Shown: positions 1 to 64,000, numbered from the stretch's first letter. The stretch is DNA of 64,000 bases from Ignavibacteriota bacterium (GCA_963801355.1 CAWDEM010000008.1:160001-224000); one strand, 5' to 3'. Notes: a model not told the origin generated them from the sequence alone. Made by a program: numbers and translations.

Positions 1-924
1 TGTCACGTAATACACCGATTCGAACGTCAGGGCAAATTCGCTGATCGTCTGGAAATGGGTCCGGTCGAACCGTGCTGTCCGTTGCGCGCCGACAACCTCG
101 CGCACGATGCCGGGGATGGCGGTGAGTTGTGCCTCGGTGGTCTGGTACGTGACCCCGAAGGTAAACGCCACGCGCCGCTCCTGCATCCTCTTGAAGTTGC
201 GCACCCGGCTCTTGAGCAGGTCGGCATTGGAAAAGATAATTTGTTCCCCCGAAAGACTGCGCACCCGCGTCGTCTTGAGCCCGATGTGTTCGACCGTGCC
301 CTGCAGGGTATCGACGACGATGTAGTCGCCGATGAGGAACGGCTTATCCAGCACGATAGAAAGGGATGCAAAGAGATCGCCCAGGACGTTCTGCAGTGCA
401 AGCGCAACGGCAATGCCACCTACGCCGAGTCCGGCGACCAGCGCGGTGACGTCGAAACCCAGATTCTCGAGGGCCAGGAGGAAAACGATGGACCAAAGGA
501 CGATCTTGCTGATGAAGCTGAGAGCCGCGACAGTTGTCGCACCGGCACCATCCCCGCCCATCCTGTTCCGTGCCATCCTCCCGAGCAGATAGGCGATCAG
601 ACCGTTTCCCCACACGGCGCTTTGGAAAAGGAGCAGGAGCAGGAAAACCATCCACCTGACGTCCACAACGTTCTGATTGACCACGAGGGCGTACGACCCC
701 ACTTCAAGTCCGATTGCAAGCAGGAAGTAGAACCGTGTGCGCCGGAGAAGATCGACGAACAGGTCGTCGATGTCGTTTGTGGTCGTCTGCGCAAATGCGC
801 CCAGCCGGCGGACCAGGATGCTTTTCACGGCGGCGAGAACGATCGTGACGCCGATGGCGACGCTGAGGGCGATCACCCACGATTGCACGGTATTTCCGAG
901 AAACGTCTGATCGAAGAAACTCAT
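1..924 (-). CDS. MscS-family mechanosensitive channel (3' end runs off the window)
   Basis: Not in the ORF track; translated by hand from ATG at 924: MSFFDQTFLGNTVQSW...TALVAGLGVGGIAVALALQNVLGDLFASLSIVLDKPFLIGDYIVVD...VEHIGLKTTRVRSLSGEQIIFSN, the MscS TM3/beta-domain signature. Confidence 0.92.
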   Translation of the reverse strand, partial: MSFFDQTFLGNTVQSWVIALSVAIGVTIVLAAVKSILVRRLGAFAQTTTNDIDDLFVDLLRRTRFYFLLAIGLEVGSYALVVNQNVVDVRWMVFLLLLLFQSAVWGNGLIAYLLGRMARNRMGGDGAGATTVAALSFISKIVLWSIVFLLALENLGFDVTALVAGLGVGGIAVALALQNVLGDLFASLSIVLDKPFLIGDYIVVDTLQGTVEHIGLKTTRVRSLSGEQIIFSNADLLKSRVRNFKRMQERRVAFTFGVTYQTTEAQLTAIPGIVREVVGAQRTARFDRTHFQTISEFALTFESVYYVT

Positions 925-961
925 CTCTGCGCGGTCTCCAGGAATGGGAGGGAGTTGGCGT

Positions 962-1696
962 TTACCGGAACACCACGGGGATGCCCGGTTTCAATATCTT
1001 CACGCGGTTCCGCAGCGCGGACGGAAGATGCCTGCGGAGCTCCTCGGGTGTGCCGCTCAGGACCGGGAATGTGCCGTAGTGCATCCCGACGATATGCCGC
1101 GGGCGGATGAGGGTGCATGCGAGTGCCGCCTCCACGGGTCCCATGGTGAAGTAGCCTCCGATCGGCAGCATTGCCAGATCGGGTTTGTAGAGTTTTCCGA
1201 TAATCTGCATATCGCCGAAGACTCCGGTATCTCCGGCGTGGTACACGCGGAAATCGTTCTCAAAACGGATCACGAAGCCGGCAGGATCTCCGCCGATCCG
1301 GAGTTCACCTCCCGGTTCCATGCCGCTGCTGTGTTCGGCGTGAGTCATGGTAATGGTGATCCCGTCCAGGAGCACGCTTCCCGATTTGTTGATGCCTTCG
1401 ACGCGCGACAGCCCCTGGCTTTGCAGGTACAATCCGATCTCGTGGATGGCAACCACGCGGGCGTTCGTGCGGCGCGCAATCTCGACGGTGTTCCCGAGGT
1501 GGTCGCCGTGGCCATGTGTGAGGAGGATGATATCGACGGGGCTGACATCCCTGGCTCCCTGCGGAGCCCTGGGATTTTCAAGCCAGGGATCGATGAGCAA
1601 TGTTTTCCCCCCGGGTGAAAGGAGGGAGAATGCCGAATGACCGAACCACGTGACGGTGACCCCCGCCTTAAGAGGCGTACTGCTCTTCCGTGCCAT
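962..1696 (-). CDS. Metallo-beta-lactamase-fold metal-dependent hydrolase (UPF0173-like)
   Basis: TWFGHS, LIDPW, THGHGDH, YHAGDTG, LPIGGYFTM, GMHYGTFP motifs. Confidence 0.9.
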   Translation of the reverse strand: MARKSSTPLKAGVTVTWFGHSAFSLLSPGGKTLLIDPWLENPRAPQGARDVSPVDIILLTHGHGDHLGNTVEIARRTNARVVAIHEIGLYLQSQGLSRVEGINKSGSVLLDGITITMTHAEHSSGMEPGGELRIGGDPAGFVIRFENDFRVYHAGDTGVFGDMQIIGKLYKPDLAMLPIGGYFTMGPVEAALACTLIRPRHIVGMHYGTFPVLSGTPEELRRHLPSALRNRVKILKPGIPVVFR

Positions 1697-1916
1697 TGGG
1701 TGATTCCTCCTGATCGAAGGGAACTTCTCCCCGCGACTATTCCGGCCGCGGGCGTGGAAGCTGATACCAAAGGTAAAGAAGAGGCGTCTTCAATGCAAGG
1801 AACCGATTTGGAGTAGAAACTTACGTGAGGCAACCAGGGAACTGTGGGATGTAAGGGTGATTCTTGGTATATTCAGGCTACCTTCATTTCTGATGCGCAC
1901 ATATCACAGGATCCGC

Positions 1917-3446
1917 ATGTACAGAACAACCGTGTTCCGCCCGGTCGCAATGACTCTGATTGTTGCCGTGCTCTTGTGCATGGCAAGCGCATGCAGCGTT
2001 GCTCCGCTCACCTCACAATCGCGTACGCTGACGATTCTGCACACGAACGACATGCACGCTACCTTTGTCCCCCGCGAAGCCGTCTGGGTAAAAGCACAAC
2101 CCCGGCCGATGGTAGGAGGGTTCACGGAGCTGGCGTTTACGATCGACAGCATCCGCCAGAAGCGGCCGGATGTTTTGCTCGTGGACGGCGGAGACGTCAT
2201 GACAGGCAATCCCATCACCGAGCTGAAGTACGATGGAGCATCCGGCGGGGCGCTCTTTGCCATGATGAATCTGATGGGGTACGATGTCTGGTGTCCCGGC
2301 AACCACGACCTTGACATTTCGCAGGAAAACTTGATCGCCCTTGCCTCGATAGCAAAGTTCCCCACTGTGTGCGCCAATCTTGTAGATGACCAGGGCCGGC
2401 TCCCCGTGCACAACATTCCTTACACGATTCTTGAACGCAATGGCCTCCGTATCGGGATCATCGGGATCATTTCGCAGGAACTCTACTCCCTCGTTCTGCA
2501 GTCAAACCTCACCGGTCTGCGCGTACTCTCTCCTGAAGAAACCACACAGAAGTATGTGGATGAGCTCCGCCCGAAGACCGACCTGCTCCTGGCGCTGACG
2601 CACCAGGGCGTGGATGAGGATTCGATGCTGGCGGCATCGGTCCACGGACTGGACCTGATCATCGGAGGGCACTCTCATACGCGGCTGAAGTCCCCGCTCC
2701 TCGTGAACGGGACCTACATTGTGCAGGCCGGTTCCAATACCGAGAATCTCGGCGTTGTGACGCTGACGGTCGACAGGCATCACCTCACGCATGTACAGGG
2801 GCAGTTGCTTCAGCTCTGGGCGGCTGCAAAGCGTCCGCCGAGTGCAGTTTCGATGCTGGTCGATTCCATGCAGTCGGAAATCGAGAGGGAATACAGCCAG
2901 GTGATCGGTGTGCTGCACGGCGACTGGATCAGGGGAGGAAGTGAGACCGCGATCGGGCATTACATCACGGAGGCGCAGCGGGAGGCTGTCCGGGCGGATG
3001 TCGGCTTCATGAACATCCATGGCATCCGGAAGGACCTGCCTGCCGGGCCGATCCGCAAGAAAGATCTGTTTGAGGTGCTTCCATTCCGGAATGTCCTGGC
3101 GACATTCCAGCTGACGGGCAGCCAGCTCCTCAGCATGCTGGAGTACGCCGTGCGGACAAGGTCGCAGATTCATCTGGCCGGCATCAACGCGACGTGGGCA
3201 TCCGGACCTGATTCCACGATTGTGCTTCGTGACGTGCGTATCAACGGAAACCCGGTCGACACGAGTCGCGCGTACAGTTGCGTTGCCAGCGATTATTTCA
3301 TTGGAGAGGCGGAAAGGTACATTGGCATCGTTCCCCGGGATGTGATTTTCCTCAAACGGACGTTGTTCGAGGTCGTTGAGCAGCGCATACGGGACGATCA
3401 CGACATCACGCCGGAGGTGCGCCCGGCATTGCGTCGCGCACGGTAG
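1917..3446 (+). CDS. Bifunctional 5'-nucleotidase/UDP-sugar hydrolase, probable lipoprotein
   Basis: Metallophosphoesterase motifs HTNDMH, DGGD, GNHD, GGHSH plus 5'-nucleotidase C-terminal GIR...LPF.N; hydrophobic N-terminus ending ASAC. Start codon uncertain (1857/1893/1917/1950). Confidence 0.88.
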   Translation: MYRTTVFRPVAMTLIVAVLLCMASACSVAPLTSQSRTLTILHTNDMHATFVPREAVWVKAQPRPMVGGFTELAFTIDSIRQKRPDVLLVDGGDVMTGNPITELKYDGASGGALFAMMNLMGYDVWCPGNHDLDISQENLIALASIAKFPTVCANLVDDQGRLPVHNIPYTILERNGLRIGIIGIISQELYSLVLQSNLTGLRVLSPEETTQKYVDELRPKTDLLLALTHQGVDEDSMLAASVHGLDLIIGGHSHTRLKSPLLVNGTYIVQAGSNTENLGVVTLTVDRHHLTHVQGQLLQLWAAAKRPPSAVSMLVDSMQSEIEREYSQVIGVLHGDWIRGGSETAIGHYITEAQREAVRADVGFMNIHGIRKDLPAGPIRKKDLFEVLPFRNVLATFQLTGSQLLSMLEYAVRTRSQIHLAGINATWASGPDSTIVLRDVRINGNPVDTSRAYSCVASDYFIGEAERYIGIVPRDVIFLKRTLFEVVEQRIRDDHDITPEVRPALRRAR

Positions 3447-3468
3447 CAATTCTTACAGGAGATCGCAC

Positions 3469-4188
3469 ATGACAGCCGTACCCCATTTTCCGGTACTGAT
3501 CATCACCGGCCGGCCGGCGGCGGGGAAGTCGGAGGTGATAGACTTTCTCAAGAAGGCCGATCCTGCCGACCGCCTCAGACGGTTCCACATTGCCGACTTT
3601 GAAGAGCTGGATGATTTCGTGTACGTATGGGAGACTTTTGAAACAGACGATATTCTCACCCGTCATGGAAAACAGCGGGTCTGGACGGATCCCAGGTACT
3701 ACTTCACCGACGACTTCATCTGGAATCTGTACATCGAGCGCATCAGCCTCGAATACAGGAAGAAGCTCGCTCGCGATCCGCATTATCACGAGTCGAAGAC
3801 AACGCTCATTGAATTCGCACGCGGCGGGGAAAACGGGATTGCAGAAGCAATGAGTTACCTGCACGAGGATGTGCTGAAACGTGCCTGCTTAATCTACATC
3901 CGTGTGTCCTATGAGGAGTCCCTCCGGAAAAACCGCCGGCGCGCACGGAAAGGGCAGGAAGATTCGATCCTCTACCACTCGTTGCCGGACGAGAAGATGG
4001 ATTTCTATTACAGGACGAACGACTGGGAAAAGCTTGAGGCAAAAGACCCGCAATTCCTTCAGGTCAAGGGGCACAAGATCCCTTATGCGGTCTTCGAAAA
4101 CGAGCCGGAGAAGACCCACAAGCCGGAGTTGATTGCCGCGGAGCTGGAGAGGGTGACGGGAAGGTTGTGGGAGAGTATTGATGCCTAA
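3469..4188 (+). CDS. Uncharacterised P-loop NTPase with nucleotide-kinase-like fold
   Basis: Walker A GRPAAGKS near the N-terminus, IEFARG Walker-B-like strand, lid-like EESLRKNRRR; AGGAG upstream of ATG 3469. Confidence 0.7.
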   Translation: MTAVPHFPVLIITGRPAAGKSEVIDFLKKADPADRLRRFHIADFEELDDFVYVWETFETDDILTRHGKQRVWTDPRYYFTDDFIWNLYIERISLEYRKKLARDPHYHESKTTLIEFARGGENGIAEAMSYLHEDVLKRACLIYIRVSYEESLRKNRRRARKGQEDSILYHSLPDEKMDFYYRTNDWEKLEAKDPQFLQVKGHKIPYAVFENEPEKTHKPELIAAELERVTGRLWESIDA

Positions 4189-5540
4189 TGCCCCGCGGCC
4201 TTTCCTTGGGGGATCGCATTCCAGATCCGTCTCGTCAGAGCAAAGCCGGCAACGGCGAAGGGAACAAGAAAGACCGGCCAGTACTGCCAGTTCCATGTGG
4301 TGATGAAGCCGAGCGACAATGACTGTACGCCCGTGCCGAGGTACACCAACCCGTCGATCAGGCCCACCGCGGTTGCCGCAGCCTTTTTCCCCCCGAAGTC
4401 CATAGTTGCGGTACCGCTGAGCATGCCGTGTGTGCCGATCACAGCCACCGAGACGAGGCACACGACGATGCCCAGCACGGTCGGGTTTCCGTACAGGGTG
4501 AAGATCATTGTGATTGTCGCTGCGAGCAGGACCGCATAAAAGATCCCTGCTACGGGTGCCCGGCGCGATCCGAACAGGTGGTCGGACATCCATCCGGCCA
4601 GCATCCCGCCGCCCGCGCCCGCGAGCATCAGCATCAGACCCCAGTGGTTCAACCAGAACTGCCAGGAGCCGGCCACTCCGGGCCCGGCGGCGATCTGCTC
4701 CTTGGCGAAGATGGGGAACCAGTGCATCACCCCGTTCCGCAGGACGCCCGTGCAGAACTCAATCATCCCGACGACAATGAGCACTTTGTTGGTGAAGATC
4801 CGCCGGAAGATATCTTTCAGATTGAACGGGGCATCAGCCTCGCCCGACGACGCATCTCCCGTGTTGAAGTCTTCGAATCCCGCCTCGCCCGGCGTATCGC
4901 GGAGCACAAGAAGATCAAGGAGCACCCAGAGGAAGAGGATTACGGCGGGGATGAAAAACACAAGCCAGTACTGGGGATTGGCCGGGCTCATCTGCTCGGT
5001 GAAGTTCACGATGGCCTGACTCCAGTCGAAGGCAAAGTAGAGCCCGAGTGAGATGAGGATGCCGAAGATGCCGCCGAAGATTCCCCGTTCGCGCACGTGG
5101 AACCACGCCGCATTGACCTTCACAATTGCCACCGCGCCGTAACTCTGGAAGTACATGTTGAGGGCATAGACCACGGAGAATGCGACCGTCAAATTGAGCG
5201 TCCAGTTCAGCGAGAGGATCCCGTAGACGATGATGCCGAGGATGATATTCATCAGGGCGGATCCCGCCGCCCCGATCAGCATGGCGCGTTTGCCCCCTAT
5301 CCGGTCGGTCAAGGGCCCGTTGATCAGGAACGAGAAAGCGTAGGTGATTGTACCCGCGGCGAAGATGATCCCGAAGGCCTCTTTGGGCATCAGGTCGCCC
5401 AGGGCATTCTTGGACACCGTGAGGTTATATCGCGCCATGTAGAGGAAGGCATACGTCAGGCCGAGAGGGAGCCAGTTGAACGCACGCCGGCGTCGATACG
5501 CGGCGGAATGGACCGGGCGACTGAGAGAAGTATCGGGCAT
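4185..5540 (-). CDS. MFS transporter, GlpT/UhpT organophosphate:Pi antiporter-like
   Basis: YMARYN in TM1, GPLTDRIGGKR motif A, WF...ERG, GWMSDHLFGSRR, DFGGKKAAATAVGLID; about 12 hydrophobic segments. Start taken at MPDTS. Confidence 0.8.
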   Translation of the reverse strand: MPDTSLSRPVHSAAYRRRRAFNWLPLGLTYAFLYMARYNLTVSKNALGDLMPKEAFGIIFAAGTITYAFSFLINGPLTDRIGGKRAMLIGAAGSALMNIILGIIVYGILSLNWTLNLTVAFSVVYALNMYFQSYGAVAIVKVNAAWFHVRERGIFGGIFGILISLGLYFAFDWSQAIVNFTEQMSPANPQYWLVFFIPAVILFLWVLLDLLVLRDTPGEAGFEDFNTGDASSGEADAPFNLKDIFRRIFTNKVLIVVGMIEFCTGVLRNGVMHWFPIFAKEQIAAGPGVAGSWQFWLNHWGLMLMLAGAGGGMLAGWMSDHLFGSRRAPVAGIFYAVLLAATITMIFTLYGNPTVLGIVVCLVSVAVIGTHGMLSGTATMDFGGKKAAATAVGLIDGLVYLGTGVQSLSLGFITTWNWQYWPVFLVPFAVAGFALTRRIWNAIPQGKAAGH

Positions 5541-5585
5541 AGGGACAGTGGTGCGGTGTGAATGACGGGATAACCTGATCATTCC

Positions 5586-5635
5586 AATATACGCAAGCAC
5601 AACCGCTTGAACAAGTCAGATTTTCTGAGTACACT
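5586..5635. promoter_or_regulatory. Overlapping divergent sigma70-type promoters for the MFS gene (-) and the radical SAM gene (+)
   Basis: Plus strand TTGAAC(5607-5612)-17 nt-TACACT(5630-5635); minus strand TTGTTC(5614-5609)-17 nt-TATATT(5591-5586). Confidence 0.45.
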
Positions 5636-5688
5636 GATTTGTTCTGCCGTGATGGACCAGCCATAACGCCATTCAGGAAGCACACCGC

Positions 5689-6915
5689 ATGGACAAAGTC
5701 CTCGAACACACAGAATTGTACCGGCTTCCATGGACACTTCCCGATAATGCCATCAGCTGGCTTGAGCCGACGAGCTCGTGCAACCTGTACTGCGATGGAT
5801 GCTACAGGAAGAACGACCCCAAGGGTCACAAACCCGTGGAAGAGATCCGGAAGGAACTCGAAGTCTTCAAGAGCCTCCGCAAAACCGATGGAGTCTCGAT
5901 TGCAGGCGGGGATCCGTTGACCCACCCGGAGATCGAACAGATCGTTGCTCTGGTGGCGGAGATGGGGCATAAGCCCATCATCAACACGAACGGGCTTGCG
6001 CTCACGATGGAGAAACTCCGGGCGCTGAAGAAAGCCGGTGTCGCAGGGTTCACATTTCATATTGACAGCGGCCAGAATCGTCCGCACATGAAGGGCAAGA
6101 CAGAAGCCGAGTTGAACGAGTTGCGGCTCACGTATGCCCGGATGCTGGCGGAGGTGGGCGACATTTCCTGTGCGTTCAATGCCACCGTGTACGAGCACAC
6201 GTTGAAGGACGTGCCGGAGATCGTCTCATGGGGTCAGGAGCACATCGACATTGTGCATATCCTGGTATTCATCGCATATCGGGCAGCGCCTGTCTACAAG
6301 GGGTACGACTACTTCGTGGGCGGGAAGAAGATCGACATGACGCCGATCGCCTATGCGATCCAGGAGGATCGCATGACCAGCATCATGTCAACAGATATCG
6401 TGACGGAGATCCGGAAGCGGTATCCGGACTTCATGCCGTCGGCCTACCTGAACGGCACCGAGCGTCCCGATCACTTCAAGTGGCTGCTGACCATGCGCGT
6501 CGGCACCAAGAACAAGATCTACGGCTACACGGGGCCGAAATTCATGGAAATGGGGCAGACGCTTCACCATCTTCTGCGTGGGACGTATCTTGCGTACACC
6601 GCCACGAAGACACTCCGCCGGGGGAAATCGATGCTCCTGCTTTCACCCCTGGACCACGGTCTCGCGAAAACCGCCAGCGCATATTTGCACGGGGTCATGC
6701 GGTCGCCCGGCGAGATGTTCCGGCGCCTGCACATGCAGTCGGTCATGATCATCCAGCCGGCGGATTTCATGGAAAACGGAGCCATCAGTATGTGTGACGG
6801 CTGCCCGGACATCACCGTGTATGACAACAAACTCGTCTGGTCCTGCCGGATGGAGGAACTGATCAACTTCGGTGACTGGATCCGCCCGGTCATCGCTCAA
6901 CCGGATCGGCAATAA
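5689..6915 (+). CDS. Radical SAM protein with extra C-terminal cysteines
   Basis: CNLYCDGC (CX3CX2C), GGDP, NTNG; C-terminal MCDGCPD...WSCR. Confidence 0.88.
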   Translation: MDKVLEHTELYRLPWTLPDNAISWLEPTSSCNLYCDGCYRKNDPKGHKPVEEIRKELEVFKSLRKTDGVSIAGGDPLTHPEIEQIVALVAEMGHKPIINTNGLALTMEKLRALKKAGVAGFTFHIDSGQNRPHMKGKTEAELNELRLTYARMLAEVGDISCAFNATVYEHTLKDVPEIVSWGQEHIDIVHILVFIAYRAAPVYKGYDYFVGGKKIDMTPIAYAIQEDRMTSIMSTDIVTEIRKRYPDFMPSAYLNGTERPDHFKWLLTMRVGTKNKIYGYTGPKFMEMGQTLHHLLRGTYLAYTATKTLRRGKSMLLLSPLDHGLAKTASAYLHGVMRSPGEMFRRLHMQSVMIIQPADFMENGAISMCDGCPDITVYDNKLVWSCRMEELINFGDWIRPVIAQPDRQ

Positions 6916-6921
6916 TACATC

Positions 6922-7923
6922 ATGATCACCATCTATCAATTTCTCAACGGCGCCATCCGTACCATTGATCTGAAGGAATTGCACCGGTCGCTGCATGGGG
7001 AGGCGGGTGTCATCTGGGTGGACATGGAGAATCCGAAGGAGGCGGAGGAAGAGACGCTGCTCGTGTCGATCTTCGGTTTCCATTCACTTACCATTGAGGA
7101 CTCCCAAAAGGGGAACGATCCGGAAGGACATCTCCCGAAAGTAGAGGATTTTGGCGACTATCTGTTCATCATCTTCAATCCCGTTGAAGGGGTCATGGAG
7201 ACCGAAGATGAGGATGCCATGTTCCGGATGGAAATCCGCACATCCCAGCTGAGTGCATATTTGACTTCCCGGGTGCTGGTAACCCACCACTATACGCCGC
7301 TCCGGTCAATCACCAACGCGATGCAGCTCCTGACAAAAAACCCGCTGACGCTCGGGAAGGGGCCGGATTTTCTTTTCCATTTCATTATTGACGACATCGT
7401 CGACAACTACACGCCGATTCTCGACAAGCTGGATGATGCCATTGATGCAATGGAAGACGAGGTCTTCCAGAAGCCGTCGACGAAATCGATGGTGCGCATT
7501 CTGCACCTCAAAAGGAACATCATGACCATACGGCGGGTTGCCGTGTACCAGCGCGAGATGCTCAGCCGGTTGTCGCGGGGCGAATTTGATCTGATCAACC
7601 GCGACGAGATGATCTTCTATCGGAACGTGTATGATCATCTCGTGCGTATGACGGACATGGCGGACTCCTACCGCGATATTGTTACATCCCTGCTGGATGC
7701 CTATCTCTCGGTGACGTCGAACCAGTTGAACCAGGTGATGAAGGTCCTGACGATCATTTCGACAATATTCCTGCCCCTGAGCGTTATCACGGGTTTTTTC
7801 GGCATGAACTTCGTTCACCTGCCGCTCGCCAGCTGGGAGTACGGTGTCTCGATCACTGCGGTATTCATGCTTGTCGTGGCGTGGGGGATGCTGTGGATGT
7901 TCAAACGGAACAAGTGGATGTAG
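6922..7923 (+). CDS. corA: Magnesium/cobalt transporter CorA
   Basis: PKVEDFGDYLF, LNQVMKVLT, GFFGMNF (GMN signature), two C-terminal TM helices. Confidence 0.93.
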   Translation: MITIYQFLNGAIRTIDLKELHRSLHGEAGVIWVDMENPKEAEEETLLVSIFGFHSLTIEDSQKGNDPEGHLPKVEDFGDYLFIIFNPVEGVMETEDEDAMFRMEIRTSQLSAYLTSRVLVTHHYTPLRSITNAMQLLTKNPLTLGKGPDFLFHFIIDDIVDNYTPILDKLDDAIDAMEDEVFQKPSTKSMVRILHLKRNIMTIRRVAVYQREMLSRLSRGEFDLINRDEMIFYRNVYDHLVRMTDMADSYRDIVTSLLDAYLSVTSNQLNQVMKVLTIISTIFLPLSVITGFFGMNFVHLPLASWEYGVSITAVFMLVVAWGMLWMFKRNKWM

Positions 7924-7968
7924 TGTCCGAAATACTCTATGCAATGAATCCCGGGCGATTGATGCCAA

Positions 7969-9117
7969 ATGACAACTTCTCCCATTCAGATCCCGGCGTG
8001 TAAGCACTTCACCGGGTACAAGCCCTGTTTCCCGGGTGAAAACTGCCTGCAGGAGTGCGTGCAGCCCGAGCCCATCGGCACGAAAATCCTCATCGTCAAC
8101 CTAGACGCAATGGGGAATGTCCTTCTGACGACGGCGTTGCTCCCGGCGCTCAAGCGGCAGTATCCCGAAAGCACGATTTCCTGGATCACGCTGAAGAATG
8201 CGGCACCGCTGTTACAGGAGAATCCGCTTATCGACCGGGTATATCTCTGGGAGCCCGACAGCTGGCTTATCCTGAACCGGATGACGTTCGATCTTGTGCT
8301 GAACATCGACAAATCCCAGCGCGCCGCAGCGTTCACGATGGGAGTGACCGCACGAAAGCGCAAAGGATTCGGGTTGAATGATGACGGGAAGATCATCCCG
8401 CTGAACGCGGCCGCGGTGGAAAATTTCCGTCTCGGGTTGGATGACCATCTCAAGTTTCACGTGAATCAGAAAACCGTTTCCCAGCTGCAATGCGAGGAAT
8501 TTGGACTGGAGTTCCGCCGCGACGAGTACTTGCTCGTGCTCACGCCGGAGGAGCGGGCGTTTTGCGACGAGTACAAAGTACAACAGGGTCTTGACCGGGC
8601 CGCCCTCGTGGTGGGTTTCAATACGGGGTGTTCGGAACTCTACCCGAACAAGAAAATGACAGTTGAGCAACACGTGCAGCTGATTGAGCGGCTGGCGGGC
8701 ATTGAGGGTGTCCGCCTCCTCTTGCTCGGCGGGCCGGAAGACACGATCAGGAATGCGGAGATTGCCCGTCGGGTCGGCAGCAAGGTCCTCAGTACCCCGA
8801 CGACGGAAGGGGTACGTCAGGGTCTGTGCTACATTAATCTCTGTGACCTCGTGATCTCGGGCGACTCCTTCGGCATGCACGCGGCCATCGGGCTGAAGAA
8901 GGAGATTGTCGTCTGGTTCGGTGTGAGTTGCCCAGCGGAGATCGATCTCTACGGCCGCGGTGTCAAGCTCATTCCCGAAGGACTCGCCTGCGCGCCCTGC
9001 TGGAAGCGCGTCTGCCCCTTCAACCTCGAGTGCATTCAGCAGATCGATCTCGACGCGATCGTCCGGCACGCGGAGAGTTTTCTCGCACGGCGTGCGGGAT
9101 CTCCGTCCGCCCGATGA
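7969..9117 (+). CDS. Glycosyltransferase family 9 (heptosyltransferase-like)
   Basis: LDAMGNVLLTTALLPALKRQYP, ISGDSFGMHAAIGL, C-terminal CAPC motif. Confidence 0.85.
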   Translation: MTTSPIQIPACKHFTGYKPCFPGENCLQECVQPEPIGTKILIVNLDAMGNVLLTTALLPALKRQYPESTISWITLKNAAPLLQENPLIDRVYLWEPDSWLILNRMTFDLVLNIDKSQRAAAFTMGVTARKRKGFGLNDDGKIIPLNAAAVENFRLGLDDHLKFHVNQKTVSQLQCEEFGLEFRRDEYLLVLTPEERAFCDEYKVQQGLDRAALVVGFNTGCSELYPNKKMTVEQHVQLIERLAGIEGVRLLLLGGPEDTIRNAEIARRVGSKVLSTPTTEGVRQGLCYINLCDLVISGDSFGMHAAIGLKKEIVVWFGVSCPAEIDLYGRGVKLIPEGLACAPCWKRVCPFNLECIQQIDLDAIVRHAESFLARRAGSPSAR

Positions 9118-9962
9118 GGTTATTTCTCTGCATACTCCTGCTGGCGGCACAGTCGCTGCCGGCCCAGGACACGCTCACCGCACATTCTGCGCCTCCTCCG
9201 GACTCCACCTGGTCCACCCGAAAAATCGTTGCCACCACTGCGGTCGGAGGGCTGTTCGCCGGTTCGCTGGCCAGCTCGTATTACGATTGGTGGAAAGGCT
9301 CTTCCGATCACTTCCATTTTGTCGACGACGGACTGTTCACAAACTACTCCCTGGGTATCGACAAGATCGGTCATGCCTATACGTCCTACTTCTATTTTCA
9401 CTCGTTCCGGAATGTCATGCTCTGGGGCGGGTATGACAGCTCGACGGCGTACTGGGTTGCGGCGGGGGGGTCTGCGTTTTTCGCGCTCTCCATAGAGATC
9501 GGCGACGGGTTCAGTCCGTTCGGCTTTTCGCTGTACGATTTCGCGTTCAATCTGGGCGGGCTCGGCTTCGCAATGGCCCAGATTGCCGTGCCGTTTCTGC
9601 GCAATATATCACTGAAGTGGTCGTACGTGCCGGCCGGGGGATACCGGTGGCCCCCCCATTTCACCGATCACTACGATGCACATACCTACTGGTTGACATT
9701 CAATGTCCATAATCTGTTGCCGGCGGATTGGCGGGAGTACTGGCCCGAATTCATCCAGCTGGCGGTCGGCTACGGAGTGGATGAGAGGATAGCAAAAAGA
9801 GAAGCGGTGTTCGGGCTGGACATCAACCTCGACGTGTTACATGTGGAGAATCCGGAGTTGAAGTTGTTGCAGCAGACAGTGACAATGATCCACCTCCCCT
9901 CGCCGGCGGTGAAGTTCACCGAATGGGAGAGACCCCGCTGGTACGCGGTGCACTGGAATTGA
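9114..9962 (+). CDS. YfiM/DUF2279-like exported protein
   Basis: Signal peptide MRLFLCILLL; DKIGHAY, EIGDGFS, DFAFNLGG, DHYDAHTYW; ATGA overlap with the GT9 stop. Confidence 0.65.
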   Translation: MRLFLCILLLAAQSLPAQDTLTAHSAPPPDSTWSTRKIVATTAVGGLFAGSLASSYYDWWKGSSDHFHFVDDGLFTNYSLGIDKIGHAYTSYFYFHSFRNVMLWGGYDSSTAYWVAAGGSAFFALSIEIGDGFSPFGFSLYDFAFNLGGLGFAMAQIAVPFLRNISLKWSYVPAGGYRWPPHFTDHYDAHTYWLTFNVHNLLPADWREYWPEFIQLAVGYGVDERIAKREAVFGLDINLDVLHVENPELKLLQQTVTMIHLPSPAVKFTEWERPRWYAVHWN

Positions 9963-9969
9963 GCCGGGG

Positions 9970-10917
9970 CTATGCCTTCTGTTCTTTCCTTGCCTCGGTG
10001 AAGATCTTGCTCACCATCGCCACGAAGCCGGCGGCATCAGAGAGATTCGAAGGGATGATCATCGTATTCGAGGTTTTCGCCAGCTTACCGAATTCTGAGA
10101 TGTAGGCTTCGGCGATCCTCAGATTCACCGCATCCGAACCGCCGCGCTCGTTGATGGCGTTTGCGATTTCGCGGATCCCCTTGGCCGTTGCCATGGCCAC
10201 GCGCTCGATCTCCTGCCCCCGTCCCTCCGCCTCATTGATGCGCTTCATTTTCTCGCCCTCGGACTTGGCGATGGCTTCCTGTTTGTCACCCTCTGCGCGG
10301 TTGATCTTGGCCTGTTTGTCTCCTTCCGACTCCGCTATCAGTGCCCGCTTCTCGCGCTCGGCGCGCATCTGTTTCTCCATGGCATCTTTGATGCTGACCG
10401 GCGGCTGAATATTCTTGATTTCATAGCGCGTGACTTTTAATCCCCAGGGCTCGGCTGCCTTGTCGATGGCCGAGACCACTTCGTGATTGATCTTCTCGCG
10501 TTCTTCGAAGCTCCTGTCGAGTTCAATCTTCCCGACCTCGCTGCGCATGGTCGTCTGGGCGAGCTGTACCGATGCGAAGGCGTAATCGCTTACACCGTAG
10601 GAGGTCTTGACGGGATCGATGATCTGGTAGTACAGGACGCCGTCCACTTCCACCTGGATATTATCCTTGGTGATACAGATCTGAGGAGCCACATCGATGG
10701 CGATCTCCTTCAGTGAGTGCTTGTAGGCGATCCTGTCGATGAACGGCACAAGGATATGGAAGCCGGCTTCGAGGGTACGGCTGTACTTGCCGAGGCGCTC
10801 AATAATAAACACCGTCTTCTGTGGCACGACACGCGCCGTCTTGATCAATATGATGAACGCGACAAGAATCAGCCCGAGAATGATGAGCATCTGCACTGCG
10901 CTGGCCTTTTCTTCCAT
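9970..10917 (-). CDS. SPFH/stomatin-like protein (QmcA/paraslipin type)
   Basis: ERLGKY, ITKDN...VDGV, AQTTMRS, AMEKQMRAEREKRA, Band7_C-like tail. Confidence 0.93.
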   Translation of the reverse strand: MEEKASAVQMLIILGLILVAFIILIKTARVVPQKTVFIIERLGKYSRTLEAGFHILVPFIDRIAYKHSLKEIAIDVAPQICITKDNIQVEVDGVLYYQIIDPVKTSYGVSDYAFASVQLAQTTMRSEVGKIELDRSFEEREKINHEVVSAIDKAAEPWGLKVTRYEIKNIQPPVSIKDAMEKQMRAEREKRALIAESEGDKQAKINRAEGDKQEAIAKSEGEKMKRINEAEGRGQEIERVAMATAKGIREIANAINERGGSDAVNLRIAEAYISEFGKLAKTSNTMIIPSNLSDAAGFVAMVSKIFTEARKEQKA

Positions 10918-10929
10918 GGTGTCCTCTCC

Positions 10930-11388
10930 TTAGGATACGGGTTTGACGCGCAAGACGAGACTCTGTTGGGCGATGATTTCCACCGGCTGGCCGGCGGCGA
11001 TCGGCGTGTCGGATTCCGCATTCCATGGTGTGCCGTGGAATTCCACCTGACCGCCGGGCATGTTCGGGTTGATGGGGGAGATCGTGACGGCGCGCTGCCC
11101 GCGAATGTCGTCCAGAGATTCCCCGGGTTTCATGGCTCTTGTCACGTCGCCCTTGAAGTACTTTTGCCCCTTCTTTCTGAAGAGCACTAGCGACAGGACC
11201 GAGGAGATGAGGAAGACGAGGAGCTGGGCGTTGAGCCCGGGGAGGAGTCCGAAGGCTGCAAGCGCCGCCGTGATCCATGCACCGATGCCGAAAAAGACGA
11301 TAACGAAACCGGGCAGTATCAATTCCGAGAGGAGCAACACGAGGCCGATAATGAACCAGAGGAGTTCGGCATTGGTCGAGTCGAACAT
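10930..11388 (-). CDS. Short NfeD-family protein (SPFH partner)
   Basis: Three TM helices with E.ILPGF, C-terminal OB fold GQVEFHGTPWNA; adjacent to the SPFH gene. Confidence 0.88.
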   Translation of the reverse strand: MFDSTNAELLWFIIGLVLLLSELILPGFVIVFFGIGAWITAALAAFGLLPGLNAQLLVFLISSVLSLVLFRKKGQKYFKGDVTRAMKPGESLDDIRGQRAVTISPINPNMPGGQVEFHGTPWNAESDTPIAAGQPVEIIAQQSLVLRVKPVS

Positions 11389-11414
11389 GGCGAAGCCTCT
11401 TCAGTTGTGTGTCG

Positions 11415-12371
11415 TCAGAACTCTACTCTCACTGCAATGGTATGTCCGTTGCCAAGATCATCCGCCAGGCGGCTGAAGCCGTAATCGACGCCGAAGACGC
11501 CGTACTGAATCCCGCCGCCCAGGCTGAGCCCCCGGCCGGTGGACCCGAATTGATATCCGGAACGGAGAAAGAATGTGTTCTTGAATCCCCACTCGCCGCC
11601 GATTCTGGCAAGGAATTGCGATTCGGCGAAGACATGTTCGACGTCCGCAGCCAGAATCGTCGTGGAGAAGAGATCGGGGAGATCGAATGCATAAGCGGCC
11701 CCCGCGCGCATCAGGGCGGGAAGCTCCAGTGGCTCACTCCTGAATTTCGACATGGAACCGATATTGGCAATCACCGCACCCACGGTCAAGCCGTCGGCCA
11801 GGCCGTCGTACTGAACGCCCGCGTCCAGGGCTGCACCCTGCGCGTCGTCCACGAGAATCTGTTCGTAGAGATAGCGCGCTGTGAAGCCGGCCCGCAGGCC
11901 GGGCTCGATCTCGTAACAATATGAAAGCCCGACAGCGAGATCGCGCGAGGAAAATGTCCCCTGGGATTCCCCGGGCCGGGTGCGGATCTCGATATCCGGT
12001 ACCGCGCTAGTGAGAACAGAAACCCCCAGGGAGTGCTGTCCGCCGAGGCTCATCCGCGCTGCAAGAAACTCGGTGCGGGTGTCCTGAATCCATTCCTTGT
12101 GCATAAAGAGAAGATCGGAACTACTCCCGGAAGAAGTGCCGGCACGGAGCCCGGCGGGATTGTAGAACGTTGCCGCTGCGCCGCGGACGGCCCCTGTCAT
12201 GGCGTCCCCCATCGCCACTCCCCGGGCGGATGTGCCCAGTTTCATGAATGCCAGTCCGGTTGCACCGGCGCCCGCACGCGCGTGTGTTCCGGCGGCGAGG
12301 AGCAGAGACATCAGGAGAAGAGCAAAACAAGCTCCCCGCGACAACACAAAGGATGTTGGATCACGGTGCAT
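11415..12371 (-). CDS. PorV/PorQ-family outer-membrane beta-barrel
   Basis: GLAFMKLGTSARGVAMG, FYNPAGL, LRSGY, terminal Phe; GAGGA upstream of ATG 12371. Confidence 0.85.
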   Translation of the reverse strand: MHRDPTSFVLSRGACFALLLMSLLLAAGTHARAGAGATGLAFMKLGTSARGVAMGDAMTGAVRGAAATFYNPAGLRAGTSSGSSSDLLFMHKEWIQDTRTEFLAARMSLGGQHSLGVSVLTSAVPDIEIRTRPGESQGTFSSRDLAVGLSYCYEIEPGLRAGFTARYLYEQILVDDAQGAALDAGVQYDGLADGLTVGAVIANIGSMSKFRSEPLELPALMRAGAAYAFDLPDLFSTTILAADVEHVFAESQFLARIGGEWGFKNTFFLRSGYQFGSTGRGLSLGGGIQYGVFGVDYGFSRLADDLGNGHTIAVRVEF

Positions 12372-12378
12372 GATTTCC

Positions 12379-13350
12379 TCAGAACGCCACAGAAACGGTA
12401 ATGACATGGATGTCCGCCGGGGAGAAGGGTTCGATGATGAAGGCATAATGCACAGCGGGCGTCCACCCGCTCATCGGCTGCCTGAATGTGAATCCCACGG
12501 AAGGTTTGATGCCGTTGCCTTTTTCCTTGAGATCCATCCGGTCCACCCCGGCGCGGACGGAAATCTCGGGAAGGATGGAGAATTCCGCTCCAGCCCGCGC
12601 GAGGACGGATGCCTTGTTGCTGAATTCCACTTCGGCACCGATGATACCCAGACTGTCCGGCAATTGATACGACAGCGCCGCGGTGTAGAGTTGCGGCAAG
12701 GGTGCCTCGCTGGTCTGCCCGCTCTGGCCAAAGAGCGTTCCGGTGTCCCATTTGTAGCGGGAGTTGAAATTGCGCACCGTAAACGCCGCGCCAAGCCGCG
12801 GGGTAACCAGGTAGTAGGCCCCGAAATCGAATCCCACAGTGGTGGACGCCACATCGGTGTAGAGATGGTAATAGTGCAGCTTCACATTTATGCCGGCACT
12901 GAACTCCGGACTGAATCGTATGCCGAAGCCGAGGAAGAACAGGTTTTCCGATGTCCGCAGGGCACCGGTTTGCTCGCCGTCCCCGTCCCGTCCATCGATG
13001 TCGTGGACTCCCGAGTTGATCACGTTGATGGCAAGCCCCGCTTTCGGCGGGAGGGGCATTGCATACGACAGGAAATTGAGAGAGCGGTCAAGGCTGAGAA
13101 TTCCCATCGAAGCAGATCCCGAGCGGGATTCGGCAAACGGAAGCAGCGCCGGATTGTAATAGCTCGTCGGGTCACCCGTTGTCACAGCGGACAGGGCATT
13201 GCCCATTGCCATGCCCCGCGCGCCGAAGCCCATTCGTCCCATTGCGCCGGGTTGACCGGCGAGCTGCGCGTGGGCTACGGATAAAGCGCATGGTGCGGCA
13301 AACACCGCGATCAAGAAAATGCGAACGAGTCCCGGATACAGGCGGTTCAT
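12379..13350 (-). CDS. Second PorV/PorQ-like outer-membrane beta-barrel
   Basis: GFGARGMAMGNA, YYNPALL, VRAG, terminal Phe; ATGA overlap with the upstream gene. Confidence 0.75.
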   Translation of the reverse strand: MNRLYPGLVRIFLIAVFAAPCALSVAHAQLAGQPGAMGRMGFGARGMAMGNALSAVTTGDPTSYYNPALLPFAESRSGSASMGILSLDRSLNFLSYAMPLPPKAGLAINVINSGVHDIDGRDGDGEQTGALRTSENLFFLGFGIRFSPEFSAGINVKLHYYHLYTDVASTTVGFDFGAYYLVTPRLGAAFTVRNFNSRYKWDTGTLFGQSGQTSEAPLPQLYTAALSYQLPDSLGIIGAEVEFSNKASVLARAGAEFSILPEISVRAGVDRMDLKEKGNGIKPSVGFTFRQPMSGWTPAVHYAFIIEPFSPADIHVITVSVAF

Positions 13351-14915
13351 TGCAGCACCATGATTTTGCCCCACACCGGTTCCTGCCCGTCGAGTGTCAC
13401 GCGGTAGAAATAGACGCCATTGGTTAACACCTGCCCGGCGTCGTCGGCGCCGTTCCAGATTTCATCCTGCTCGCCCCCGCCGGTCCGCTGCGCGTCTTTG
13501 ACCAGGGTGCGGATCCGGTTCATCCCGAAATCGAAAACTTCGACCGTCACCGATGCTCCGCCGGAGGGGACCGCATAGTGGATCCGGATCGCTTCTGATT
13601 TCGGTGAGAACGGGTTCGGGTAGGCGTACGTTGCCGGGGATGCGGGGAGAGGAGCGAAAGAGCGGAGGATTTCCCACTCTTCGCCGAACGGATGGACGGG
13701 GGAGTCTTCTGTCTTCAACAGGCCTTCTGAGCTTCCGCAGTAGACTGTGCTGCCCTCGACGCCGACCGCAAAGAACTTGTTTTCGGTGATCCTCCCGCGG
13801 GTGATCTGATCGATGATCGTGCCGGTGCGGGTCCACGAAGTCCCGCCATCGGACGTCCGAAAGACGCCGGCTTCCGTCGCCACGTAGGTGATGGTGTCCC
13901 TGAAGGCGAAGCCGTAGGCTTTGTATCCGGCGAGATGGTTTCTCCAGGTCCGCCCGCCGTTGTCGGTGTATGACACGCCGTACTTCTGATCCGCGCCTTC
14001 CGCCGGCCAGTTGGTAGTCCAGATCCGCGTGCCCCAGGGAAACCGCTGCCCGTCGATGGCGATCACCCAGTCGCTGAGAATGCCTTCGCTCTGAAGATCC
14101 TTCCTGAACTTCGTCCAACTGATTCCGCCGTCGGTCGACCGGTTGATGCCTCCCGCTGTTCCCACCCAGATGGTATCGTCGTCCTGGGCATAGACCGAGA
14201 ATGCGAGATAGTTGTTGTCCTGCCGCGGGTCGATCTTGTAGCCCACCAGCGTATCGGTGGGTGCGATGGAGGGCATCAGTTTCGATGGCAGGACGATGCG
14301 CTGCCATGTTGCTCCGCGATCGGTGGATTTGCGTACCCCGCTTGACCAGCTCGCAATCCAGACGGTGCCCGCACTCAGGGCGATGTCAAACGTCACGTTT
14401 TGTTCGGGGACGACGATCGGGAGAAATCTGACGGTATTGATTCCGTACGTCACGACGCTGTCACCCCGGGGGTCAAGAGTCTGGGCGAGTGCGGACCACG
14501 CGGTCCCGTTGTCAAGCGAATAGGTGTACCCACTGCCGGTCTGCACGGATTGTCCATCCACATCTTTGGAGAAGCCCGTCGAAACCCAGACGGAATCACC
14601 GCGCACGGCCACTGCAAAGATGCCTTTGCTTGCGAACTGGGGAACGTGTACGAACCGCTCCCATGTCCGTCCGCCGTCAGAGCTGCGGGCGAGACCTTTG
14701 CTCGTTCCTATCCATACGGTGGTACCGCGTACAGAGATGTGGGAGACGGAATTGCTGGGGATTATTCCCGAGATCTCGCCGCGCGCGCCGTCAAGAGTAT
14801 AAGACTTCAAGAAACGGGATTGAGCGCGGGCGGCTGAAGGAGAGCCGTCTGTGCCGGCTCCCAGAACGGCCGCGACGAGGGTCAGGATGATCGCTAATCG
14901 TGTCATGGCCGTCAA
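13347..14915 (-). CDS. BNR/Asp-box beta-propeller protein with FlgD-Ig/T9SS-like C-terminal domain
   Basis: Signal peptide; repeated S.D.G.TW Asp-boxes and WIGT/WVGT blades; YAYPNPFSP...WNG.D..G..L.NGVYFYRV...GKIMVLQ. Confidence 0.8.
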   Translation of the reverse strand: MTAMTRLAIILTLVAAVLGAGTDGSPSAARAQSRFLKSYTLDGARGEISGIIPSNSVSHISVRGTTVWIGTSKGLARSSDGGRTWERFVHVPQFASKGIFAVAVRGDSVWVSTGFSKDVDGQSVQTGSGYTYSLDNGTAWSALAQTLDPRGDSVVTYGINTVRFLPIVVPEQNVTFDIALSAGTVWIASWSSGVRKSTDRGATWQRIVLPSKLMPSIAPTDTLVGYKIDPRQDNNYLAFSVYAQDDDTIWVGTAGGINRSTDGGISWTKFRKDLQSEGILSDWVIAIDGQRFPWGTRIWTTNWPAEGADQKYGVSYTDNGGRTWRNHLAGYKAYGFAFRDTITYVATEAGVFRTSDGGTSWTRTGTIIDQITRGRITENKFFAVGVEGSTVYCGSSEGLLKTEDSPVHPFGEEWEILRSFAPLPASPATYAYPNPFSPKSEAIRIHYAVPSGGASVTVEVFDFGMNRIRTLVKDAQRTGGGEQDEIWNGADDAGQVLTNGVYFYRVTLDGQEPVWGKIMVLQ

Positions 14916-16051
14916 TTGATAGTGATGTTCTTTGTGGAGTCGGCGCGCGCGGCAAAACGGTCCGTGACCGAGAACATGAATGCCTTCACTCCCGGGGAGT
15001 TCGAGGAACTGATTTCCAGGATTGAGGCGTACGAGCCGTCATGTGCGGTGGAGTCGCCATGGGTCTGCAGGTTTCCATCGTCATAGAGTGGAAAGGGAAC
15101 CGGACTCGCGGCGCTCATGTTGCGGAAATAGACAGAATCGATATCCGTGAGGCCGTCATCATCGGCCACCGTGACCCTGAAAATGACCGTGCTGGTGCCG
15201 CTGGCGGGCCGCTGAATGGTGGATGGCACAGAGAGGGCGACAAACCGCGGAACCGCGTTGGCCACGGGCCGGCGGGCAACGTTGCTCGCATGGCCTGCCC
15301 TGTCCGCGGCGCTGAATTCAAAAATGACATCGTGGATATCACCGAGCGGCGCTACCCACAAAGGCAGCGAAAATATCCCGTCGCCCGCAACTGCGTCGGC
15401 GTGTAGTTTCACGCCGTCGTCATACATTGCGTGCAGGGTGTTGTCTTTCGCCCCAATGGCACGCACGGTCACCTGTGATATATCCCCAAGGCCATTTGCG
15501 TCAGTTGCAGTGATGCTGAGTGCGTATCTGGTGGAATCGGCACCGGACGTGACAAGGAGACGGGCACCAGGCGAACTCAGGGCGGGAGTGCTCTTTCCCC
15601 TGAAGACCGGGATCTGCTGCACAAATGTCGCGCTCGCGTGGCCCGCCTGATCGACCGCCGAGATCTCCAGACGGTAGACTCCGGTTGCACCTGCATCGAC
15701 GGTGAACGAAAGCGGGCTGTTGCCAGTGACGGGTTCTGACTGGGTGGATGGCATGACGATGGTGCATTTCCCGGATGCCAGCCGCGAATCGCCGGACGGA
15801 GCGAACAGGACATACGTGATGGAAGTGACGTCAGAGGCCCCCTGAGGATCTCTGACAGTTGCGGCGAGCGCTGCATAGAGCGGATACGAAGTCCCCTGGG
15901 TCATTGCGTCGAGGTCGAAAGCCGCCGGGGTGACGGTCGCCGACTGCAGATACGGCGCGGAGCCTTGAGTGTCTACCGGGTCGAGGGGATTATTCTCGCA
16001 CGAGACAAACGGAAGCAAGAAAAGAATAATCGCGAGGGAGGATATGCGCAT
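14912..16051 (-). CDS. Lipoprotein with Ig-like and choice-of-anchor-X-like repeats
   Basis: MRISSLAIILFLLPFVS-C lipobox; two Y-DDG...D..A.DG.(F/Y) motifs; D.(Q/N/D)G..D(I/V) repeats. Confidence 0.65.
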   Translation of the reverse strand: MRISSLAIILFLLPFVSCENNPLDPVDTQGSAPYLQSATVTPAAFDLDAMTQGTSYPLYAALAATVRDPQGASDVTSITYVLFAPSGDSRLASGKCTIVMPSTQSEPVTGNSPLSFTVDAGATGVYRLEISAVDQAGHASATFVQQIPVFRGKSTPALSSPGARLLVTSGADSTRYALSITATDANGLGDISQVTVRAIGAKDNTLHAMYDDGVKLHADAVAGDGIFSLPLWVAPLGDIHDVIFEFSAADRAGHASNVARRPVANAVPRFVALSVPSTIQRPASGTSTVIFRVTVADDDGLTDIDSVYFRNMSAASPVPFPLYDDGNLQTHGDSTAHDGSYASILEISSSNSPGVKAFMFSVTDRFAARADSTKNITIN

Positions 16052-16199
16052 AGGACGTTCGGTTCCGGAATCCGACATACACAGCTGCTCTTCAGTACCA
16101 ACGTCCAGTATGCGTGCGATCCCGTGCGAGTTGAACAATGGTGGAGTAGTTGCACCAAAAGTACGCAAAACTGGCAGGAAAGTCAATATGAATTCCGGC

Positions 16200-16244
16200 G
16201 GCAGCGGGATGCGGCACCGAAATGCCAGGCGGCACCGGGATGCC
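16200..16244. repeat. Three imperfect direct repeats of a GGCA-N6-TGC(C) palindrome in the divergent intergenic region
   Basis: ggcagcgggatgc 16200-16212, ggcaccgaaatgcc 16213-16226, ggcaccgggatgcc 16231-16244. Confidence 0.6.
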
Positions 16245-16287
16245 CCTTGCATTCACGGTCATTCATTCGTTTCTTTAAGGAACGACC

Positions 16288-19200
16288 ATGTATCACAACC
16301 GCCACCTTAAGTTGCGCCCATATCTTCTTCTCGCAGTCGCCCTGGTCGTGAACGGTTTAGGGCCGCACCCGCTGGGAGCGGCATTACGCGCAGGACACCC
16401 CGCTGCCTGTGAATCGCAGCAAACGGCAGCGGGAGATGTCATTCCGGGCACGGTGATCGTCAAGTTCAGATCTGACCCGACGCAAACCTCCGGGATCCCC
16501 GGCAAGGCCGGCACGACGCTCTTCCTTTCGTGGACCCGACTGGGAGCGACGTCGATGCGCAGGATGTTCCCGCCGACCCCCTCTCTCGGGAAGGTACCGC
16601 CATCCACCGACAGCGTCGGGCTCTCCCGGGTGTATACACTCACGCTACGCGACGGTCTCGATCCTGTCGCAGTTGCCAGGCACATTGCGGAAGATCCCGG
16701 TGTGGAGTACGCCGAACCGAAGTACTACCAGCGCCTGTGCACCGAACCGAACGATCCCTTGCTGGTCAATCAGGCAGCCGCGCTCACACGCATGAACGCA
16801 TACGCCGGCTGGAGCCTTGCCAGAGGGAGCGCTGCGGTGATCATTGCGGATGTGGACGGCGGGACTGATTGGCAGCACGAAGACCTGCTGGCGAACGTCC
16901 ACGTCAAACAGGGTGAAGACCTGAACCAAAACGGCGTGTTCGATCCCGGCGACCTGAACGGCATTGATGATGACGGCAACGGGTACGTTGACGATATTGT
17001 CGGCTGGAATTTCACAACCAATACCTACAATCCGGCCGGCGTGAGCACTGCGCCTGGAAGTTATGCGCATGGCACGGCAACCGCAAGCCATTTCGGGGCC
17101 GTCACCAACAACGGCAAGGGGATGGCGGGCTCAAGCTGGAACTGCGCATTGATGCCCGTCTGTGCCGCGGCCACTTCCGGGGACAATCTCATTTCCTTTG
17201 GCTACGAGGGGATAGTCTACGCATACCAGAACGGTGCCTCGGTCATCAATTGCAGCTGGGGCCGGGCAGGCGGTTATTCGCAATTCGAACAGGATGTGAT
17301 CACGGCCGCCACGGCCGCGGGTGCGCTCGTCGTCGCTGCGGCAGGGAATGAGAGCAGCAATAACGACCTTGCTGCGCATTACCCATCGAACTATACGGGG
17401 GTACTCGGTGTCGGAGCCACGTACGCCACGGACGATGTAGTTGCACCGTTCTCCAACTATGGCAAGCGGGTTCAGGTTTTCGCCTCCGGCGTGAACATCT
17501 TCAGCGCGATTGCCGGCGGGGGATACGGAAACGGGGGAAGCGGCACGTCGTATTCAAGTCCGTATGTCGCAGGACTCGCGGGAATCCTGCGTGGGGCCTT
17601 CCCGGCATGGACGCCGGTGCAGATTGCCGCACAGATCCGAACAACCGCAGACCCGATCGAGAGCGTGAACCCCGGCTATGGCGGCTCCCTGGGCCGCGGA
17701 AGAGTGAATTTCGAGCGCGCATTGACGGAATCGCATGCTGCCCTGAACCTTACATCAGGTGAACTCCGGACCGCCGACGGTCAGAAGCTCTTTCTTACGG
17801 GAGACACGCTTGTGCTTTCATTGCGGGTGAAGAACGTGCTCTTTGTGCCTGCAACCGATTGCCGGATTGCGGCCACCACGTCTGACCCGTCGCTGGAGGT
17901 CATCAGCGGTGTTGCCGCTGTGAGCGGAATTGCACCGGGCGAAGAAACAGACGTGCTGGTGATGACGTTTCGGGTCGGCGCTCTTGACCGCGTGCGTGAG
18001 GTTGCTCTGCGGGTGGTCTGGACCTATAACGGAACGGAACAAGACGGTGCGGTATTCCGCGCTGTGCTGTTTCCGGAGGTTCCGCTCTGGCTCCTCCAGC
18101 GCGACGGATCCAGTGCGAGCCTGTACAGCGTGCGCGCGGCGAGCAAAGATGTCGTCTGGGCTTCCGGAGGCAATGGATCCGCTTCCGGACCTCTGGTCCT
18201 TCGATCCACTGACGGTGGAGGAAGTTGGGAGGATGCCACGGGGTCGCTGCAGGACGTGGACCTCTACTGTATTGATGCCCTCGATGACCGGCGCGCATGG
18301 GTCGGCACTTCCGACGGCCGTATCTTTGCCACGGCCGACGGGGGATCGACCTGGACGGTACAGTCGTATCCGGGGCGCCAGAGTCCGTTTATTGACGCAG
18401 TGAGAATCTTCCCCGACGGCACGGGTTATGCACTCGGTGATCCGCCGTTCGACGGGAAGTTCGTTGTACTCAAGACGCAGGATTTCGGCGGCACGTGGGT
18501 TCACCTGGCAAACGAACCCGGACTCAACACATCCGAGGCCGGCTGGAACAATTCGTTCTGGTGGTCGGATGCGCAGAACGGATGGTTCGGGACGAACATG
18601 AACCGTGTCTGGCATACCTCTGACGCAGGAGCCACGTGGTCCTCCGCTGCAACAGGTTCAAGCAACAGCTTTGGTGTCGCCTTCAACAGCGCTACCACAG
18701 GTTACGCGGTTCACGATAACGGCTATGTGGCACGGTCGACCAACGGGGGACAGTCGTGGAGCCCCGTGCCGCTCTCCACTACCGAACAGGTGGCTGCGGT
18801 TGCCTGTGTACCGGCGACAGGTGTGGCGTGGGTGGCCACCGGCACGAAGCCGTTCAGCACACGGGACGACGGAGTCACCTGGACTGCCGAGACGTTGTAC
18901 CCGTTCTCGGGTTCGATCACGCATGTGAGTTTCGCCGACACCACGATCGGATGGGCTGTAACTTCGAATGGGGAGATTCTCTGCTACGACCCATCCGCGG
19001 TGACCGCTGTTGCGGAGTCGCCTGTGCCGGAAGTGCCACTGGAGTATGCGCTGGAGCAGAACTATCCTAATCCGTTTAATCCGAGCACAATCATACAATT
19101 TTCGATTGTGGACCCACAATTCACTACTCTTCGCGTGTACGACGTGCTCGGACGAGAGGTTGCCGTCCTTGTACACGAGTGGAAGGCGCCCGGCAGGTAC

Positions 19201-19323
19201 CAGGTGGTATTCGACGGCAGCGGGTTGGCGAGCGGGATGTATTTCTGCCGGCTCCAGATCCGGGATGAACACGGTGCGGGCAGGCGGATTGTTGCCACAA
19301 AGAAGATGTTGTTGACCAGATAG
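16288..19323 (+). CDS. S8 subtilase with BNR/YCF48-like propeller and T9SS type A CTD
   Basis: Catalytic D (DVDGG), H (HGT), oxyanion N (AAAGN), S (GTSYSSP); Asp-box repeats; LEQNYPNPFNPST...SGMYFCRL...KKMLLTR. Confidence 0.92.
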   Translation: MYHNRHLKLRPYLLLAVALVVNGLGPHPLGAALRAGHPAACESQQTAAGDVIPGTVIVKFRSDPTQTSGIPGKAGTTLFLSWTRLGATSMRRMFPPTPSLGKVPPSTDSVGLSRVYTLTLRDGLDPVAVARHIAEDPGVEYAEPKYYQRLCTEPNDPLLVNQAAALTRMNAYAGWSLARGSAAVIIADVDGGTDWQHEDLLANVHVKQGEDLNQNGVFDPGDLNGIDDDGNGYVDDIVGWNFTTNTYNPAGVSTAPGSYAHGTATASHFGAVTNNGKGMAGSSWNCALMPVCAAATSGDNLISFGYEGIVYAYQNGASVINCSWGRAGGYSQFEQDVITAATAAGALVVAAAGNESSNNDLAAHYPSNYTGVLGVGATYATDDVVAPFSNYGKRVQVFASGVNIFSAIAGGGYGNGGSGTSYSSPYVAGLAGILRGAFPAWTPVQIAAQIRTTADPIESVNPGYGGSLGRGRVNFERALTESHAALNLTSGELRTADGQKLFLTGDTLVLSLRVKNVLFVPATDCRIAATTSDPSLEVISGVAAVSGIAPGEETDVLVMTFRVGALDRVREVALRVVWTYNGTEQDGAVFRAVLFPEVPLWLLQRDGSSASLYSVRAASKDVVWASGGNGSASGPLVLRSTDGGGSWEDATGSLQDVDLYCIDALDDRRAWVGTSDGRIFATADGGSTWTVQSYPGRQSPFIDAVRIFPDGTGYALGDPPFDGKFVVLKTQDFGGTWVHLANEPGLNTSEAGWNNSFWWSDAQNGWFGTNMNRVWHTSDAGATWSSAATGSSNSFGVAFNSATTGYAVHDNGYVARSTNGGQSWSPVPLSTTEQVAAVACVPATGVAWVATGTKPFSTRDDGVTWTAETLYPFSGSITHVSFADTTIGWAVTSNGEILCYDPSAVTAVAESPVPEVPLEYALEQNYPNPFNPSTIIQFSIVDPQFTTLRVYDVLGREVAVLVHEWKAPGRYQVVFDGSGLASGMYFCRLQIRDEHGAGRRIVATKKMLLTR

Positions 19324-19329
19324 GGGACG

Positions 19330-20013
19330 ATGAAGGCATTGTCGAAGTCATTGCTTGTCGCGCTGCTGATTGCGGCGGCCCGTGCGAATGCGCAGTTCGA
19401 GGGAATTGTCGAGAGCCGCAATTACACGCTCGATGAGCGCGGCGCCGGCCAGTATTTCAACATGACCATCTGGGTGCGCCGCGACATGGCCAAGATCCGC
19501 ATTCCATCGATGGGGGAAATTCCCGGATCGACCGTCATCTACCGGCACGATCGCAAGATCTCGTATGTGTTCAACGATGAGGACAAGACATACTTTGAGG
19601 TCTCGCTCGCGAATCAAGAGACGGAGCAACCACAGCGCGACCAGGATCCTGACAAGCCGAAAGTGGTGCGCACCAAGCGCGTGCGTAAGATTCTGGGCTT
19701 CCCGTGCGAGCAGCTGAAGTTGAAAAGAGGAGAATCGGAGACAGAAATCTGGGGGACGAAGAGCCTTGGCGATCTTGCCGCCCGCCTGGACTCGCTCCTG
19801 GGAGATTCAGAGACACGATCCCAGGGAACCGACATGGAGTTGCTCCGACAACTCAAGCTGTTTCCTCTGGTATCAGTGACCCGGTTCGAAGGGAAAATCG
19901 TTGATTCGCAGGAAGTAACAAAAATCATTCGCCGTGGGCTCACTGAAGATCTCTTCACCGTCCCCATCGGTTACAGGAAACAACCGGCAATGGAGTCGAT
20001 GGACGACCACTAG
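19330..20013 (+). CDS. DUF4412-like exported protein
   Basis: Signal peptide then FEGIV, DKTYFE, KILGFPC, EIWGT, LFTVP.GY. Confidence 0.65.
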   Translation: MKALSKSLLVALLIAAARANAQFEGIVESRNYTLDERGAGQYFNMTIWVRRDMAKIRIPSMGEIPGSTVIYRHDRKISYVFNDEDKTYFEVSLANQETEQPQRDQDPDKPKVVRTKRVRKILGFPCEQLKLKRGESETEIWGTKSLGDLAARLDSLLGDSETRSQGTDMELLRQLKLFPLVSVTRFEGKIVDSQEVTKIIRRGLTEDLFTVPIGYRKQPAMESMDDH

Positions 20014-20043
20014 GGCTCGTGACGACCCCGCGCAGGAACGCCG

Positions 20044-20874
20044 CTAACGCACCAATCCAAGCTGCTTTTCCGCTTCAACCCCCGCCTCTTCGACGCTCAG
20101 GTGTGTGCGGTCAAGCCTCCCGTACATCTGTACAGGCACCATGCCCCGCGGATTGTGACGGTATTCGTCAATGCCACGGCACAGATACGTTTTGAAGTGC
20201 GGATTGATTGCAAGGTCGCACTTCACGTTGGTCTTTGAGTAGCGGATCGTGAGCCCGGCCCTTCTCATCGGAGAAGGATTGCCGGGGGAACCGTGGACGA
20301 GTTTGTCATCGTGAATAGATACCTGGCCCGCCCGCAGCGTGGCCTGGAGGGCGCCTGCTTCGCTGAACTGTCCAGGTTCGCATTCCAACTGCAGTACAGA
20401 ACTGGTTCTGTCAGGCCGTACATGCTTCAGGAGTCCTCCCCTGTGTGACCCGGGGATTACGGTCATCGCCCCGTTCTCCGTTGTGCTGTCATCGAAGGCA
20501 AGCCAGACGGTCAGGGATTCGTGGGGATGGAGAGGCCAGTAATACGCATCCTGGTGCCAGCCGACGGTGGAGAGACTGTGCGGTTCCTTGATGAAAAAGT
20601 TCGAACCCCAGAGGAAGAAATTGGGGCCGAGGAGATCCTCGACGTAGTCCAAAATGACACCGTTCATGCAAATGTCATAGAGAAAGAGACTGGTTTCATG
20701 CCACTCGCGGATTTCCTTGGACGTCTCGCCCGGCCTGAGGAGGGCCAGCAGGTTATCGAGTCCACTATTGAGTCCATCCATCTCACTGCTAGAAAATACG
20801 GGCGGGAGCGTATGCACATAGCCGTCCCCCGCAAAGGTCTTCTTTTGCTCCGGTGAAAGACGTTTGAGTGCCAT
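20044..20874 (-). CDS. Phytanoyl-CoA dioxygenase (PhyH)-family Fe(II)/2-oxoglutarate oxygenase
   Basis: WHQDAYYW, TVWLAFDD...ENG, IPGSH, LVHGS..N.S..RR; AGGAGG upstream of ATG 20874. Confidence 0.9.
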   Translation of the reverse strand: MALKRLSPEQKKTFAGDGYVHTLPPVFSSSEMDGLNSGLDNLLALLRPGETSKEIREWHETSLFLYDICMNGVILDYVEDLLGPNFFLWGSNFFIKEPHSLSTVGWHQDAYYWPLHPHESLTVWLAFDDSTTENGAMTVIPGSHRGGLLKHVRPDRTSSVLQLECEPGQFSEAGALQATLRAGQVSIHDDKLVHGSPGNPSPMRRAGLTIRYSKTNVKCDLAINPHFKTYLCRGIDEYRHNPRGMVPVQMYGRLDRTHLSVEEAGVEAEKQLGLVR

Positions 20875-21046
20875 CGTCTGAAATCCTCCTGAGTATATAA
20901 TGTATAACACGGCGAGACTCGACGAAGTTTCGCTCCTCCCGTAACCAAGTGGCCCGGAACTCATTCAGTCCTTTCTGCGTTCACAAGGATGGAGCTGCAT
21001 GCATTGACCTGCAGCCTATTCAGGAACTCGCTCAAAGGAGCCGTGT

Positions 21047-21712
21047 ATGGAGCAACGAGCACAATTTGCCGGGCGGTTATTCCGGGTTGCCATGGCCGGA
21101 CTGTTGTTTGCGCTGTCCTCGTCGACAGCGTCCAGTGCAGCAGCGGTTTACGTTGTAACCTTCGGTGGAAGCGTCGGGTTGGCGTATTCGCCGAGCGCTA
21201 TCTCAGTTTCGGTGGGGGATACCATACGATGGCAGGGGAATTTCGAGTTCCATCCTCTGAGTTCGACGACCATTCCTGCCGGCGCTGCAACCTTCGCGGT
21301 ATCGGCGGGGTCATCATTCGACTACGTTGTCCTGGTTCCCGGGGCGTATGGCTACACGTGCCAAATTCATGGACCCGCGATGAGCGGCTCGTTCAACGCA
21401 ACCGTAGCTGACGTAAGCGATGGGCCGGGGCAGCGGGAGCCGGCGGCGTACGAACTCCGGCAAAACTTCCCGAATCCGTTTAACCCGAGTACGACTATCG
21501 GGTTCACCGTGGGGGGGCAGGGATTCGGCATGGTGAATCTCACCGTGTATAATCTGATTGGTCAAGCAGTGGCGACAGTCGTGAACGGGATGCTGCCTGC
21601 GGGCCCTCACATCGTGACATTCGACGCCACCAATCTTCCGAGCGGCGTTTACGTATACAGGCTGGAGGCTGACGGCTTCAGGATGTCCAGGGCGATGGTG
21701 CTGATGCGATAA
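21047..21712 (+). CDS. Plastocyanin-like cupredoxin fused to a T9SS type A CTD
   Basis: YSPSAISVSVGDTIRW, His in FHPL, C-x2-H-x3-M (CQIHGPAM); LRQNFPNPFNPST...PSGVYVYRL. Confidence 0.82.
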   Translation: MEQRAQFAGRLFRVAMAGLLFALSSSTASSAAAVYVVTFGGSVGLAYSPSAISVSVGDTIRWQGNFEFHPLSSTTIPAGAATFAVSAGSSFDYVVLVPGAYGYTCQIHGPAMSGSFNATVADVSDGPGQREPAAYELRQNFPNPFNPSTTIGFTVGGQGFGMVNLTVYNLIGQAVATVVNGMLPAGPHIVTFDATNLPSGVYVYRLEADGFRMSRAMVLMR

Positions 21713-21736
21713 CGTTCCCCCCCCGGCACAAACAGG

Positions 21737-21768
21737 AAGGCCCCCGGGTTACAGGGGCCTTTTTTTTT
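21737..21768 (+). terminator. Rho-independent terminator
   Basis: aaggcccc-loop-ggggcctt followed by a T run, between convergent genes. Confidence 0.85.
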
Positions 21769-21786
21769 GTGTGAGGGTCCGGTTGA

Positions 21787-22194
21787 TTAGTGAACCAGCA
21801 CCACGCTATCCGCTTTGTCGTTGAAGACGTAGATGTCCATCGTTACAAAGTTGGACGCATCGGAATGCTCGGTCCCGACGCCGCGGATCACGACACCGGT
21901 TGCCGATCCGGCAGTTTGAATCGTATAGCTCCCGTTTGCATTGACGGCACGGTTGGTCAGTTTTGCCAGGCCGGTTGTACCGGTCAGACCGACAAATGAG
22001 TTCCCGCCACCGCCGAGGGCAGTCGGACGGCGATAGAACTGCTGGGCACGCGCAGCCAGGTTGACGAGGTCATTGGTGACCGCATCGCGGTTGGCATTCA
22101 CTGCGTTGTCCGTGAACATCGTGATTCCGACCGCCACTGCGATACCGACAACGATAACGCCGAGGATGATCAGAAGAAGTTGCTGCTGTCCCAT
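21787..22194 (-). CDS. Pilin-like protein (MGQQQLLL... N-terminus)
   Basis: MG-QQQ followed by a ~22-aa hydrophobic helix, an amphipathic helix and a small beta-rich domain; AAGGAG RBS. Confidence 0.55.
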   Translation of the reverse strand: MGQQQLLLIILGVIVVGIAVAVGITMFTDNAVNANRDAVTNDLVNLAARAQQFYRRPTALGGGGNSFVGLTGTTGLAKLTNRAVNANGSYTIQTAGSATGVVIRGVGTEHSDASNFVTMDIYVFNDKADSVVLVH

Positions 22195-22273
22195 GGTGTA
22201 GCTCCTTTAGTATTGTGGTGGATGTGAGTGAATGTCTGTCGTTTTGTTCTCTTACATTCGTGACGACATAAGT

Positions 22274-22290
22274 TACAACTGCTGTGCCAA
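22274..22290 (-). promoter_or_regulatory. Near-consensus sigma54 promoter for the pilin-like gene
   Basis: Minus strand TTGGCAC-AGCAG-TTGTA; the -12 element reads GT rather than GC. Confidence 0.5.
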
Positions 22291-22401
22291 TCTCCTCCCG
22301 GGTGAAATCTCCTGCGTTTTGCCATGCAACCCATGTCTCTTCGGCCGGGGGGAGGTCAAATCTACCGGTCTCAGAAAAAGTTGCATGCAAGGGCTTCCCA
22401 C

Positions 22402-22881
22402 TCATTTCACGGGCGGGAGTGCCGACAGCAGATCCTCAAGCTTCAAGAGGACCGGCCGCCCGTCCGGAGAGCTCAAAGGGCCCGTAATGAAACCCTGATC
22501 GTTCGCCATGAAGACGGTAACGACAGGGTCCTGTGCAGATCCCGCGTAGTCTCCCGTGAGTGGCAACAGCAATCGCTGCAGGGCGTATGTGCCCTGAGCG
22601 GGCGAAGCAAACTCCGTCGGTGTGTCAAACTCGAATTCCAGCGCGATTGCGCCTTTTCGAATTCCCTCGATCAGGTCTTCACCGACATGCACACGGAGCA
22701 TGTCGTTTGTTCCGGCAAACAAATTCCTCAGCAAGGCCATTGCGGTCTTCTGGTCGGCGCAGCTCACACGGTGCTCGACGGTGATCCCGTTCTTGTGGAC
22801 AAACGCTTTCATCCCTCTGGAGTCTCCTTCGCATTGAAAGAAGGTCAGGACAAGCGACAGAATCAGGAGTATGCGCGTCAT
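22402..22881 (-). CDS. Hypothetical small lipoprotein
   Basis: MTRILLILSLVLTFFQ-C; ATGA overlap with the upstream gene. Confidence 0.55.
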   Translation of the reverse strand: MTRILLILSLVLTFFQCEGDSRGMKAFVHKNGITVEHRVSCADQKTAMALLRNLFAGTNDMLRVHVGEDLIEGIRKGAIALEFEFDTPTEFASPAQGTYALQRLLLPLTGDYAGSAQDPVVTVFMANDQGFITGPLSSPDGRPVLLKLEDLLSALPPVK

Positions 22882-24941
22882 TTCACCGACACATCGTCAA
22901 TGAGGATTGCGGTGTCATACACACTGTCGCCCACATCACCGGCACGGATGATAAGCGTGATCCGCTTGCCGGCGAACGCGCTCACGTTCAGATTCGAGGT
23001 CTGCCAGCCGGTCATATACACCCCGCCTTCATCGAAGGTAATCCCGGGGGAAGCGCTGATCAGGGTGCCCGGAGATTCCTTTGTCGCTCCAAAGCTCGAC
23101 GCGATTGCGTCCACCGTCCGGCTGAGGAGAACCGTTTCGGCGCCATTCTGATCCCTGACGGCAATCTGGAAGTAGTCCTGATACTGGGAGCCGATATACT
23201 CCAGGAACTCTTCGGAGAGGAAGTTCCACTTCACGGTCAGCGTCGACTGATTTGTCTTGATGGTGAATGTCTGGAAGATGCTTCCCGTACTTGTTGTGAA
23301 GCCGAGGCCGGTGGAGATGATGCCCATGTAACTTCCCCCGGTGGGATTCACGCTGCCAAGCTGTGTGATCACGCGCCCGTCGCCGGATCTCGTCCAGCCG
23401 TCAATTTTGCCAAACTCAAAATCACCATTGATCAGAGAATCCGGATAACGGACGTCGTTGGCGCCTTTGATCTCATACACCGCGTGCTGGCTGCCCGGAT
23501 CGCTTCCCGCCATGAACGATTCGGCCGTCGTCTTGAGATCTTTGGCGAGCCGTTTCGCCAGCGTGTCGGCGTTGAGGACGCAGAAGGTGCTGCTCACGAC
23601 CTTGGTATACCCGTAGTAGGTCTTGGCACCCTTGCCGATGAAGGCGTTTTGAAGATCGGGGTTCATCGTGCTTTCACACGAATTGTTCAGGATCACCGAA
23701 TTCGAGAAGGTCCCTGTGAGGTCACTGATGAACGGGGCCCGGATGACGTACACATTGCCCTGCACCTTCACCGCCCCGGCGGTGCTGATCGTCATGTTCT
23801 TCCAGATCGCCAGTTTGCCCGCTTTGATCAGCGCTTTGTAACTGTTCTTGTAGATCACCGAGTTGGTGTCGACGAGTTCACCGGTGGCAAATTCCTTGCC
23901 TTGTGACCCGTGCGTTGCCAGGACGACAAAACCGTATGCCGTGAGGTTGTTCAACGCTGCGACCGTCGCGGCCTGGTTCGAGAGGTACGTGATGTCGAAC
24001 TGGAATCCCGAAGTTTGCAGGACGGCCTGTACTTTTCCTCCTTCATTGGCCGGCGAGAATGCCGCTTCAAAAGGCGCATAGATGAGAACGCTGCGGTTCC
24101 CGATGATCTTTGGGTCCAGATCACCTGTGGCGACGGATTTGGAAAGGGGCGCCCGGGATGTTGTCCCCACCGTCTGCCGCGCAAGAGGGATCCGGTTGCC
24201 GGTCCGGCGTGACTCGATGGCTGCGCCGCCGCGCGTCAACACCGTGCCGCTCGCATTTTCCTCGTTGATGAACAAGCCTCCGTACAGCCCCGAGGTATAC
24301 AGGATGCTGATGGAAGAGGAGCCCCCGGAGGTGATCGACTGCACTGCCGGTTTTCCCTGCAGCCATGTCTTCAATTGCGTGATTGCCGTGGCAAGGTTGG
24401 CGGGATTTCCTGCCAGGAACTGGCTCAACTTGATTGCGGCTGAATCCTGGGTCTGGACGATTGTTTGATACTCGGTCGTCGTGAGGTTGGAGTACACGCC
24501 CAACGGTGCGGCATTGGAATTTCCGGCCGGACCCTGCTTTGTGCTTGCGGTGACCCGGAGGTTCAGGGTCCCCGTAGTTGTCGCCGTGAAGGGGAAACTG
24601 TTGTTGTAGATGTTGTCGCCCTTGATGTCGTCAAAGTGCGAGAGAGATCCGTCGTCATACAGCTGGCCGAGAAGCGTCGCATTGGCCCCGGCGGCGTCCA
24701 GACTGTAGGCCTTCACTGTGGAGTCATACAACTTCACGTTGGCCGGGACGGTAAGGCGGAGCTGAATGGTTGTCGGATTGCTGACGAGCACGACATTCGG
24801 CGTCGTGCTTAGCACACCGATCGTGGCCGCCGTCTGAATTGCATCGACGGGGTTGTCGCTGTCCTTCTTGCACGATTGGAGTGTCGCCATCGACATGAGG
24901 AGCAGAACGACCGCGAGAGCAGAGTACCGTGGTGATTTCAT
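22878..24941 (-). CDS. Multidomain lipoprotein: choice-of-anchor-X-like, clan CD (caspase/gingipain-fold) peptidase-like and choice-of-anchor-L-like domains
   Basis: LQS-CKKD lipobox; LYDDG...DDIKGDNIY; FVVLATHG and VILNNSCES; WNFLSEEF...GDVGDSVYDTAILID. Confidence 0.6.
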   Translation of the reverse strand: MKSPRYSALAVVLLLMSMATLQSCKKDSDNPVDAIQTAATIGVLSTTPNVVLVSNPTTIQLRLTVPANVKLYDSTVKAYSLDAAGANATLLGQLYDDGSLSHFDDIKGDNIYNNSFPFTATTTGTLNLRVTASTKQGPAGNSNAAPLGVYSNLTTTEYQTIVQTQDSAAIKLSQFLAGNPANLATAITQLKTWLQGKPAVQSITSGGSSSISILYTSGLYGGLFINEENASGTVLTRGGAAIESRRTGNRIPLARQTVGTTSRAPLSKSVATGDLDPKIIGNRSVLIYAPFEAAFSPANEGGKVQAVLQTSGFQFDITYLSNQAATVAALNNLTAYGFVVLATHGSQGKEFATGELVDTNSVIYKNSYKALIKAGKLAIWKNMTISTAGAVKVQGNVYVIRAPFISDLTGTFSNSVILNNSCESTMNPDLQNAFIGKGAKTYYGYTKVVSSTFCVLNADTLAKRLAKDLKTTAESFMAGSDPGSQHAVYEIKGANDVRYPDSLINGDFEFGKIDGWTRSGDGRVITQLGSVNPTGGSYMGIISTGLGFTTSTGSIFQTFTIKTNQSTLTVKWNFLSEEFLEYIGSQYQDYFQIAVRDQNGAETVLLSRTVDAIASSFGATKESPGTLISASPGITFDEGGVYMTGWQTSNLNVSAFAGKRITLIIRAGDVGDSVYDTAILIDDVSVK

Positions 24942-25033
24942 CTGTGGATCTCCGTTGAACTTGTTGATGTGGGTAATCTCCGGTTTGCCGTCCATCAGGA
25001 ACGAACAGGCGCTTCGAAATTCGGTAAACGTGT

Positions 25034-25049
25034 CGCAAGCCGTATGCCA
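25034..25049 (-). promoter_or_regulatory. Consensus sigma54 (-24/-12) promoter
   Basis: Minus strand TGGCAT-ACGGC-TTGCG, ~90 nt upstream of ATG 24941. Confidence 0.7.
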
Positions 25050-25185
25050 CAGAGTGACGGGGTCATTTCCATGGACTTCACTTCAAGCTATACGATTTGT
25101 TGGTTGTGAAATGGTTAATATTAGCCAACTATCCATATAGTGCCATGGCTGCAGGCCTTTTTACACAATGAAGGAGATTTTGTCC

Positions 25186-25221
25186 TTGACAAGCCGAAAC
25201 TAATATCGTTATATTACGATA
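25186..25221 (+). promoter_or_regulatory. arsR promoter with overlapping operator palindrome
   Basis: TTGACA(25186)-18 nt-TATATT(25210); inverted repeat TATCGT-tatatt-ACGATA (25204-25221) straddles the -10. Confidence 0.7.
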
Positions 25222-25229
25222 GGACAATT

Positions 25230-25550
25230 ATGGGGATCTCCAAGAGAACATCATTCCGCGAGCGTGAGAACCGCATCGCAGATCTGGGGAAGGCGCTGGC
25301 ACATCCCGCCCGGGTAGCAATACTGGAATTCTTGGCCGGCCAGAATGTGTGTATGTGCGCTGACATCGTCGATCACATTCCGCTCTCTCAGGCCACCGTG
25401 TCGCAGCATCTCGCGGAGCTGAAACGGGTCGGACTCATCAATGGTGAAATTGATGGCCCGCGTGTGTGCTATTGCATTGACCGGAAGGCCTGGAACGAGG
25501 CGAGAGAAATGCTCACTCAATTTCTGACTGATGTCGGGGGATGTTGTTGA
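25230..25550 (+). CDS. arsR: ArsR/SmtB-family arsenic-responsive repressor
   Basis: [36 protein letters not shown]-terminal GCC; directly upstream of arsM. Confidence 0.88.
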
Positions 25551-25600
25551 CGTTCGCATTTTAATGGTCCCGTTGTATATTGTGCACAGTGGAGGATACT

Positions 25601-26419
25601 ATGAAGACCGGGCAGGAATTAAAGGAGATGGTGAAAGAGAAATACAGCGCCATCGCCGACAAAGCAAAAGTTCAGAATCAGTCGTCATGTTGCGGAAGCA
25701 CCTGCGGCTGTTCGGATGTGGAATTCACGGTCATGGCAGAGGATTATGCCAGGCTTCCAGGGTATGTTCCCGAAGCGGACCTTGCTCTGGGGTGCGGGTT
25801 GCCGACTGAATTCGCACTGATTAAACCCGGCGACACCGTTGTGGATCTTGGTTCGGGTGCAGGGAACGACTGCTTCGTCGCGCGCTCGATTGCGGGCGAG
25901 AGCGGGCATATCATCGGCATTGACATGACCGACGCAATGACGGAGAAGGCCCGCGTCAATGCGGCACGCCTCGGTTTTGCCAACGTCGAATTCCGTGCCG
26001 GTGACATCGAGAAGATCCCTGTCGACGATACTGTCGCCGACGTCGTTGTGAGCAACTGCGTGATGAACCTTGTGCCCGACAAAGCTCGGGCGTTCGCCGA
26101 AACATACCGGATTATCAAACCCGGTGGCCACTTCTGCATTTCGGACATCGTGCTGCAAGGGGAGCTTCCACGGGGACTGCGCGATGAAGCCGCGCTCTAT
26201 GCAGGGTGTATTGCGGGGGCTGTGCAGAAAGACGAATACCTGAGAATTATCGGCGAGGCGGGTTTCGTACACATCCGCATCCAGAAGGAACGCAAGATCG
26301 AAGTTCCCAATGAGATTCTCGCGCGCCATCTCTCACTCGATCAGCTCCGGGAATTCAAACGGAATCGGGTGGGAATCTTCAGCGTGACGGTGTACGGCGA
26401 GCGGCCCGCGGAGAAGTAG
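25601..26419 (+). CDS. arsM: Arsenite S-adenosylmethionine methyltransferase
   Basis: N-terminal SCCG, LGCGLP, VVDLGSGAG, SNCV, GCIAGA; GGAGG RBS. Confidence 0.93.
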   Translation: MKTGQELKEMVKEKYSAIADKAKVQNQSSCCGSTCGCSDVEFTVMAEDYARLPGYVPEADLALGCGLPTEFALIKPGDTVVDLGSGAGNDCFVARSIAGESGHIIGIDMTDAMTEKARVNAARLGFANVEFRAGDIEKIPVDDTVADVVVSNCVMNLVPDKARAFAETYRIIKPGGHFCISDIVLQGELPRGLRDEAALYAGCIAGAVQKDEYLRIIGEAGFVHIRIQKERKIEVPNEILARHLSLDQLREFKRNRVGIFSVTVYGERPAEK

Positions 26420-26501
26420 GGGCGTCACGGTCTGCCTGTGTGCGGCCGCTTCTGCGGTATTGCGTTTCCATCGTTCATCCGCACTTCATGGAGTCACATC
26501 G

Positions 26502-27248
26502 ATGCATCCAGTCAACAAAATCCTGCACCCGGTAGGACTACGGTTAACCCGCGCACTGGAGGCCGTGAAGATCCCGCGGGAATTCGAACGGCGCTACTCA
26601 CAGCAGCTGCACGCATTGAAAAACGGCGGCGGGAGATTCAGGGTGTTCAAGGAGTTCCGGTATGACGCCGGGACCCACCCTGCTTCGTACATGGACTATG
26701 AGTGCGAGTTTGCCGCCAGGCATCTCGCAGCGTGCAACCCGGCGGCTGTTCTCGATATCGGTTCGTACCGTCTCTTCGTCATCGGCATGCTGTCGGGCTA
26801 CAAAGTAACGACACTGGATGTCCGCCCCAGGCAATCTGCCCTGGCCAATGAAACCATCGTCACCTCCGACGCCAAGAAACTCGAAATTCCCTCCGGCGCT
26901 TTTGACATGGTGGTCTCCCTCTGCACGCTCGAGCATTTCGGTCTGGGACGGTATGGCGACGACATCGATATGGAGGCCGACAGGAAAGCGTTTGAGGAAA
27001 TGATGAGAGTCCTTAAACCCGGCGGGACGTTGGTCTTTTCCACCACGATCACGCGAGCCGCCCCCCAAATTGCCTTCAATTCCCACCGGATTTACGATCA
27101 TGCCATGATCAGATCATTTTGTGACAAGCTGCAGTGCGTCGACGAGGGCTTCTTTAGCAACGATTTGGGCACCGGATGCGACCTCGAGCGCGTGACCGAC
27201 ACGCCCGCCGCATGCGATGTCTACTGCGGGTGCTGGAGAAAGCCATAG
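26502..27248 (+). CDS. Class I SAM-dependent methyltransferase (DUF268-like)
   Basis: VLDIGS, LDVRP, SLCTLEHFGLGRYGD, RVLKPGG, FNSHRIY. Confidence 0.75.
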   Translation: MHPVNKILHPVGLRLTRALEAVKIPREFERRYSQQLHALKNGGGRFRVFKEFRYDAGTHPASYMDYECEFAARHLAACNPAAVLDIGSYRLFVIGMLSGYKVTTLDVRPRQSALANETIVTSDAKKLEIPSGAFDMVVSLCTLEHFGLGRYGDDIDMEADRKAFEEMMRVLKPGGTLVFSTTITRAAPQIAFNSHRIYDHAMIRSFCDKLQCVDEGFFSNDLGTGCDLERVTDTPAACDVYCGCWRKP

Positions 27249-27255
27249 ATTTCCC

Positions 27256-27284
27256 TTGACAAATCGATATTCCTGCCCTATATT
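27256..27284 (+). promoter_or_regulatory. Sigma70 promoter of the glycan-utilisation operon
   Basis: TTGACA(27256-27261)-17 nt-TATATT(27279-27284). Confidence 0.85.
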
Positions 27285-27288
27285 TCCA

Positions 27289-27302
27289 TGTAAACGTTTA
27301 CA
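27289..27302. promoter_or_regulatory. LacI-family operator 1
   Basis: Perfect palindrome TGTAAACGTTTACA with central CG, over the expected transcription start. Confidence 0.88.
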
Positions 27303-27321
27303 ATTCTTCGTATCAGGATGA

Positions 27322-27335
27322 TGTAAACGTTTACA
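27322..27335. promoter_or_regulatory. LacI-family operator 2
   Basis: Identical TGTAAACGTTTACA 33 bp downstream of operator 1. Confidence 0.88.
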
Positions 27336-27445
27336 GATGTTTTTCGCTCGTTGTCAACGATACCTTCCTGCAGCGAGCTTCTTCAATTTCAGAGCTGGTT
27401 AATAGTCCACCTAACACCATCACCACACAATCAACAGAGGTCTTT

Positions 27446-30400
27446 ATGGGCACAATGCGCCGATTGACAATTCCCCTGGTACTGATCCTCGCAGTCTGCT
27501 CTCTTGCCAACGCCCAGGTGTTGTGGCGTTCTGTCGCAAGCGGCAACTGGGGGGCCATCACAACCTGGGAGTATTCCACCGATTGGGGGGGGACGTGGGG
27601 AGTTCCTCCTGCGGCTCCAGCCACGCGTGATACAGCCAGTGGGTTTATCATCAATACCGGTCACACGGTGGTCGTGGAAGCAAGTCCGAAGTACTGCGGC
27701 GATCTGTTGGTCAAAGCAGGTGGAGTTCTCACGACGAACGTCAAGCAGCCCACAAGTGACATCCGTTACATCCGCATCAAGGGGACTCAGTTGACGGTGG
27801 ACGGAGTCTTTGGATTTGCAGTCGATCCGTCCGACAGTGCGGATGTGCTCAGCCTGCAGGTATACGGTCCGAACCAGACGCTGGTTATCAAGGGTTCGGG
27901 CACGATAAACATCTGTCGCATCCGTCCACATACAGGAGCCGGGAGAACGAATATCGGAGTGGAATTCGAGACCAACGCGACGATCACCTATATCGGATCG
28001 ACCGGCACAGGTGGCGCGGGTATCTACTCTGCTAATGATGCAAACAATGACAATATCACATTCGCTGTGAATCCGGGGCGGACGGTCACGATGGTTGACG
28101 GTTGCAACCTCGCGACCAGTTCGAGCACATCGACTGACGGCACTGCCAGCACAACATTCAACATTGGCGGTACAGTGAACATGCTCGGCGGAAACTTGAA
28201 CCTCCGCGGTGCTGCCGGGAAGAACATAGTGCTGAACGTTACCGGCACGCTGAATGTCGGCGGGAGCGTCTATCCCACCGGCACGACAGGCGTGACGAGC
28301 ACGATGAATGTTTCGGGTACAATGAATACCGGTACCCTCGGAAAAGGGACGCTGTACTTTGACGCCCCGGCGCAGCTTGTAACCGGAGCAGGCACCTTCA
28401 CGGTAGGCCAAGGTGCGACGTTCCGGACGGGTTTGCCTCAGGGTCTTCCTGCCTCGGGCGGCCAGATCCGGACCAACACCGTGACATTCAGTCCGGGTGC
28501 CAACTATGCCTACGTCGGGACCGCTGCGCAAACAACGGGCGCACTTCTTCCCGTACATGTCAGAGGGCTCGCGGTTGCCAACGCGGCCGGCGTAACGCTC
28601 TCGAAGAGCACCCTTGTGGATTCCACACTCACGTTGACGAGTGGCGCTCTCCTCACCGGAGCTGACACACTGGCTGTCGGACCCGGAGGAGAAGTCGAGC
28701 GGACAAGCGGGTATGTTGATGGCAATCTCGCAAAGCCCACTCCCGGCGGCGCCACGACTTTTGAAGTCGGAGCGGCCGGCGGGTATTCGCCGGTCGTTGT
28801 CAACGTGACATCCGGTTCCGGATATGCCGCGGTGAAAGCGGTCAATGGCAGCCATCCGAACCTCATCAACAGCGCGCTAGCATTGAAGCGCTACTGGAAG
28901 CTAGCGAATATGGGGATCACGTCGGCTGATCTGACTTTTGCCTATCCCGCGGCGGATGTGCAGGGAACCGAGACTGCATATGTCGGTGCGCGGAATACGA
29001 CAGGCAAGGAGTGGAGCAAATATACCACGACAGTCGACGCCGTGGCGCACACCGCAACGGTGACCGGCGCCACAGTCGCATCAGACTGGACGCTCGGGGA
29101 ACCGCGTGCGTTCTCGCCGTTTGACGATCCGGCTGCCTTGATCGTCCCCAATGCGCTCAGGCCAATGACACTTGACGGGAAGCTCGACGAGTCGGAGTGG
29201 GCTTCGGCGCCGACGTTGCTCTTTGGCAACGGCGCCTACCTGAAGAAGGGGATGGGAGAGCAGACGGTGACCGGAGGTTTCGACATCAAGGCCACCTACG
29301 ACTACTGGGATCAGGGTGTGTTCTACGGCACCTTCCATCGGCCGAACACTGACAGTTCTCTTGCAAAGGTGAAGTTCCTGCGCAAGGGTGTGAACCTGTA
29401 CATCGGCATACAGTCGGACGACAAGAGTATCTGCAAGTTCGACTGGGAAGGCGACGGACTGTTCGTCAAAATCAAGCGGTCGAACGGAAACGATCTGGAA
29501 TACAAGCTGTACTACCAGAACATCGGCACCGCGGCCGACACGATCCGGTACGAAGGCCCCGGAGGGTTGACCAACTTTGGCGACGGAGCGGGGTATCTCA
29601 TGACCGGCTCCACAGCCAACGACACGACGAATGTGGACAATGGATACTCAGCCGAGTTGATGATCAAGTTGGATTCGCTCGGCTACACCGCCACGCTTGA
29701 CACGGTGAAGCTGTCGATGGCGGTGTTCGATCCTGACGGGTACCAGCACCCGATGAACTCCTACGACACGACGGCGGGATCATACTACAAGTCGTGGTGG
29801 GGGAGTGAATGGGGTGGAGTCTACCGCTCGCTCCTCTTCTCACCGGAGCCGGTGAAGTTCGATGACCCGCCGGGTATTGCGGTGCAGAATGCTTTGCGCG
29901 CAATGACGGTGGACGGCAAACTTGATGAGTCGGAGTGGGCCACCGCTCCCACACTCGCCTTTGGCAACGGTGCCTTCGTGAAGAAGGCTGCCGGCCAGAA
30001 GACGGTGACCGGGGAATTCGACATCAAAGCCACGTACGACTACTACGACCAGGGCAAGTTCTACGGCACGTTCCATCTGCCGAACACGGATAGTTCTCTT
30101 GCGACGGTGAAGTTCCTGCGCAAGGGTGTGAACCTGTACATCGGCATACAGTCGAACGACAAGAGTATCTGCAAGTTCGACTGGGAAGGCGACGGACTGT
30201 TCGTGAAAATCAAACGGTCGAACGGGACCGATCTGGAATATAAGCTGTATTACCAGAACATCGGGACCGCGGCCGACACGATCCGGTACGAACCACCCGC
30301 AGCGAACTACGGTGAAGGGGCAGGCTATCTCTTCGCCGGTTCGAAGGTTAATGACACGACGGGCGTGGACAAAGGCTACTCAGCCGAGTTGATGATCAGG

Positions 30401-31633
30401 CTCGACTCGCTCGGGTACAAGGCCACGCTCGACACGGTGAAGCTGTCGATGGCGGTGTTTGATCCTGACGGGTACCAGCACCCGATGAACTCCTACGACA
30501 CGACGGCGGGATCGTACTTCAAGTCGTGGTGGGGGAGTGAATGGGGCGGAGTCTACCGGTCGCTGACGTTCTCGACGGAGCCTGTGAAGTTTGACGACCC
30601 CGATACCGTATTCGCGCCTACCGCCACCGGGACAATTACGGTTGACGGTGTGTTGGACGAGGCAGACTGGGCAAGAAGGTCTACACATCTGCTCTTCGGC
30701 AACGGTGCCTTCCTGAAGAAGGCATCCGGCCAGAATACGGTGACCGGAGAATTCGACATTAAAGCCACGTACGACTACTGGGATCAGGGTGTGTTCTACG
30801 GCACATTCCATCGGCCGAACACGGATAGTTCACTTGCAACGGTGAAGTTCCTGCGCAAGGGAGCAAACCTGTATATCGGCATCCAATCGGACGACAAGAG
30901 TATCTGCAAGTTCGACTGGGAAGGCGACGGGATGTTCCTGAAGATCAGGCGCGCGAACGGGACCGATGTAGAGTTCAAGCTGTACTACCAGAACACCGGT
31001 ACAGCGGCCGACACAATCCGGTACGAGCCACCCGCGGCCAATTACGGTCTGGGAGCGGGCAAGCTCGCTTCGGGTTCGAAAGCAAACGACACGACGGGTG
31101 TGGACAACGGGTACACGGCAGAATTGATGGTTAAGCTGGATTCTCTAGGCTATCTGCCGACGGCGCGTAACGTCCAGCTGTCGATGGCGGTGTTTGACCC
31201 CGACGGGTACCAGCACCCGATGAACTCCTACGACACGACGGCAGGATCGTACTACAAGTCGTGGTGGGGAAGCGAGTGGGGTGGGGTGTGGCGCGTCGTT
31301 TCCTTCGACAACCTCCTGGGAGTTGAGGGCGAACCGGGTGTCATTCCGCAGGTGTACGCTCTGCACCAGAACTTCCCGAATCCATTTAATCCCAGCACGC
31401 GAATTCGCTTTGACGTGCCGGCGGCGAGCACGGTCCGCATTGCCGTCTTCGACGTCACCGGCCGTGAAGTGGCATCGTTGGTGCAGGGGGATTATGCTCC
31501 CGGCACGTACACAACGACATTTGACGCCAGCAGGCTCGCGAGCGGCGTGTACTTCTACAGGATGATGGCATTCGGTGTGGAAGGTGGCGGTGCTGCCTTC
31601 GTCACTACGAACAAGTTGGTGCTTTTGAAATAG
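27446..31633 (+). CDS. Large T9SS-secreted protein: Gly/Thr-rich beta-stalk, three CBM9/DOMON-like repeats and type A CTD
   Basis: Signal peptide; T(L/V)DG.LDE..W, LYIGIQS.D and GY(S/T)AELM motifs three times; LHQNFPNPFNPST...ASGVYFYRM...KLVLLK. Confidence 0.8.
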   Translation: MGTMRRLTIPLVLILAVCSLANAQVLWRSVASGNWGAITTWEYSTDWGGTWGVPPAAPATRDTASGFIINTGHTVVVEASPKYCGDLLVKAGGVLTTNVKQPTSDIRYIRIKGTQLTVDGVFGFAVDPSDSADVLSLQVYGPNQTLVIKGSGTINICRIRPHTGAGRTNIGVEFETNATITYIGSTGTGGAGIYSANDANNDNITFAVNPGRTVTMVDGCNLATSSSTSTDGTASTTFNIGGTVNMLGGNLNLRGAAGKNIVLNVTGTLNVGGSVYPTGTTGVTSTMNVSGTMNTGTLGKGTLYFDAPAQLVTGAGTFTVGQGATFRTGLPQGLPASGGQIRTNTVTFSPGANYAYVGTAAQTTGALLPVHVRGLAVANAAGVTLSKSTLVDSTLTLTSGALLTGADTLAVGPGGEVERTSGYVDGNLAKPTPGGATTFEVGAAGGYSPVVVNVTSGSGYAAVKAVNGSHPNLINSALALKRYWKLANMGITSADLTFAYPAADVQGTETAYVGARNTTGKEWSKYTTTVDAVAHTATVTGATVASDWTLGEPRAFSPFDDPAALIVPNALRPMTLDGKLDESEWASAPTLLFGNGAYLKKGMGEQTVTGGFDIKATYDYWDQGVFYGTFHRPNTDSSLAKVKFLRKGVNLYIGIQSDDKSICKFDWEGDGLFVKIKRSNGNDLEYKLYYQNIGTAADTIRYEGPGGLTNFGDGAGYLMTGSTANDTTNVDNGYSAELMIKLDSLGYTATLDTVKLSMAVFDPDGYQHPMNSYDTTAGSYYKSWWGSEWGGVYRSLLFSPEPVKFDDPPGIAVQNALRAMTVDGKLDESEWATAPTLAFGNGAFVKKAAGQKTVTGEFDIKATYDYYDQGKFYGTFHLPNTDSSLATVKFLRKGVNLYIGIQSNDKSICKFDWEGDGLFVKIKRSNGTDLEYKLYYQNIGTAADTIRYEPPAANYGEGAGYLFAGSKVNDTTGVDKGYSAELMIRLDSLGYKATLDTVKLSMAVFDPDGYQHPMNSYDTTAGSYFKSWWGSEWGGVYRSLTFSTEPVKFDDPDTVFAPTATGTITVDGVLDEADWARRSTHLLFGNGAFLKKASGQNTVTGEFDIKATYDYWDQGVFYGTFHRPNTDSSLATVKFLRKGANLYIGIQSDDKSICKFDWEGDGMFLKIRRANGTDVEFKLYYQNTGTAADTIRYEPPAANYGLGAGKLASGSKANDTTGVDNGYTAELMVKLDSLGYLPTARNVQLSMAVFDPDGYQHPMNSYDTTAGSYYKSWWGSEWGGVWRVVSFDNLLGVEGEPGVIPQVYALHQNFPNPFNPSTRIRFDVPAASTVRIAVFDVTGREVASLVQGDYAPGTYTTTFDASRLASGVYFYRMMAFGVEGGGAAFVTTNKLVLLK
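29120..31312 (+). repeat. Three tandem intragenic repeats of ~735 bp
   Basis: FDDP codons start at 29120, 29858 and 30590 (spacings 738 and 732 bp); long identical DNA blocks such as gacaagagtatctgcaagttcgactgggaaggcgacgg in all three copies. Confidence 0.95.
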
Positions 31634-31651
31634 TTGAATTGATGCAGACGA

Positions 31652-31693
31652 AGAGGTGGGGCTTTCTTTCATGACGGAAGAAAGCCCCACTCT
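31652..31693 (+). other. Strong intergenic stem-loop without a U tract
   Basis: gtggggctttctttc-atgac-ggaagaaagccccac. Confidence 0.75.
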
Positions 31694-31737
31694 GCTGCCC
31701 GGAGGAGTTTCCAGACTTCGTAGAGGCACACCCGGCC

Positions 31738-32769
31738 GTGACCACAATCAAAGAAGTAGCCAGGAAGGCAGGCGTTTCGATTGCCACAGTTTCCCGCGTG
31801 TTGAACAACGTGGGAGCGGTGGATGAACGGACACGGGCGCTTGTGTCAAAGACCGTGGTGGAACTTCGGTACGTCCCCAATCCACTGGGGCGCGGTCTGA
31901 GCAGGCAAAAAACGGAAGCCATCGGTTTGCTGCTCCCCGATCTGTTCGGCGAGTTCTTCTCGGAAGTGATTCGCGGGGCTGACCAGACGGCGCAGCTCCA
32001 CCGGTATCATCTGATGGTCTCCAGTTCTCATAACAGCCGCGCGGAGATCGAAGCTGCAATCCGGATGATGCGCGGACGTGTTGACGGTCTCCTGATCATG
32101 TCTCCGCATATCGACGAGCGGACTCTGAGGGAGAACCTCCCCCAGCACCTTCCTGTCGTACTCATCAATGCGCGGGTTTGTGGAGACGACTACGACTCGT
32201 ACAACGTCGACAATCTTGCCGGGTCGGCGGCAATGGTGGAGCACCTTGTTACTCACGGTCACCACCGCATTGCGCTGATCAAGGGGATCGAAGACAACAT
32301 CGACGCACTTGAGCGTCACCAGGGGTACCGGAAAGCGCTCGCCGCGGGCGGGATTGAGCAAGTACCCGAATACGAGATTGCCGGTGACTTCACGGAGGCG
32401 TCGGGATACAACGCCGTCCGTCAGATTCTTCAGCTTGATCCGCGGCCAACGGCGATATTCGCGTGCAACGACACTGCGGCGATCGGTGCCATGAGCGCGC
32501 TCCGGGGAGCAGGCCTCCGCGTCCCCGACGACATTGCCGTGGCAGGCTTTGATGATATTCCCATCAGTTCATATCTGAGACCTTCACTCACCACGGTACA
32601 CGTGGGCATCGATAGAGTGGGAGTGCTTGCGGTGGAAACGCTTCTCCGCGCACTCGCAGAACGGAATGCCCACCGGAAGGAACACCGGATGATCCCCACG
32701 ACACTGGCCCTCCGTGGATCCTGCGGATGTCCCGAAGTGAGCCTGCCGGTGTCCGCTGTTGCATCATAA
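31738..32769 (+). CDS. LacI-family transcriptional repressor
   Basis: TIKEVARKAGVSIATVSRVLN HTH, Y.PN..GR.L hinge, PDDIAVAGFDD, PSLTTV; GTG start. Confidence 0.96.
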   Translation: MTTIKEVARKAGVSIATVSRVLNNVGAVDERTRALVSKTVVELRYVPNPLGRGLSRQKTEAIGLLLPDLFGEFFSEVIRGADQTAQLHRYHLMVSSSHNSRAEIEAAIRMMRGRVDGLLIMSPHIDERTLRENLPQHLPVVLINARVCGDDYDSYNVDNLAGSAAMVEHLVTHGHHRIALIKGIEDNIDALERHQGYRKALAAGGIEQVPEYEIAGDFTEASGYNAVRQILQLDPRPTAIFACNDTAAIGAMSALRGAGLRVPDDIAVAGFDDIPISSYLRPSLTTVHVGIDRVGVLAVETLLRALAERNAHRKEHRMIPTTLALRGSCGCPEVSLPVSAVAS

Positions 32770-32855
32770 GCGCGGGGAGCCATCCCCGGTCCCATGTACA
32801 AATGAGCAAATGCATACAGGAGTGTTCAGTCAACATACCATTGAGGGAGGTACGT

Positions 32856-34724
32856 ATGTATCAACGGCGACTCCTTGTGAGCGTGGCGCTGGTGCTGTGC
32901 GGAGTCACGCTTGCGTTGGGGCAGTATTCCCCGCGTAAGGATTATGTCTGGGCGCGGGATATTTCCGTGGCGGCGAGCCCTGCCATCACGCTTGACGGGC
33001 TGCTGACGGAAGCAGTCTGGGCGAAGGCGGAATCGATTCAGATTGCCTATGGTGTCAAAGACGGCAATCCCAACAGTGGATGGCTCACCAGAACACTCGG
33101 CGGAATACCGGCCGATAGTCCCCGCGCCACCATCAAGTTTCTTTCCGATAAGACCACCAATCGCGTTTACATCGCCGTGATTGCCCAAGACAGTTCGGTT
33201 GGCGGTGCCGGATGGGAGAACGCTGACGGCCTTCTGGCGGGGATCTGTGATCGTAAGCAGAAGGCCTCGAGTCAGGTGACACTGCACCGTGATATCTTCA
33301 TATCCTGGGTCGATTCCTCGGCCGAGGGGGCACTCCCGAATCTCACCGGCGGATCTCTGCCGAAAGCGGGGATCGTGACTGCCGCGGCTTCGGTAAATGG
33401 TGTCTCCAACAGCGACACGAATGCAACGGGTCAGCGTGTCGCTGACCTGGGCTATACGATCGAGCTGGCCGTGGCACTCGACAGCATTGGATACAGGGCG
33501 AATAGCGATACGGTGGATGAGGTTCAGATCAACATAGATATCTGGGATGCCGACTGGCGCGGTGCCGCGGATGCTATCTTCTCGTGTGCTTGGTGGGGTC
33601 ATGAGTGGGGAAATGACGGCGGGGGCATGGCGGGACGAATACTTGTGCGGCAGGATGTCAACGTCAATACCGCCACTCTTCCCGTGTACGGCCCGGACCT
33701 AGTCATCAAGAACGGGAGCAACTATCCGGCGATCGCCGTGGACGGTAGTCTGAACGACGAGGTCTGGAGCGCGGTGGCTTCGTTCGATATCCAGTATGGA
33801 AACGCCGCTCTGCGTGCGACGTATCCGACTATCGGGAAGGACCGGAGCGGCGAGTGGAACCCCCAAATGAGTCAGCCCGTCGTAAATGCCGGTGTGACCA
33901 AAGTGAAGCTGACGTTCCAGGGAGACAAGCTGTTTCTCGGTGCCGATGTGAGCGACCGCTCTCTAAATAGCTTCGCGAGCGCCACTGCGTTTGATGGTGT
34001 CCAACTCACAATGACGCTCCCCATCGACTCACTCCGCGACAAACTTGCCCACGCCCTGCCGGATCGGCGCTTCGGGATTGCCCTCAATGCGGGGTCTCCA
34101 ATGCTGCTCTGGGACGGGGTTGACTGGACTTCGACCATTGCGTACGGGATCGCGCTGAAGACCGGCTCGACGATCGACAACAACAACGACGTGGACTTGG
34201 GGTACACGGTTGAAGCTTCCTTTGACCTGTCAAAGATGGGGTACACGGCGGGCCAGCAGAACAAAACAGTGGCAATCGGCGTGACCGCGTACGATTATGA
34301 CATCACTCCCACAAGTAGCCCGGGGGTGTGGGCATGGTGGTTCCGAGAAGCGCCGGGAAAAGCCAGTCCCGCATTCTGTGTCCTTGACAATAGCGCCTTG
34401 CTTGTGAGTGTGGCTGATGACCCGGTTGCAGGGTTCCCCCTGGAATTCACACTGCGGGGGGCCTATCCGAATCCCTTCAATCCCACAACGACATTCTGTT
34501 TCGACCTGCCGGAAGCCGGGCGGGCAACCCTGGTCCTGTACGACGTCCTCGGACGCATGGTGCGGCACATCGATCTCGGACGGTTGGAGAGCGGTTCGTA
34601 CGAACGACCGGTGGATGCTTCGTCGCTTGCGAGCGGTGCATATGTGAGCCGGATCGAGTTTGTTGCGGAGCGGACCGGTGCGCGGAGGTTGTCGGAGAGC
34701 ATTCGTCTGATGCTTGTCAAATAG
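32856..34724 (+). CDS. T9SS-secreted protein with two CBM9/DOMON-like domains
   Basis: Signal peptide; ITLDGLLTEAVW and IAVDGSLNDEVW, GYT(I/V)E motifs; AYPNPFNPTT...ASGAY CTD; GGAGG RBS. Confidence 0.75.
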   Translation: MYQRRLLVSVALVLCGVTLALGQYSPRKDYVWARDISVAASPAITLDGLLTEAVWAKAESIQIAYGVKDGNPNSGWLTRTLGGIPADSPRATIKFLSDKTTNRVYIAVIAQDSSVGGAGWENADGLLAGICDRKQKASSQVTLHRDIFISWVDSSAEGALPNLTGGSLPKAGIVTAAASVNGVSNSDTNATGQRVADLGYTIELAVALDSIGYRANSDTVDEVQINIDIWDADWRGAADAIFSCAWWGHEWGNDGGGMAGRILVRQDVNVNTATLPVYGPDLVIKNGSNYPAIAVDGSLNDEVWSAVASFDIQYGNAALRATYPTIGKDRSGEWNPQMSQPVVNAGVTKVKLTFQGDKLFLGADVSDRSLNSFASATAFDGVQLTMTLPIDSLRDKLAHALPDRRFGIALNAGSPMLLWDGVDWTSTIAYGIALKTGSTIDNNNDVDLGYTVEASFDLSKMGYTAGQQNKTVAIGVTAYDYDITPTSSPGVWAWWFREAPGKASPAFCVLDNSALLVSVADDPVAGFPLEFTLRGAYPNPFNPTTTFCFDLPEAGRATLVLYDVLGRMVRHIDLGRLESGSYERPVDASSLASGAYVSRIEFVAERTGARRLSESIRLMLVK

Positions 34725-34805
34725 GCTGTGCCTTTCCTGCATCGTCTCATGGAGGAGGCAGCGCTGCAACCGCCTCCTCTTCCTTTCCATGGTGGTGAGG
34801 AACGT

Positions 34806-37481
34806 ATGAAGCATCCACGCTTTCAACGCGCATGCCTCTTCATAAGTCCGGCCGCCGTTGTGCTGCTCGCCGGCTTCATGGGGCTGCTCCTGCTGTCCCC
34901 GCAGGCTCTGGCTGACACCAGCGGAAAACTGACGGGGAAAATCATTGATCAGAACAATCAGCCTGTGCCTTCCGCCAATATCGTTCTCCTGGGAACGACC
35001 ACAGGGACAGTCGCAGATGTGGAAGGCGATTTCACGGTATTGAACGTTCCCGTGGGCACGTATGACGTCCGTGTGGGAGCCGTCGGGTATCAACCCCGGT
35101 TGGTGAAGGGTGTTGTGATCAGTGCCGGGCAAACCACCACATTGAACGTCACCATCACCGAGACCATGATCGAAACCAACGAGGTGGTCACCGTGGCGGA
35201 GCGGCCGCTCGTGGATACGCGGATGACGAGTTCAATGGCAATTCTGAGCAAGGATGATATTTCCGCGCTCCCTGTCCAGAGTCTGAACGACGTTGTCAGC
35301 CTTCAGGCGGGTGTCGTGGACGGGCATTTCCGGGGGGGGCGGGCCGGGGAAGTGCAGTATCAGGTCGACGGCGTATCGGTGAATAACCCGTACGATAACT
35401 CTTCGGTACTGACGCTCGACAAGTCCGTCCTGCAGGAAGTTCAGGTGATCAGCGGGTCGTTCGACCCTGAGTACGGACAGGCGATGAGCGGGGTTGTCAA
35501 CGCCGTGCTGCGGACCGGTTCTGAAGAGCGGTACGAAGCCAGTGCCGAGGTATTTGCCGGCTCGTATCTTCCGGGTCCGGCTGATGCCGGTGATTTTCCC
35601 TATATGAAAGCAGTCCCTCCGGCCATTCAGAACTACACTATTTCCATCGGGGGCCCGGTGCCCCTGCCGCGCACATCATTTCTCCTTAACGTCCGACGCT
35701 ATCAGGACAACGGGTATCTGTACGGGGTCCGTCGTTTCGTACCTTCAGATATATCCGACTTCGCACAAAAGGTCTTTCGCCCCACAGGCGACGATGAGGA
35801 AGTCCCGCTGGCGAAGTCTGAAGAATGGTCGGGCCAATTGAAGATTGCGAACCGTGCCCTCGGCGATCTTCAGATAAGCTATCAGGCGATCGGGAGTACC
35901 AGCAAGGCAAGCGCCTCTGATTTTGCCTACAGGTTCAATCCTGACGGACAACGGACGCAAAGGCGATTCTCTCTCGTCCACGGTTTCGAGGTGTCACATT
36001 CTCTTTCGCCTGCGCTCTTCTATACGGTCAGCCTGCGGCAAAACTATTTTCATTACAAGGATTACGCCTTCGAATCAGTGCTCGACCCCGGGTATCTTGC
36101 GGCGGGGGTTCCGCGCGGCGATGCAAACTATGAGCTCGGGGCGATCCTGCAGGGGTACAACCTCGGCAGGTTCGAGCAGAAGACAAATGCCTTTCTGGTG
36201 AAGGGAGCGGTGACGGCGCAGATCGGGCCGTACAATCTGGTGAAGCTCGGCATTGAAGGGCAGACGTCGGCCATCGGATTTGGTTCGCCGGGAACCCTCG
36301 GAGGTGTTGTGCTCGACGGGACGCACTCCGATGTCTATCTGGTGCCTGACTCCCTGGCGCAGAATTACCGGACCTATTATCCGGTCTCGATCGCGGCGTT
36401 TTTGCAGGACCGGATTGAGTTCACCGACTTTCTCGTCCGCGCCGGAGTCCGCGCGGAATACTATGATTCCCGCTCAACGGTTCCGAGTGATCTCGAAAAT
36501 CCCGCAAACGTGATTGCGGGAGCTCCCGAGTCTGTCCCGGTGAGGACTTCCCGGAAGGTCGTTATCGCTCCCCGGCTCGGGATCTCGTATCCCATTACCG
36601 CCGGCGGGGCGATCTACTTTTCCTGGGGACACTTCTACCAGATGCCGGGATTCGGCAATCTGTACGCCAGTTCGGACTACTCGATTCTCAAGAACCTGCA
36701 GGCCGGTTCTTCACGGTTCAGCGTGATGGGCAATCCCGACATCAAACCGGAGTTCACCGAACAGTACGAATTCGGTGTGAAGCAGGAATTCGCGCGCCAG
36801 CTGGGGATAGACCTCAGCGTGTATTACAAGGACATAGAGAATCTTCTGGGGGTGGAGTTCATTGACACCTACGCCGACTCGCGTTATGCCAGATACACGA
36901 ACGTCGATTTCGGTTCGGTGTATGGCGTGAAGACAACGGTGGATTACCGTCTATCGGCATCGCTGTCGTTCTCGCTGAACTACACATTCCAGAACGCGCT
37001 GGGCAATTCGAGTGATCCGGCGGAGACAGCGAACCGGGCGGCAGCGGGGGAGGATCCGCGTCCCCGGCAGATACCGTTCGGGTGGGATCAGCGTCACACG
37101 CTGAATCTTTCCGCCGCACTGGCTGAGCCGAAGAGCTACAGTGCCACCGTCATCCTCCGGTACGGGAGCGGAAGTCCGTATACGCCGGCAGTCGGGTCCG
37201 GGTTCGGGGCGCAGCTCGAGCGCAATTCCTCCCCGAAACCGGCGTGGGTGAGCGTGGACCTTCGCGGCGAATGGTACCCGCCGATCGACGTCCTGGATTG
37301 CTCGGTGTTCCTGCGCGTCGTGAACCTGTTTGATTCCCGTTACTCCAACGGATTTGTGTTTGCCACGACCGGGAGCCCATACTACACGCTGACCCCGCCG
37401 GCGGATGCCGTTTCGCTGATCAACCCGTCGCGCTTTGCCGCGCCCCGGCGCATCGAACTCGGAATCGGGCTTCGTTATTGA
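34806..37481 (+). CDS. TonB-dependent receptor with carboxypeptidase-regulatory-like N-terminal domain (non-SusC type)
   Basis: GKLTGKIID...VPVGTY; plug HFRGGR..EV.YQVDG and EYGQAMSGVVN; PRLGISYP, GNPDIKPE, PRRIELGIGLRY. Confidence 0.92.
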   Translation: MKHPRFQRACLFISPAAVVLLAGFMGLLLLSPQALADTSGKLTGKIIDQNNQPVPSANIVLLGTTTGTVADVEGDFTVLNVPVGTYDVRVGAVGYQPRLVKGVVISAGQTTTLNVTITETMIETNEVVTVAERPLVDTRMTSSMAILSKDDISALPVQSLNDVVSLQAGVVDGHFRGGRAGEVQYQVDGVSVNNPYDNSSVLTLDKSVLQEVQVISGSFDPEYGQAMSGVVNAVLRTGSEERYEASAEVFAGSYLPGPADAGDFPYMKAVPPAIQNYTISIGGPVPLPRTSFLLNVRRYQDNGYLYGVRRFVPSDISDFAQKVFRPTGDDEEVPLAKSEEWSGQLKIANRALGDLQISYQAIGSTSKASASDFAYRFNPDGQRTQRRFSLVHGFEVSHSLSPALFYTVSLRQNYFHYKDYAFESVLDPGYLAAGVPRGDANYELGAILQGYNLGRFEQKTNAFLVKGAVTAQIGPYNLVKLGIEGQTSAIGFGSPGTLGGVVLDGTHSDVYLVPDSLAQNYRTYYPVSIAAFLQDRIEFTDFLVRAGVRAEYYDSRSTVPSDLENPANVIAGAPESVPVRTSRKVVIAPRLGISYPITAGGAIYFSWGHFYQMPGFGNLYASSDYSILKNLQAGSSRFSVMGNPDIKPEFTEQYEFGVKQEFARQLGIDLSVYYKDIENLLGVEFIDTYADSRYARYTNVDFGSVYGVKTTVDYRLSASLSFSLNYTFQNALGNSSDPAETANRAAAGEDPRPRQIPFGWDQRHTLNLSAALAEPKSYSATVILRYGSGSPYTPAVGSGFGAQLERNSSPKPAWVSVDLRGEWYPPIDVLDCSVFLRVVNLFDSRYSNGFVFATTGSPYYTLTPPADAVSLINPSRFAAPRRIELGIGLRY

Positions 37482-37491
37482 AGGAGTTGCC

Positions 37492-40400
37492 ATGAACCGG
37501 ATCTTGAACAAAGCGTCCCACGTTGAAGGAATCGCCCGGTGGCCCGGAATGCTGGTGCTCTGCTTCTGCCTTGCCGGGAGCGCGATTGCACAGGATGTCC
37601 TGCAGCCTGTGGTGCCGAAACACCTCCGCGGCCGGAACGATGCGGAGCGCTCGGGAACGCATGATGCGGGGAATATCCGGACCGTGTTCTACAACTACGG
37701 CATGGTGGGTTCGTATCCTGATGATCCGATCAACGTGGATCTCTCCATCTTTCATTCGGCCGAGGTCCCCAAAGGGACAGGAATGAACTACAGTGACGGG
37801 ATCACTCCTTTTGTCCTCGGCCGCGTGCAGCAGCAAAACGGCGTGCCCGCATACATCATGGAGACGGGTTTCCGTGAGCGGCAGGTAGAGAGCCCGTACA
37901 CGCAGAAGATCATGCGGTTTGAACCGCGCCCGGGGTATATGCAGGCGAATCCCGGCATCAACGTCGGGCGGTCCATCGCGATGAGCAATGACAGCAGGAC
38001 CTGGCCGGACACGTGGCCGGACAAAGAGAGCGACGCCTTCGACCCCGGCTGGCCCGGGAGCTGGAACGGCTATTTCGGGAAACGACCGAACGCCGATCAG
38101 GAAAGTTTCTTCGTCATGGATGACGATTTCTACGATGCGTGGAATTTCTATCCCGACGCGACGCGTGATATGACACGGCGCGGGCTGGGATTGCGTGTGG
38201 AAGTGCGCGGATTCCAGTGGGCAAATCCGCAGGCAACGAATGTCATCTTCTGGCATTATGACATCGTGAACGAAGGGAGCACGTCCTACTCCGACATTCT
38301 CTTCGGCCTCTACATGGACTCCGGCGTCGGAGGATCGACATACTCGTGCGATGGGATTGCAGAGTCGGACGACGACAACGCCTATTTTGACCGATCATTC
38401 GGACTAAATCTCACCTATACATGGGACAAGTTCGGGCACGGGACCGATCTCTCGAGCAACTGTGCGGTGACCGGCTATCTGGGCTATGCCTACCTGGAGA
38501 CACCCGGCAACAGTTTCAACGCCCAGGATGACGATCAGGACGGGATTGTCGATGAGAGCCGCGACAATGCGGCGGGAGAACTGGTGCTCGGCCGGGACAA
38601 TATCCGGGCCCGCGTGCAGGCGAAGTACGGGATGTCGTCATTCGAAATCTTTTACGGGCCGCTTGCGTCACGCCCCGCCTACCGCGTCGGCCGCTGGTGG
38701 ACCGGCGATGAGAACATGAACTGGGTCGCGGACTATGATGATGTCGGCCAGGACGGACTTGCCGGCACGAACGACCCCGGTGAAGGGGATGGAATGCCCA
38801 CAGACGGAGAACCTGACTTCAATCAGACCGACAAGGATGAATCGGACCAGATCGGCCTGACCGGATTCAAGATGAACCGGATCAAAGGGCCGTCGCGGAG
38901 CGACCCCGTGGACGACATCGTGTTCTTCGGGCTCTGGCCGCCCTTGCTCTACCAGCAGTTCACCGATCCGACCCCCTCCGCACGGTTCGATGCCTCTGTC
39001 GTCCTCAACTACAACATCGGCTTTCTGTTTGCTTCCGGCCCGTTCGAACTCCGCAAGGGAAAGCGCGAGCGTTTCAGCCTTGCGCTGGCCTACGGGGCGG
39101 ATCTGGACGAGCTGCGGACCCAGGTGAAAACCGTGCAGCAGATCTACAACGCCAACTACCAGTTTGCCGTCCCCCCACCGGTCCCCGTCGTGCGTGCCGA
39201 AACCGGTGACACCTTTGTCCGGCTTTCGTGGAGCGACGTCTCGGAGCGGGGGATCGACCCGGTAACGAGAGAAAACGATTTCGAAGGGTTCCGGGTCTAC
39301 AGATCAACAGATCCGGAGTTTCGCGATCCGAGAGTCGTCACCAACGCCCGGGGAACCGGTACGTTCGGCAACGGGAGACCGATAGCGCAGTTCGATCTGA
39401 AGAATGACATCAAAGGTTTTTCACGGCAGGTGATTGACGGGGTTGCGTACGATCTGGGGACGGATTCCGGTCTCCGGCACACGTACCTCGACACCCTGGT
39501 CAACAACGGGCAGGAGTATTTCTACGCCGTGTGTGCATACGACCGGGGATCGGATTCCCTGGGTTTCTATCCTTCGGAAAATTCCATTCCCGTCTCCCGC
39601 ACGCCGCGGGGCGGGGTCGTTCTGCCGCCGAACGTGGTCCAGGTCCGGCCCGAGCCGCGCGTGCCGGGTTTCGTTGACGCCGGCGCATCGCCCGTGAGGC
39701 AGGTCCAGGGTGACGGCACGGCCGATATCCAGATCGAGATCGTCGATTCGAAGCAGGTGCCGGACACCCGCACGTACCATCTCCGGTTCGCGACGGATCG
39801 GGTCAACGGGATACATGCGACGCGATACGAACTGGTGGACAGCGTGTTGCAGAAAGCCGTCTTCAGTTTCGGGACGGATTTCTCCGGCGAGCGGCGCGGT
39901 CCGGTGGGGAACGGGTTGCTGCCGGTTATCAGGACGCCCGAGTTTCCTCAGGTTGACACCCTCAAAAGCGGCTTCCGGCCCGGTGCCGTCACGAACGCGA
40001 AACTGCGGATCACCAATGTGGATAAGGACTCGACGGATGTGCGCCGGGAGGGGTACCCGAGTGACTTCAGGATCACATTCGGCACCGTGGCGCTTGACAC
40101 GACGGTTCTCTCGATCTACGGCGATGCCATGCCGGTGAAGTTCAAGGTCGAGGCGGTCTCGTCGCAAGAGCCCCGGAAGATGAAGGTCTATTTCCTCGAC
40201 GCGGATGCGGACAGCACGCTGAGTGTCGCCGGGGATCTTCTGATTGTCGTGACCTCCATCGCGGGATCTTCCTCACCGACCGTCACGTGGCTTGTGCAGA
40301 TCGACACGACCGGCCCCGGGGGGGCAGCCGGCGTGATCCCCCCCCGCGCAGGGGATATCTATGATGCGAAGTTGAGAATCCCGCTCGGTCCTGCAGACAT

Positions 40401-40770
40401 CTTCTCTTTCACTGTCACCGGACAGCGCGTGGATGCCGGCACGGCGGTCGCGGACTATGCGTCAAAGCCATATGTAGTGCCAAACCCCTATGTGGGGGCC
40501 GCGAGTTTCGAGCCGGAACGGTATGCAGTCACCGGAAGAGGCGAACGGCGGCTGGAATTCCGGGGGATTCCCGTCGGTGCGACCATCAGGATATACACGG
40601 TGGCAGGCTATCTCGTGCAGACGCTCTATCATGATGGGTCGACGAATTCCATGATCCCGTGGAATCTCCGCACGAAAGACAATCTCGACGTCGCCCCGGG
40701 TCTCTATCTTTTCCATGTCGAGGCCGCCGGCTTCGATGAGTTCATCGGCAAGTTTGCGATCGTGAGGTGA
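37492..40770 (+). CDS. Large exported receptor-partner protein with acidic Ca-binding-like repeats, an FN3-like domain and an atypical T9SS-like CTD
   Basis: Signal peptide; DDDQDGIVDE, DVGQDG; LSW...FEGFRVYRS...NGQEYFYAVCAYD; YVVPNPY...IRIYTVAGYLV...WNLRTKDNLDVAPGLYLFHV...GKFAIVR. Confidence 0.75.
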   Translation: MNRILNKASHVEGIARWPGMLVLCFCLAGSAIAQDVLQPVVPKHLRGRNDAERSGTHDAGNIRTVFYNYGMVGSYPDDPINVDLSIFHSAEVPKGTGMNYSDGITPFVLGRVQQQNGVPAYIMETGFRERQVESPYTQKIMRFEPRPGYMQANPGINVGRSIAMSNDSRTWPDTWPDKESDAFDPGWPGSWNGYFGKRPNADQESFFVMDDDFYDAWNFYPDATRDMTRRGLGLRVEVRGFQWANPQATNVIFWHYDIVNEGSTSYSDILFGLYMDSGVGGSTYSCDGIAESDDDNAYFDRSFGLNLTYTWDKFGHGTDLSSNCAVTGYLGYAYLETPGNSFNAQDDDQDGIVDESRDNAAGELVLGRDNIRARVQAKYGMSSFEIFYGPLASRPAYRVGRWWTGDENMNWVADYDDVGQDGLAGTNDPGEGDGMPTDGEPDFNQTDKDESDQIGLTGFKMNRIKGPSRSDPVDDIVFFGLWPPLLYQQFTDPTPSARFDASVVLNYNIGFLFASGPFELRKGKRERFSLALAYGADLDELRTQVKTVQQIYNANYQFAVPPPVPVVRAETGDTFVRLSWSDVSERGIDPVTRENDFEGFRVYRSTDPEFRDPRVVTNARGTGTFGNGRPIAQFDLKNDIKGFSRQVIDGVAYDLGTDSGLRHTYLDTLVNNGQEYFYAVCAYDRGSDSLGFYPSENSIPVSRTPRGGVVLPPNVVQVRPEPRVPGFVDAGASPVRQVQGDGTADIQIEIVDSKQVPDTRTYHLRFATDRVNGIHATRYELVDSVLQKAVFSFGTDFSGERRGPVGNGLLPVIRTPEFPQVDTLKSGFRPGAVTNAKLRITNVDKDSTDVRREGYPSDFRITFGTVALDTTVLSIYGDAMPVKFKVEAVSSQEPRKMKVYFLDADADSTLSVAGDLLIVVTSIAGSSSPTVTWLVQIDTTGPGGAAGVIPPRAGDIYDAKLRIPLGPADIFSFTVTGQRVDAGTAVADYASKPYVVPNPYVGAASFEPERYAVTGRGERRLEFRGIPVGATIRIYTVAGYLVQTLYHDGSTNSMIPWNLRTKDNLDVAPGLYLFHVEAAGFDEFIGKFAIVR

Positions 40771-40774
40771 TGCG

Positions 40775-41782
40775 ATGACACGAACCATACTGATAGCCGC
40801 GGCAGCGTTGCTGACCTGGTCGGTGCTTCACGGGCAGTCCAAGACCGGCACTTCGGTGGGACAATTCACACTCATTGAGCCGAGCGCCCGCTCTTCTGCA
40901 ATGGGAGGTGTGGGGGTGACCTCCTCTGCGGAGGCCATGTCTGCATACTACAACCCTGCTGCACTCGGCTCACTGCTCCAGTCAGACCTGCAGTTTACGC
41001 ACAACGTCTGGTTTGGCGACATCGTGCTAAACCATGCTGCGGCGGCGCTTCACCTCGGGGAGCGGAGCACCGTGGCCGTTGCCGTCACGCACCTCTCGTC
41101 AGGTGATATTGATGTGCGGACCGTGGAACAACCGATGGGGACCGGCGAACGCTATTCCGTCACAGACCTTCTGATCGGTGCCGGCTTCGGCATGATGATC
41201 ACCGACCGGTTCAGCTGCGGGATCCAGGTGAACTATGCCACCGAACGAATATGGCACAGCAGCATCGGACTCTTCTCTGTCAACCTGGGGACACTCTACC
41301 GGCTCTCGGAAGATGGCTTGCGCATCGGTGCCAGTCTGGTGAATTTCGGGACCAAGGGCGCATTCGATGGGACCGACCTGCGCGTACGGTACGATCTGGA
41401 TGCGTCGAGATACGGTGACAACGCGAGCCTGCCCGCTTCCCTCGTGACCGATCAGTTCGCCCTGCCGATTGTCTTCCGTGTCGGTCTGGGTTATCCCTGG
41501 CGCGTTGACAACGGCAACATTCTGGACGTGGCGGTGGAGGCAATAAACCCCAGCGACAACAGTCCCGCGATTAATGTAGGCGCGGAATGGTTTTACCGCG
41601 AGGTGTTTGCTCTGCGCGCCGGATATGCAGCCCTTTTCCAGACCGACAGCGACTTTGGTCTGACGCTCGGTGCGGGAGTTGTCTGGGACGGTCTGGGCAA
41701 TGATCTCCGGGTTGACTACAGCTGGGCCGACCACGCCCGCCTCGGCGGAGTCCAGCGGGTGACGCTGGGGATCGCTTTCTGA
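40775..41782 (+). CDS. PorV/PorQ-family outer-membrane beta-barrel
   Basis: SKTGTSVGQFTLIEPSARSSAMG, YYNPAAL, LP..FRVG, LRAGY, terminal Phe. Confidence 0.88.
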   Translation: MTRTILIAAAALLTWSVLHGQSKTGTSVGQFTLIEPSARSSAMGGVGVTSSAEAMSAYYNPAALGSLLQSDLQFTHNVWFGDIVLNHAAAALHLGERSTVAVAVTHLSSGDIDVRTVEQPMGTGERYSVTDLLIGAGFGMMITDRFSCGIQVNYATERIWHSSIGLFSVNLGTLYRLSEDGLRIGASLVNFGTKGAFDGTDLRVRYDLDASRYGDNASLPASLVTDQFALPIVFRVGLGYPWRVDNGNILDVAVEAINPSDNSPAINVGAEWFYREVFALRAGYAALFQTDSDFGLTLGAGVVWDGLGNDLRVDYSWADHARLGGVQRVTLGIAF

Positions 41783-41823
41783 TTCCCTTTCTGTTCTGAG
41801 CTCCTTTTCATTGAGAGCGTGTC

Positions 41824-44229
41824 ATGCCTGAGCCGAATCTCTTTCCAGGAAAATACGGTCACTTCTCCGCGGACGGGCGGGAGTATGTCATCACCGATCC
41901 GCGCACGCCGCGACCCTGGATCAACGTCATCAGCAACGGCGACTACGGCCTCACGTTTTCACAGGGCGGTAGCGGATACAGCTGGCGGACGCATGCACAG
42001 CTCAACCGGCTGACCAGGTGGGAACAGGACCTGCTGAGGGACGACTGGGGAAAATACATTTATATCACTGACGAGTCCGGCCACTGCTGGTCGGCGGCAT
42101 GGAAACCCGTCGCGGTCGAGCCCTCGGAATACCGCTGCCGTCACGGCTTCGGATACTCTGTTATCGAGTCGCGCAACTTCGGCATACGGAGCGTTTTCAC
42201 GGTCTTTGTCCCCAATGACGAACCCTGTGAAGTCTGGATGCTCGAGCTGAAGAACACGTCGCGGCGGACCCGGCGGTTGCGTCTGACTACCTACCTTGAA
42301 TGGTGTCTCGGTGCCGCGCCCGATTGGCATCGCGAATTTCACCGGACGTTCATCGAGACGGAATTCGACCGGGACGCGCGCGCGATATTTGCCAGAAAAC
42401 GTCTCTGGGAAATCCCCACGGCGAAGGGACACTGGAATGCAGACTGGAACTATGTAGGATTCCACGGCTGCAGCCAGGCCCCGAATTCCTTCGACACCGA
42501 CAAGGAGACCTTCCTCGGGCGCTACGGTTCCCTCCGGCAGCCCGAAGGGGTGAAGGGCTCCGCTCTCAAGGGCCGGTCGGGGAAATGGCTTGACCCGATC
42601 GCGAGCCTCAGAGCACACATCGTGCTGCAACCGGGTGAGGAGAAGACGGTCTGCTTCACGCTCGGAGCTGCAGGTTCCCTTCAGGAAGCGCGGGATATCG
42701 CGAAGAAATACCAATCCCGGGAGTCAGCAAAGAAAGCTCTTGCAGCAGTGAGCCAGCGGTGGGAGACGCTTCTCGGAACTACGTCTGTGACTACTCCTGA
42801 TCCCGCACTGGACCTCATGGTCAACTACTGGTTGAAGTACCAGGCAATCTCAGGGAGGATCTGGGGTAGGACGGCATACTACCAGACGGGCGGAGCATTC
42901 GGGTTCCGCGACCAGTTGCAGGATTCCCAGATCTTTCTTCCCATCGATGCTGCGCGAACCCGGGATCAGATACTCCTGCATGCACGGCATCAGTTCAAAG
43001 ACGGCTCCGTATATCACTGGTGGCACCCCATCACGGAGGTCGGTCTTCGCAACGACATGAGCGACAATCTGCTCTGGCTCCCGTTCGTTGTTGCGAACTA
43101 CCTTGCGGAAACCGGTGAGGTTGCAGTTCTCCAGGACCGGCAGCCATTTCTTGACGACAGTACGCCTGCGACACTCTTCGACCATTGTCACCGGGCGATC
43201 GACCGCGTGTGGGGAAGAAGAAGCCCGCGCGGCTTGCCACTGATCGGGGCGGGCGACTGGAATGACGGATTGAGTGCCGTGGGTCTGGATATGAAGGGAG
43301 AGTCGGTCTGGCTGGGGCATTTCCTTCACAGGATACTCCTCGATTTTTCGGATATCGCGGCCCGGACGGGCGAGCGGAACCGTTCCGTGGAATACCGGGG
43401 ACGGGCAGAGATTCTACGTGAAGTGCTCAATCAGGAGGGATGGGATGGCGAGTGGTACTGGCGTGCAACGAAGGACTCCGGAGAGAAACTTGGCAGCAAA
43501 GAGAACAAAGAAGGAATGATTTATCTGAACGCCCAGACCTGGGCGGTCATAGCTGATGTGGCGGACGAAACACGCGGCGGGCTGGTGATGGATGCCGTTG
43601 AACGGTTCCTCGAATACAAGGCGGGTCCTCTCCTTCTCGTCCCCGCATACCAGACGCCGGACGTGAACATCGGGTATCTCTCCAGGTACGCGCCCGGTGT
43701 GCGGGAAAACGGGGGCGTCTACACTCATGCCGCCACGTGGTCGGTGCTTGCGGCAGCCAGGATCGGGCGAGGGGAGATGGCGTACCGCCTCTTCTCCAAG
43801 ATCAATCCCATCGTACGCGGAAGGAAGCCGGACGAGTATTATGCCGAACCGTATGTCACCGCGGGAAATATCGATGGTCCGGATTCACCCTGGTACGGTC
43901 GTGGCGGGTGGACGTGGTACACAGGTTCTGCAGCGTGGCTCTTCCGGGCTGCCATGGAAGGCATCCTCGGAATCAGGCCGACCGCCGGGGGATTACTCGT
44001 GGATCCCTGCATCATGCCGGCCTGGAAGGGATTTCACGTGCGCAGGAGGTTCCGTGGAGCTCTGTACGACATCGAAGTGAGGAATCCCGACAAGACGACC
44101 GTCGGGGTGTCTGCGTTGGAGATTGATGGCGTGGCTGTGAATGTCACTTCCCGGGGCCGGGGCGTCCTTCTTCCAATGTTCCCTCCGGAAACCGATCACC
44201 GCGTTGTTGTCACGATGGGGAACTCTTAG
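41824..44229 (+). CDS. GH94 glycoside phosphorylase (cytoplasmic), resembling the C-terminal domain of Cgs/NdvB
   Basis: TPRPWINVISN, YQTGGAFGFRDQLQD, GDWNDG (catalytic Asp), GESVWLG, PGVRENGGVYTHAA, GRGGWTWYTGSA; no signal peptide. Confidence 0.92.
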   Translation: MPEPNLFPGKYGHFSADGREYVITDPRTPRPWINVISNGDYGLTFSQGGSGYSWRTHAQLNRLTRWEQDLLRDDWGKYIYITDESGHCWSAAWKPVAVEPSEYRCRHGFGYSVIESRNFGIRSVFTVFVPNDEPCEVWMLELKNTSRRTRRLRLTTYLEWCLGAAPDWHREFHRTFIETEFDRDARAIFARKRLWEIPTAKGHWNADWNYVGFHGCSQAPNSFDTDKETFLGRYGSLRQPEGVKGSALKGRSGKWLDPIASLRAHIVLQPGEEKTVCFTLGAAGSLQEARDIAKKYQSRESAKKALAAVSQRWETLLGTTSVTTPDPALDLMVNYWLKYQAISGRIWGRTAYYQTGGAFGFRDQLQDSQIFLPIDAARTRDQILLHARHQFKDGSVYHWWHPITEVGLRNDMSDNLLWLPFVVANYLAETGEVAVLQDRQPFLDDSTPATLFDHCHRAIDRVWGRRSPRGLPLIGAGDWNDGLSAVGLDMKGESVWLGHFLHRILLDFSDIAARTGERNRSVEYRGRAEILREVLNQEGWDGEWYWRATKDSGEKLGSKENKEGMIYLNAQTWAVIADVADETRGGLVMDAVERFLEYKAGPLLLVPAYQTPDVNIGYLSRYAPGVRENGGVYTHAATWSVLAAARIGRGEMAYRLFSKINPIVRGRKPDEYYAEPYVTAGNIDGPDSPWYGRGGWTWYTGSAAWLFRAAMEGILGIRPTAGGLLVDPCIMPAWKGFHVRRRFRGALYDIEVRNPDKTTVGVSALEIDGVAVNVTSRGRGVLLPMFPPETDHRVVVTMGNS

Positions 44230-44231
44230 CG

Positions 44232-46757
44232 ATGAACACATACGCTGTCTCGAACTACCAGAAGAAAACACGCGTGCTCGGTCTTGCCATACTGACGGTT
44301 CTTGGTGCAGCCGGGATCCAGACGTCGCCCTGCCACGCTCAGACGACACCGCCGATTGTCATCTTTGACGAGGACGATGCGGCCGGTACGGGGTACTACG
44401 ATGCTTCGTTCGGCACACGCCAGGGCGGCAGCCTGCTGACGCTTGCAGGTGCGGCGAGCGACAAACTCCCGATAATTACCGGACGCGCGTACTCAGGGAC
44501 GCAGTGCGGTCTCCTGCAATGGACATCAGGCCCGGGGGCTCTCTGGGGTCTCTACGTCTCCAGTCCGGCCTGGATGGCGCGTGATGCGTCGAAATATGAT
44601 TCGTTGACGTTGATGTTCAATGGCCCGGCGATCATCGATACGGCCATGCTTCCCTGGATCAGTTTGGAAAGCACCACGAATCAAAAAGCCTCCACCGTAA
44701 GTCTGGCGACATTCCTGCCTCAGGGCCTTGACGCTGACACTGCGACGTGGCAGCGGATAAGCATCCCGCTCGGTGCTTTCAAACCGTACGGTTCCTTCCT
44801 GCTCGAGCAGTTCAAGGATTTCTGGTTCAGTCAGCGGGCTGCGGACAATGTACAGCACACGATCTGGTTTGACAACGTCTGCCTGGTCGGGAAAGAGGGC
44901 ACTCTTGCCCCCGTTGCTGTGCGGGAGCTGGTAGCCCGGAGCGGCGATCGGAGCGTACTTCTCCATTGGGAGCCGGATTCGGTACAGCTGGCGGATGGCT
45001 ACTATGTCTACCGCGCCATACAAACCGCCGGTCCATATACCCGTCTGACGGCAACTGCAGCTCCGCTCTCAGGCTGGGCGGATGTCACGGTGAGCAACGG
45101 ACAAACCTATTGGTATTACGTTCGCGCTGTCGGGGGTGGAGCAGTGGAGGGTCCCCCCTCGGACACCGTTGCCGTCGCTCCTGCGGCGTTTCTGAACGAC
45201 GGGGATTTTCTGGATTACGTGCAGCGTGCTGCAATCGACTATTTCTGGTACGAGGCGAATCCGTCAAATGGCCTGATCCGTGACCGTAGCCAGCGTGGCT
45301 CGCCGGCCAGCATCGCCGCTACCGGTTTCGGCCTTTCTGCGATTCATGTCGGAGCTGACCACGGGTGGATCCCCCGTGCGGCGGCGCGAGACCGCGTACT
45401 CAGAACATTGCAGACATTCTGGGAGGGGCCCCAGGGGACCGGGATCTCCGGGACGATCGGCTACCGCGGTTTCTTCTACCATTTTCTCGACATGACCACG
45501 GCAACGCGGATGGTCAGCTGGGATCCCGAACTCTCGTCGATCGACACAGGGTTGTTGCTCGCGGGGATTCTGGATGCGCGCCAGTACTTCAACGGTGCGG
45601 ATTCCCTTGAGTCGCGAATCCGCGAGCTTGCCGATTCAATCTACGCCAGGGTCGAATGGGACTGGATGCGCAACGGCGGAGTGTCGCTGACCCATGGGTG
45701 GCAACCGGCGTCCGGTTTTCTTCCATACCGGTGGACCGGGTATTGCGAGGCGATGATTTTGTATATCCTGGCAATGGGAGCGCCTGCCCACGCCATTCCC
45801 GGGAGTGCATGGGGGTCATGGACGAGCGGGTACAGCTGGTACTCAAACCAGTACGGTTTTTCCTTCCTGGGTTTTCCTCCTCTCTTCGGTCATCAGTATA
45901 CGCACTGCTGGGTGGACTTCAGAGGAATCGCTGATGCCTACATGACTGCAAAGGGCATCACCTACGCAGAGAACACCCGGCGTGCCACACTTGCCCAGCA
46001 GGCCTACTGCATTGCGAACCCGAGAGGGTTCGCCGGATATGGCGCGCTTGTGTGGGGGTTGACTGCGTGCGACGGTCCAAACGGTACAGGCTACCTGGGT
46101 TACAGTGCCCGGGGGGCGCCCGGCCCTGGCACAATTGACGATGGGACGATTGCGCCCACCGCTGCAGCGGGGTCCATGCCGTTCACCCCGGAGATCTCTC
46201 TGCCCACGCTGCGCAATATGTACGATCAGTACAGGACGAATATCTGGACGCTGTACGGCTTTGCCGATGCGTTCAATCTTAAGGCGAATTGGTGGGATGC
46301 CGACGTCATCGGAATCGACCAGGGGCCAATTGCGTTGATGACCGAGAATCACAGGACCGGATCTCTCTGGACACGCTACATGGCCGCGCCGGAGATACAG
46401 CGCGGATTGTCCGCGGCTGGCTTCGCGACGTTGGTCTCTGTGCCGGGCGAGAAACACAACGTCCCCCTGCAGTGGGCACTCGAGCAGAACTATCCCAATC
46501 CTTTCAACCCGAGTACAACGATAGGATACACGGTACCGGGAACAGGCAGTAGGCACGAGGCAATAGGCAACGGGTGGATGCGGCTCAGCGTACATGACAT
46601 ACTGGGCCGTGAGGTCGCGGTGCTCGTGGATGAAAAGAAAGAACCCGGGAGCTACACGGTGACATGGAATGCGGCCGGCCTCGCGAGCGGCGTCTATCTG
46701 TGCAGGCTCACCGCAGGTGAGTTCACCGATGTGAAGCGGATGGTGCTGCTCCGCTAG
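44232..46757 (+). CDS. Secreted GH144 beta-1,2-glucanase with CBM-like domain, FN3 and T9SS type A CTD
   Basis: SIAATGFGL, GFFYHFLD, ELSSIDT, PLFGHQY, WGLTACDGP, DDGTIAPTA, GIDQGP; LEQNYPNPFNPST CTD. Confidence 0.88.
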   Translation: MNTYAVSNYQKKTRVLGLAILTVLGAAGIQTSPCHAQTTPPIVIFDEDDAAGTGYYDASFGTRQGGSLLTLAGAASDKLPIITGRAYSGTQCGLLQWTSGPGALWGLYVSSPAWMARDASKYDSLTLMFNGPAIIDTAMLPWISLESTTNQKASTVSLATFLPQGLDADTATWQRISIPLGAFKPYGSFLLEQFKDFWFSQRAADNVQHTIWFDNVCLVGKEGTLAPVAVRELVARSGDRSVLLHWEPDSVQLADGYYVYRAIQTAGPYTRLTATAAPLSGWADVTVSNGQTYWYYVRAVGGGAVEGPPSDTVAVAPAAFLNDGDFLDYVQRAAIDYFWYEANPSNGLIRDRSQRGSPASIAATGFGLSAIHVGADHGWIPRAAARDRVLRTLQTFWEGPQGTGISGTIGYRGFFYHFLDMTTATRMVSWDPELSSIDTGLLLAGILDARQYFNGADSLESRIRELADSIYARVEWDWMRNGGVSLTHGWQPASGFLPYRWTGYCEAMILYILAMGAPAHAIPGSAWGSWTSGYSWYSNQYGFSFLGFPPLFGHQYTHCWVDFRGIADAYMTAKGITYAENTRRATLAQQAYCIANPRGFAGYGALVWGLTACDGPNGTGYLGYSARGAPGPGTIDDGTIAPTAAAGSMPFTPEISLPTLRNMYDQYRTNIWTLYGFADAFNLKANWWDADVIGIDQGPIALMTENHRTGSLWTRYMAAPEIQRGLSAAGFATLVSVPGEKHNVPLQWALEQNYPNPFNPSTTIGYTVPGTGSRHEAIGNGWMRLSVHDILGREVAVLVDEKKEPGSYTVTWNAAGLASGVYLCRLTAGEFTDVKRMVLLR
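46544..46571 (+). repeat. Four tandem AGGCANN heptamers inside the CTD coding region
   Basis: aggcagt aggcacg aggcaat aggcaac. Confidence 0.8.
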
Positions 46758-46876
46758 CATCGATCGAATTCAGGGGCAAGCAGTTATGATTGTCTCTTGG
46801 TTAGAACAGCATGCAGGGGCTGGCATTGATCATCGGAAGAGTACATAGTCACTGGCACTCATGATTCTCCATTAGC

Positions 46877-48271
46877 ATGGTACGCACGCGCTCGCTCGCC
46901 ATATGTGGATTTCTCCTGCTTGCCTTCCTCTCCCTTCATTGCGGGGGGAGCGGCACCTCGACCGTTTCGAATTACGCCTCATGGGATCCGTTCCTCGACA
47001 CCCTGCAATCACGTACGCTGCAGTTCTTCCTGGCGACCGCTGATTCCACAACCGGTCTGAGTCCTGACCGATGGCCTTCCGCTTCACCCTCGAGCATCGC
47101 GGCGGTGGGATATGCCCTGACCGGATACCCCATTGCGGCGGAGAGGGGATTGATCACGCGCGCGGAGGCGGCCCGGCGTGTCCTGAATGTGCTGGAGTTC
47201 CTCTGGAAGCTCCCTCAAAGCGACCGGCCGGTCTCGACAGCCGGCTACCGCGGACTCTTCTATCATTTCATAGCGATGCAAACCGGGCTCCGTGTCTGGA
47301 ATTGTGAACTCTCCACGATCGACACAGGCCTGCTCATGGCAGGCGCTCTCTTCTGCCAGAGCTACTTCGATGCCGCGGAGCCGCAGGAGGCCGAGATCCG
47401 GGCGATGGCCGACAGTCTCTACCGGCGGGTCGACTGGCTCTGGGCGAGTGATGGGTCCCAGGGCATTCGTCTTGGCTGGTATCCCGAACGAGGGTTCGTG
47501 AAGAAGACCTGGACCGGTTACGATGAGGCGATGATCCTGTATATTCTTGCTCTCGGTTCACCGACCCATGCAATCCCGGCGGAGTCATGGAATTACTACA
47601 CCTCGACATATCTCTGGGCGGAGTACCAGGGGTCCGAGTTCGTCAGCTTTGGACCCCTCTTTGGACACCAGTACTCCCACTGCTGGATTGATTTCCGGGG
47701 GATTCAGGATGTGTATATGCGGTCCCGTGGCATTGACTACTTCGAGAACTCCCGGCGGGCAACCGCTTCGCAACGATCCTATGCAATTGCGAATCCGGCC
47801 GGATTTGCCGGCTATTCGGACAGCATCTGGGGGCTGACGGCGTGCGATGGTCCCCGCGACGTTGTTCTTCACGTCGAGGGGCGGGAGCGGAAGTTCCAAA
47901 CATATGCCGCCCGGGGAGTCTCGGTGGACTGGGTTAATGATGATGGGACAATTGCTCCCACTGCGGCGGGGGGATCCGTGGCATTTGCGCCGGAGCTCTG
48001 CGTTCCTGCCCTCAAGGCATTGCGGAACCGCCACGGGGACCGTCTCTTCCGGGAGTTCGGCTTCGCCGATGCGTTCAACATGACCTTCATTACCCCGGAA
48101 ACCCCGGCGGGGTGGTATGATGCGGATTATATCGGGATCGATCAGGGGCCGATTGCGGTCATGATCGAAAACCTCCGGAATGGTTTCGTGTGGGAGACCA
48201 TGAAGAAGAATCCATATGTTGTGAGCGGATTGAAGCGAGCAGGGTTCACCGGGGCATGGCTCCAGCATTGA
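46877..48271 (+). CDS. GH144 beta-1,2-glucanase, probable lipoprotein
   Basis: LSLH-CGG lipobox-like; SIAAVG, ELSTIDT, GYDEAM, GPLFGHQY, WGLTACDGP, DDGTIAPTA, GIDQGP. Confidence 0.88.
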   Translation: MVRTRSLAICGFLLLAFLSLHCGGSGTSTVSNYASWDPFLDTLQSRTLQFFLATADSTTGLSPDRWPSASPSSIAAVGYALTGYPIAAERGLITRAEAARRVLNVLEFLWKLPQSDRPVSTAGYRGLFYHFIAMQTGLRVWNCELSTIDTGLLMAGALFCQSYFDAAEPQEAEIRAMADSLYRRVDWLWASDGSQGIRLGWYPERGFVKKTWTGYDEAMILYILALGSPTHAIPAESWNYYTSTYLWAEYQGSEFVSFGPLFGHQYSHCWIDFRGIQDVYMRSRGIDYFENSRRATASQRSYAIANPAGFAGYSDSIWGLTACDGPRDVVLHVEGRERKFQTYAARGVSVDWVNDDGTIAPTAAGGSVAFAPELCVPALKALRNRHGDRLFREFGFADAFNMTFITPETPAGWYDADYIGIDQGPIAVMIENLRNGFVWETMKKNPYVVSGLKRAGFTGAWLQH

Positions 48272-48281
48272 GGGCTCTGGC

Positions 48282-51200
48282 ATGATGTTCACAATTCCCC
48301 TCCTCCTTGCCTTCCTTTTTTCTACAGTTCCTCAGACTGTTCCTGTGTCAGTCCTTCTGGATGATTTCTCGACGCTTGCCGGTTGGAAGACCATCGTTTC
48401 CGACGGGGCGGCGCTCAGGCTGGAAGCCGCCAGGGGAGCGTCCGGAATGTGTATGATGATGGAATTCGACCTGACCGGAGGGGCCGGCTACGTGATTGCG
48501 GAAAAGCCGTTCAACATCGATCTTCCCGCAGACTATCAATTCACGTTTGACCTCCGTGGAGAGACTCCGATCAACAACTTCGAGTTTAAGGTCATTGACG
48601 AATACGAAAACGTTCACTGGATAAAGAAGCTGAATGTCACCTATCCGACAGAGTGGACGAAGCAACGGATCAAGAAGCGGCATCTCAGCTTTGCCTGGGG
48701 TCCGGCAGCGGGGAAAGAACTCCGGCATGTGCGTGCGCTGCAGTTCGTCGTGTCAGCGGGAACGGGAGGGAGGGGGAGAGTCTGGGTGGACAATTTCCGG
48801 TTCGAGCGCCTGGATGACAGCGCTGCGGCCGGGGCAGTCGCCGTTGTGATCAATGGCGAAGCACGGATTGACGCTGCCGGAACTGTCCTGACATTCTGGG
48901 CCTCCGGTGCCGCTCCCGATTCCCTGGTCATCGACTTCCATCACACGAAGGAGGTAGGCGGAGCCGTGATCGACTGGGACAGTGCGGATTATGCGAGCTC
49001 CTATGACATACTCACGTCGGATGATGGAAATGACTGGAATCATGTATATGGTGTTCAGCGTGGGAAGCCGGGGCGCGCGTACATCCCCTGTGGCGAGGCG
49101 GAGGGGAGATTCTTGAAATTGCGCACTCGTGGCGACAGTCGCGGCCGGGGTGCGGTCATGCTGAGAATGTACATCAAAGATCCCTCCTTCTCTTCCTCAT
49201 CCAACAACCTGTACCGGACAATTGCTGGAGAGGCGCCTCCAGGTTATTTTCCGAAGTACTTCCTGGACCAGCAATCGTACTGGACGGTGGTCGGAGTGAG
49301 CGGGGACGCCAAAGAGGCGTTGATCAACGAGCAGGGTCAGATCGAGGTGGACCGTGTGCGGTTTTCCCTTGAGCCCTTCCTCTTCGTCGATGGGAGGCTG
49401 GTAACCTGGAATGACGTCAACACAACCCCTTCGCTGCGCAAAGGCTATCTGCCCATTCCTTCCGTCACGTGGAACTACAGAGGCGCGGTGACATTGACGA
49501 TCGAAGCAGTCGCAGCCGGAGCACGCGGACAGTCGTTCCTCGGCATCCGGTATTCTCTGACAACCAGGGTGGAAAACCTCCACGGGAAGCTGTTTGTAGC
49601 GATCCGGCCATTCCAGGTCAACCCGCCCTGGCAATTCCTGAACATTCAAGGTGGGACAGCGCGCGTCGACACTATCTCGTACCGGGACGGAATGGTCTTC
49701 GTGGACAGCACCATGATAATCCCGATGAAGGCGCCGACCGGATTCGGCGCACTGGAGTTCGACGAGGGTGATATTACTGAATATCTTGCACGGGGCGAAT
49801 TGCCGCGCGCGCAACACGTGTACGATCACTCCGGCCATGCCTCGGCAGGGCTCTCGTATGATTTTCGTCTCGACCGGAGTGAGACAAAGGAAGTACACTT
49901 CGTCATCCCCTTCCATGGCCGGGACCCTTCTGCGATTCCGGAGTTTGACGAGTTGATGCAGGCGAGCGTGAAGGCATGGGAGGGCAGTCTTGATAGGGTG
50001 GAGTTCTCCCTGCCTCCTTCCGCGCAAGATGTCGCGCGGACACTCAAATCGAATCTCGCATACATTTTCATCAATCGTGATGGTCCCGGAATTCAGCCCG
50101 GCTCGCGGAGCTACGAGCGTTCGTGGATTCGCGACGGATCGTTGACCTGTGCCGCTCTTCTGCGGCTCGGGCACCAGGAGGAGGTGCGGGAGTTCATCGA
50201 CTGGTATGCACGGGGACAATTCCCGAATGGCAAGGTCCCGTGCGTGATTGATGCCCGGGGTTCCGACCCGGTGCCCGAACATGACAGCCACGGAGAATTC
50301 ATCTATGCAATACGGCAGTACTTCCTCTTCTCAAAGGACACGGCCTGGCTGCGGGGGAAGTTTGACGGGGTGACCAGAGCAGTCCGCTACATCCAGTCTC
50401 TCCGCGCTGAGCGGAAGACGGAGGTGTACCGCACCGGAACGCCGGAGCAACGTGCCTGTTTCGGTCTGGTGCCGGAGTCCATCAGTCACGAGGGATATTC
50501 TGACGTTCCGCGTCACTCCTACTGGGATTGTTTTTTTGTTCTGCGCGGGCTGAAAGACGCCACAGCAATCGCGGAGGCACTCGGCGAAAACGCTTTAAGC
50601 CGGGAGTTCGCTGAAGAACGGGACGATTTCCAGCGGGATCTCTATGCATCGATGCGTCTGGCGATGCACACAACCGGCGTCGACTATATCCCCGGCTGTG
50701 TGGAGCTCGGTGATTTTGACGCGACATCCACGACGGTCGGACTCGCGCCGGGCGGAGAACTCGGAGCGATACCGGAACCGCAGTTGCACAACACGTTCGA
50801 CCGGTACTACGGGTTCTTCCAGAAACGGAAGGCCGATGCCATGTTCGTCAATTACACGCCGTACGAGGCCCGCATCATCGGATCCTTCGTCCTGCTGGGG
50901 GAGAAGGAGCGTGCGGCGGATCTCATGCAGTTCCTTCTCAACGATCGCCGGCCCACTGCATGGAATCACTGGGCCGAGGTTGTGTGGCGGCATCCGGCAA
51001 CCCCGAAATATATCGGCGACATGCCCCACACATGGGTGGGATCTGATTTCATCCGGTCGGTGCTCACGATGTTCCTGTACGATCGCGAACGGGATTCGGC
51101 TCATGTCCTGTGCGCCGGAATTCCGGACCGGTGGATCCTCGACCCTGCCGGTGTCAGAGTCGAGCGGCTTCCCACATATCACGGGACGATCAGCTACACA

Positions 51201-51398
51201 TTGCGGAGAAGCGGGAAGAGTGTTCTCGCTGCTGTATCAGGCAGCTTTGACGCTGCGCATCATAGATTGCTCATTGCTTCCCCCCTGGCGAGCAGGCTTC
51301 GCGGCGTGGAGGTTAATGGCCGGCCGGTGCCGGTCCTTGAGAGTCGTGAAATTATCTTGAAGGCATTACCCGCACAGGTGGAGTTCATGTACCGATGA
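48282..51398 (+). CDS. Exported CBM-like + discoidin (F5/8C) + six-hairpin (alpha/alpha)6 glycosidase-like protein
   Basis: Signal peptide; LVIDF...IDW...YASSYDILTSDDG.DW discoidin; IQPGSRSYERSWIRDG, EHDSHGE, PESISHEGY, HSYWD, GDMPHTW. Confidence 0.72.
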   Translation: MMFTIPLLLAFLFSTVPQTVPVSVLLDDFSTLAGWKTIVSDGAALRLEAARGASGMCMMMEFDLTGGAGYVIAEKPFNIDLPADYQFTFDLRGETPINNFEFKVIDEYENVHWIKKLNVTYPTEWTKQRIKKRHLSFAWGPAAGKELRHVRALQFVVSAGTGGRGRVWVDNFRFERLDDSAAAGAVAVVINGEARIDAAGTVLTFWASGAAPDSLVIDFHHTKEVGGAVIDWDSADYASSYDILTSDDGNDWNHVYGVQRGKPGRAYIPCGEAEGRFLKLRTRGDSRGRGAVMLRMYIKDPSFSSSSNNLYRTIAGEAPPGYFPKYFLDQQSYWTVVGVSGDAKEALINEQGQIEVDRVRFSLEPFLFVDGRLVTWNDVNTTPSLRKGYLPIPSVTWNYRGAVTLTIEAVAAGARGQSFLGIRYSLTTRVENLHGKLFVAIRPFQVNPPWQFLNIQGGTARVDTISYRDGMVFVDSTMIIPMKAPTGFGALEFDEGDITEYLARGELPRAQHVYDHSGHASAGLSYDFRLDRSETKEVHFVIPFHGRDPSAIPEFDELMQASVKAWEGSLDRVEFSLPPSAQDVARTLKSNLAYIFINRDGPGIQPGSRSYERSWIRDGSLTCAALLRLGHQEEVREFIDWYARGQFPNGKVPCVIDARGSDPVPEHDSHGEFIYAIRQYFLFSKDTAWLRGKFDGVTRAVRYIQSLRAERKTEVYRTGTPEQRACFGLVPESISHEGYSDVPRHSYWDCFFVLRGLKDATAIAEALGENALSREFAEERDDFQRDLYASMRLAMHTTGVDYIPGCVELGDFDATSTTVGLAPGGELGAIPEPQLHNTFDRYYGFFQKRKADAMFVNYTPYEARIIGSFVLLGEKERAADLMQFLLNDRRPTAWNHWAEVVWRHPATPKYIGDMPHTWVGSDFIRSVLTMFLYDRERDSAHVLCAGIPDRWILDPAGVRVERLPTYHGTISYTLRRSGKSVLAAVSGSFDAAHHRLLIASPLASRLRGVEVNGRPVPVLESREIILKALPAQVEFMYR

Positions 51399-52684
51399 AC
51401 AGGCTTCTGTGGCGAGCATATCCGGTCTGCCTGCTGTTGTCCCTTGCCGCCCTCATCAGTGGGTGCGACGGCCGTTCTCCGGAAAAAACCGTCATCCGTT
51501 TCTGGGCGCTGGGGGCGGAGGGGGACAACATCCGGCAGCTCATGCCGGAATTCGAGCGGCGGAATCCCGGAATCTCCGTGAAAGTGCAATCACTCCCCTG
51601 GACCGCCGCACACGAGAAACTGCTGACCTCCTATGCGGGGAATTCGATGCCCGATCTGTTCCAGCTGGGGAACACGTGGATCCCGGAGTTCCAGGTGCTC
51701 GGAGCGATCGAGGACCTGGACCCGTGGATCAACACATCGCGCGTTGTCAGCGAGCAATCGTTCTTCCCTGGTGTCTGGGCGACCAACCGCGCCGACAGTG
51801 CGATCGTTGGAATCCCCTGGTACGTCGACACGAGGGTCCTGTTCTACCGGAAGGATCTCTGTGCCGCCGCGGGGTACGTCCGGCCTCCGGCCACATGGGA
51901 CGAGTGGAAGGATCTGTCGCGGAAGCTCAAGCAGGCTGCCGTGCGTGAGGGAAGACAGGCCTATGCGATTTTGCTCCCGACCAACGAGTGGGCTCCGCCT
52001 ACGATCCTTGCGCTGCAGCGGGGCGCTTCTTTTCTGAAGGAACAGAACACGCGTGGTGCGTTCAGTGACTCACTTTTCCGTGACGCCTTTGAGTTCTACT
52101 GCAGCTTCTTTGCCGAGCGCCTGGCGCCGATCGGAGTCACCCAGGTCACCAATGTCTACCAGGGTTTTGCAGAAGGGTTCTTCGCGATGTACATCACCGG
52201 CCCGTGGAACGTCGGCGAGTTTCGCCGGCGCCTTCCGCCGGAGATGCGGGATCGATGGATGACTGCGCCGTTGCCCGGTCCCGGGCCCGCTGGGACGGGT
52301 GTGTCTCTGGCAGGAGGATCGAGTCTGGCCATGGCAAGGTCGGCGTCAGACAAGGATGCAGTCTGGAAGCTGATCGAGTATCTATCCGATGCCCCTCAGC
52401 AGCGGGAGTTCTACCGGATTACGGGCAATCTCCCTGCACGCAAAGAGGTGTGGGATGACACGCTTCTGGCTGTCGACCCCTATCTGCATGCCTTTCGGAT
52501 CCAGCTTGGCGCGCTTGCCTCTCCCCCCGCAATTCCGCAGTGGGAGCAGATAGCCATGAAGGTACAGGATTATGCCGAGATCGGGTCGGTGGGAAAGACG
52601 CCCGTGCCCGAAATTCTCGCCCGGCTTGACCGGGATGCAGACGTGATACTCGAAAAACGCCGCTGGCTGCTCTTCGGTGAATAG
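51395..52684 (+). CDS. Sugar ABC transporter substrate-binding lipoprotein
   Basis: LISG-C lipobox; PDLFQLGNTW, PWYVDTRVLFYRKDL, AMYITGPW, GGSSL; ATGA overlap with the upstream gene. Confidence 0.93.
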   Translation: MNRLLWRAYPVCLLLSLAALISGCDGRSPEKTVIRFWALGAEGDNIRQLMPEFERRNPGISVKVQSLPWTAAHEKLLTSYAGNSMPDLFQLGNTWIPEFQVLGAIEDLDPWINTSRVVSEQSFFPGVWATNRADSAIVGIPWYVDTRVLFYRKDLCAAAGYVRPPATWDEWKDLSRKLKQAAVREGRQAYAILLPTNEWAPPTILALQRGASFLKEQNTRGAFSDSLFRDAFEFYCSFFAERLAPIGVTQVTNVYQGFAEGFFAMYITGPWNVGEFRRRLPPEMRDRWMTAPLPGPGPAGTGVSLAGGSSLAMARSASDKDAVWKLIEYLSDAPQQREFYRITGNLPARKEVWDDTLLAVDPYLHAFRIQLGALASPPAIPQWEQIAMKVQDYAEIGSVGKTPVPEILARLDRDADVILEKRRWLLFGE

Positions 52685-53558
52685 TCAAAGACCATATGCG
52701 CTTGTGCTCTTCCTGGCGCCGGCCCTGACGGCGATAGGACTCTTCTTTTTTATCCCTGTTCTTGCCGCCCTGGTTCTCAGCTTCACTGATTTCGATATCT
52801 ATGCGCTCGGCAATTTTTCGGTGGCGCGGTTTGTCGGCCTTCGCAACTATCTGCAGATTGCCGGGGATCCGCTCTTCTGGAAGGCCCTGAAAAACACCCT
52901 CTACTTCCTGCTGGCAGGCGGTCCGCTTTCCATTGCTGTTTCGCTTGGTGCGGCGCTCCTCTTGAACGCGAAGATGGTCCGGTGGAAGCCGGTCTTCCGG
53001 TTCGTCTATTTTGCCCCGGTCGTGACCACTCTTGTCGCGGTTGCCGTGGTCTGGCGCTTTGTGTACCATCCCCGCTTTGGTCTGTTGAACTATGCGCTCG
53101 GGCTTGTGGGGATAAATCCCATCGACTGGCTGGGGGACCCGAACTGGGCCATGCCGGCGATGATCATCCTGGCCGTCTGGAAGAATTTTGGCTACAACAT
53201 GATCATCTTTATCGCCGGACTTCAGAATATCCCGGAATCTCTGTACGAAGCTGCGAGCATCGATGGCGCCGGGTCCTGGCAGCGTTTCCGCACGATTACG
53301 TTGCCACTCCTGGCTCCGACGACGTTGTTCATCACGATCATCACGATGATCGGGTATTTCCAGTTCTTTGCCGAGCCATATGTCATGACCCAGGGGGGGC
53401 CGCTGAACAGCACCCTCAGCATTGTCATGCTCATGTACCAGCAGGGCTTCCGGTGGTGGAGTATGGGGTATGCCGCCGCGATCGCGTTCGTTCTGTTCCT
53501 GTTCATTCTCCTTGTCTCCGTGGCGCAAACGAGATTACAGCGAGGGAGGGCCGGCTGA
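52677..53558 (+). CDS. Sugar ABC transporter permease (MalF/UgpA type)
   Basis: FVGLRNY, WKNFGYNM, LYEAASIDGA (EAA loop), GYAAA. Confidence 0.95.
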   Translation: MNSQRPYALVLFLAPALTAIGLFFFIPVLAALVLSFTDFDIYALGNFSVARFVGLRNYLQIAGDPLFWKALKNTLYFLLAGGPLSIAVSLGAALLLNAKMVRWKPVFRFVYFAPVVTTLVAVAVVWRFVYHPRFGLLNYALGLVGINPIDWLGDPNWAMPAMIILAVWKNFGYNMIIFIAGLQNIPESLYEAASIDGAGSWQRFRTITLPLLAPTTLFITIITMIGYFQFFAEPYVMTQGGPLNSTLSIVMLMYQQGFRWWSMGYAAAIAFVLFLFILLVSVAQTRLQRGRAG

Positions 53559-54376
53559 TGCGCATCGTGAAATCCTTGGGGCTGCATGGAGTACTGCTCA
53601 TGCTGGCTGTCGTCACGATGGCGCCGCTGTTCTGGATGGTTTCCGCGTCGTTCATGGCCGGTGGCGAGGCAAGCTCGTTCCCTCCGCCGTTCCTTCCGGC
53701 GCACCCGACGATGCAGCAGTACGTCGAGCTTTTCACGCGGCTAAATATCACACACTATGTCATCAACAGCGCCTTGCTTGCACTCACCGTGACAGGGATC
53801 TCGTTGCTGGTCAACTCCATGGCGGGATATGCGTTTGCGAAATACCGTTTCGCGGGCCGGGAGAAACTGTTCAAGCTATTGATTGCTTCCATGGTGATCC
53901 CGGCCCAGGTGACAATGCTTCCGCTGTTTCTTATGCTCAACAAGATGGGGCTTGTCAACACGTATCTCGGTGTCATTATCCCGGGCCTGGCGAGCATTTT
54001 CGGGATCTTCCTCATCCGCCAGTTCGCGCTTTCAATTCCGGACAGTCTGATCGAGGCCGCGAGAATGGACGGAGCCGGGGATTTCCGCATTTACTGGTCG
54101 GTCATTCTTCCCCTCTGCAAGCCCATACTCATCACGCTCGCAATTTTCACCTTCATGGGAACCTGGAACGATTTTCTCTGGCCGCTCATCATCATGACAG
54201 ATGACTCGATGTACACGCTCCCTGTGGCGCTCGCGAGTCTGTCGGGCGAGCACGTGCAGGATACCGAGCTCATGATGGCCGGATCGGTGATGACCGTCCT
54301 CCCGGTGATGCTGGTGTTCCTTGCCCTCCAGAAGTACTACATCAGCGGGATCATGGCTGGAGGAGTGAAAGAGTAG
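53558..54376 (+). CDS. Sugar ABC transporter permease (MalG/UgpE type)
   Basis: AGYAFAK, IEAARMDGA, WNDFLWPL, GGVKE; TGATG coupling with the previous gene. Confidence 0.95.
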   Translation: MRIVKSLGLHGVLLMLAVVTMAPLFWMVSASFMAGGEASSFPPPFLPAHPTMQQYVELFTRLNITHYVINSALLALTVTGISLLVNSMAGYAFAKYRFAGREKLFKLLIASMVIPAQVTMLPLFLMLNKMGLVNTYLGVIIPGLASIFGIFLIRQFALSIPDSLIEAARMDGAGDFRIYWSVILPLCKPILITLAIFTFMGTWNDFLWPLIIMTDDSMYTLPVALASLSGEHVQDTELMMAGSVMTVLPVMLVFLALQKYYISGIMAGGVKE

Positions 54377-54392
54377 GTCCCATGAAAACGCA

Positions 54393-54418
54393 GAGGCCCT
54401 TCATTTCGGAAGGGCCTC
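54393..54418. terminator. Stem-loop between convergent genes, probable end of the operon
   Basis: gaggcccttc-atttcg-gaagggcctc, perfect 10-bp stem; no clear U tract on the plus strand. Confidence 0.6.
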
Positions 54419-54489
54419 GCGGTGAGCGACCTTGTTTCAAGGTCGGCTGTTATCTTATGTCACTGTCGGGCAATGTGCCGACTAGTAGA

Positions 54490-55395
54490 CTAGCGGATGA
54501 GCGTCATGAGCTTTGTTTGCACGAAGGATGGTGTTTGAGAACCCTCGGCATACGCACTGAGGCGATACAGATAAACCCCGCTTGCTGCTCCTGATGCATT
54601 CCATTTTACTTCGTGAGTGCCCGGGCTCTGCTTCGCATCTACCAGCACAGCCACTTCCCGGCCAAGCATATCGTACACCACCAACCGTACACTACTGGCA
54701 GCCTTTCCGTCGACACCTCCCTGGGCGGGCAGCTGATACGTGATGGTGGTTGACGGGTTGAAGGGATTGGGGTAGTTCTGCTCGAGCGCAAATCGGTCGG
54801 GTGAGGTGTTGTCGGAGGATCCCACCGCACTCGCTGCGCCCCAGGCAAGATCATCCACGATGTAGTATGACCCAATGGTCGCCAACCCTGACGTTCCGCT
54901 AAGCTGTATGGACACGATCGCGCTATCGGGCGTTTCTCCCGAGATATAACCTATGTTGACGACAAATTCTTGGTACGCGTTTGTGGATGTGGTAGTGTTG
55001 AACGCGCCACCTCCGATGCCGGAATCAGCCTTCATGAGGGCTACAACAACGTGGAAAAAATCCCCTGTAGCCAGCGAAGCTTTGTACCATCCATGCAGGG
55101 CTCCCGGCCGGGAATTCATGGTGAACGCAGGTTCAGTGAGGAGGGCGGGGGGGAACCCGAAACCAGGGGCGATCTGAGTGACCTCCCCCCGAGCCGCAGA
55201 CGACCCTGAATGGACTTCAGTGGATTGCGTGACATTGAGGAACGTTGGCGGGTCGTTTGTTGTCGACCATCCGGTCGGGTTACCTGCAACCCAAGCCTCA
55301 AAACCAGCATTGGGAATAGTCTGAGCGTTGCTGCTGTCTTGCTGAGCAAGTGCAGAAAACGCCGCGATCGCCAACCAGTAACGGAAACGTTTCAT
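54490..55395 (-). CDS. T9SS-secreted protein with a CBM-like (PCMD-like) jelly-roll domain
   Basis: Signal peptide; IPNAGFEAW...PTGW.T.N, LHGWYK, IVDDL; LEQNYPNPFNPST CTD; AAGGAG RBS. Confidence 0.75.
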   Translation of the reverse strand: MKRFRYWLAIAAFSALAQQDSSNAQTIPNAGFEAWVAGNPTGWSTTNDPPTFLNVTQSTEVHSGSSAARGEVTQIAPGFGFPPALLTEPAFTMNSRPGALHGWYKASLATGDFFHVVVALMKADSGIGGGAFNTTTSTNAYQEFVVNIGYISGETPDSAIVSIQLSGTSGLATIGSYYIVDDLAWGAASAVGSSDNTSPDRFALEQNYPNPFNPSTTITYQLPAQGGVDGKAASSVRLVVYDMLGREVAVLVDAKQSPGTHEVKWNASGAASGVYLYRLSAYAEGSQTPSFVQTKLMTLIR

Positions 55396-55480
55396 CGCCG
55401 ACTCCTTCTATAGTGAATCCAGTACCTCTATTAACACTGGTGTCGGCGACAATGTTCCCGGATCCCGGGCGTGGTGGGAA

Positions 55481-55524
55481 CCGATTGACTATGGTCAGTT
55501 GACTAATTGACTATCGTCAATCGG
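55481..55524. repeat. 44-nt imperfect palindrome built from TTGACTA-like heptamers, just 3' of the tRNA
   Basis: ccgattgac-tatggtcagtt-gact-aattgactatc-gtcaatcgg. Confidence 0.7.
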
Positions 55525-55528
55525 CTTG

Positions 55529-55614
55529 TACCAAAGGAGGGACTCGAACCCTCACCTGGTGTGAGCCAGACTGGATTTTGAGTCCAGCGCGTCTACCAAT
55601 TCCGCCACTTTGGC
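55529..55614 (-). tRNA. tRNA-Leu(CAA); 3' CCA not encoded
   Basis: Minus strand GCCAAAG TGGCGGAATTGGTAGACGC GCTGGA CT-CAA-AA TCCAGT, long variable arm, GGTTCGAGTCCC, CTTTGGT A, followed by CAA. Confidence 0.96.
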
Positions 55615-55692
55615 TTGTGAGAACTTTAGCATACAAATTTACGCTCTGCGCAGCCGAGAATCAAGGAGAAAAGCGCACACAGCCACCCTCGA

Positions 55693-55732
55693 CCCATTGC
55701 CCCTACCCATTGTCCACTACCCCATTGTCCAT
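55693..55732. repeat. Short degenerate CCCATTG heptamer array
   Basis: cccattg at 55693, 55706 and 55721, separated by ccccta/tccacta units. Confidence 0.55.
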
Positions 55733-55782
55733 GCCGATCGTTGTCTTTACTCCCACCCCCCATTGCCGTATATTTCCACCGC

Positions 55783-58700
55783 ATGACCCCGCCGGCCGAA
55801 ATACCATTATCAGTTGCACGCATGTTGATCATACTCCTCGCATGCGTTACCGGTGTGGTCCCGTCGTTTCTCAATGCCCAATCGCTTCCATCTGCCGACG
55901 AAAGAATTTCGCTCGCATCCCTCCACCCCGACTCCGCTTTTGTCCTTGCCCACCGGTTCATGGCCGCGGGCAGCGATTCGGTCGTTTTGAATGATACCAC
56001 GACTCTGGTCCGCGGCCGGGACTACCGAATCGATTACCGGCGGGGGATGATCTGGTTCGACAGCACCCTGATCAAGGCAGTGGTGACGGGCCGTGTGGCA
56101 TCCTACGCCCGCGTCAGGTACGAGTTTTTCCCATTTACGTTCCGGGATTCCTATCAACGGCGGATCCTGGTTCTTTCCACTGATTCACTTTCACGCGCTG
56201 ACTCGCTCCGCGTGGCTAAGCCGGTTTCGACGTTTTCGATGAATGATGTTTTCGGTCCCGACCTCAGGAAGAGCGGAAGTATATTCCGGGGATTTACGGT
56301 GGGATCGAATCGCGACCTCTCACTCACATCCGGACTGCGTCTCGAGCTGTCCGGGCGCATCATGTCCGATATAGAAATCGCAGCTGCCCTTACCGACGAG
56401 AACACGCCCATACAACCCGAAGGGACTACCCAGACCCTCCAGGAATTCGACAAGGTGTTTGTCGAGATCCGCAGCACGGATCTCGCGGCGACGCTCGGTG
56501 ACTTCACGCTTGATTTTTCCGGCACGGAATTCGCCCGGCTGAGCCGGAAGCTTCAGGGTGCCCGGAGCACCGCCGCATACCGGCTCGGAAGAGTCAATGG
56601 TGAAGCTCTGATCTCGGGTGCCGTCACGCGCGGTAAGTTTGTCACGAAACAGTTCACCGGCCTTGAAGGCGTGCAGGGACCCTATATCCTCACGGGAAGG
56701 AACAACGAACGGGATATCATCGTCATCGCGGGCACTGAACGCGTTTACATCGACGGGGAACAACAAACCCGCGGCGAGACGAACGACTATACCATAGACT
56801 ACTCCACCGGCGAGATCACATTCATGACGCGCAGGCTCATCACATCGGCCTCGCGCATCACGGTGGATTTCGAGTACACTGACCGGCAATTCTCCCGCTC
56901 GCTGTTTGCAGCGCAGAACTCCACTTCCATGTTCGACAATGCTCTCCGCCTCACGGCGAGCTATTTTCGTGAGGCGGATGATCCTGATGCGCCCATCGAC
57001 TTCTCATTCAGCGATTCTGCTCGAGCCGCCCTGGCGAATGCCGGCAACGATGCGTCCAGGGCGATTTTGAGCGGCGCCACACGCGTGGATTCCAACGGGG
57101 CGTACGTGCAGGTTGATACCGTTCTTGCCGGGGGTGGCATGGCGCAGTTCTACCGGTACGCGCCCGGCAGCCCGGCTGCCCTGTACAACGTGACCTTTAC
57201 CTATGTGGGCGCGGGGAAGGGCGACTATAACCGGCAACGCGCAGGGCTCTTCGTCTGGGTCGGCCCGGGTGGCGGCGCATACCTGCCAATCCGTCGACTG
57301 CCGCTTCCCCAGCTCCACGAGCTGGTCGATCTGGCAATTGAGTCGAAACCGAGAGAGGATCTCCGGATAGCGGGAGAATATGCCCACAGCTCGCTCGATG
57401 CAAATCGTCTTTCTTCACTGGGAGACGAAGCCAACAGCGCTCATGCCGTGACGCTTGCGGCTGCATATGAGCCCAAGGCGATCCGCATCGGAGGATGGGA
57501 TCTCGGCGGCATGCAGCTGAAAGCCAGGGAGCGTTTCGTGCAGGCTCAGTTCGTTCCGATCGATCGCGTCGATGACATCGAGTTCACACGGAAGTGGGGG
57601 GTCGATTCTCTGGCAAAGGCGGATGAAGAGATACAGGAGATCTCACTGGCGTACATACCGGTGAACGGAGTATCTGTCAGCGGCGGATACGGAAGGAATC
57701 ACCGCGGGGCATTGCAGGATTCGCGACGCCGGGAAGCGGCATTTGCGCTGCAAGGGGATGGACTGCCGACGGCGGGATTCAACGTCGAAGAAATCACGTC
57801 GACGGATGCGTTGTCGGATACACGAAGCGAATGGACCAGACGCAAAGGAGGACTGGAATACACCTTCATGAACCTCACGCCCGGGGTCCGCTATGAGAGC
57901 GAGCGCCGCGAGATCGGCTCTCAGGCCGCCGGTGTCCTCCGGACGGGGAGTCTGAAGTTCGATGCGTACTCCGGTTACATCCGCTACAAACCGCCCGGAC
58001 CATTCTCCATGCAGGCGGAGCTCGGATGGCGGAGCGACGACCAGTTCCGGGGCGGTGCGGTTGTCCGCGAGTCGCAATCGTTCACGCAGTCGTACAACGC
58101 CCGCCTCACCGAATGGCATGCGCTCTCGTCCTCCACCGACGTTACGGTGCGCAAGAAAACCTATTCGGAGGTTTTCCGGCTGGCAGGGAGTCAGGACATC
58201 CAGACCGTCCTGGTGCGCAACCGCACGCGGTATGCACCCCTCAATCGCGGCGTGGAGACAGATCTCTACTATGAGGTTACCACGGAGCAGGCCTCGAAGT
58301 TCGAACGGGTGTTCGTGAAAGTGACACCCGGCACGGGGACGTATCGGTACCTCGGCGACCAGAACGGCAACGGCCTTGCCGACGACAGCGAGTTCGTTCT
58401 TGCCCGGTTCGACGGTGACTTCGTTGCCGTGACGCTGCCGACCGATGAACTCACCCCCGTCATCGATTTGAAAACCAGCATCCGGCTCCGGATCGTGCCG
58501 TCGCGCTTTATCGGGAATGAAGGCACTATCGCCCGCATACTTTCAGCCCTGACATCGGAAACCTACCTGCGCCTTGAAGAGAAGAGTACGGCGCGCGATC
58601 TCTCGAGCATCTATCTGCTTCACTTGTCGAGGTTCCAGCAGGACGCGACCACCATAGCCGGGTCGACGATTTTCACGCAGGATGTTTTGATGTTCGAGGG

Positions 58701-59304
58701 GAGCCCGCTGTTCTCGACACGTCTCCGGTTTTCCGAGCGCAGAGGAGTGACAAACCTGAGCGGCGGGATTGAGCATGCCTTTCAGCGCGAACGGTCGGTG
58801 CGGGTGCGCCTGCAGCTCATGCCGGAGATTGCCAATCAGATTGATTATGTGAACCGGATTGACCGGGTGAGTGGACTCACCGCGTCACCACGCTTGCGGG
58901 ATATCGTCAGTAACGGCTTCACGTACGATCTCTCTTACCGGCCCCGGCAGAACGCCGAGCTCGGATTCAAGCTTGACGTAAGCCGGGCGAACGACGGGTT
59001 GCCGGCTCCGGAACTCAGAGCTGACCTGAATGCGCAGTCGGTGAGAGTCGTTTATGCTCTCCAGGGGTCAGGTCAGGCCCGTGCGGAGTTTGTGCGTGAA
59101 GAAGTGCAGCTTGCGCGTGCCCTTGACACTTTTCCGTTTGAATTGACCGGGGGGCGTGTCAATGGAAAAACATGGATCTGGCGCGGTGCCTTCGAGTATC
59201 GCATGACACAATTCCTTCAAGCGACGGTGAACTACGAGGGACGCATCGAGGGTGGGAGCCGTCCGGTGCATACGGCGAGGGCGGAGGTTCGGGCGTTTTT
59301 CTGA
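55783..59304 (+). CDS. Large conserved-hypothetical outer-membrane beta-barrel protein with SprA-like motifs
   Basis: Signal-like N-terminus; two RG..(N)DY.IDY..G.I.F motifs; GPY.L, ERVYIDG; amphipathic strands; terminal VRAFF. Start uncertain. Confidence 0.65.
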   Translation: MTPPAEIPLSVARMLIILLACVTGVVPSFLNAQSLPSADERISLASLHPDSAFVLAHRFMAAGSDSVVLNDTTTLVRGRDYRIDYRRGMIWFDSTLIKAVVTGRVASYARVRYEFFPFTFRDSYQRRILVLSTDSLSRADSLRVAKPVSTFSMNDVFGPDLRKSGSIFRGFTVGSNRDLSLTSGLRLELSGRIMSDIEIAAALTDENTPIQPEGTTQTLQEFDKVFVEIRSTDLAATLGDFTLDFSGTEFARLSRKLQGARSTAAYRLGRVNGEALISGAVTRGKFVTKQFTGLEGVQGPYILTGRNNERDIIVIAGTERVYIDGEQQTRGETNDYTIDYSTGEITFMTRRLITSASRITVDFEYTDRQFSRSLFAAQNSTSMFDNALRLTASYFREADDPDAPIDFSFSDSARAALANAGNDASRAILSGATRVDSNGAYVQVDTVLAGGGMAQFYRYAPGSPAALYNVTFTYVGAGKGDYNRQRAGLFVWVGPGGGAYLPIRRLPLPQLHELVDLAIESKPREDLRIAGEYAHSSLDANRLSSLGDEANSAHAVTLAAAYEPKAIRIGGWDLGGMQLKARERFVQAQFVPIDRVDDIEFTRKWGVDSLAKADEEIQEISLAYIPVNGVSVSGGYGRNHRGALQDSRRREAAFALQGDGLPTAGFNVEEITSTDALSDTRSEWTRRKGGLEYTFMNLTPGVRYESERREIGSQAAGVLRTGSLKFDAYSGYIRYKPPGPFSMQAELGWRSDDQFRGGAVVRESQSFTQSYNARLTEWHALSSSTDVTVRKKTYSEVFRLAGSQDIQTVLVRNRTRYAPLNRGVETDLYYEVTTEQASKFERVFVKVTPGTGTYRYLGDQNGNGLADDSEFVLARFDGDFVAVTLPTDELTPVIDLKTSIRLRIVPSRFIGNEGTIARILSALTSETYLRLEEKSTARDLSSIYLLHLSRFQQDATTIAGSTIFTQDVLMFEGSPLFSTRLRFSERRGVTNLSGGIEHAFQRERSVRVRLQLMPEIANQIDYVNRIDRVSGLTASPRLRDIVSNGFTYDLSYRPRQNAELGFKLDVSRANDGLPAPELRADLNAQSVRVVYALQGSGQARAEFVREEVQLARALDTFPFELTGGRVNGKTWIWRGAFEYRMTQFLQATVNYEGRIEGGSRPVHTARAEVRAFF

Positions 59305-59362
59305 AAGACTGATGACGGTCACGGGATTCTGTCTCTGATTTCAGAATTGATGCGTGATAAAC

Positions 59363-59391
59363 TTGCGTTTCAAATGTCTATTCTGTATACT
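59363..59391 (+). promoter_or_regulatory. Sigma70 promoter of ogt-pcrA
   Basis: TTGCGT(59363)-17 nt-TATACT(59386). Confidence 0.6.
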
Positions 59392-59462
59392 CCAACGTCC
59401 CTCCCGTGGGGACGTCGGCGATTTTCCTAGCCATCATCTCGCGGGGCTCTCTTCCTCGTCCC

Positions 59463-59966
59463 ATGGTCTACTGCACATCATTTGAGTCCAAGATAGGCCT
59501 GATCTACGTCGCTTCGACGGAGAAAGGTGTCTGCAAAGTCAGTGTTCCGCGTCAGACAAAGCGGGATTTTTTCCGCTGGCTCCGCGAGAACTTTGACGAC
59601 AGTGAAGTAGCAGACAACAAGTCCCGCAACCGTGAAGTGATCGATCAGCTTGCACGCTACTTCAACGGTAGGCTCGCGAAGTTCACGGTGACCGTCGATC
59701 TCATCGGCACGCCGTTTCAGGTGCGTGTGTGGCGGGAACTCGGAAAGATTCCCTACGGCACAACGATCAGCTACAAGCAACTGGCAAAGCGTCTGGGGAC
59801 GAGCCGGGGATTTCAAGCTGTCGGACGTGCGAATGCCGCCAATCCCGTGCCCATCATCGTGCCGTGCCACCGCGTGCTGGGAACCGACGGTTCACTTGTC
59901 GGCTATGCCAGCGGTGTGAAGACGAAAGAGTTCCTCCTGAAGCTTGAGGGTGCCTTGATGATTTGA
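59463..59966 (+). CDS. ogt: Methylated-DNA-protein-cysteine methyltransferase
   Basis: GTPFQVRVW, IPYG..ISY, QAVG.AN..NP, active-site PCHRV, KEFLLKLEG. Confidence 0.94.
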   Translation: MVYCTSFESKIGLIYVASTEKGVCKVSVPRQTKRDFFRWLRENFDDSEVADNKSRNREVIDQLARYFNGRLAKFTVTVDLIGTPFQVRVWRELGKIPYGTTISYKQLAKRLGTSRGFQAVGRANAANPVPIIVPCHRVLGTDGSLVGYASGVKTKEFLLKLEGALMI

Positions 59967-60025
59967 AGATGTGTTCTGTTCCCGCCGCGCGTTGCCTTCC
60001 GTAACCAATTTCCGTATCATGCCTC

Positions 60026-62266
60026 ATGTCTTTTCTGCAACAGCTCAATGACGTCCAACGTGATGCCGTAGAGGCCACGGAAGGACCGGTAATGATTGTC
60101 GCCGGCGCCGGGAGCGGGAAGACGCGCGTGCTCACATACCGCGCGGCGTATCTCCTGCAACAGGGTATCCGTCCTGAAAGCATTCTTGCCCTGACGTTCA
60201 CCAACAAAGCGGCCAACGAAATGAAGGGCCGCATTGCCGATCTCGTCGGTCCATCGAACCGCGCGATTTGGATGGGCACCTTTCATTCGATCTTCGCCCG
60301 CATCCTGCGTATTGAGGCTGAACGGCTCGGCTACACGCGCACGTTTTCGATCTACGATACCGATGATTCGCAGTCCCTGATCAAGGGCATCATGAACGAT
60401 CTGGGGGTTTCCGCGCAGCAGTATCCGCCTGCGGGCATCCGCAGCCGCATCAGCGTTGCCAAAAACTCTATGATTTCCAGCGCTGATTACCAGAAGGGCG
60501 CGCGCGACCCGGCCGCGCAGCGTGCAGGCGATATCTTCGAGGAGTACGAACGCCGCCTCTTCAAGAACAACGCACTGGACTTTGACGACCTGCTCCTGAA
60601 ACCCCTGGAGCTGTTCCGCCGTCATCGTGATGTGCTTCAACGATATCAGATGCGATTCCAATTCATCCTGGTCGACGAGTACCAGGACACCAACAGGGTG
60701 CAGTATCTCCTGTTGCAGGAGCTGGCCGCCCGGCTCAAGAATATCTGTGTGGTTGGGGATGACGCGCAGAGCATCTACGCCTTCCGCGGAGCCGACATCC
60801 GGAACATTCTCGATTTTGAAAAAGACTATCCAGAGTGTCGCGTGTTCCGGCTCGAACAAAACTACAGGTCCACCAAGACCATTCTCGGTGCGGCCGATTC
60901 GCTCATCAGGCACAACGAGCGGCAGATTCCGAAGAAGCTCTGGACGAGCAATGCCGCCGGCGACGCGGTCATACTGGATATCTGTAACGACGATAGGGAG
61001 GAAGCCCGGAGGATTGTCGCCCACATTCAGGAGGAAACACACAAGCGCAAGCTGGGCCTGAATGACTTTGCCGTCTTGTACCGGACGAACGCACAATCCC
61101 GGACAATCGAAGATGCGCTCCGCAGGGCCGCAATACCCTACGTCATCGTGGGAGGGGTTGCGTTCTACAAGCGGAAGGAAATCAAGGATATTCTTGCGTA
61201 CCTGCGCGTCATTGCGAACCCGAAGGACGACGAAAGCGTCGTACGAATCCTGAATGTGCCCGCGCGGGCAATAGGGAACACTACCCTGCAACGGATCCGT
61301 ACAGTCGCGGCGGCGGAGAGAATTCCGATCATGGCTGCCCTGAACTCGCGGAGCCTTGAGGGACTGCTGGCCGACCGCACGCTGAAATCCGTCAGGGAGT
61401 TTCATGCGATGCTGCAGAAGTATATTGTGCTGAAAACAGAAATGTCGGCGAATGAACTTGCCAGGGCGGTCGTGGATGAGACCGGCATCCTCCGCGCCCT
61501 CAAGGAAGAGAACACTCCCGAATCCCTGGCACGGAGGGACAACATACAGGAATTGATTTCGGCGCTGGCCGAATTCGCCGACCAGCATCCCGGTTCGACC
61601 CTGGAGGACTTTCTCTCCGAAGTATCGCTGGTCTCGGATGTGGATATGGCCGAGTTCGGCCGCAATGCCGTAACGCTCATGACGCTGCACGCGGCAAAAG
61701 GGCTCGAGTTTCCGGTCGTGTTCATCGCCGGACTGGAGGAGGGGCTGCTGCCGATCTCCCTTGCACTTGACAGCAAGGAGGAAGTGGAGGAAGAACGACG
61801 CCTGCTCTACGTGGGTATGACGCGTGCGGAACAGCTCCTCTATCTCTCATTCGCACATACACGCTACCACCAGGGCGAGATGCTCTATTCACTCCGCTCG
61901 CGGTTTCTCGATGACATCGATCCGACTTTTGTTTTTTCCTCCGAGAAGACCGGTCTCCTCCGGCATGCGGCAGCCGGTACGGCCCCGACATCCATGCGCA
62001 CGCCGCGGACCGTGCTCCACCCGAGCCGCCACCGGGCACCGGAGACGGATCAATTTGCGGCCGACACCATGCCGGACTACGAGAATCATTCCCAGGAAGA
62101 ATTCGAGCCCCGGGTGGGATTGCGCGTCACGCATGAAACATTCGGGACCGGGCACATTGTCGCCCTGGACGGTCACGGTGACGATGCGCGGGCAATTGTA
62201 GAATTTACCTCTGTCGGACGGAAGAAACTCCTCCTGAAGTTCGCCCGGCTCAGAATTCCCCGGTAG
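60026..62266 (+). CDS. pcrA: UvrD/PcrA-family DNA helicase
   Basis: AGAGSGKT, TFTNKAA, DEYQDTN, VGDDAQSIY, LEQNYRS, TLHAAKGLEF, EEERRLLYVGMTRA; C-terminal Tudor-like V.H..FG.G. Confidence 0.93.
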   Translation: MSFLQQLNDVQRDAVEATEGPVMIVAGAGSGKTRVLTYRAAYLLQQGIRPESILALTFTNKAANEMKGRIADLVGPSNRAIWMGTFHSIFARILRIEAERLGYTRTFSIYDTDDSQSLIKGIMNDLGVSAQQYPPAGIRSRISVAKNSMISSADYQKGARDPAAQRAGDIFEEYERRLFKNNALDFDDLLLKPLELFRRHRDVLQRYQMRFQFILVDEYQDTNRVQYLLLQELAARLKNICVVGDDAQSIYAFRGADIRNILDFEKDYPECRVFRLEQNYRSTKTILGAADSLIRHNERQIPKKLWTSNAAGDAVILDICNDDREEARRIVAHIQEETHKRKLGLNDFAVLYRTNAQSRTIEDALRRAAIPYVIVGGVAFYKRKEIKDILAYLRVIANPKDDESVVRILNVPARAIGNTTLQRIRTVAAAERIPIMAALNSRSLEGLLADRTLKSVREFHAMLQKYIVLKTEMSANELARAVVDETGILRALKEENTPESLARRDNIQELISALAEFADQHPGSTLEDFLSEVSLVSDVDMAEFGRNAVTLMTLHAAKGLEFPVVFIAGLEEGLLPISLALDSKEEVEEERRLLYVGMTRAEQLLYLSFAHTRYHQGEMLYSLRSRFLDDIDPTFVFSSEKTGLLRHAAAGTAPTSMRTPRTVLHPSRHRAPETDQFAADTMPDYENHSQEEFEPRVGLRVTHETFGTGHIVALDGHGDDARAIVEFTSVGRKKLLLKFARLRIPR

Positions 62267-62275
62267 TTCTTCTTC

Positions 62276-62304
62276 TTGACACTCAGCAGAGGATGGCGTA
62301 TTAT
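62276..62304 (+). promoter_or_regulatory. Sigma70 promoter of the mltD-like gene
   Basis: TTGACA(62276)-17 nt-TATTAT(62299). Confidence 0.75.
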
Positions 62305-62365
62305 GTGTAATCTTCTTCGCAAGCATAGTGCAGAGTGAGAAGGAACTCATAGTAGCGAAAGGTGC

Positions 62366-64000
62366 ATGATGAGAAGTACGTGTCTGTTTGCCGCTGCAGC
62401 GGCGATGTTGGTAGTGGGGTGTGCTTCCCAGCAGTCGGCAGAATACCTCATGCCCCAGACTGTGTCCACCGCGTTACCTGACTCTCTCCCCGCAGAACCC
62501 GTTCAACCTGAAAACCTCGAAACCGATTCGACGATTGTGTTTACCCAATCGTACGGCGTTCCGGACGACTCGTTAATTGCCGCGATGCTGGAAACAGCCC
62601 GGCAACACTATCTGTCTGCGACGACCGCCGCTGCAAACGGCGACTCCCTCAGGTCGATGGTGCAGTTTGAAGAGGCCATTGCCCTCCTGGACGAGCTCAG
62701 CGACGTACCGGGGATTGAATCGAACAAAGACTTTGCGGACTTGAGCAAGGCGGTGGTGGAGGACTATGAATTGCATATTGCGCGTATCGACAGCCTTTCG
62801 CCCGAGTCTTCGATTTCGGCCCTGCGGGAGAAGATGAACCAGGTCGCCGAACTGGCGGATACAGTTGCACTGGGACCACAGCTGACCCTGGTGCAGGGAA
62901 CGACGGTCCCGCTGGTAATGAATTCCCTCGTTGAGAGTCACATAAACTTCTACACCGGTCGGGGCCGTGTGCACGTGGAGCGATGGATCAAGAATTCGGG
63001 ACGGTACTTTCCTCTCCTGCGGAAAATCCTGAACGAAGAAAAGGTCCCCGAGGAACTTGTGCACCTGAGCATGATCGAGAGCGGTGTGAACCCGAATGCG
63101 CGTTCCTGGGCGCGGGCCGTGGGTATGTGGCAGTTCATAAAGGGCACGGGACGGCTCTACGGGTTGCGCACATCGTTCTTTCTGGACGAGCGTCGCGATT
63201 TTGAGAAGGCCACCCGCGCTGCTGCACGGCATCTGCGCGACCTGTACGAGGAATTCGGCGACTGGTATCTTGTGCTCTCTGCTTACAACTCCGGAGCAGG
63301 GAGGATTTATTCCGGCATCCGGCGGACCGGCTCGACAGATTTCTGGGAGATGCGGCGCCGCCTTCCCCGGGAGACCCGCAACTACGTTCCGCAGTATATT
63401 GCGGCAACCTTGATCTCCTTAAACCCCACACAGTATGGTTTCGAATCCGTTGTGCCGTATCCTCCTCTCGTATTTGACACCGTACGCGTGGACGACGGCA
63501 TTGATCTCTCTCTTCTGGCAGATTGTGCCGGCGTGGATGAGCAGACGATCCGGGATCTGAATCCGGAACTCATCCAATGGTGCACCCCTCCGGGCATCAA
63601 GCGTTATACGCTGCGCATTCCTCCGGGGCGAACGCAAATGTTCCGGGCAAAGTACGCGCAAATCCCGGAAAGCGCCAGACGCGACTGGGTCGTCCACACG
63701 GTGCGACGCGGTGAAACCCTCGGTGGAATTGCGGTTCGCTACGGTATTACTGTGGAGGTGCTCAAGGAAGCCAACCGGCTTGCGTCGGCAAAACGTCTTT
63801 CTGTGGGGAAACAGGTTGTCATTCCGGTGCCGCGCGGGTCACATCGGTTTGCTTCGCTCGTAAATTCTTCGGCCACGATGGAATCTGTGCGTGAAAGATC
63901 GCGACGCTCGGTTGACAGGACACGGGTCGCCAGGGCGTTGGCCCGCTCCACCCGACAGGCCTCCGCGGCGCAGCCCAGGGGAACAACGCGTATCGCGTAC
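62366..64000 (+). CDS. mltD: MltD-like lytic transglycosylase lipoprotein with LysM (3' end runs off the window)
   Basis: Not in the ORF track; translated by hand: MMRSTCLFAAAAAMLVVG-C, SMIESGVNPNARSWARAVGMWQF, DERRD, AYNSG, ETRNYVP, LysM HTVRRGETLGGIAVRYG. Confidence 0.88.
   Translation, partial: MMRSTCLFAAAAAMLVVGCASQQSAEYLMPQTVSTALPDSLPAEPVQPENLETDSTIVFTQSYGVPDDSLIAAMLETARQHYLSATTAAANGDSLRSMVQFEEAIALLDELSDVPGIESNKDFADLSKAVVEDYELHIARIDSLSPESSISALREKMNQVAELADTVALGPQLTLVQGTTVPLVMNSLVESHINFYTGRGRVHVERWIKNSGRYFPLLRKILNEEKVPEELVHLSMIESGVNPNARSWARAVGMWQFIKGTGRLYGLRTSFFLDERRDFEKATRAAARHLRDLYEEFGDWYLVLSAYNSGAGRIYSGIRRTGSTDFWEMRRRLPRETRNYVPQYIAATLISLNPTQYGFESVVPYPPLVFDTVRVDDGIDLSLLADCAGVDEQTIRDLNPELIQWCTPPGIKRYTLRIPPGRTQMFRAKYAQIPESARRDWVVHTVRRGETLGGIAVRYGITVEVLKEANRLASAKRLSVGKQVVIPVPRGSHRFASLVNSSATMESVRERSRRSVDRTRVARALARSTRQASAAQPRGTTRIAY

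Follow-up and report, generated by a model that had tools for sequence, protein, structure and literature searches.

A putative LacI-repressed beta-1,2-glucan utilisation locus with a predicted three-protein outer-membrane module in a SusD-free Ignavibacteriota bacterium

Described systems and their likeness to the locus

The route considered here has already been put forward by Kobayashi et al. (2022; PMC8861115) for the closest described system, the SGL (GH144) gene cluster of Ignavibacterium album (tags IALB_1177, 1179, 1185 and 1187), which includes a GH35 acting on Sopns. In the passages of that paper on this cluster, the transporter is treated as a lone TonB-dependent transporter (TBDT) "with no biochemical evidence", grey arrows in the legend of Fig. 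S1 denote genes of hard-to-predict function, and homologues of three proteins discussed below (g5, g6 and g10) go unmentioned.

We analysed a stretch of 64,000 nucleotides from an Ignavibacteriota bacterium (GCA_963801355.1 CAWDEM010000008.1:160001-224000; hereafter the window), in which 13 co-directional plus-strand ORFs, g1 to g13, run from 27446 to 54376 (Table 1). Our main reading, to which we give a probability of roughly 0.7, is that they form a LacI-repressed regulon for feeding on bacterial beta-1,2-glucan in a SusD-free, Ignavibacteria-type bacterium, with uptake based on a trio of adjacent genes for a TBDT (g4), an all-beta secreted protein (g5) and a PorV/PorQ-family barrel (g6). 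The pathway idea is already published in the I. album passages of PMC8861115; what is less known is the trio, the division of homologous loci between SusD and trio, and the g10 family. Compared with the I. album cluster as described there, the window locus lacks the GH35 transglycosylase, which is absent from the rest of the genome as well, adds two CBM9-like tailed binders and has its LacI gene inside the set. An Ignavibacterium sp. locus has the order TBDT-g5-PorV/Q-GH144-g10-GH35-GH144(CTD)-SBP. The SOGP cluster of Listeria innocua (lin1839-1843), as outlined in PMC13731917 and PMC8861115, likewise joins a cytoplasmic GH94 phosphorylase acting on sophoro-oligosaccharides to a Lin1841-like binding protein and a pair of permeases, but it belongs to a Gram-positive with no outer-membrane stage, its GH94 is of the SOGP type (~1100 aa), and it includes a GH3 beta-glucosidase.

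Bacteroidia SusC/SusD PULs likewise have regulated, co-localised binders, surface and periplasmic enzymes and an inner-membrane importer, and their TBDT works with a dedicated surface partner; the CarboxypepD_reg domain is common to both, and Bacteroidales MAG beta-1,2-glucan PULs share the GH144-g10 enzyme core. In contrast, the window locus has no SusD, its TBDT falls outside the SusC HMM, the putative partner is a 1092-aa T9SS-type protein with a barrel rather than a lipoprotein, the binders are predicted T9SS cargo rather than lipoproteins, and an ABC system with a Cgs-type GH94 stands where the Bacteroidales have an MFS permease with an SOGP-type GH94.

The T9SS attachment pairs of Porphyromonas gingivalis are PorZ-PorQ and PorU-PorV, and type B CTD proteins are held by PorP/SprF-like barrels. 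As in pairs of the PorZ-PorQ type, g5 would be a secreted protein which keeps its C-terminal domain and, as modelling predicts, is held at the surface by an adjacently encoded PorV/PorQ-family barrel, g6; unlike the P. gingivalis pairs, g5 and g6 have a TBDT as their neighbour in loci for sugar use and stand apart from the genes for secretion. The gene order of the trio recurs in the alginate locus of Rhodothermus marinus (PMC9530828), which has a TonB receptor, a T9SS-tailed hypA and a PorV/PorQ-family hypB; there the substrate differs, hypA is shorter (2181 nt), and both hypA and hypB are labelled hypothetical and, in the account of that locus, given no interpretation.

Table 1. Features of the locus, numbered from the first letter of the window. 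The starts of g3, g4, g5 and g13 were shifted to internal Met codons ahead of signal peptides.
Feature	Coordinates	Strand	Description	Basis
Promoter	27256..27284	+	sigma70-like, TTGACA-17-TATATT	11 of 12 positions match
Operators	27289-27302, 27322-27335		LacI-type palindrome TGTAAACGTTTACA, two exact copies	sequence, shuffles, genome scan
g1	27446..31633	+	1395-aa secreted protein	signal peptide, T9SS type A C-terminal domain
g2	31738..32769	+	LacI-family repressor	LacI HTH 58.9 bits, Peripla_BP_3 134.6 bits
g3	32856..34724	+	622-aa secreted two-domain CBM9-like protein, T9SS tail	borderline profile scores
g4	34806..37481	+	TonB-dependent transporter: CarboxypepD_reg N-terminal domain, plug, barrel	profile searches
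g5	37492..40770	+	1092-aa all-beta secreted protein	structure model, no Pfam family
g6	40775..41782	+	PorV/PorQ-family outer-membrane barrel, locus-specific paralogue	NF033709 168.3 bits (cut-off 90)
g7	41824..44229	+	leaderless GH94 phosphorylase, 801 aa, cyclic-glucan-synthase C-terminal type	profile and structure-sequence scores
g8	44232..46757	+	GH144 with ~320-aa N-terminal extension, T9SS type A tail	PF10091 257.2 bits
g9	46877..48271	+	GH144, probable lipoprotein (LSLHC-GG)	PF10091 269.6 bits
g10	48282..51398	+	1038-aa predicted periplasmic enzyme, no classified family	fold model, synteny
g11	51395..52684	+	ABC solute-binding lipoprotein (LISGC), Lin1841-like	SBP_bac_1 138.2 bits
g12	52677..53558	+	ABC permease	BPD_transp_1 78.3 bits
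g13	53558..54376	+	ABC permease	start set at MRIVKSLG; listed ORF from 52982 too long
Hairpins	54393-54418, 54427-54445		two in tandem	folding; between convergent genes

Operon layout and LacI control

The layout foreseen in the original prediction, that is, 13 co-directional genes behind one sigma70 promoter with two LacI operators and a hairpin at the 3' end, was found in full, although the gene order had to be corrected, the LacI gene being the second of the set. With the chosen starts, the gaps from g1 through g10 measure 104, 86, 81, 10, 4, 41, 2, 119 and 10 nt, and the g10/g11, g11/g12 and g12/g13 junctions overlap by 4, 8 and 1 nt. The promoter is the top-scoring of four promoter-like sites in 27000-46900, a count not above chance (7.1 in shuffles). 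The first copy of TGTAAACGTTTACA begins 5 nt past the -10 hexamer; shuffling gave 0.04 sites at up to two mismatches and two sites in 0 of 100 shuffles, and a scan of the 4.8-Mb genome allowing one mismatch found no copies besides those at 27289 and 27322. At the other end, the two hairpins jointly fold at -38 kcal/mol (z -4.8), a stability equalled in 0 of 200 shuffles; the terminal hairpin expected at 54393-54418 is real, but on the plus strand both hairpins lack a trailing U-tract.

The same palindrome, at up to one mismatch, occurs at 42 sites across 31 related loci, against about 0.5 expected by chance in 3.15 Mb according to our own estimate. None of these sites falls within a mapped locus gene, and nearly all lie 25-230 nt 5' of homologues of LacI, SBP, g3, g5 or g10. 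Relatives in which the two halves of the locus are split carry the same operator on both halves. As expected of a LacI repressor, the g2 product joins an HTH_LacI to a sugar-binding domain, and its putative target genes are preceded by a conserved palindrome. As far as sequence can establish it, a repressor-controlled gene cluster behind one promoter is confirmed as real.

We consider it unlikely, though not strongly so, that the 13 genes make up two or more operons (e.g. g1-g2, g3-g8 and g9-g13) with only the first under direct LacI control. Such a division would agree with the spacing of the genes, as g1, g2 and g8 are followed by gaps of 104, 86 and 119 nt, in which internal promoters would fit; with the position of the window operators upstream of g1 only; and with the relatives, where the ABC genes often stand apart as a unit under an operator of their own. 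However, no strong plus-strand promoter-like site was found within 27300-53900, terminator-like sites within the locus show no excess (16 versus 14.6 in shuffles), and about 9 of the 12 junctions overlap or span at most 41 nt, in favour of the single cluster.

The outer-membrane trio and its relation to SusD

Profile searches for SusD/RagB (PF07980, PF14322) returned no match among the 13 locus proteins at E up to 0.01 and none in the genome, whose completeness judged from marker genes is 100%, in agreement with the SusD-less locus initially proposed. The receptor had been called non-SusC, and g4 was accordingly rejected as SusC/RagA (TIGR04056), scoring 68.5 bits against a cut-off of 368.25 and matching at residues 67-190 only, in the N-terminal domain.

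In the structure model of g5 (pLDDT 80.2, pTM 0.68), a beta-supersandwich covers roughly residues 47-560; the other parts are FN3-like/beta-sandwich domains and, at the C-terminus, a divergent PorZ-like tail. The supersandwich aligns with 1lf6 (VIA Z 20.2, rmsd 2.6 over 234 residues); this fold is common to many enzymes and alone is no indicator of function. Foldseek relates g5 to PorZ (5m11) with a probability of 0.99, the match of its tail to a PorZ C-terminal profile is weak (E 0.004), neither type A CTD model (PF18962, TIGR04183) matches the tail, and a VVPNPY motif is kept in 40/40 aligned sequences. The g6 barrel stays under the equivalog cut-offs for both PorV (76.4 versus 250) and PorQ (88.3 versus 220). 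When modelled together, g6 and the g5 tail reached an ipSAE of 0.93, compared with 0.00 for the best of three controls, with a partner pLDDT of at least 73 and runs sharing at least 90% of contacts; this mark, attained by 116/157 solved pairs and 2/215 mismatched pairs, is only roughly calibrated (own alignments were used). PorV-type barrel-CTD complexes have reportedly been solved already, and the score may reflect likeness to them.

Relatives of g5 were found in 71 related loci, and their neighbourhood is highly conserved: where there was room, g5 is preceded by a TBDT in 52 of 53 loci and followed by a PorV/Q gene in 54 of 56, and where both flanks had room it stands directly between the two in 46 of 47 loci. 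The trio was present in 8/8 distant loci scanned, at least six of which have other CAZyme sets (GH16/GH3/GH1, GH13/CBM20, sulfatase/GH5), and it also occurs in laminarin- and starch-type loci. Loci anchored on g10 and reaching at least 7 kb upstream number 61; SusD occurs together with MFS in 27 of them and the trio in 13, nine of which also have ABC genes, and no locus combines SusD with the trio. This gives substance to the proposal that the locus does the same job with different parts. Bacteroidales loci carry the SOGP-type GH94. Judging from gene content, homologous loci combine either SusD, MFS and an SOGP-type GH94 or the trio, ABC and a Cgs-type GH94, never both. By the same kind of evidence, the trio is no general substitute for SusD and runs in parallel with SusCD, because the two coexist in many genomes: across 301 genomes from the phylum, a g5 relative was found together with SusD in 77, a g5 relative alone in 55, SusD alone in 89 and neither in 80.

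An alternative is that g6 serves only as a locus-specific secretion shuttle (an extra PorV) for g1, g3 and g8, that g5 is an ordinary secreted surface or matrix protein, and that the TonB transporter acts alone, as in Proteobacteria. We regard this as improbable. The family of g6, the three type A CTD cargo proteins in the locus and the roughly 20 PorV/Q paralogues in the genome would suit it, as would Gemmatimonadaceae and Thermoanaerobaculia-labelled loci, where these enzymes are accompanied by a TBDT or an ABC system but the trio is missing. But g5, g6 and the TBDT keep together in nearly every locus, as counted above, while the other tailed cargo varies by locus; the g5 tail is unlike the type A cargo tails and is predicted to sit in the barrel; and the trio takes the place of SusC/SusD in homologous loci, never occurring with SusD. 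The T9SS core of the genome comprises SprA and PorU, the latter with a neighbouring PorV/Q-family gene separate from the locus. At the outer membrane, the locus seems to capture sugar with a little-known module of three proteins and not with SusC/SusD, the pair that gut Bacteroides employ.

Substrate, enzymes and proposed route

To our knowledge, beta-1,2-glucan is the substrate of every GH144 member characterised so far. The locus encodes two members of this family: g8, and g9, which scores 495.4 bits against XCC2207 (8xul) and 153.9 bits against an endo-beta-1,2-glucanase (5gzh). The lipoprotein GH144 of the original prediction corresponds to g9, though its lipobox, LSLHC, is atypical. The cytoplasmic GH94 that had been predicted was found as the leaderless g7, which covers the family profiles essentially in full (PF17167, 395.5 bits, 2-420 of 420; PF06165, 287.4 bits, 1-251 of 251). 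It scores 581 bits against Cgs (8rf9), 455.3 against cellobiose phosphorylase (3qde) and 32.1 against SOGP (5h3z), suggesting that it is moderately closer to the Cgs C-terminal domain than to cellobiose phosphorylase. With 801 rather than ~1100 aa, no SOGP_N match and the low score against 5h3z, g7 was rejected as an SOGP-type GH94.

The anticipated unclassified hydrolase proved to be g10, an (alpha/alpha)6 enzyme with no PDB sequence match at E up to 1. Its model comprises two beta-sandwiches (one F5/8-C), a supersandwich, the (alpha/alpha)6 barrel and a C-terminal beta-sandwich, and resembles GH15, GH65, GH78, GH94 and GH116 enzymes (Z 24-27, at most 15% identity) with no family foremost. 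The g10 family is linked to a GH144 gene in 56/64 loci of at least 12 kb.

T9SS-exported CBM9-like binders and a T9SS-exported GH144 had also been predicted, and type A sorting domains are present on g1 (PF18962 31.0 bits, TIGR04183 29.5), g8 (28.5 and 29.6) and g3, where only TIGR04183 passes (23.9 bits, cut-off 23; PF18962 25.1, cut-off 27). The CBM9-like label is borderline. In g1, an N-terminal domain of no family precedes three ~230-aa repeats, discernible in the translation, and the tail; a repeat scores 21.0 bits against CBM9_1 (PF06452; profile positions 26-170 of 185), under the cut-off of 23.4, and g3 scores 23.5 bits, with 17.2 for one half alone. CBM9_1 is found in 29-44% of the members of the Atlas clusters nearest g3.

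The binding protein g11 scores 378.3 bits against 3uor, 228 against Lin1841 (5ysb) and 124 against the next match; Lin1841 binds Sopn, as stated in PMC13731917. The ABC importer originally predicted is there in part: of the components of a CUT1-type carbohydrate importer, the locus encodes a binding protein and two permeases, but profile searches found no ABC ATPase among the 13 genes; the sole MalK-type ATPase of the genome is encoded at G000:C8:1982107, where its neighbours are a further LacI gene and a trio locus. No obvious sophorose-splitting enzyme is evident in the locus either, and calling it complete was therefore too strong.

Relatives keep the synteny of the two halves, which had been proposed as a check: of the 28 SBP loci at least 10 kb long, 21 show linkage to GH144, GH94, g10 or a TBDT of this type, and the operator is shared where the halves are split. 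The GH144 set is carried by 18 of the 71 g5 loci, with g5 identity of at least 51% in 18/18. Beta-1,2-glucan, the substrate expected at the outset, is well supported at the sequence level, because the locus combines two GH144 enzymes, a GH94 closest to Cgs and a Lin1841-related binding protein, a gene set it shares with the I. album SGL cluster as presented in PMC8861115. Another beta-glucan (cellodextrin or laminarin), with the beta-1,2 label over-read from family names, is very improbable: g7 has the size of a cellobiose phosphorylase and a high score to one, the CBM9-like domains are borderline and no specificity can be assigned to them or to g10, but the GH144 matches are strong and include a solved endo-beta-1,2-glucanase, g11 is far nearer Lin1841 than any other named binding protein, g7 is nearer Cgs, and three further GH94 paralogues in the genome (29-39% identity) could serve other glucans.

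In the proposed route, the T9SS would place the binders g1 and g3 and the GH144 g8 on the cell surface, and these would bind and cut the polymer there. Fragments would then pass the outer membrane through g4, partnered by g5, whose supersandwich is likely to be the glycan-binding part and whose divergent tail is modelled as sitting in a dedicated PorV/PorQ-type barrel, g6, in the way that PorQ holds PorZ. In the periplasm, g9 and the GH144-linked g10 would shorten the chains; sophoro-oligosaccharides would be imported by g11-g13, using an ATPase encoded elsewhere, and phosphorolysed in the cytoplasm by g7. The repressor g2 would act on the two palindromes just past the promoter, a sophoro-oligosaccharide probably being the releasing ligand.

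A bolder reading, which we hold only tentatively, is that TBDT, g5 and barrel constitute a distinct, widespread glycan import machine with its own partners (T9SS-tailed binders, an ABC importer and a Cgs-type GH94), and that g10 founds a new beta-1,2-glucan GH family. If so, the capturing partner would be a T9SS cargo protein whose uncleaved tail sits in a private barrel, in contrast to the lipid-anchored SusD of SusCD.

Layout and gene products of the locus

Thirteen co-directional genes (g1-g13) make up the locus, and their products were called from Pfam and NCBIfam profile searches (Table). The starts of g3, g4, g5 and g13 were shifted to an internal methionine before a signal peptide or membrane segment, and with these starts the successive junctions measure 104, 86, 81, 10, 4, 41, 2, 119 and 10 nt; at the last three, the genes overlap by 4, 8 and 1 nt. 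SusD had no match in the 13 locus proteins or anywhere in the genome, whose completeness judged from marker genes is 100%, confirming that the locus is SusD-less as claimed in the original prediction. A Rep_trans hit on g1 (34.9 bits) was treated as spurious, since no single stretch passes and the hit falls in the CBM9-like repeats. The N-terminal extension of g8 may be a further glycan-binding module.

Features of the locus and its surroundings (window numbering)
Feature	Position (strand)	Description
Second T9SS-related patch	11472-19320	
PorV/Q-family tblastn match (in patch)	11472-12284 (-)	no Pfam recognition at 1e-5
BNR/sortilin-like protein (in patch)	13350-14915 (-)	FlgD_ig tail
S8 subtilase (in patch)	16288-19320 (+)	BNR repeats and T9SS tail
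Sigma70-like promoter	27256-27284	TTGACA-17-TATATT, 11/12 matches
Palindrome TGTAAACGTTTACA	27289 and 27322	two exact copies, downstream of promoter
Locus genes g1-g13	27446-54376 (+)	13 co-directional genes
g1		1395 aa; T9SS type A tail; three ~230-aa repeats, CBM9 21.0 bits vs 23.4 cut-off
g2		LacI-family repressor
g3	start 32856	CBM9-like, 23.5 bits vs 23.4 cut-off; T9SS tail
g4	start 34806	TonB-dependent transporter (TBDT), CarboxypepD_reg N-terminal domain; SusC/RagA model 68.5 bits vs 368-bit cut-off
g5	start 37492	1092 aa, no family
g6		PorV/PorQ family, 168 vs 90 bits; under both equivalog cut-offs
g7		GH94, leaderless
g8		GH144 with T9SS tail
g8 N-terminal extension	44340-45200	~320 aa; CBM30-like match below threshold, 19.1 bits, E 0.0013
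g9		GH144; Cys after signal sequence
g10		1038 aa; F5/8-C is the sole recognised domain
g11-g13	g13 start 53558	ABC binding lipoprotein and two permeases
Two hairpins	first begins 17 nt past last stop codon of locus	-38 kcal/mol, z -4.8
Tailed protein	54490-55395 (-)	301 aa, T9SS tail; convergent with locus end
ORF after the 301-aa tailed-protein gene	55741-59304 (+)	1187 aa, no Pfam family

Both flanks are unrelated to the locus, with ArsR and methyltransferase genes upstream; the downstream genes encode a small protein with a tail, a methyltransferase of DNA repair and a UvrD helicase. Given these unrelated neighbors, the promoter and the terminal hairpins, the boundaries originally proposed hold. 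Promoter and terminator counts in 27000-46900 were no higher than in shuffles, and a + strand U-tract was absent from both 3' hairpins. No RNA run was listed as covering window positions 40000-49999. Three metatranscriptome runs compared with the window yielded short contig pieces only; in the X1 run 18 of 19 were less than 99% alike and 14 fitted partly, so that these pieces come from relatives and are uninformative on expression or co-transcription here.

Predicted substrate, pathway and regulation

The GH144 protein g9 matched Xanthomonas XCC2207, cloned as XcSGL according to the available text of PMC12102758, at 495 bits and the solved endo-beta-1,2-glucanase 5gzh at 154 bits. The binding protein g11 matched 3uor at 378 bits and Lin1841, given in the available text of PMC13731917 as the Listeria sophoro-oligosaccharide-binding protein, at 228 bits, while the next named match scored 124 bits. 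Taken together with synteny, these sequence matches predict that the substrate of the locus is beta-1,2-glucan, with a probability of about 0.85. For an I. album cluster, Kobayashi et al. 2022 offered the same outside-to-cytoplasm route as speculation (PMC8861115, available text), so the pathway proposed in the original prediction had already been published as a hypothesis; this kind of cluster gains a further member in the window locus, and the pathway itself is not new. Unlike the I. album cluster as described in the available text of PMC8861115, the window locus has no GH35 gene, and none was found in the whole genome. No sophorose-acting enzyme stood out among the locus products; the genome has GH3 and GH1 genes elsewhere. 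The sole MalK/MsmK-type ABC ATPase gene lies outside the window, at 1.982 Mb of C8 in the same genome, where it adjoins another LacI gene and another TBDT-g5-PorV/Q locus (C8:1968900-1982274), and this single ATPase probably serves several sugar importers.

Shuffles expect 0.04 sites of the TGTAAACGTTTACA type, two copies occurred in 0 of 100 shuffles, and no further copies at ≤1 mismatch were found in the 4.8-Mb genome. Among the related loci compared (L-numbers), 42 sites with ≤1 mismatch were found in 31 loci, where we estimate a chance expectation of ~0.5 sites in 3.15 Mb. None lies inside a mapped locus gene, and 40 of the 42 are placed 25-230 nt upstream of a homologue of LacI, the g11-type solute-binding protein (SBP), g3, g5 or g10; of the other two, one precedes a GH94 homologue by 482 nt and one has no mapped gene downstream. 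Six loci (L025, L090, L091, L094, L106 and L110) carry one site on the ABC unit and one on the LacI-binder-trio unit. Conserved synteny of the two locus halves, set as a test of the original prediction, was also found: of 28 loci that span 10 kb or more, 21 link an SBP orthologue (≥40% identity) to GH144, GH94, g10 or a g4-type TBDT, and the seven that do not are L086, L096, L099, L102, L105, L106 and L111. The shared palindromes and the SBP linkage together predict that the two halves are one regulon across lineages, and regulation of the locus by the predicted LacI operator is well supported. Outside the FCB group, L140 (Gemmatimonadaceae label) and L095 (Thermoanaerobaculia label) have the same LacI gene, palindrome, GH144, g10 and ABC genes; L140 has a different TBDT type, L095 has no matched TBDT, and neither has the trio. 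These two loci suggest movement of the enzyme-regulator core from phylum to phylum.

Alternative part sets and the outer-membrane trio

We kept 80 of 590 confirmed g10-family loci, and the 61 that extend 7 kb or more upstream of g10 were compared for SusD and for the trio, that is, adjacent genes for a g4-type TBDT, a g5-type protein and a g6-type PorV/PorQ-family barrel. SusD was found upstream in 27 loci, with MFS in 27, SOGP-type (1,2-beta-oligoglucan phosphorylase) GH94 in 19, GH35 in 21, and neither ABC genes nor cyclic glucan synthase (Cgs)-type GH94 in any. The trio was found upstream in 13 loci, with ABC genes in 9, Cgs-type GH94 in 9, GH35 in 3, and neither MFS nor SOGP-type GH94 in any. 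No locus had both, and 21 had neither in range. This split is the clearest support for the proposal that the window locus does the same job with different parts, which was borne out; no description of two alternative part sets was found in the papers searched.

That SusD and g5 relatives are mutually exclusive across genomes was ruled out, since both occur in 77 of the 301 genomes sampled from the phylum (g5 relatives alone in 55, SusD alone in 89 and neither in 80); the exclusion holds within homologous loci only. In this sample, family f20 (63 genomes) has neither, and both occur in nearly every genome of f28 (g5 35/49, SusD 48/49) and f18 (5/5 for each). Two Bacteroidales PULs (L159 and L199) differ from the window locus in reading SusC-SusD-surface protein-GH144(-GH144)-g10-MFS-GH35-SOGP-type GH94. 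The gene order is fixed in these two and 25 further Bacteroidales beta-1,2-glucan loci, and the g10 family is therefore a core member of classical PULs too.

Relatives of g5 were found in 71 loci labeled Ignavibacteria, Kryptoniota, Eisenbacteria, Calditrichia, Rhodothermales, Balneolales, Zhuqueibacterota and Neomarinimicrobiota. Where the contig leaves room, the gene directly upstream of g5 encodes a g4-type TBDT in 52 of 53 loci and the gene directly downstream encodes a g6-type barrel in 54 of 56; g5 has both neighbors in 46 of 47. The exceptions to adjacency are L018 and L028. The GH144 set accompanies g5 in 18 of these 71 loci, where g5 identity is never below 51%; the 40 loci at 28-38% identity showed no homologue of GH144, GH94 or g10. 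Eight of these 40 were scanned for cargo, which comprised GH16-CTD, GH3, GH1 and MFS (L039), GH16-CTD with CBM6 (L046), GH13 and CBM20-CTD (L070, L072 and L073), a sulfatase, an esterase and GH5-CBM6 (L061), and ABC permeases with a GH63-like enzyme (L035); L043 had no CAZyme within range. All eight carry a SurA-like PPIase (Rotamase) gene directly 3' of the barrel or before the TBDT, and the window locus has none. The window's genome has five g5-type loci and ~20 PorV/Q paralogues; in many cases a TBDT paralogue lies 3-5 kb away from the PorV/Q paralogue. The genome also encodes SprA and a PorU sortase, and with a PorV/Q-family tblastn match directly adjoining PorU, g6 looks like an extra, locus-specific barrel. 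No description of the trio as a unit was found in the literature searched, including the available text of PMC13543919 and PMC5317091; the single trace found is an uninterpreted trio-like drawing in the available part of PMC9530828.

The g5 and g10 proteins and the meaning of the locus

The AlphaFold model of g5, built from a 40-sequence alignment (pLDDT 80.2, pTM 0.68), places a beta-supersandwich at residues ~47-560 that resembles the N-domains of glucoamylase (1lf6, Z 20.2, 234 residues aligned at rmsd 2.6), of dextran dextrinase (Z 20.1) and of the GH94 domain of Cgs (Z 18.6), and an (alpha/alpha)6 catalytic barrel is absent from the model. Next come FN3-like and beta-sandwich domains, and the protein ends in a tail of ~100 residues with no match to the type A CTD models, a weak PorZ match (E 0.004) and Foldseek likeness to PorZ and PorU. 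The usable domain match came from a Foldseek-independent aligner, whole-model Foldseek having returned mostly FN3 arrays at TM <0.2; a PDB sequence search gave chance antibody matches only (E 0.018 or worse). Modeled in complex with g6, residues 975-1092 scored 0.93 in three runs versus 0.00 for the best of three controls, with partner pLDDT ≥73 and contact agreement between runs ≥90%. Among solved pairs 116 of 157 reached this mark, and among mismatched pairs 2 of 215 did. PorV-type barrel-CTD complexes have already been solved, and our own alignments were used for g5-g6, so the pass indicates likeness to such complexes and is not proof of binding. We lean slightly towards g5 being a surface glycan-binding partner of the TBDT, anchored by its retained tail in g6.

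Of the 64 g10 loci that span 12 kb or more, 56 also carry a GH144 gene, for the most part directly upstream of g10, and MAG labels of g10 loci include Bacteroidales, Ignavibacteria, Gemmatimonadaceae and Phycisphaerae. The g10 model (pLDDT 85.6, pTM 0.79) has two beta-sandwiches at its N terminus and one at its C terminus, along with a supersandwich and an (alpha/alpha)6 barrel, a fold like that of GH15, GH65, GH78, GH94 and GH116 enzymes (Z 24-27, ≤15% identity) with no family foremost. A PDB sequence search found no relative among solved structures at E ≤1, and the family of more than 4,400 relatives has "discoidin domain-containing protein" as its best name. Its orthologues have ordinary signal peptides, and from association alone we infer that g10 is a putative periplasmic glycosidase acting on beta-1,2-gluco-oligosaccharides. 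No report of the g10 family or the GH144-g10 pair was found in the literature searched, which lies outside subscription journals.

The locus is real and its substrate assignment is well supported; follow-up is worthwhile for the outer-membrane trio, for the GH144-g10 pair and for the two alternative part sets, and the GH144-linked g10 family is an obvious target for enzyme discovery. PUL prediction tools search for susC/susD pairs and therefore miss loci like this one, so that glycan use is underestimated for Ignavibacteria, Kryptoniota, Calditrichia, Rhodothermales and related groups, which sediments, soils and hot springs commonly harbor. Beta-1,2-glucans are produced by symbionts and pathogens, and such loci thus point to bacteria that recycle these glucans. 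Should the trio prove to be a true uptake machine, it would tie the T9SS directly to nutrient import and would be a second solution to the problem solved by SusCD.
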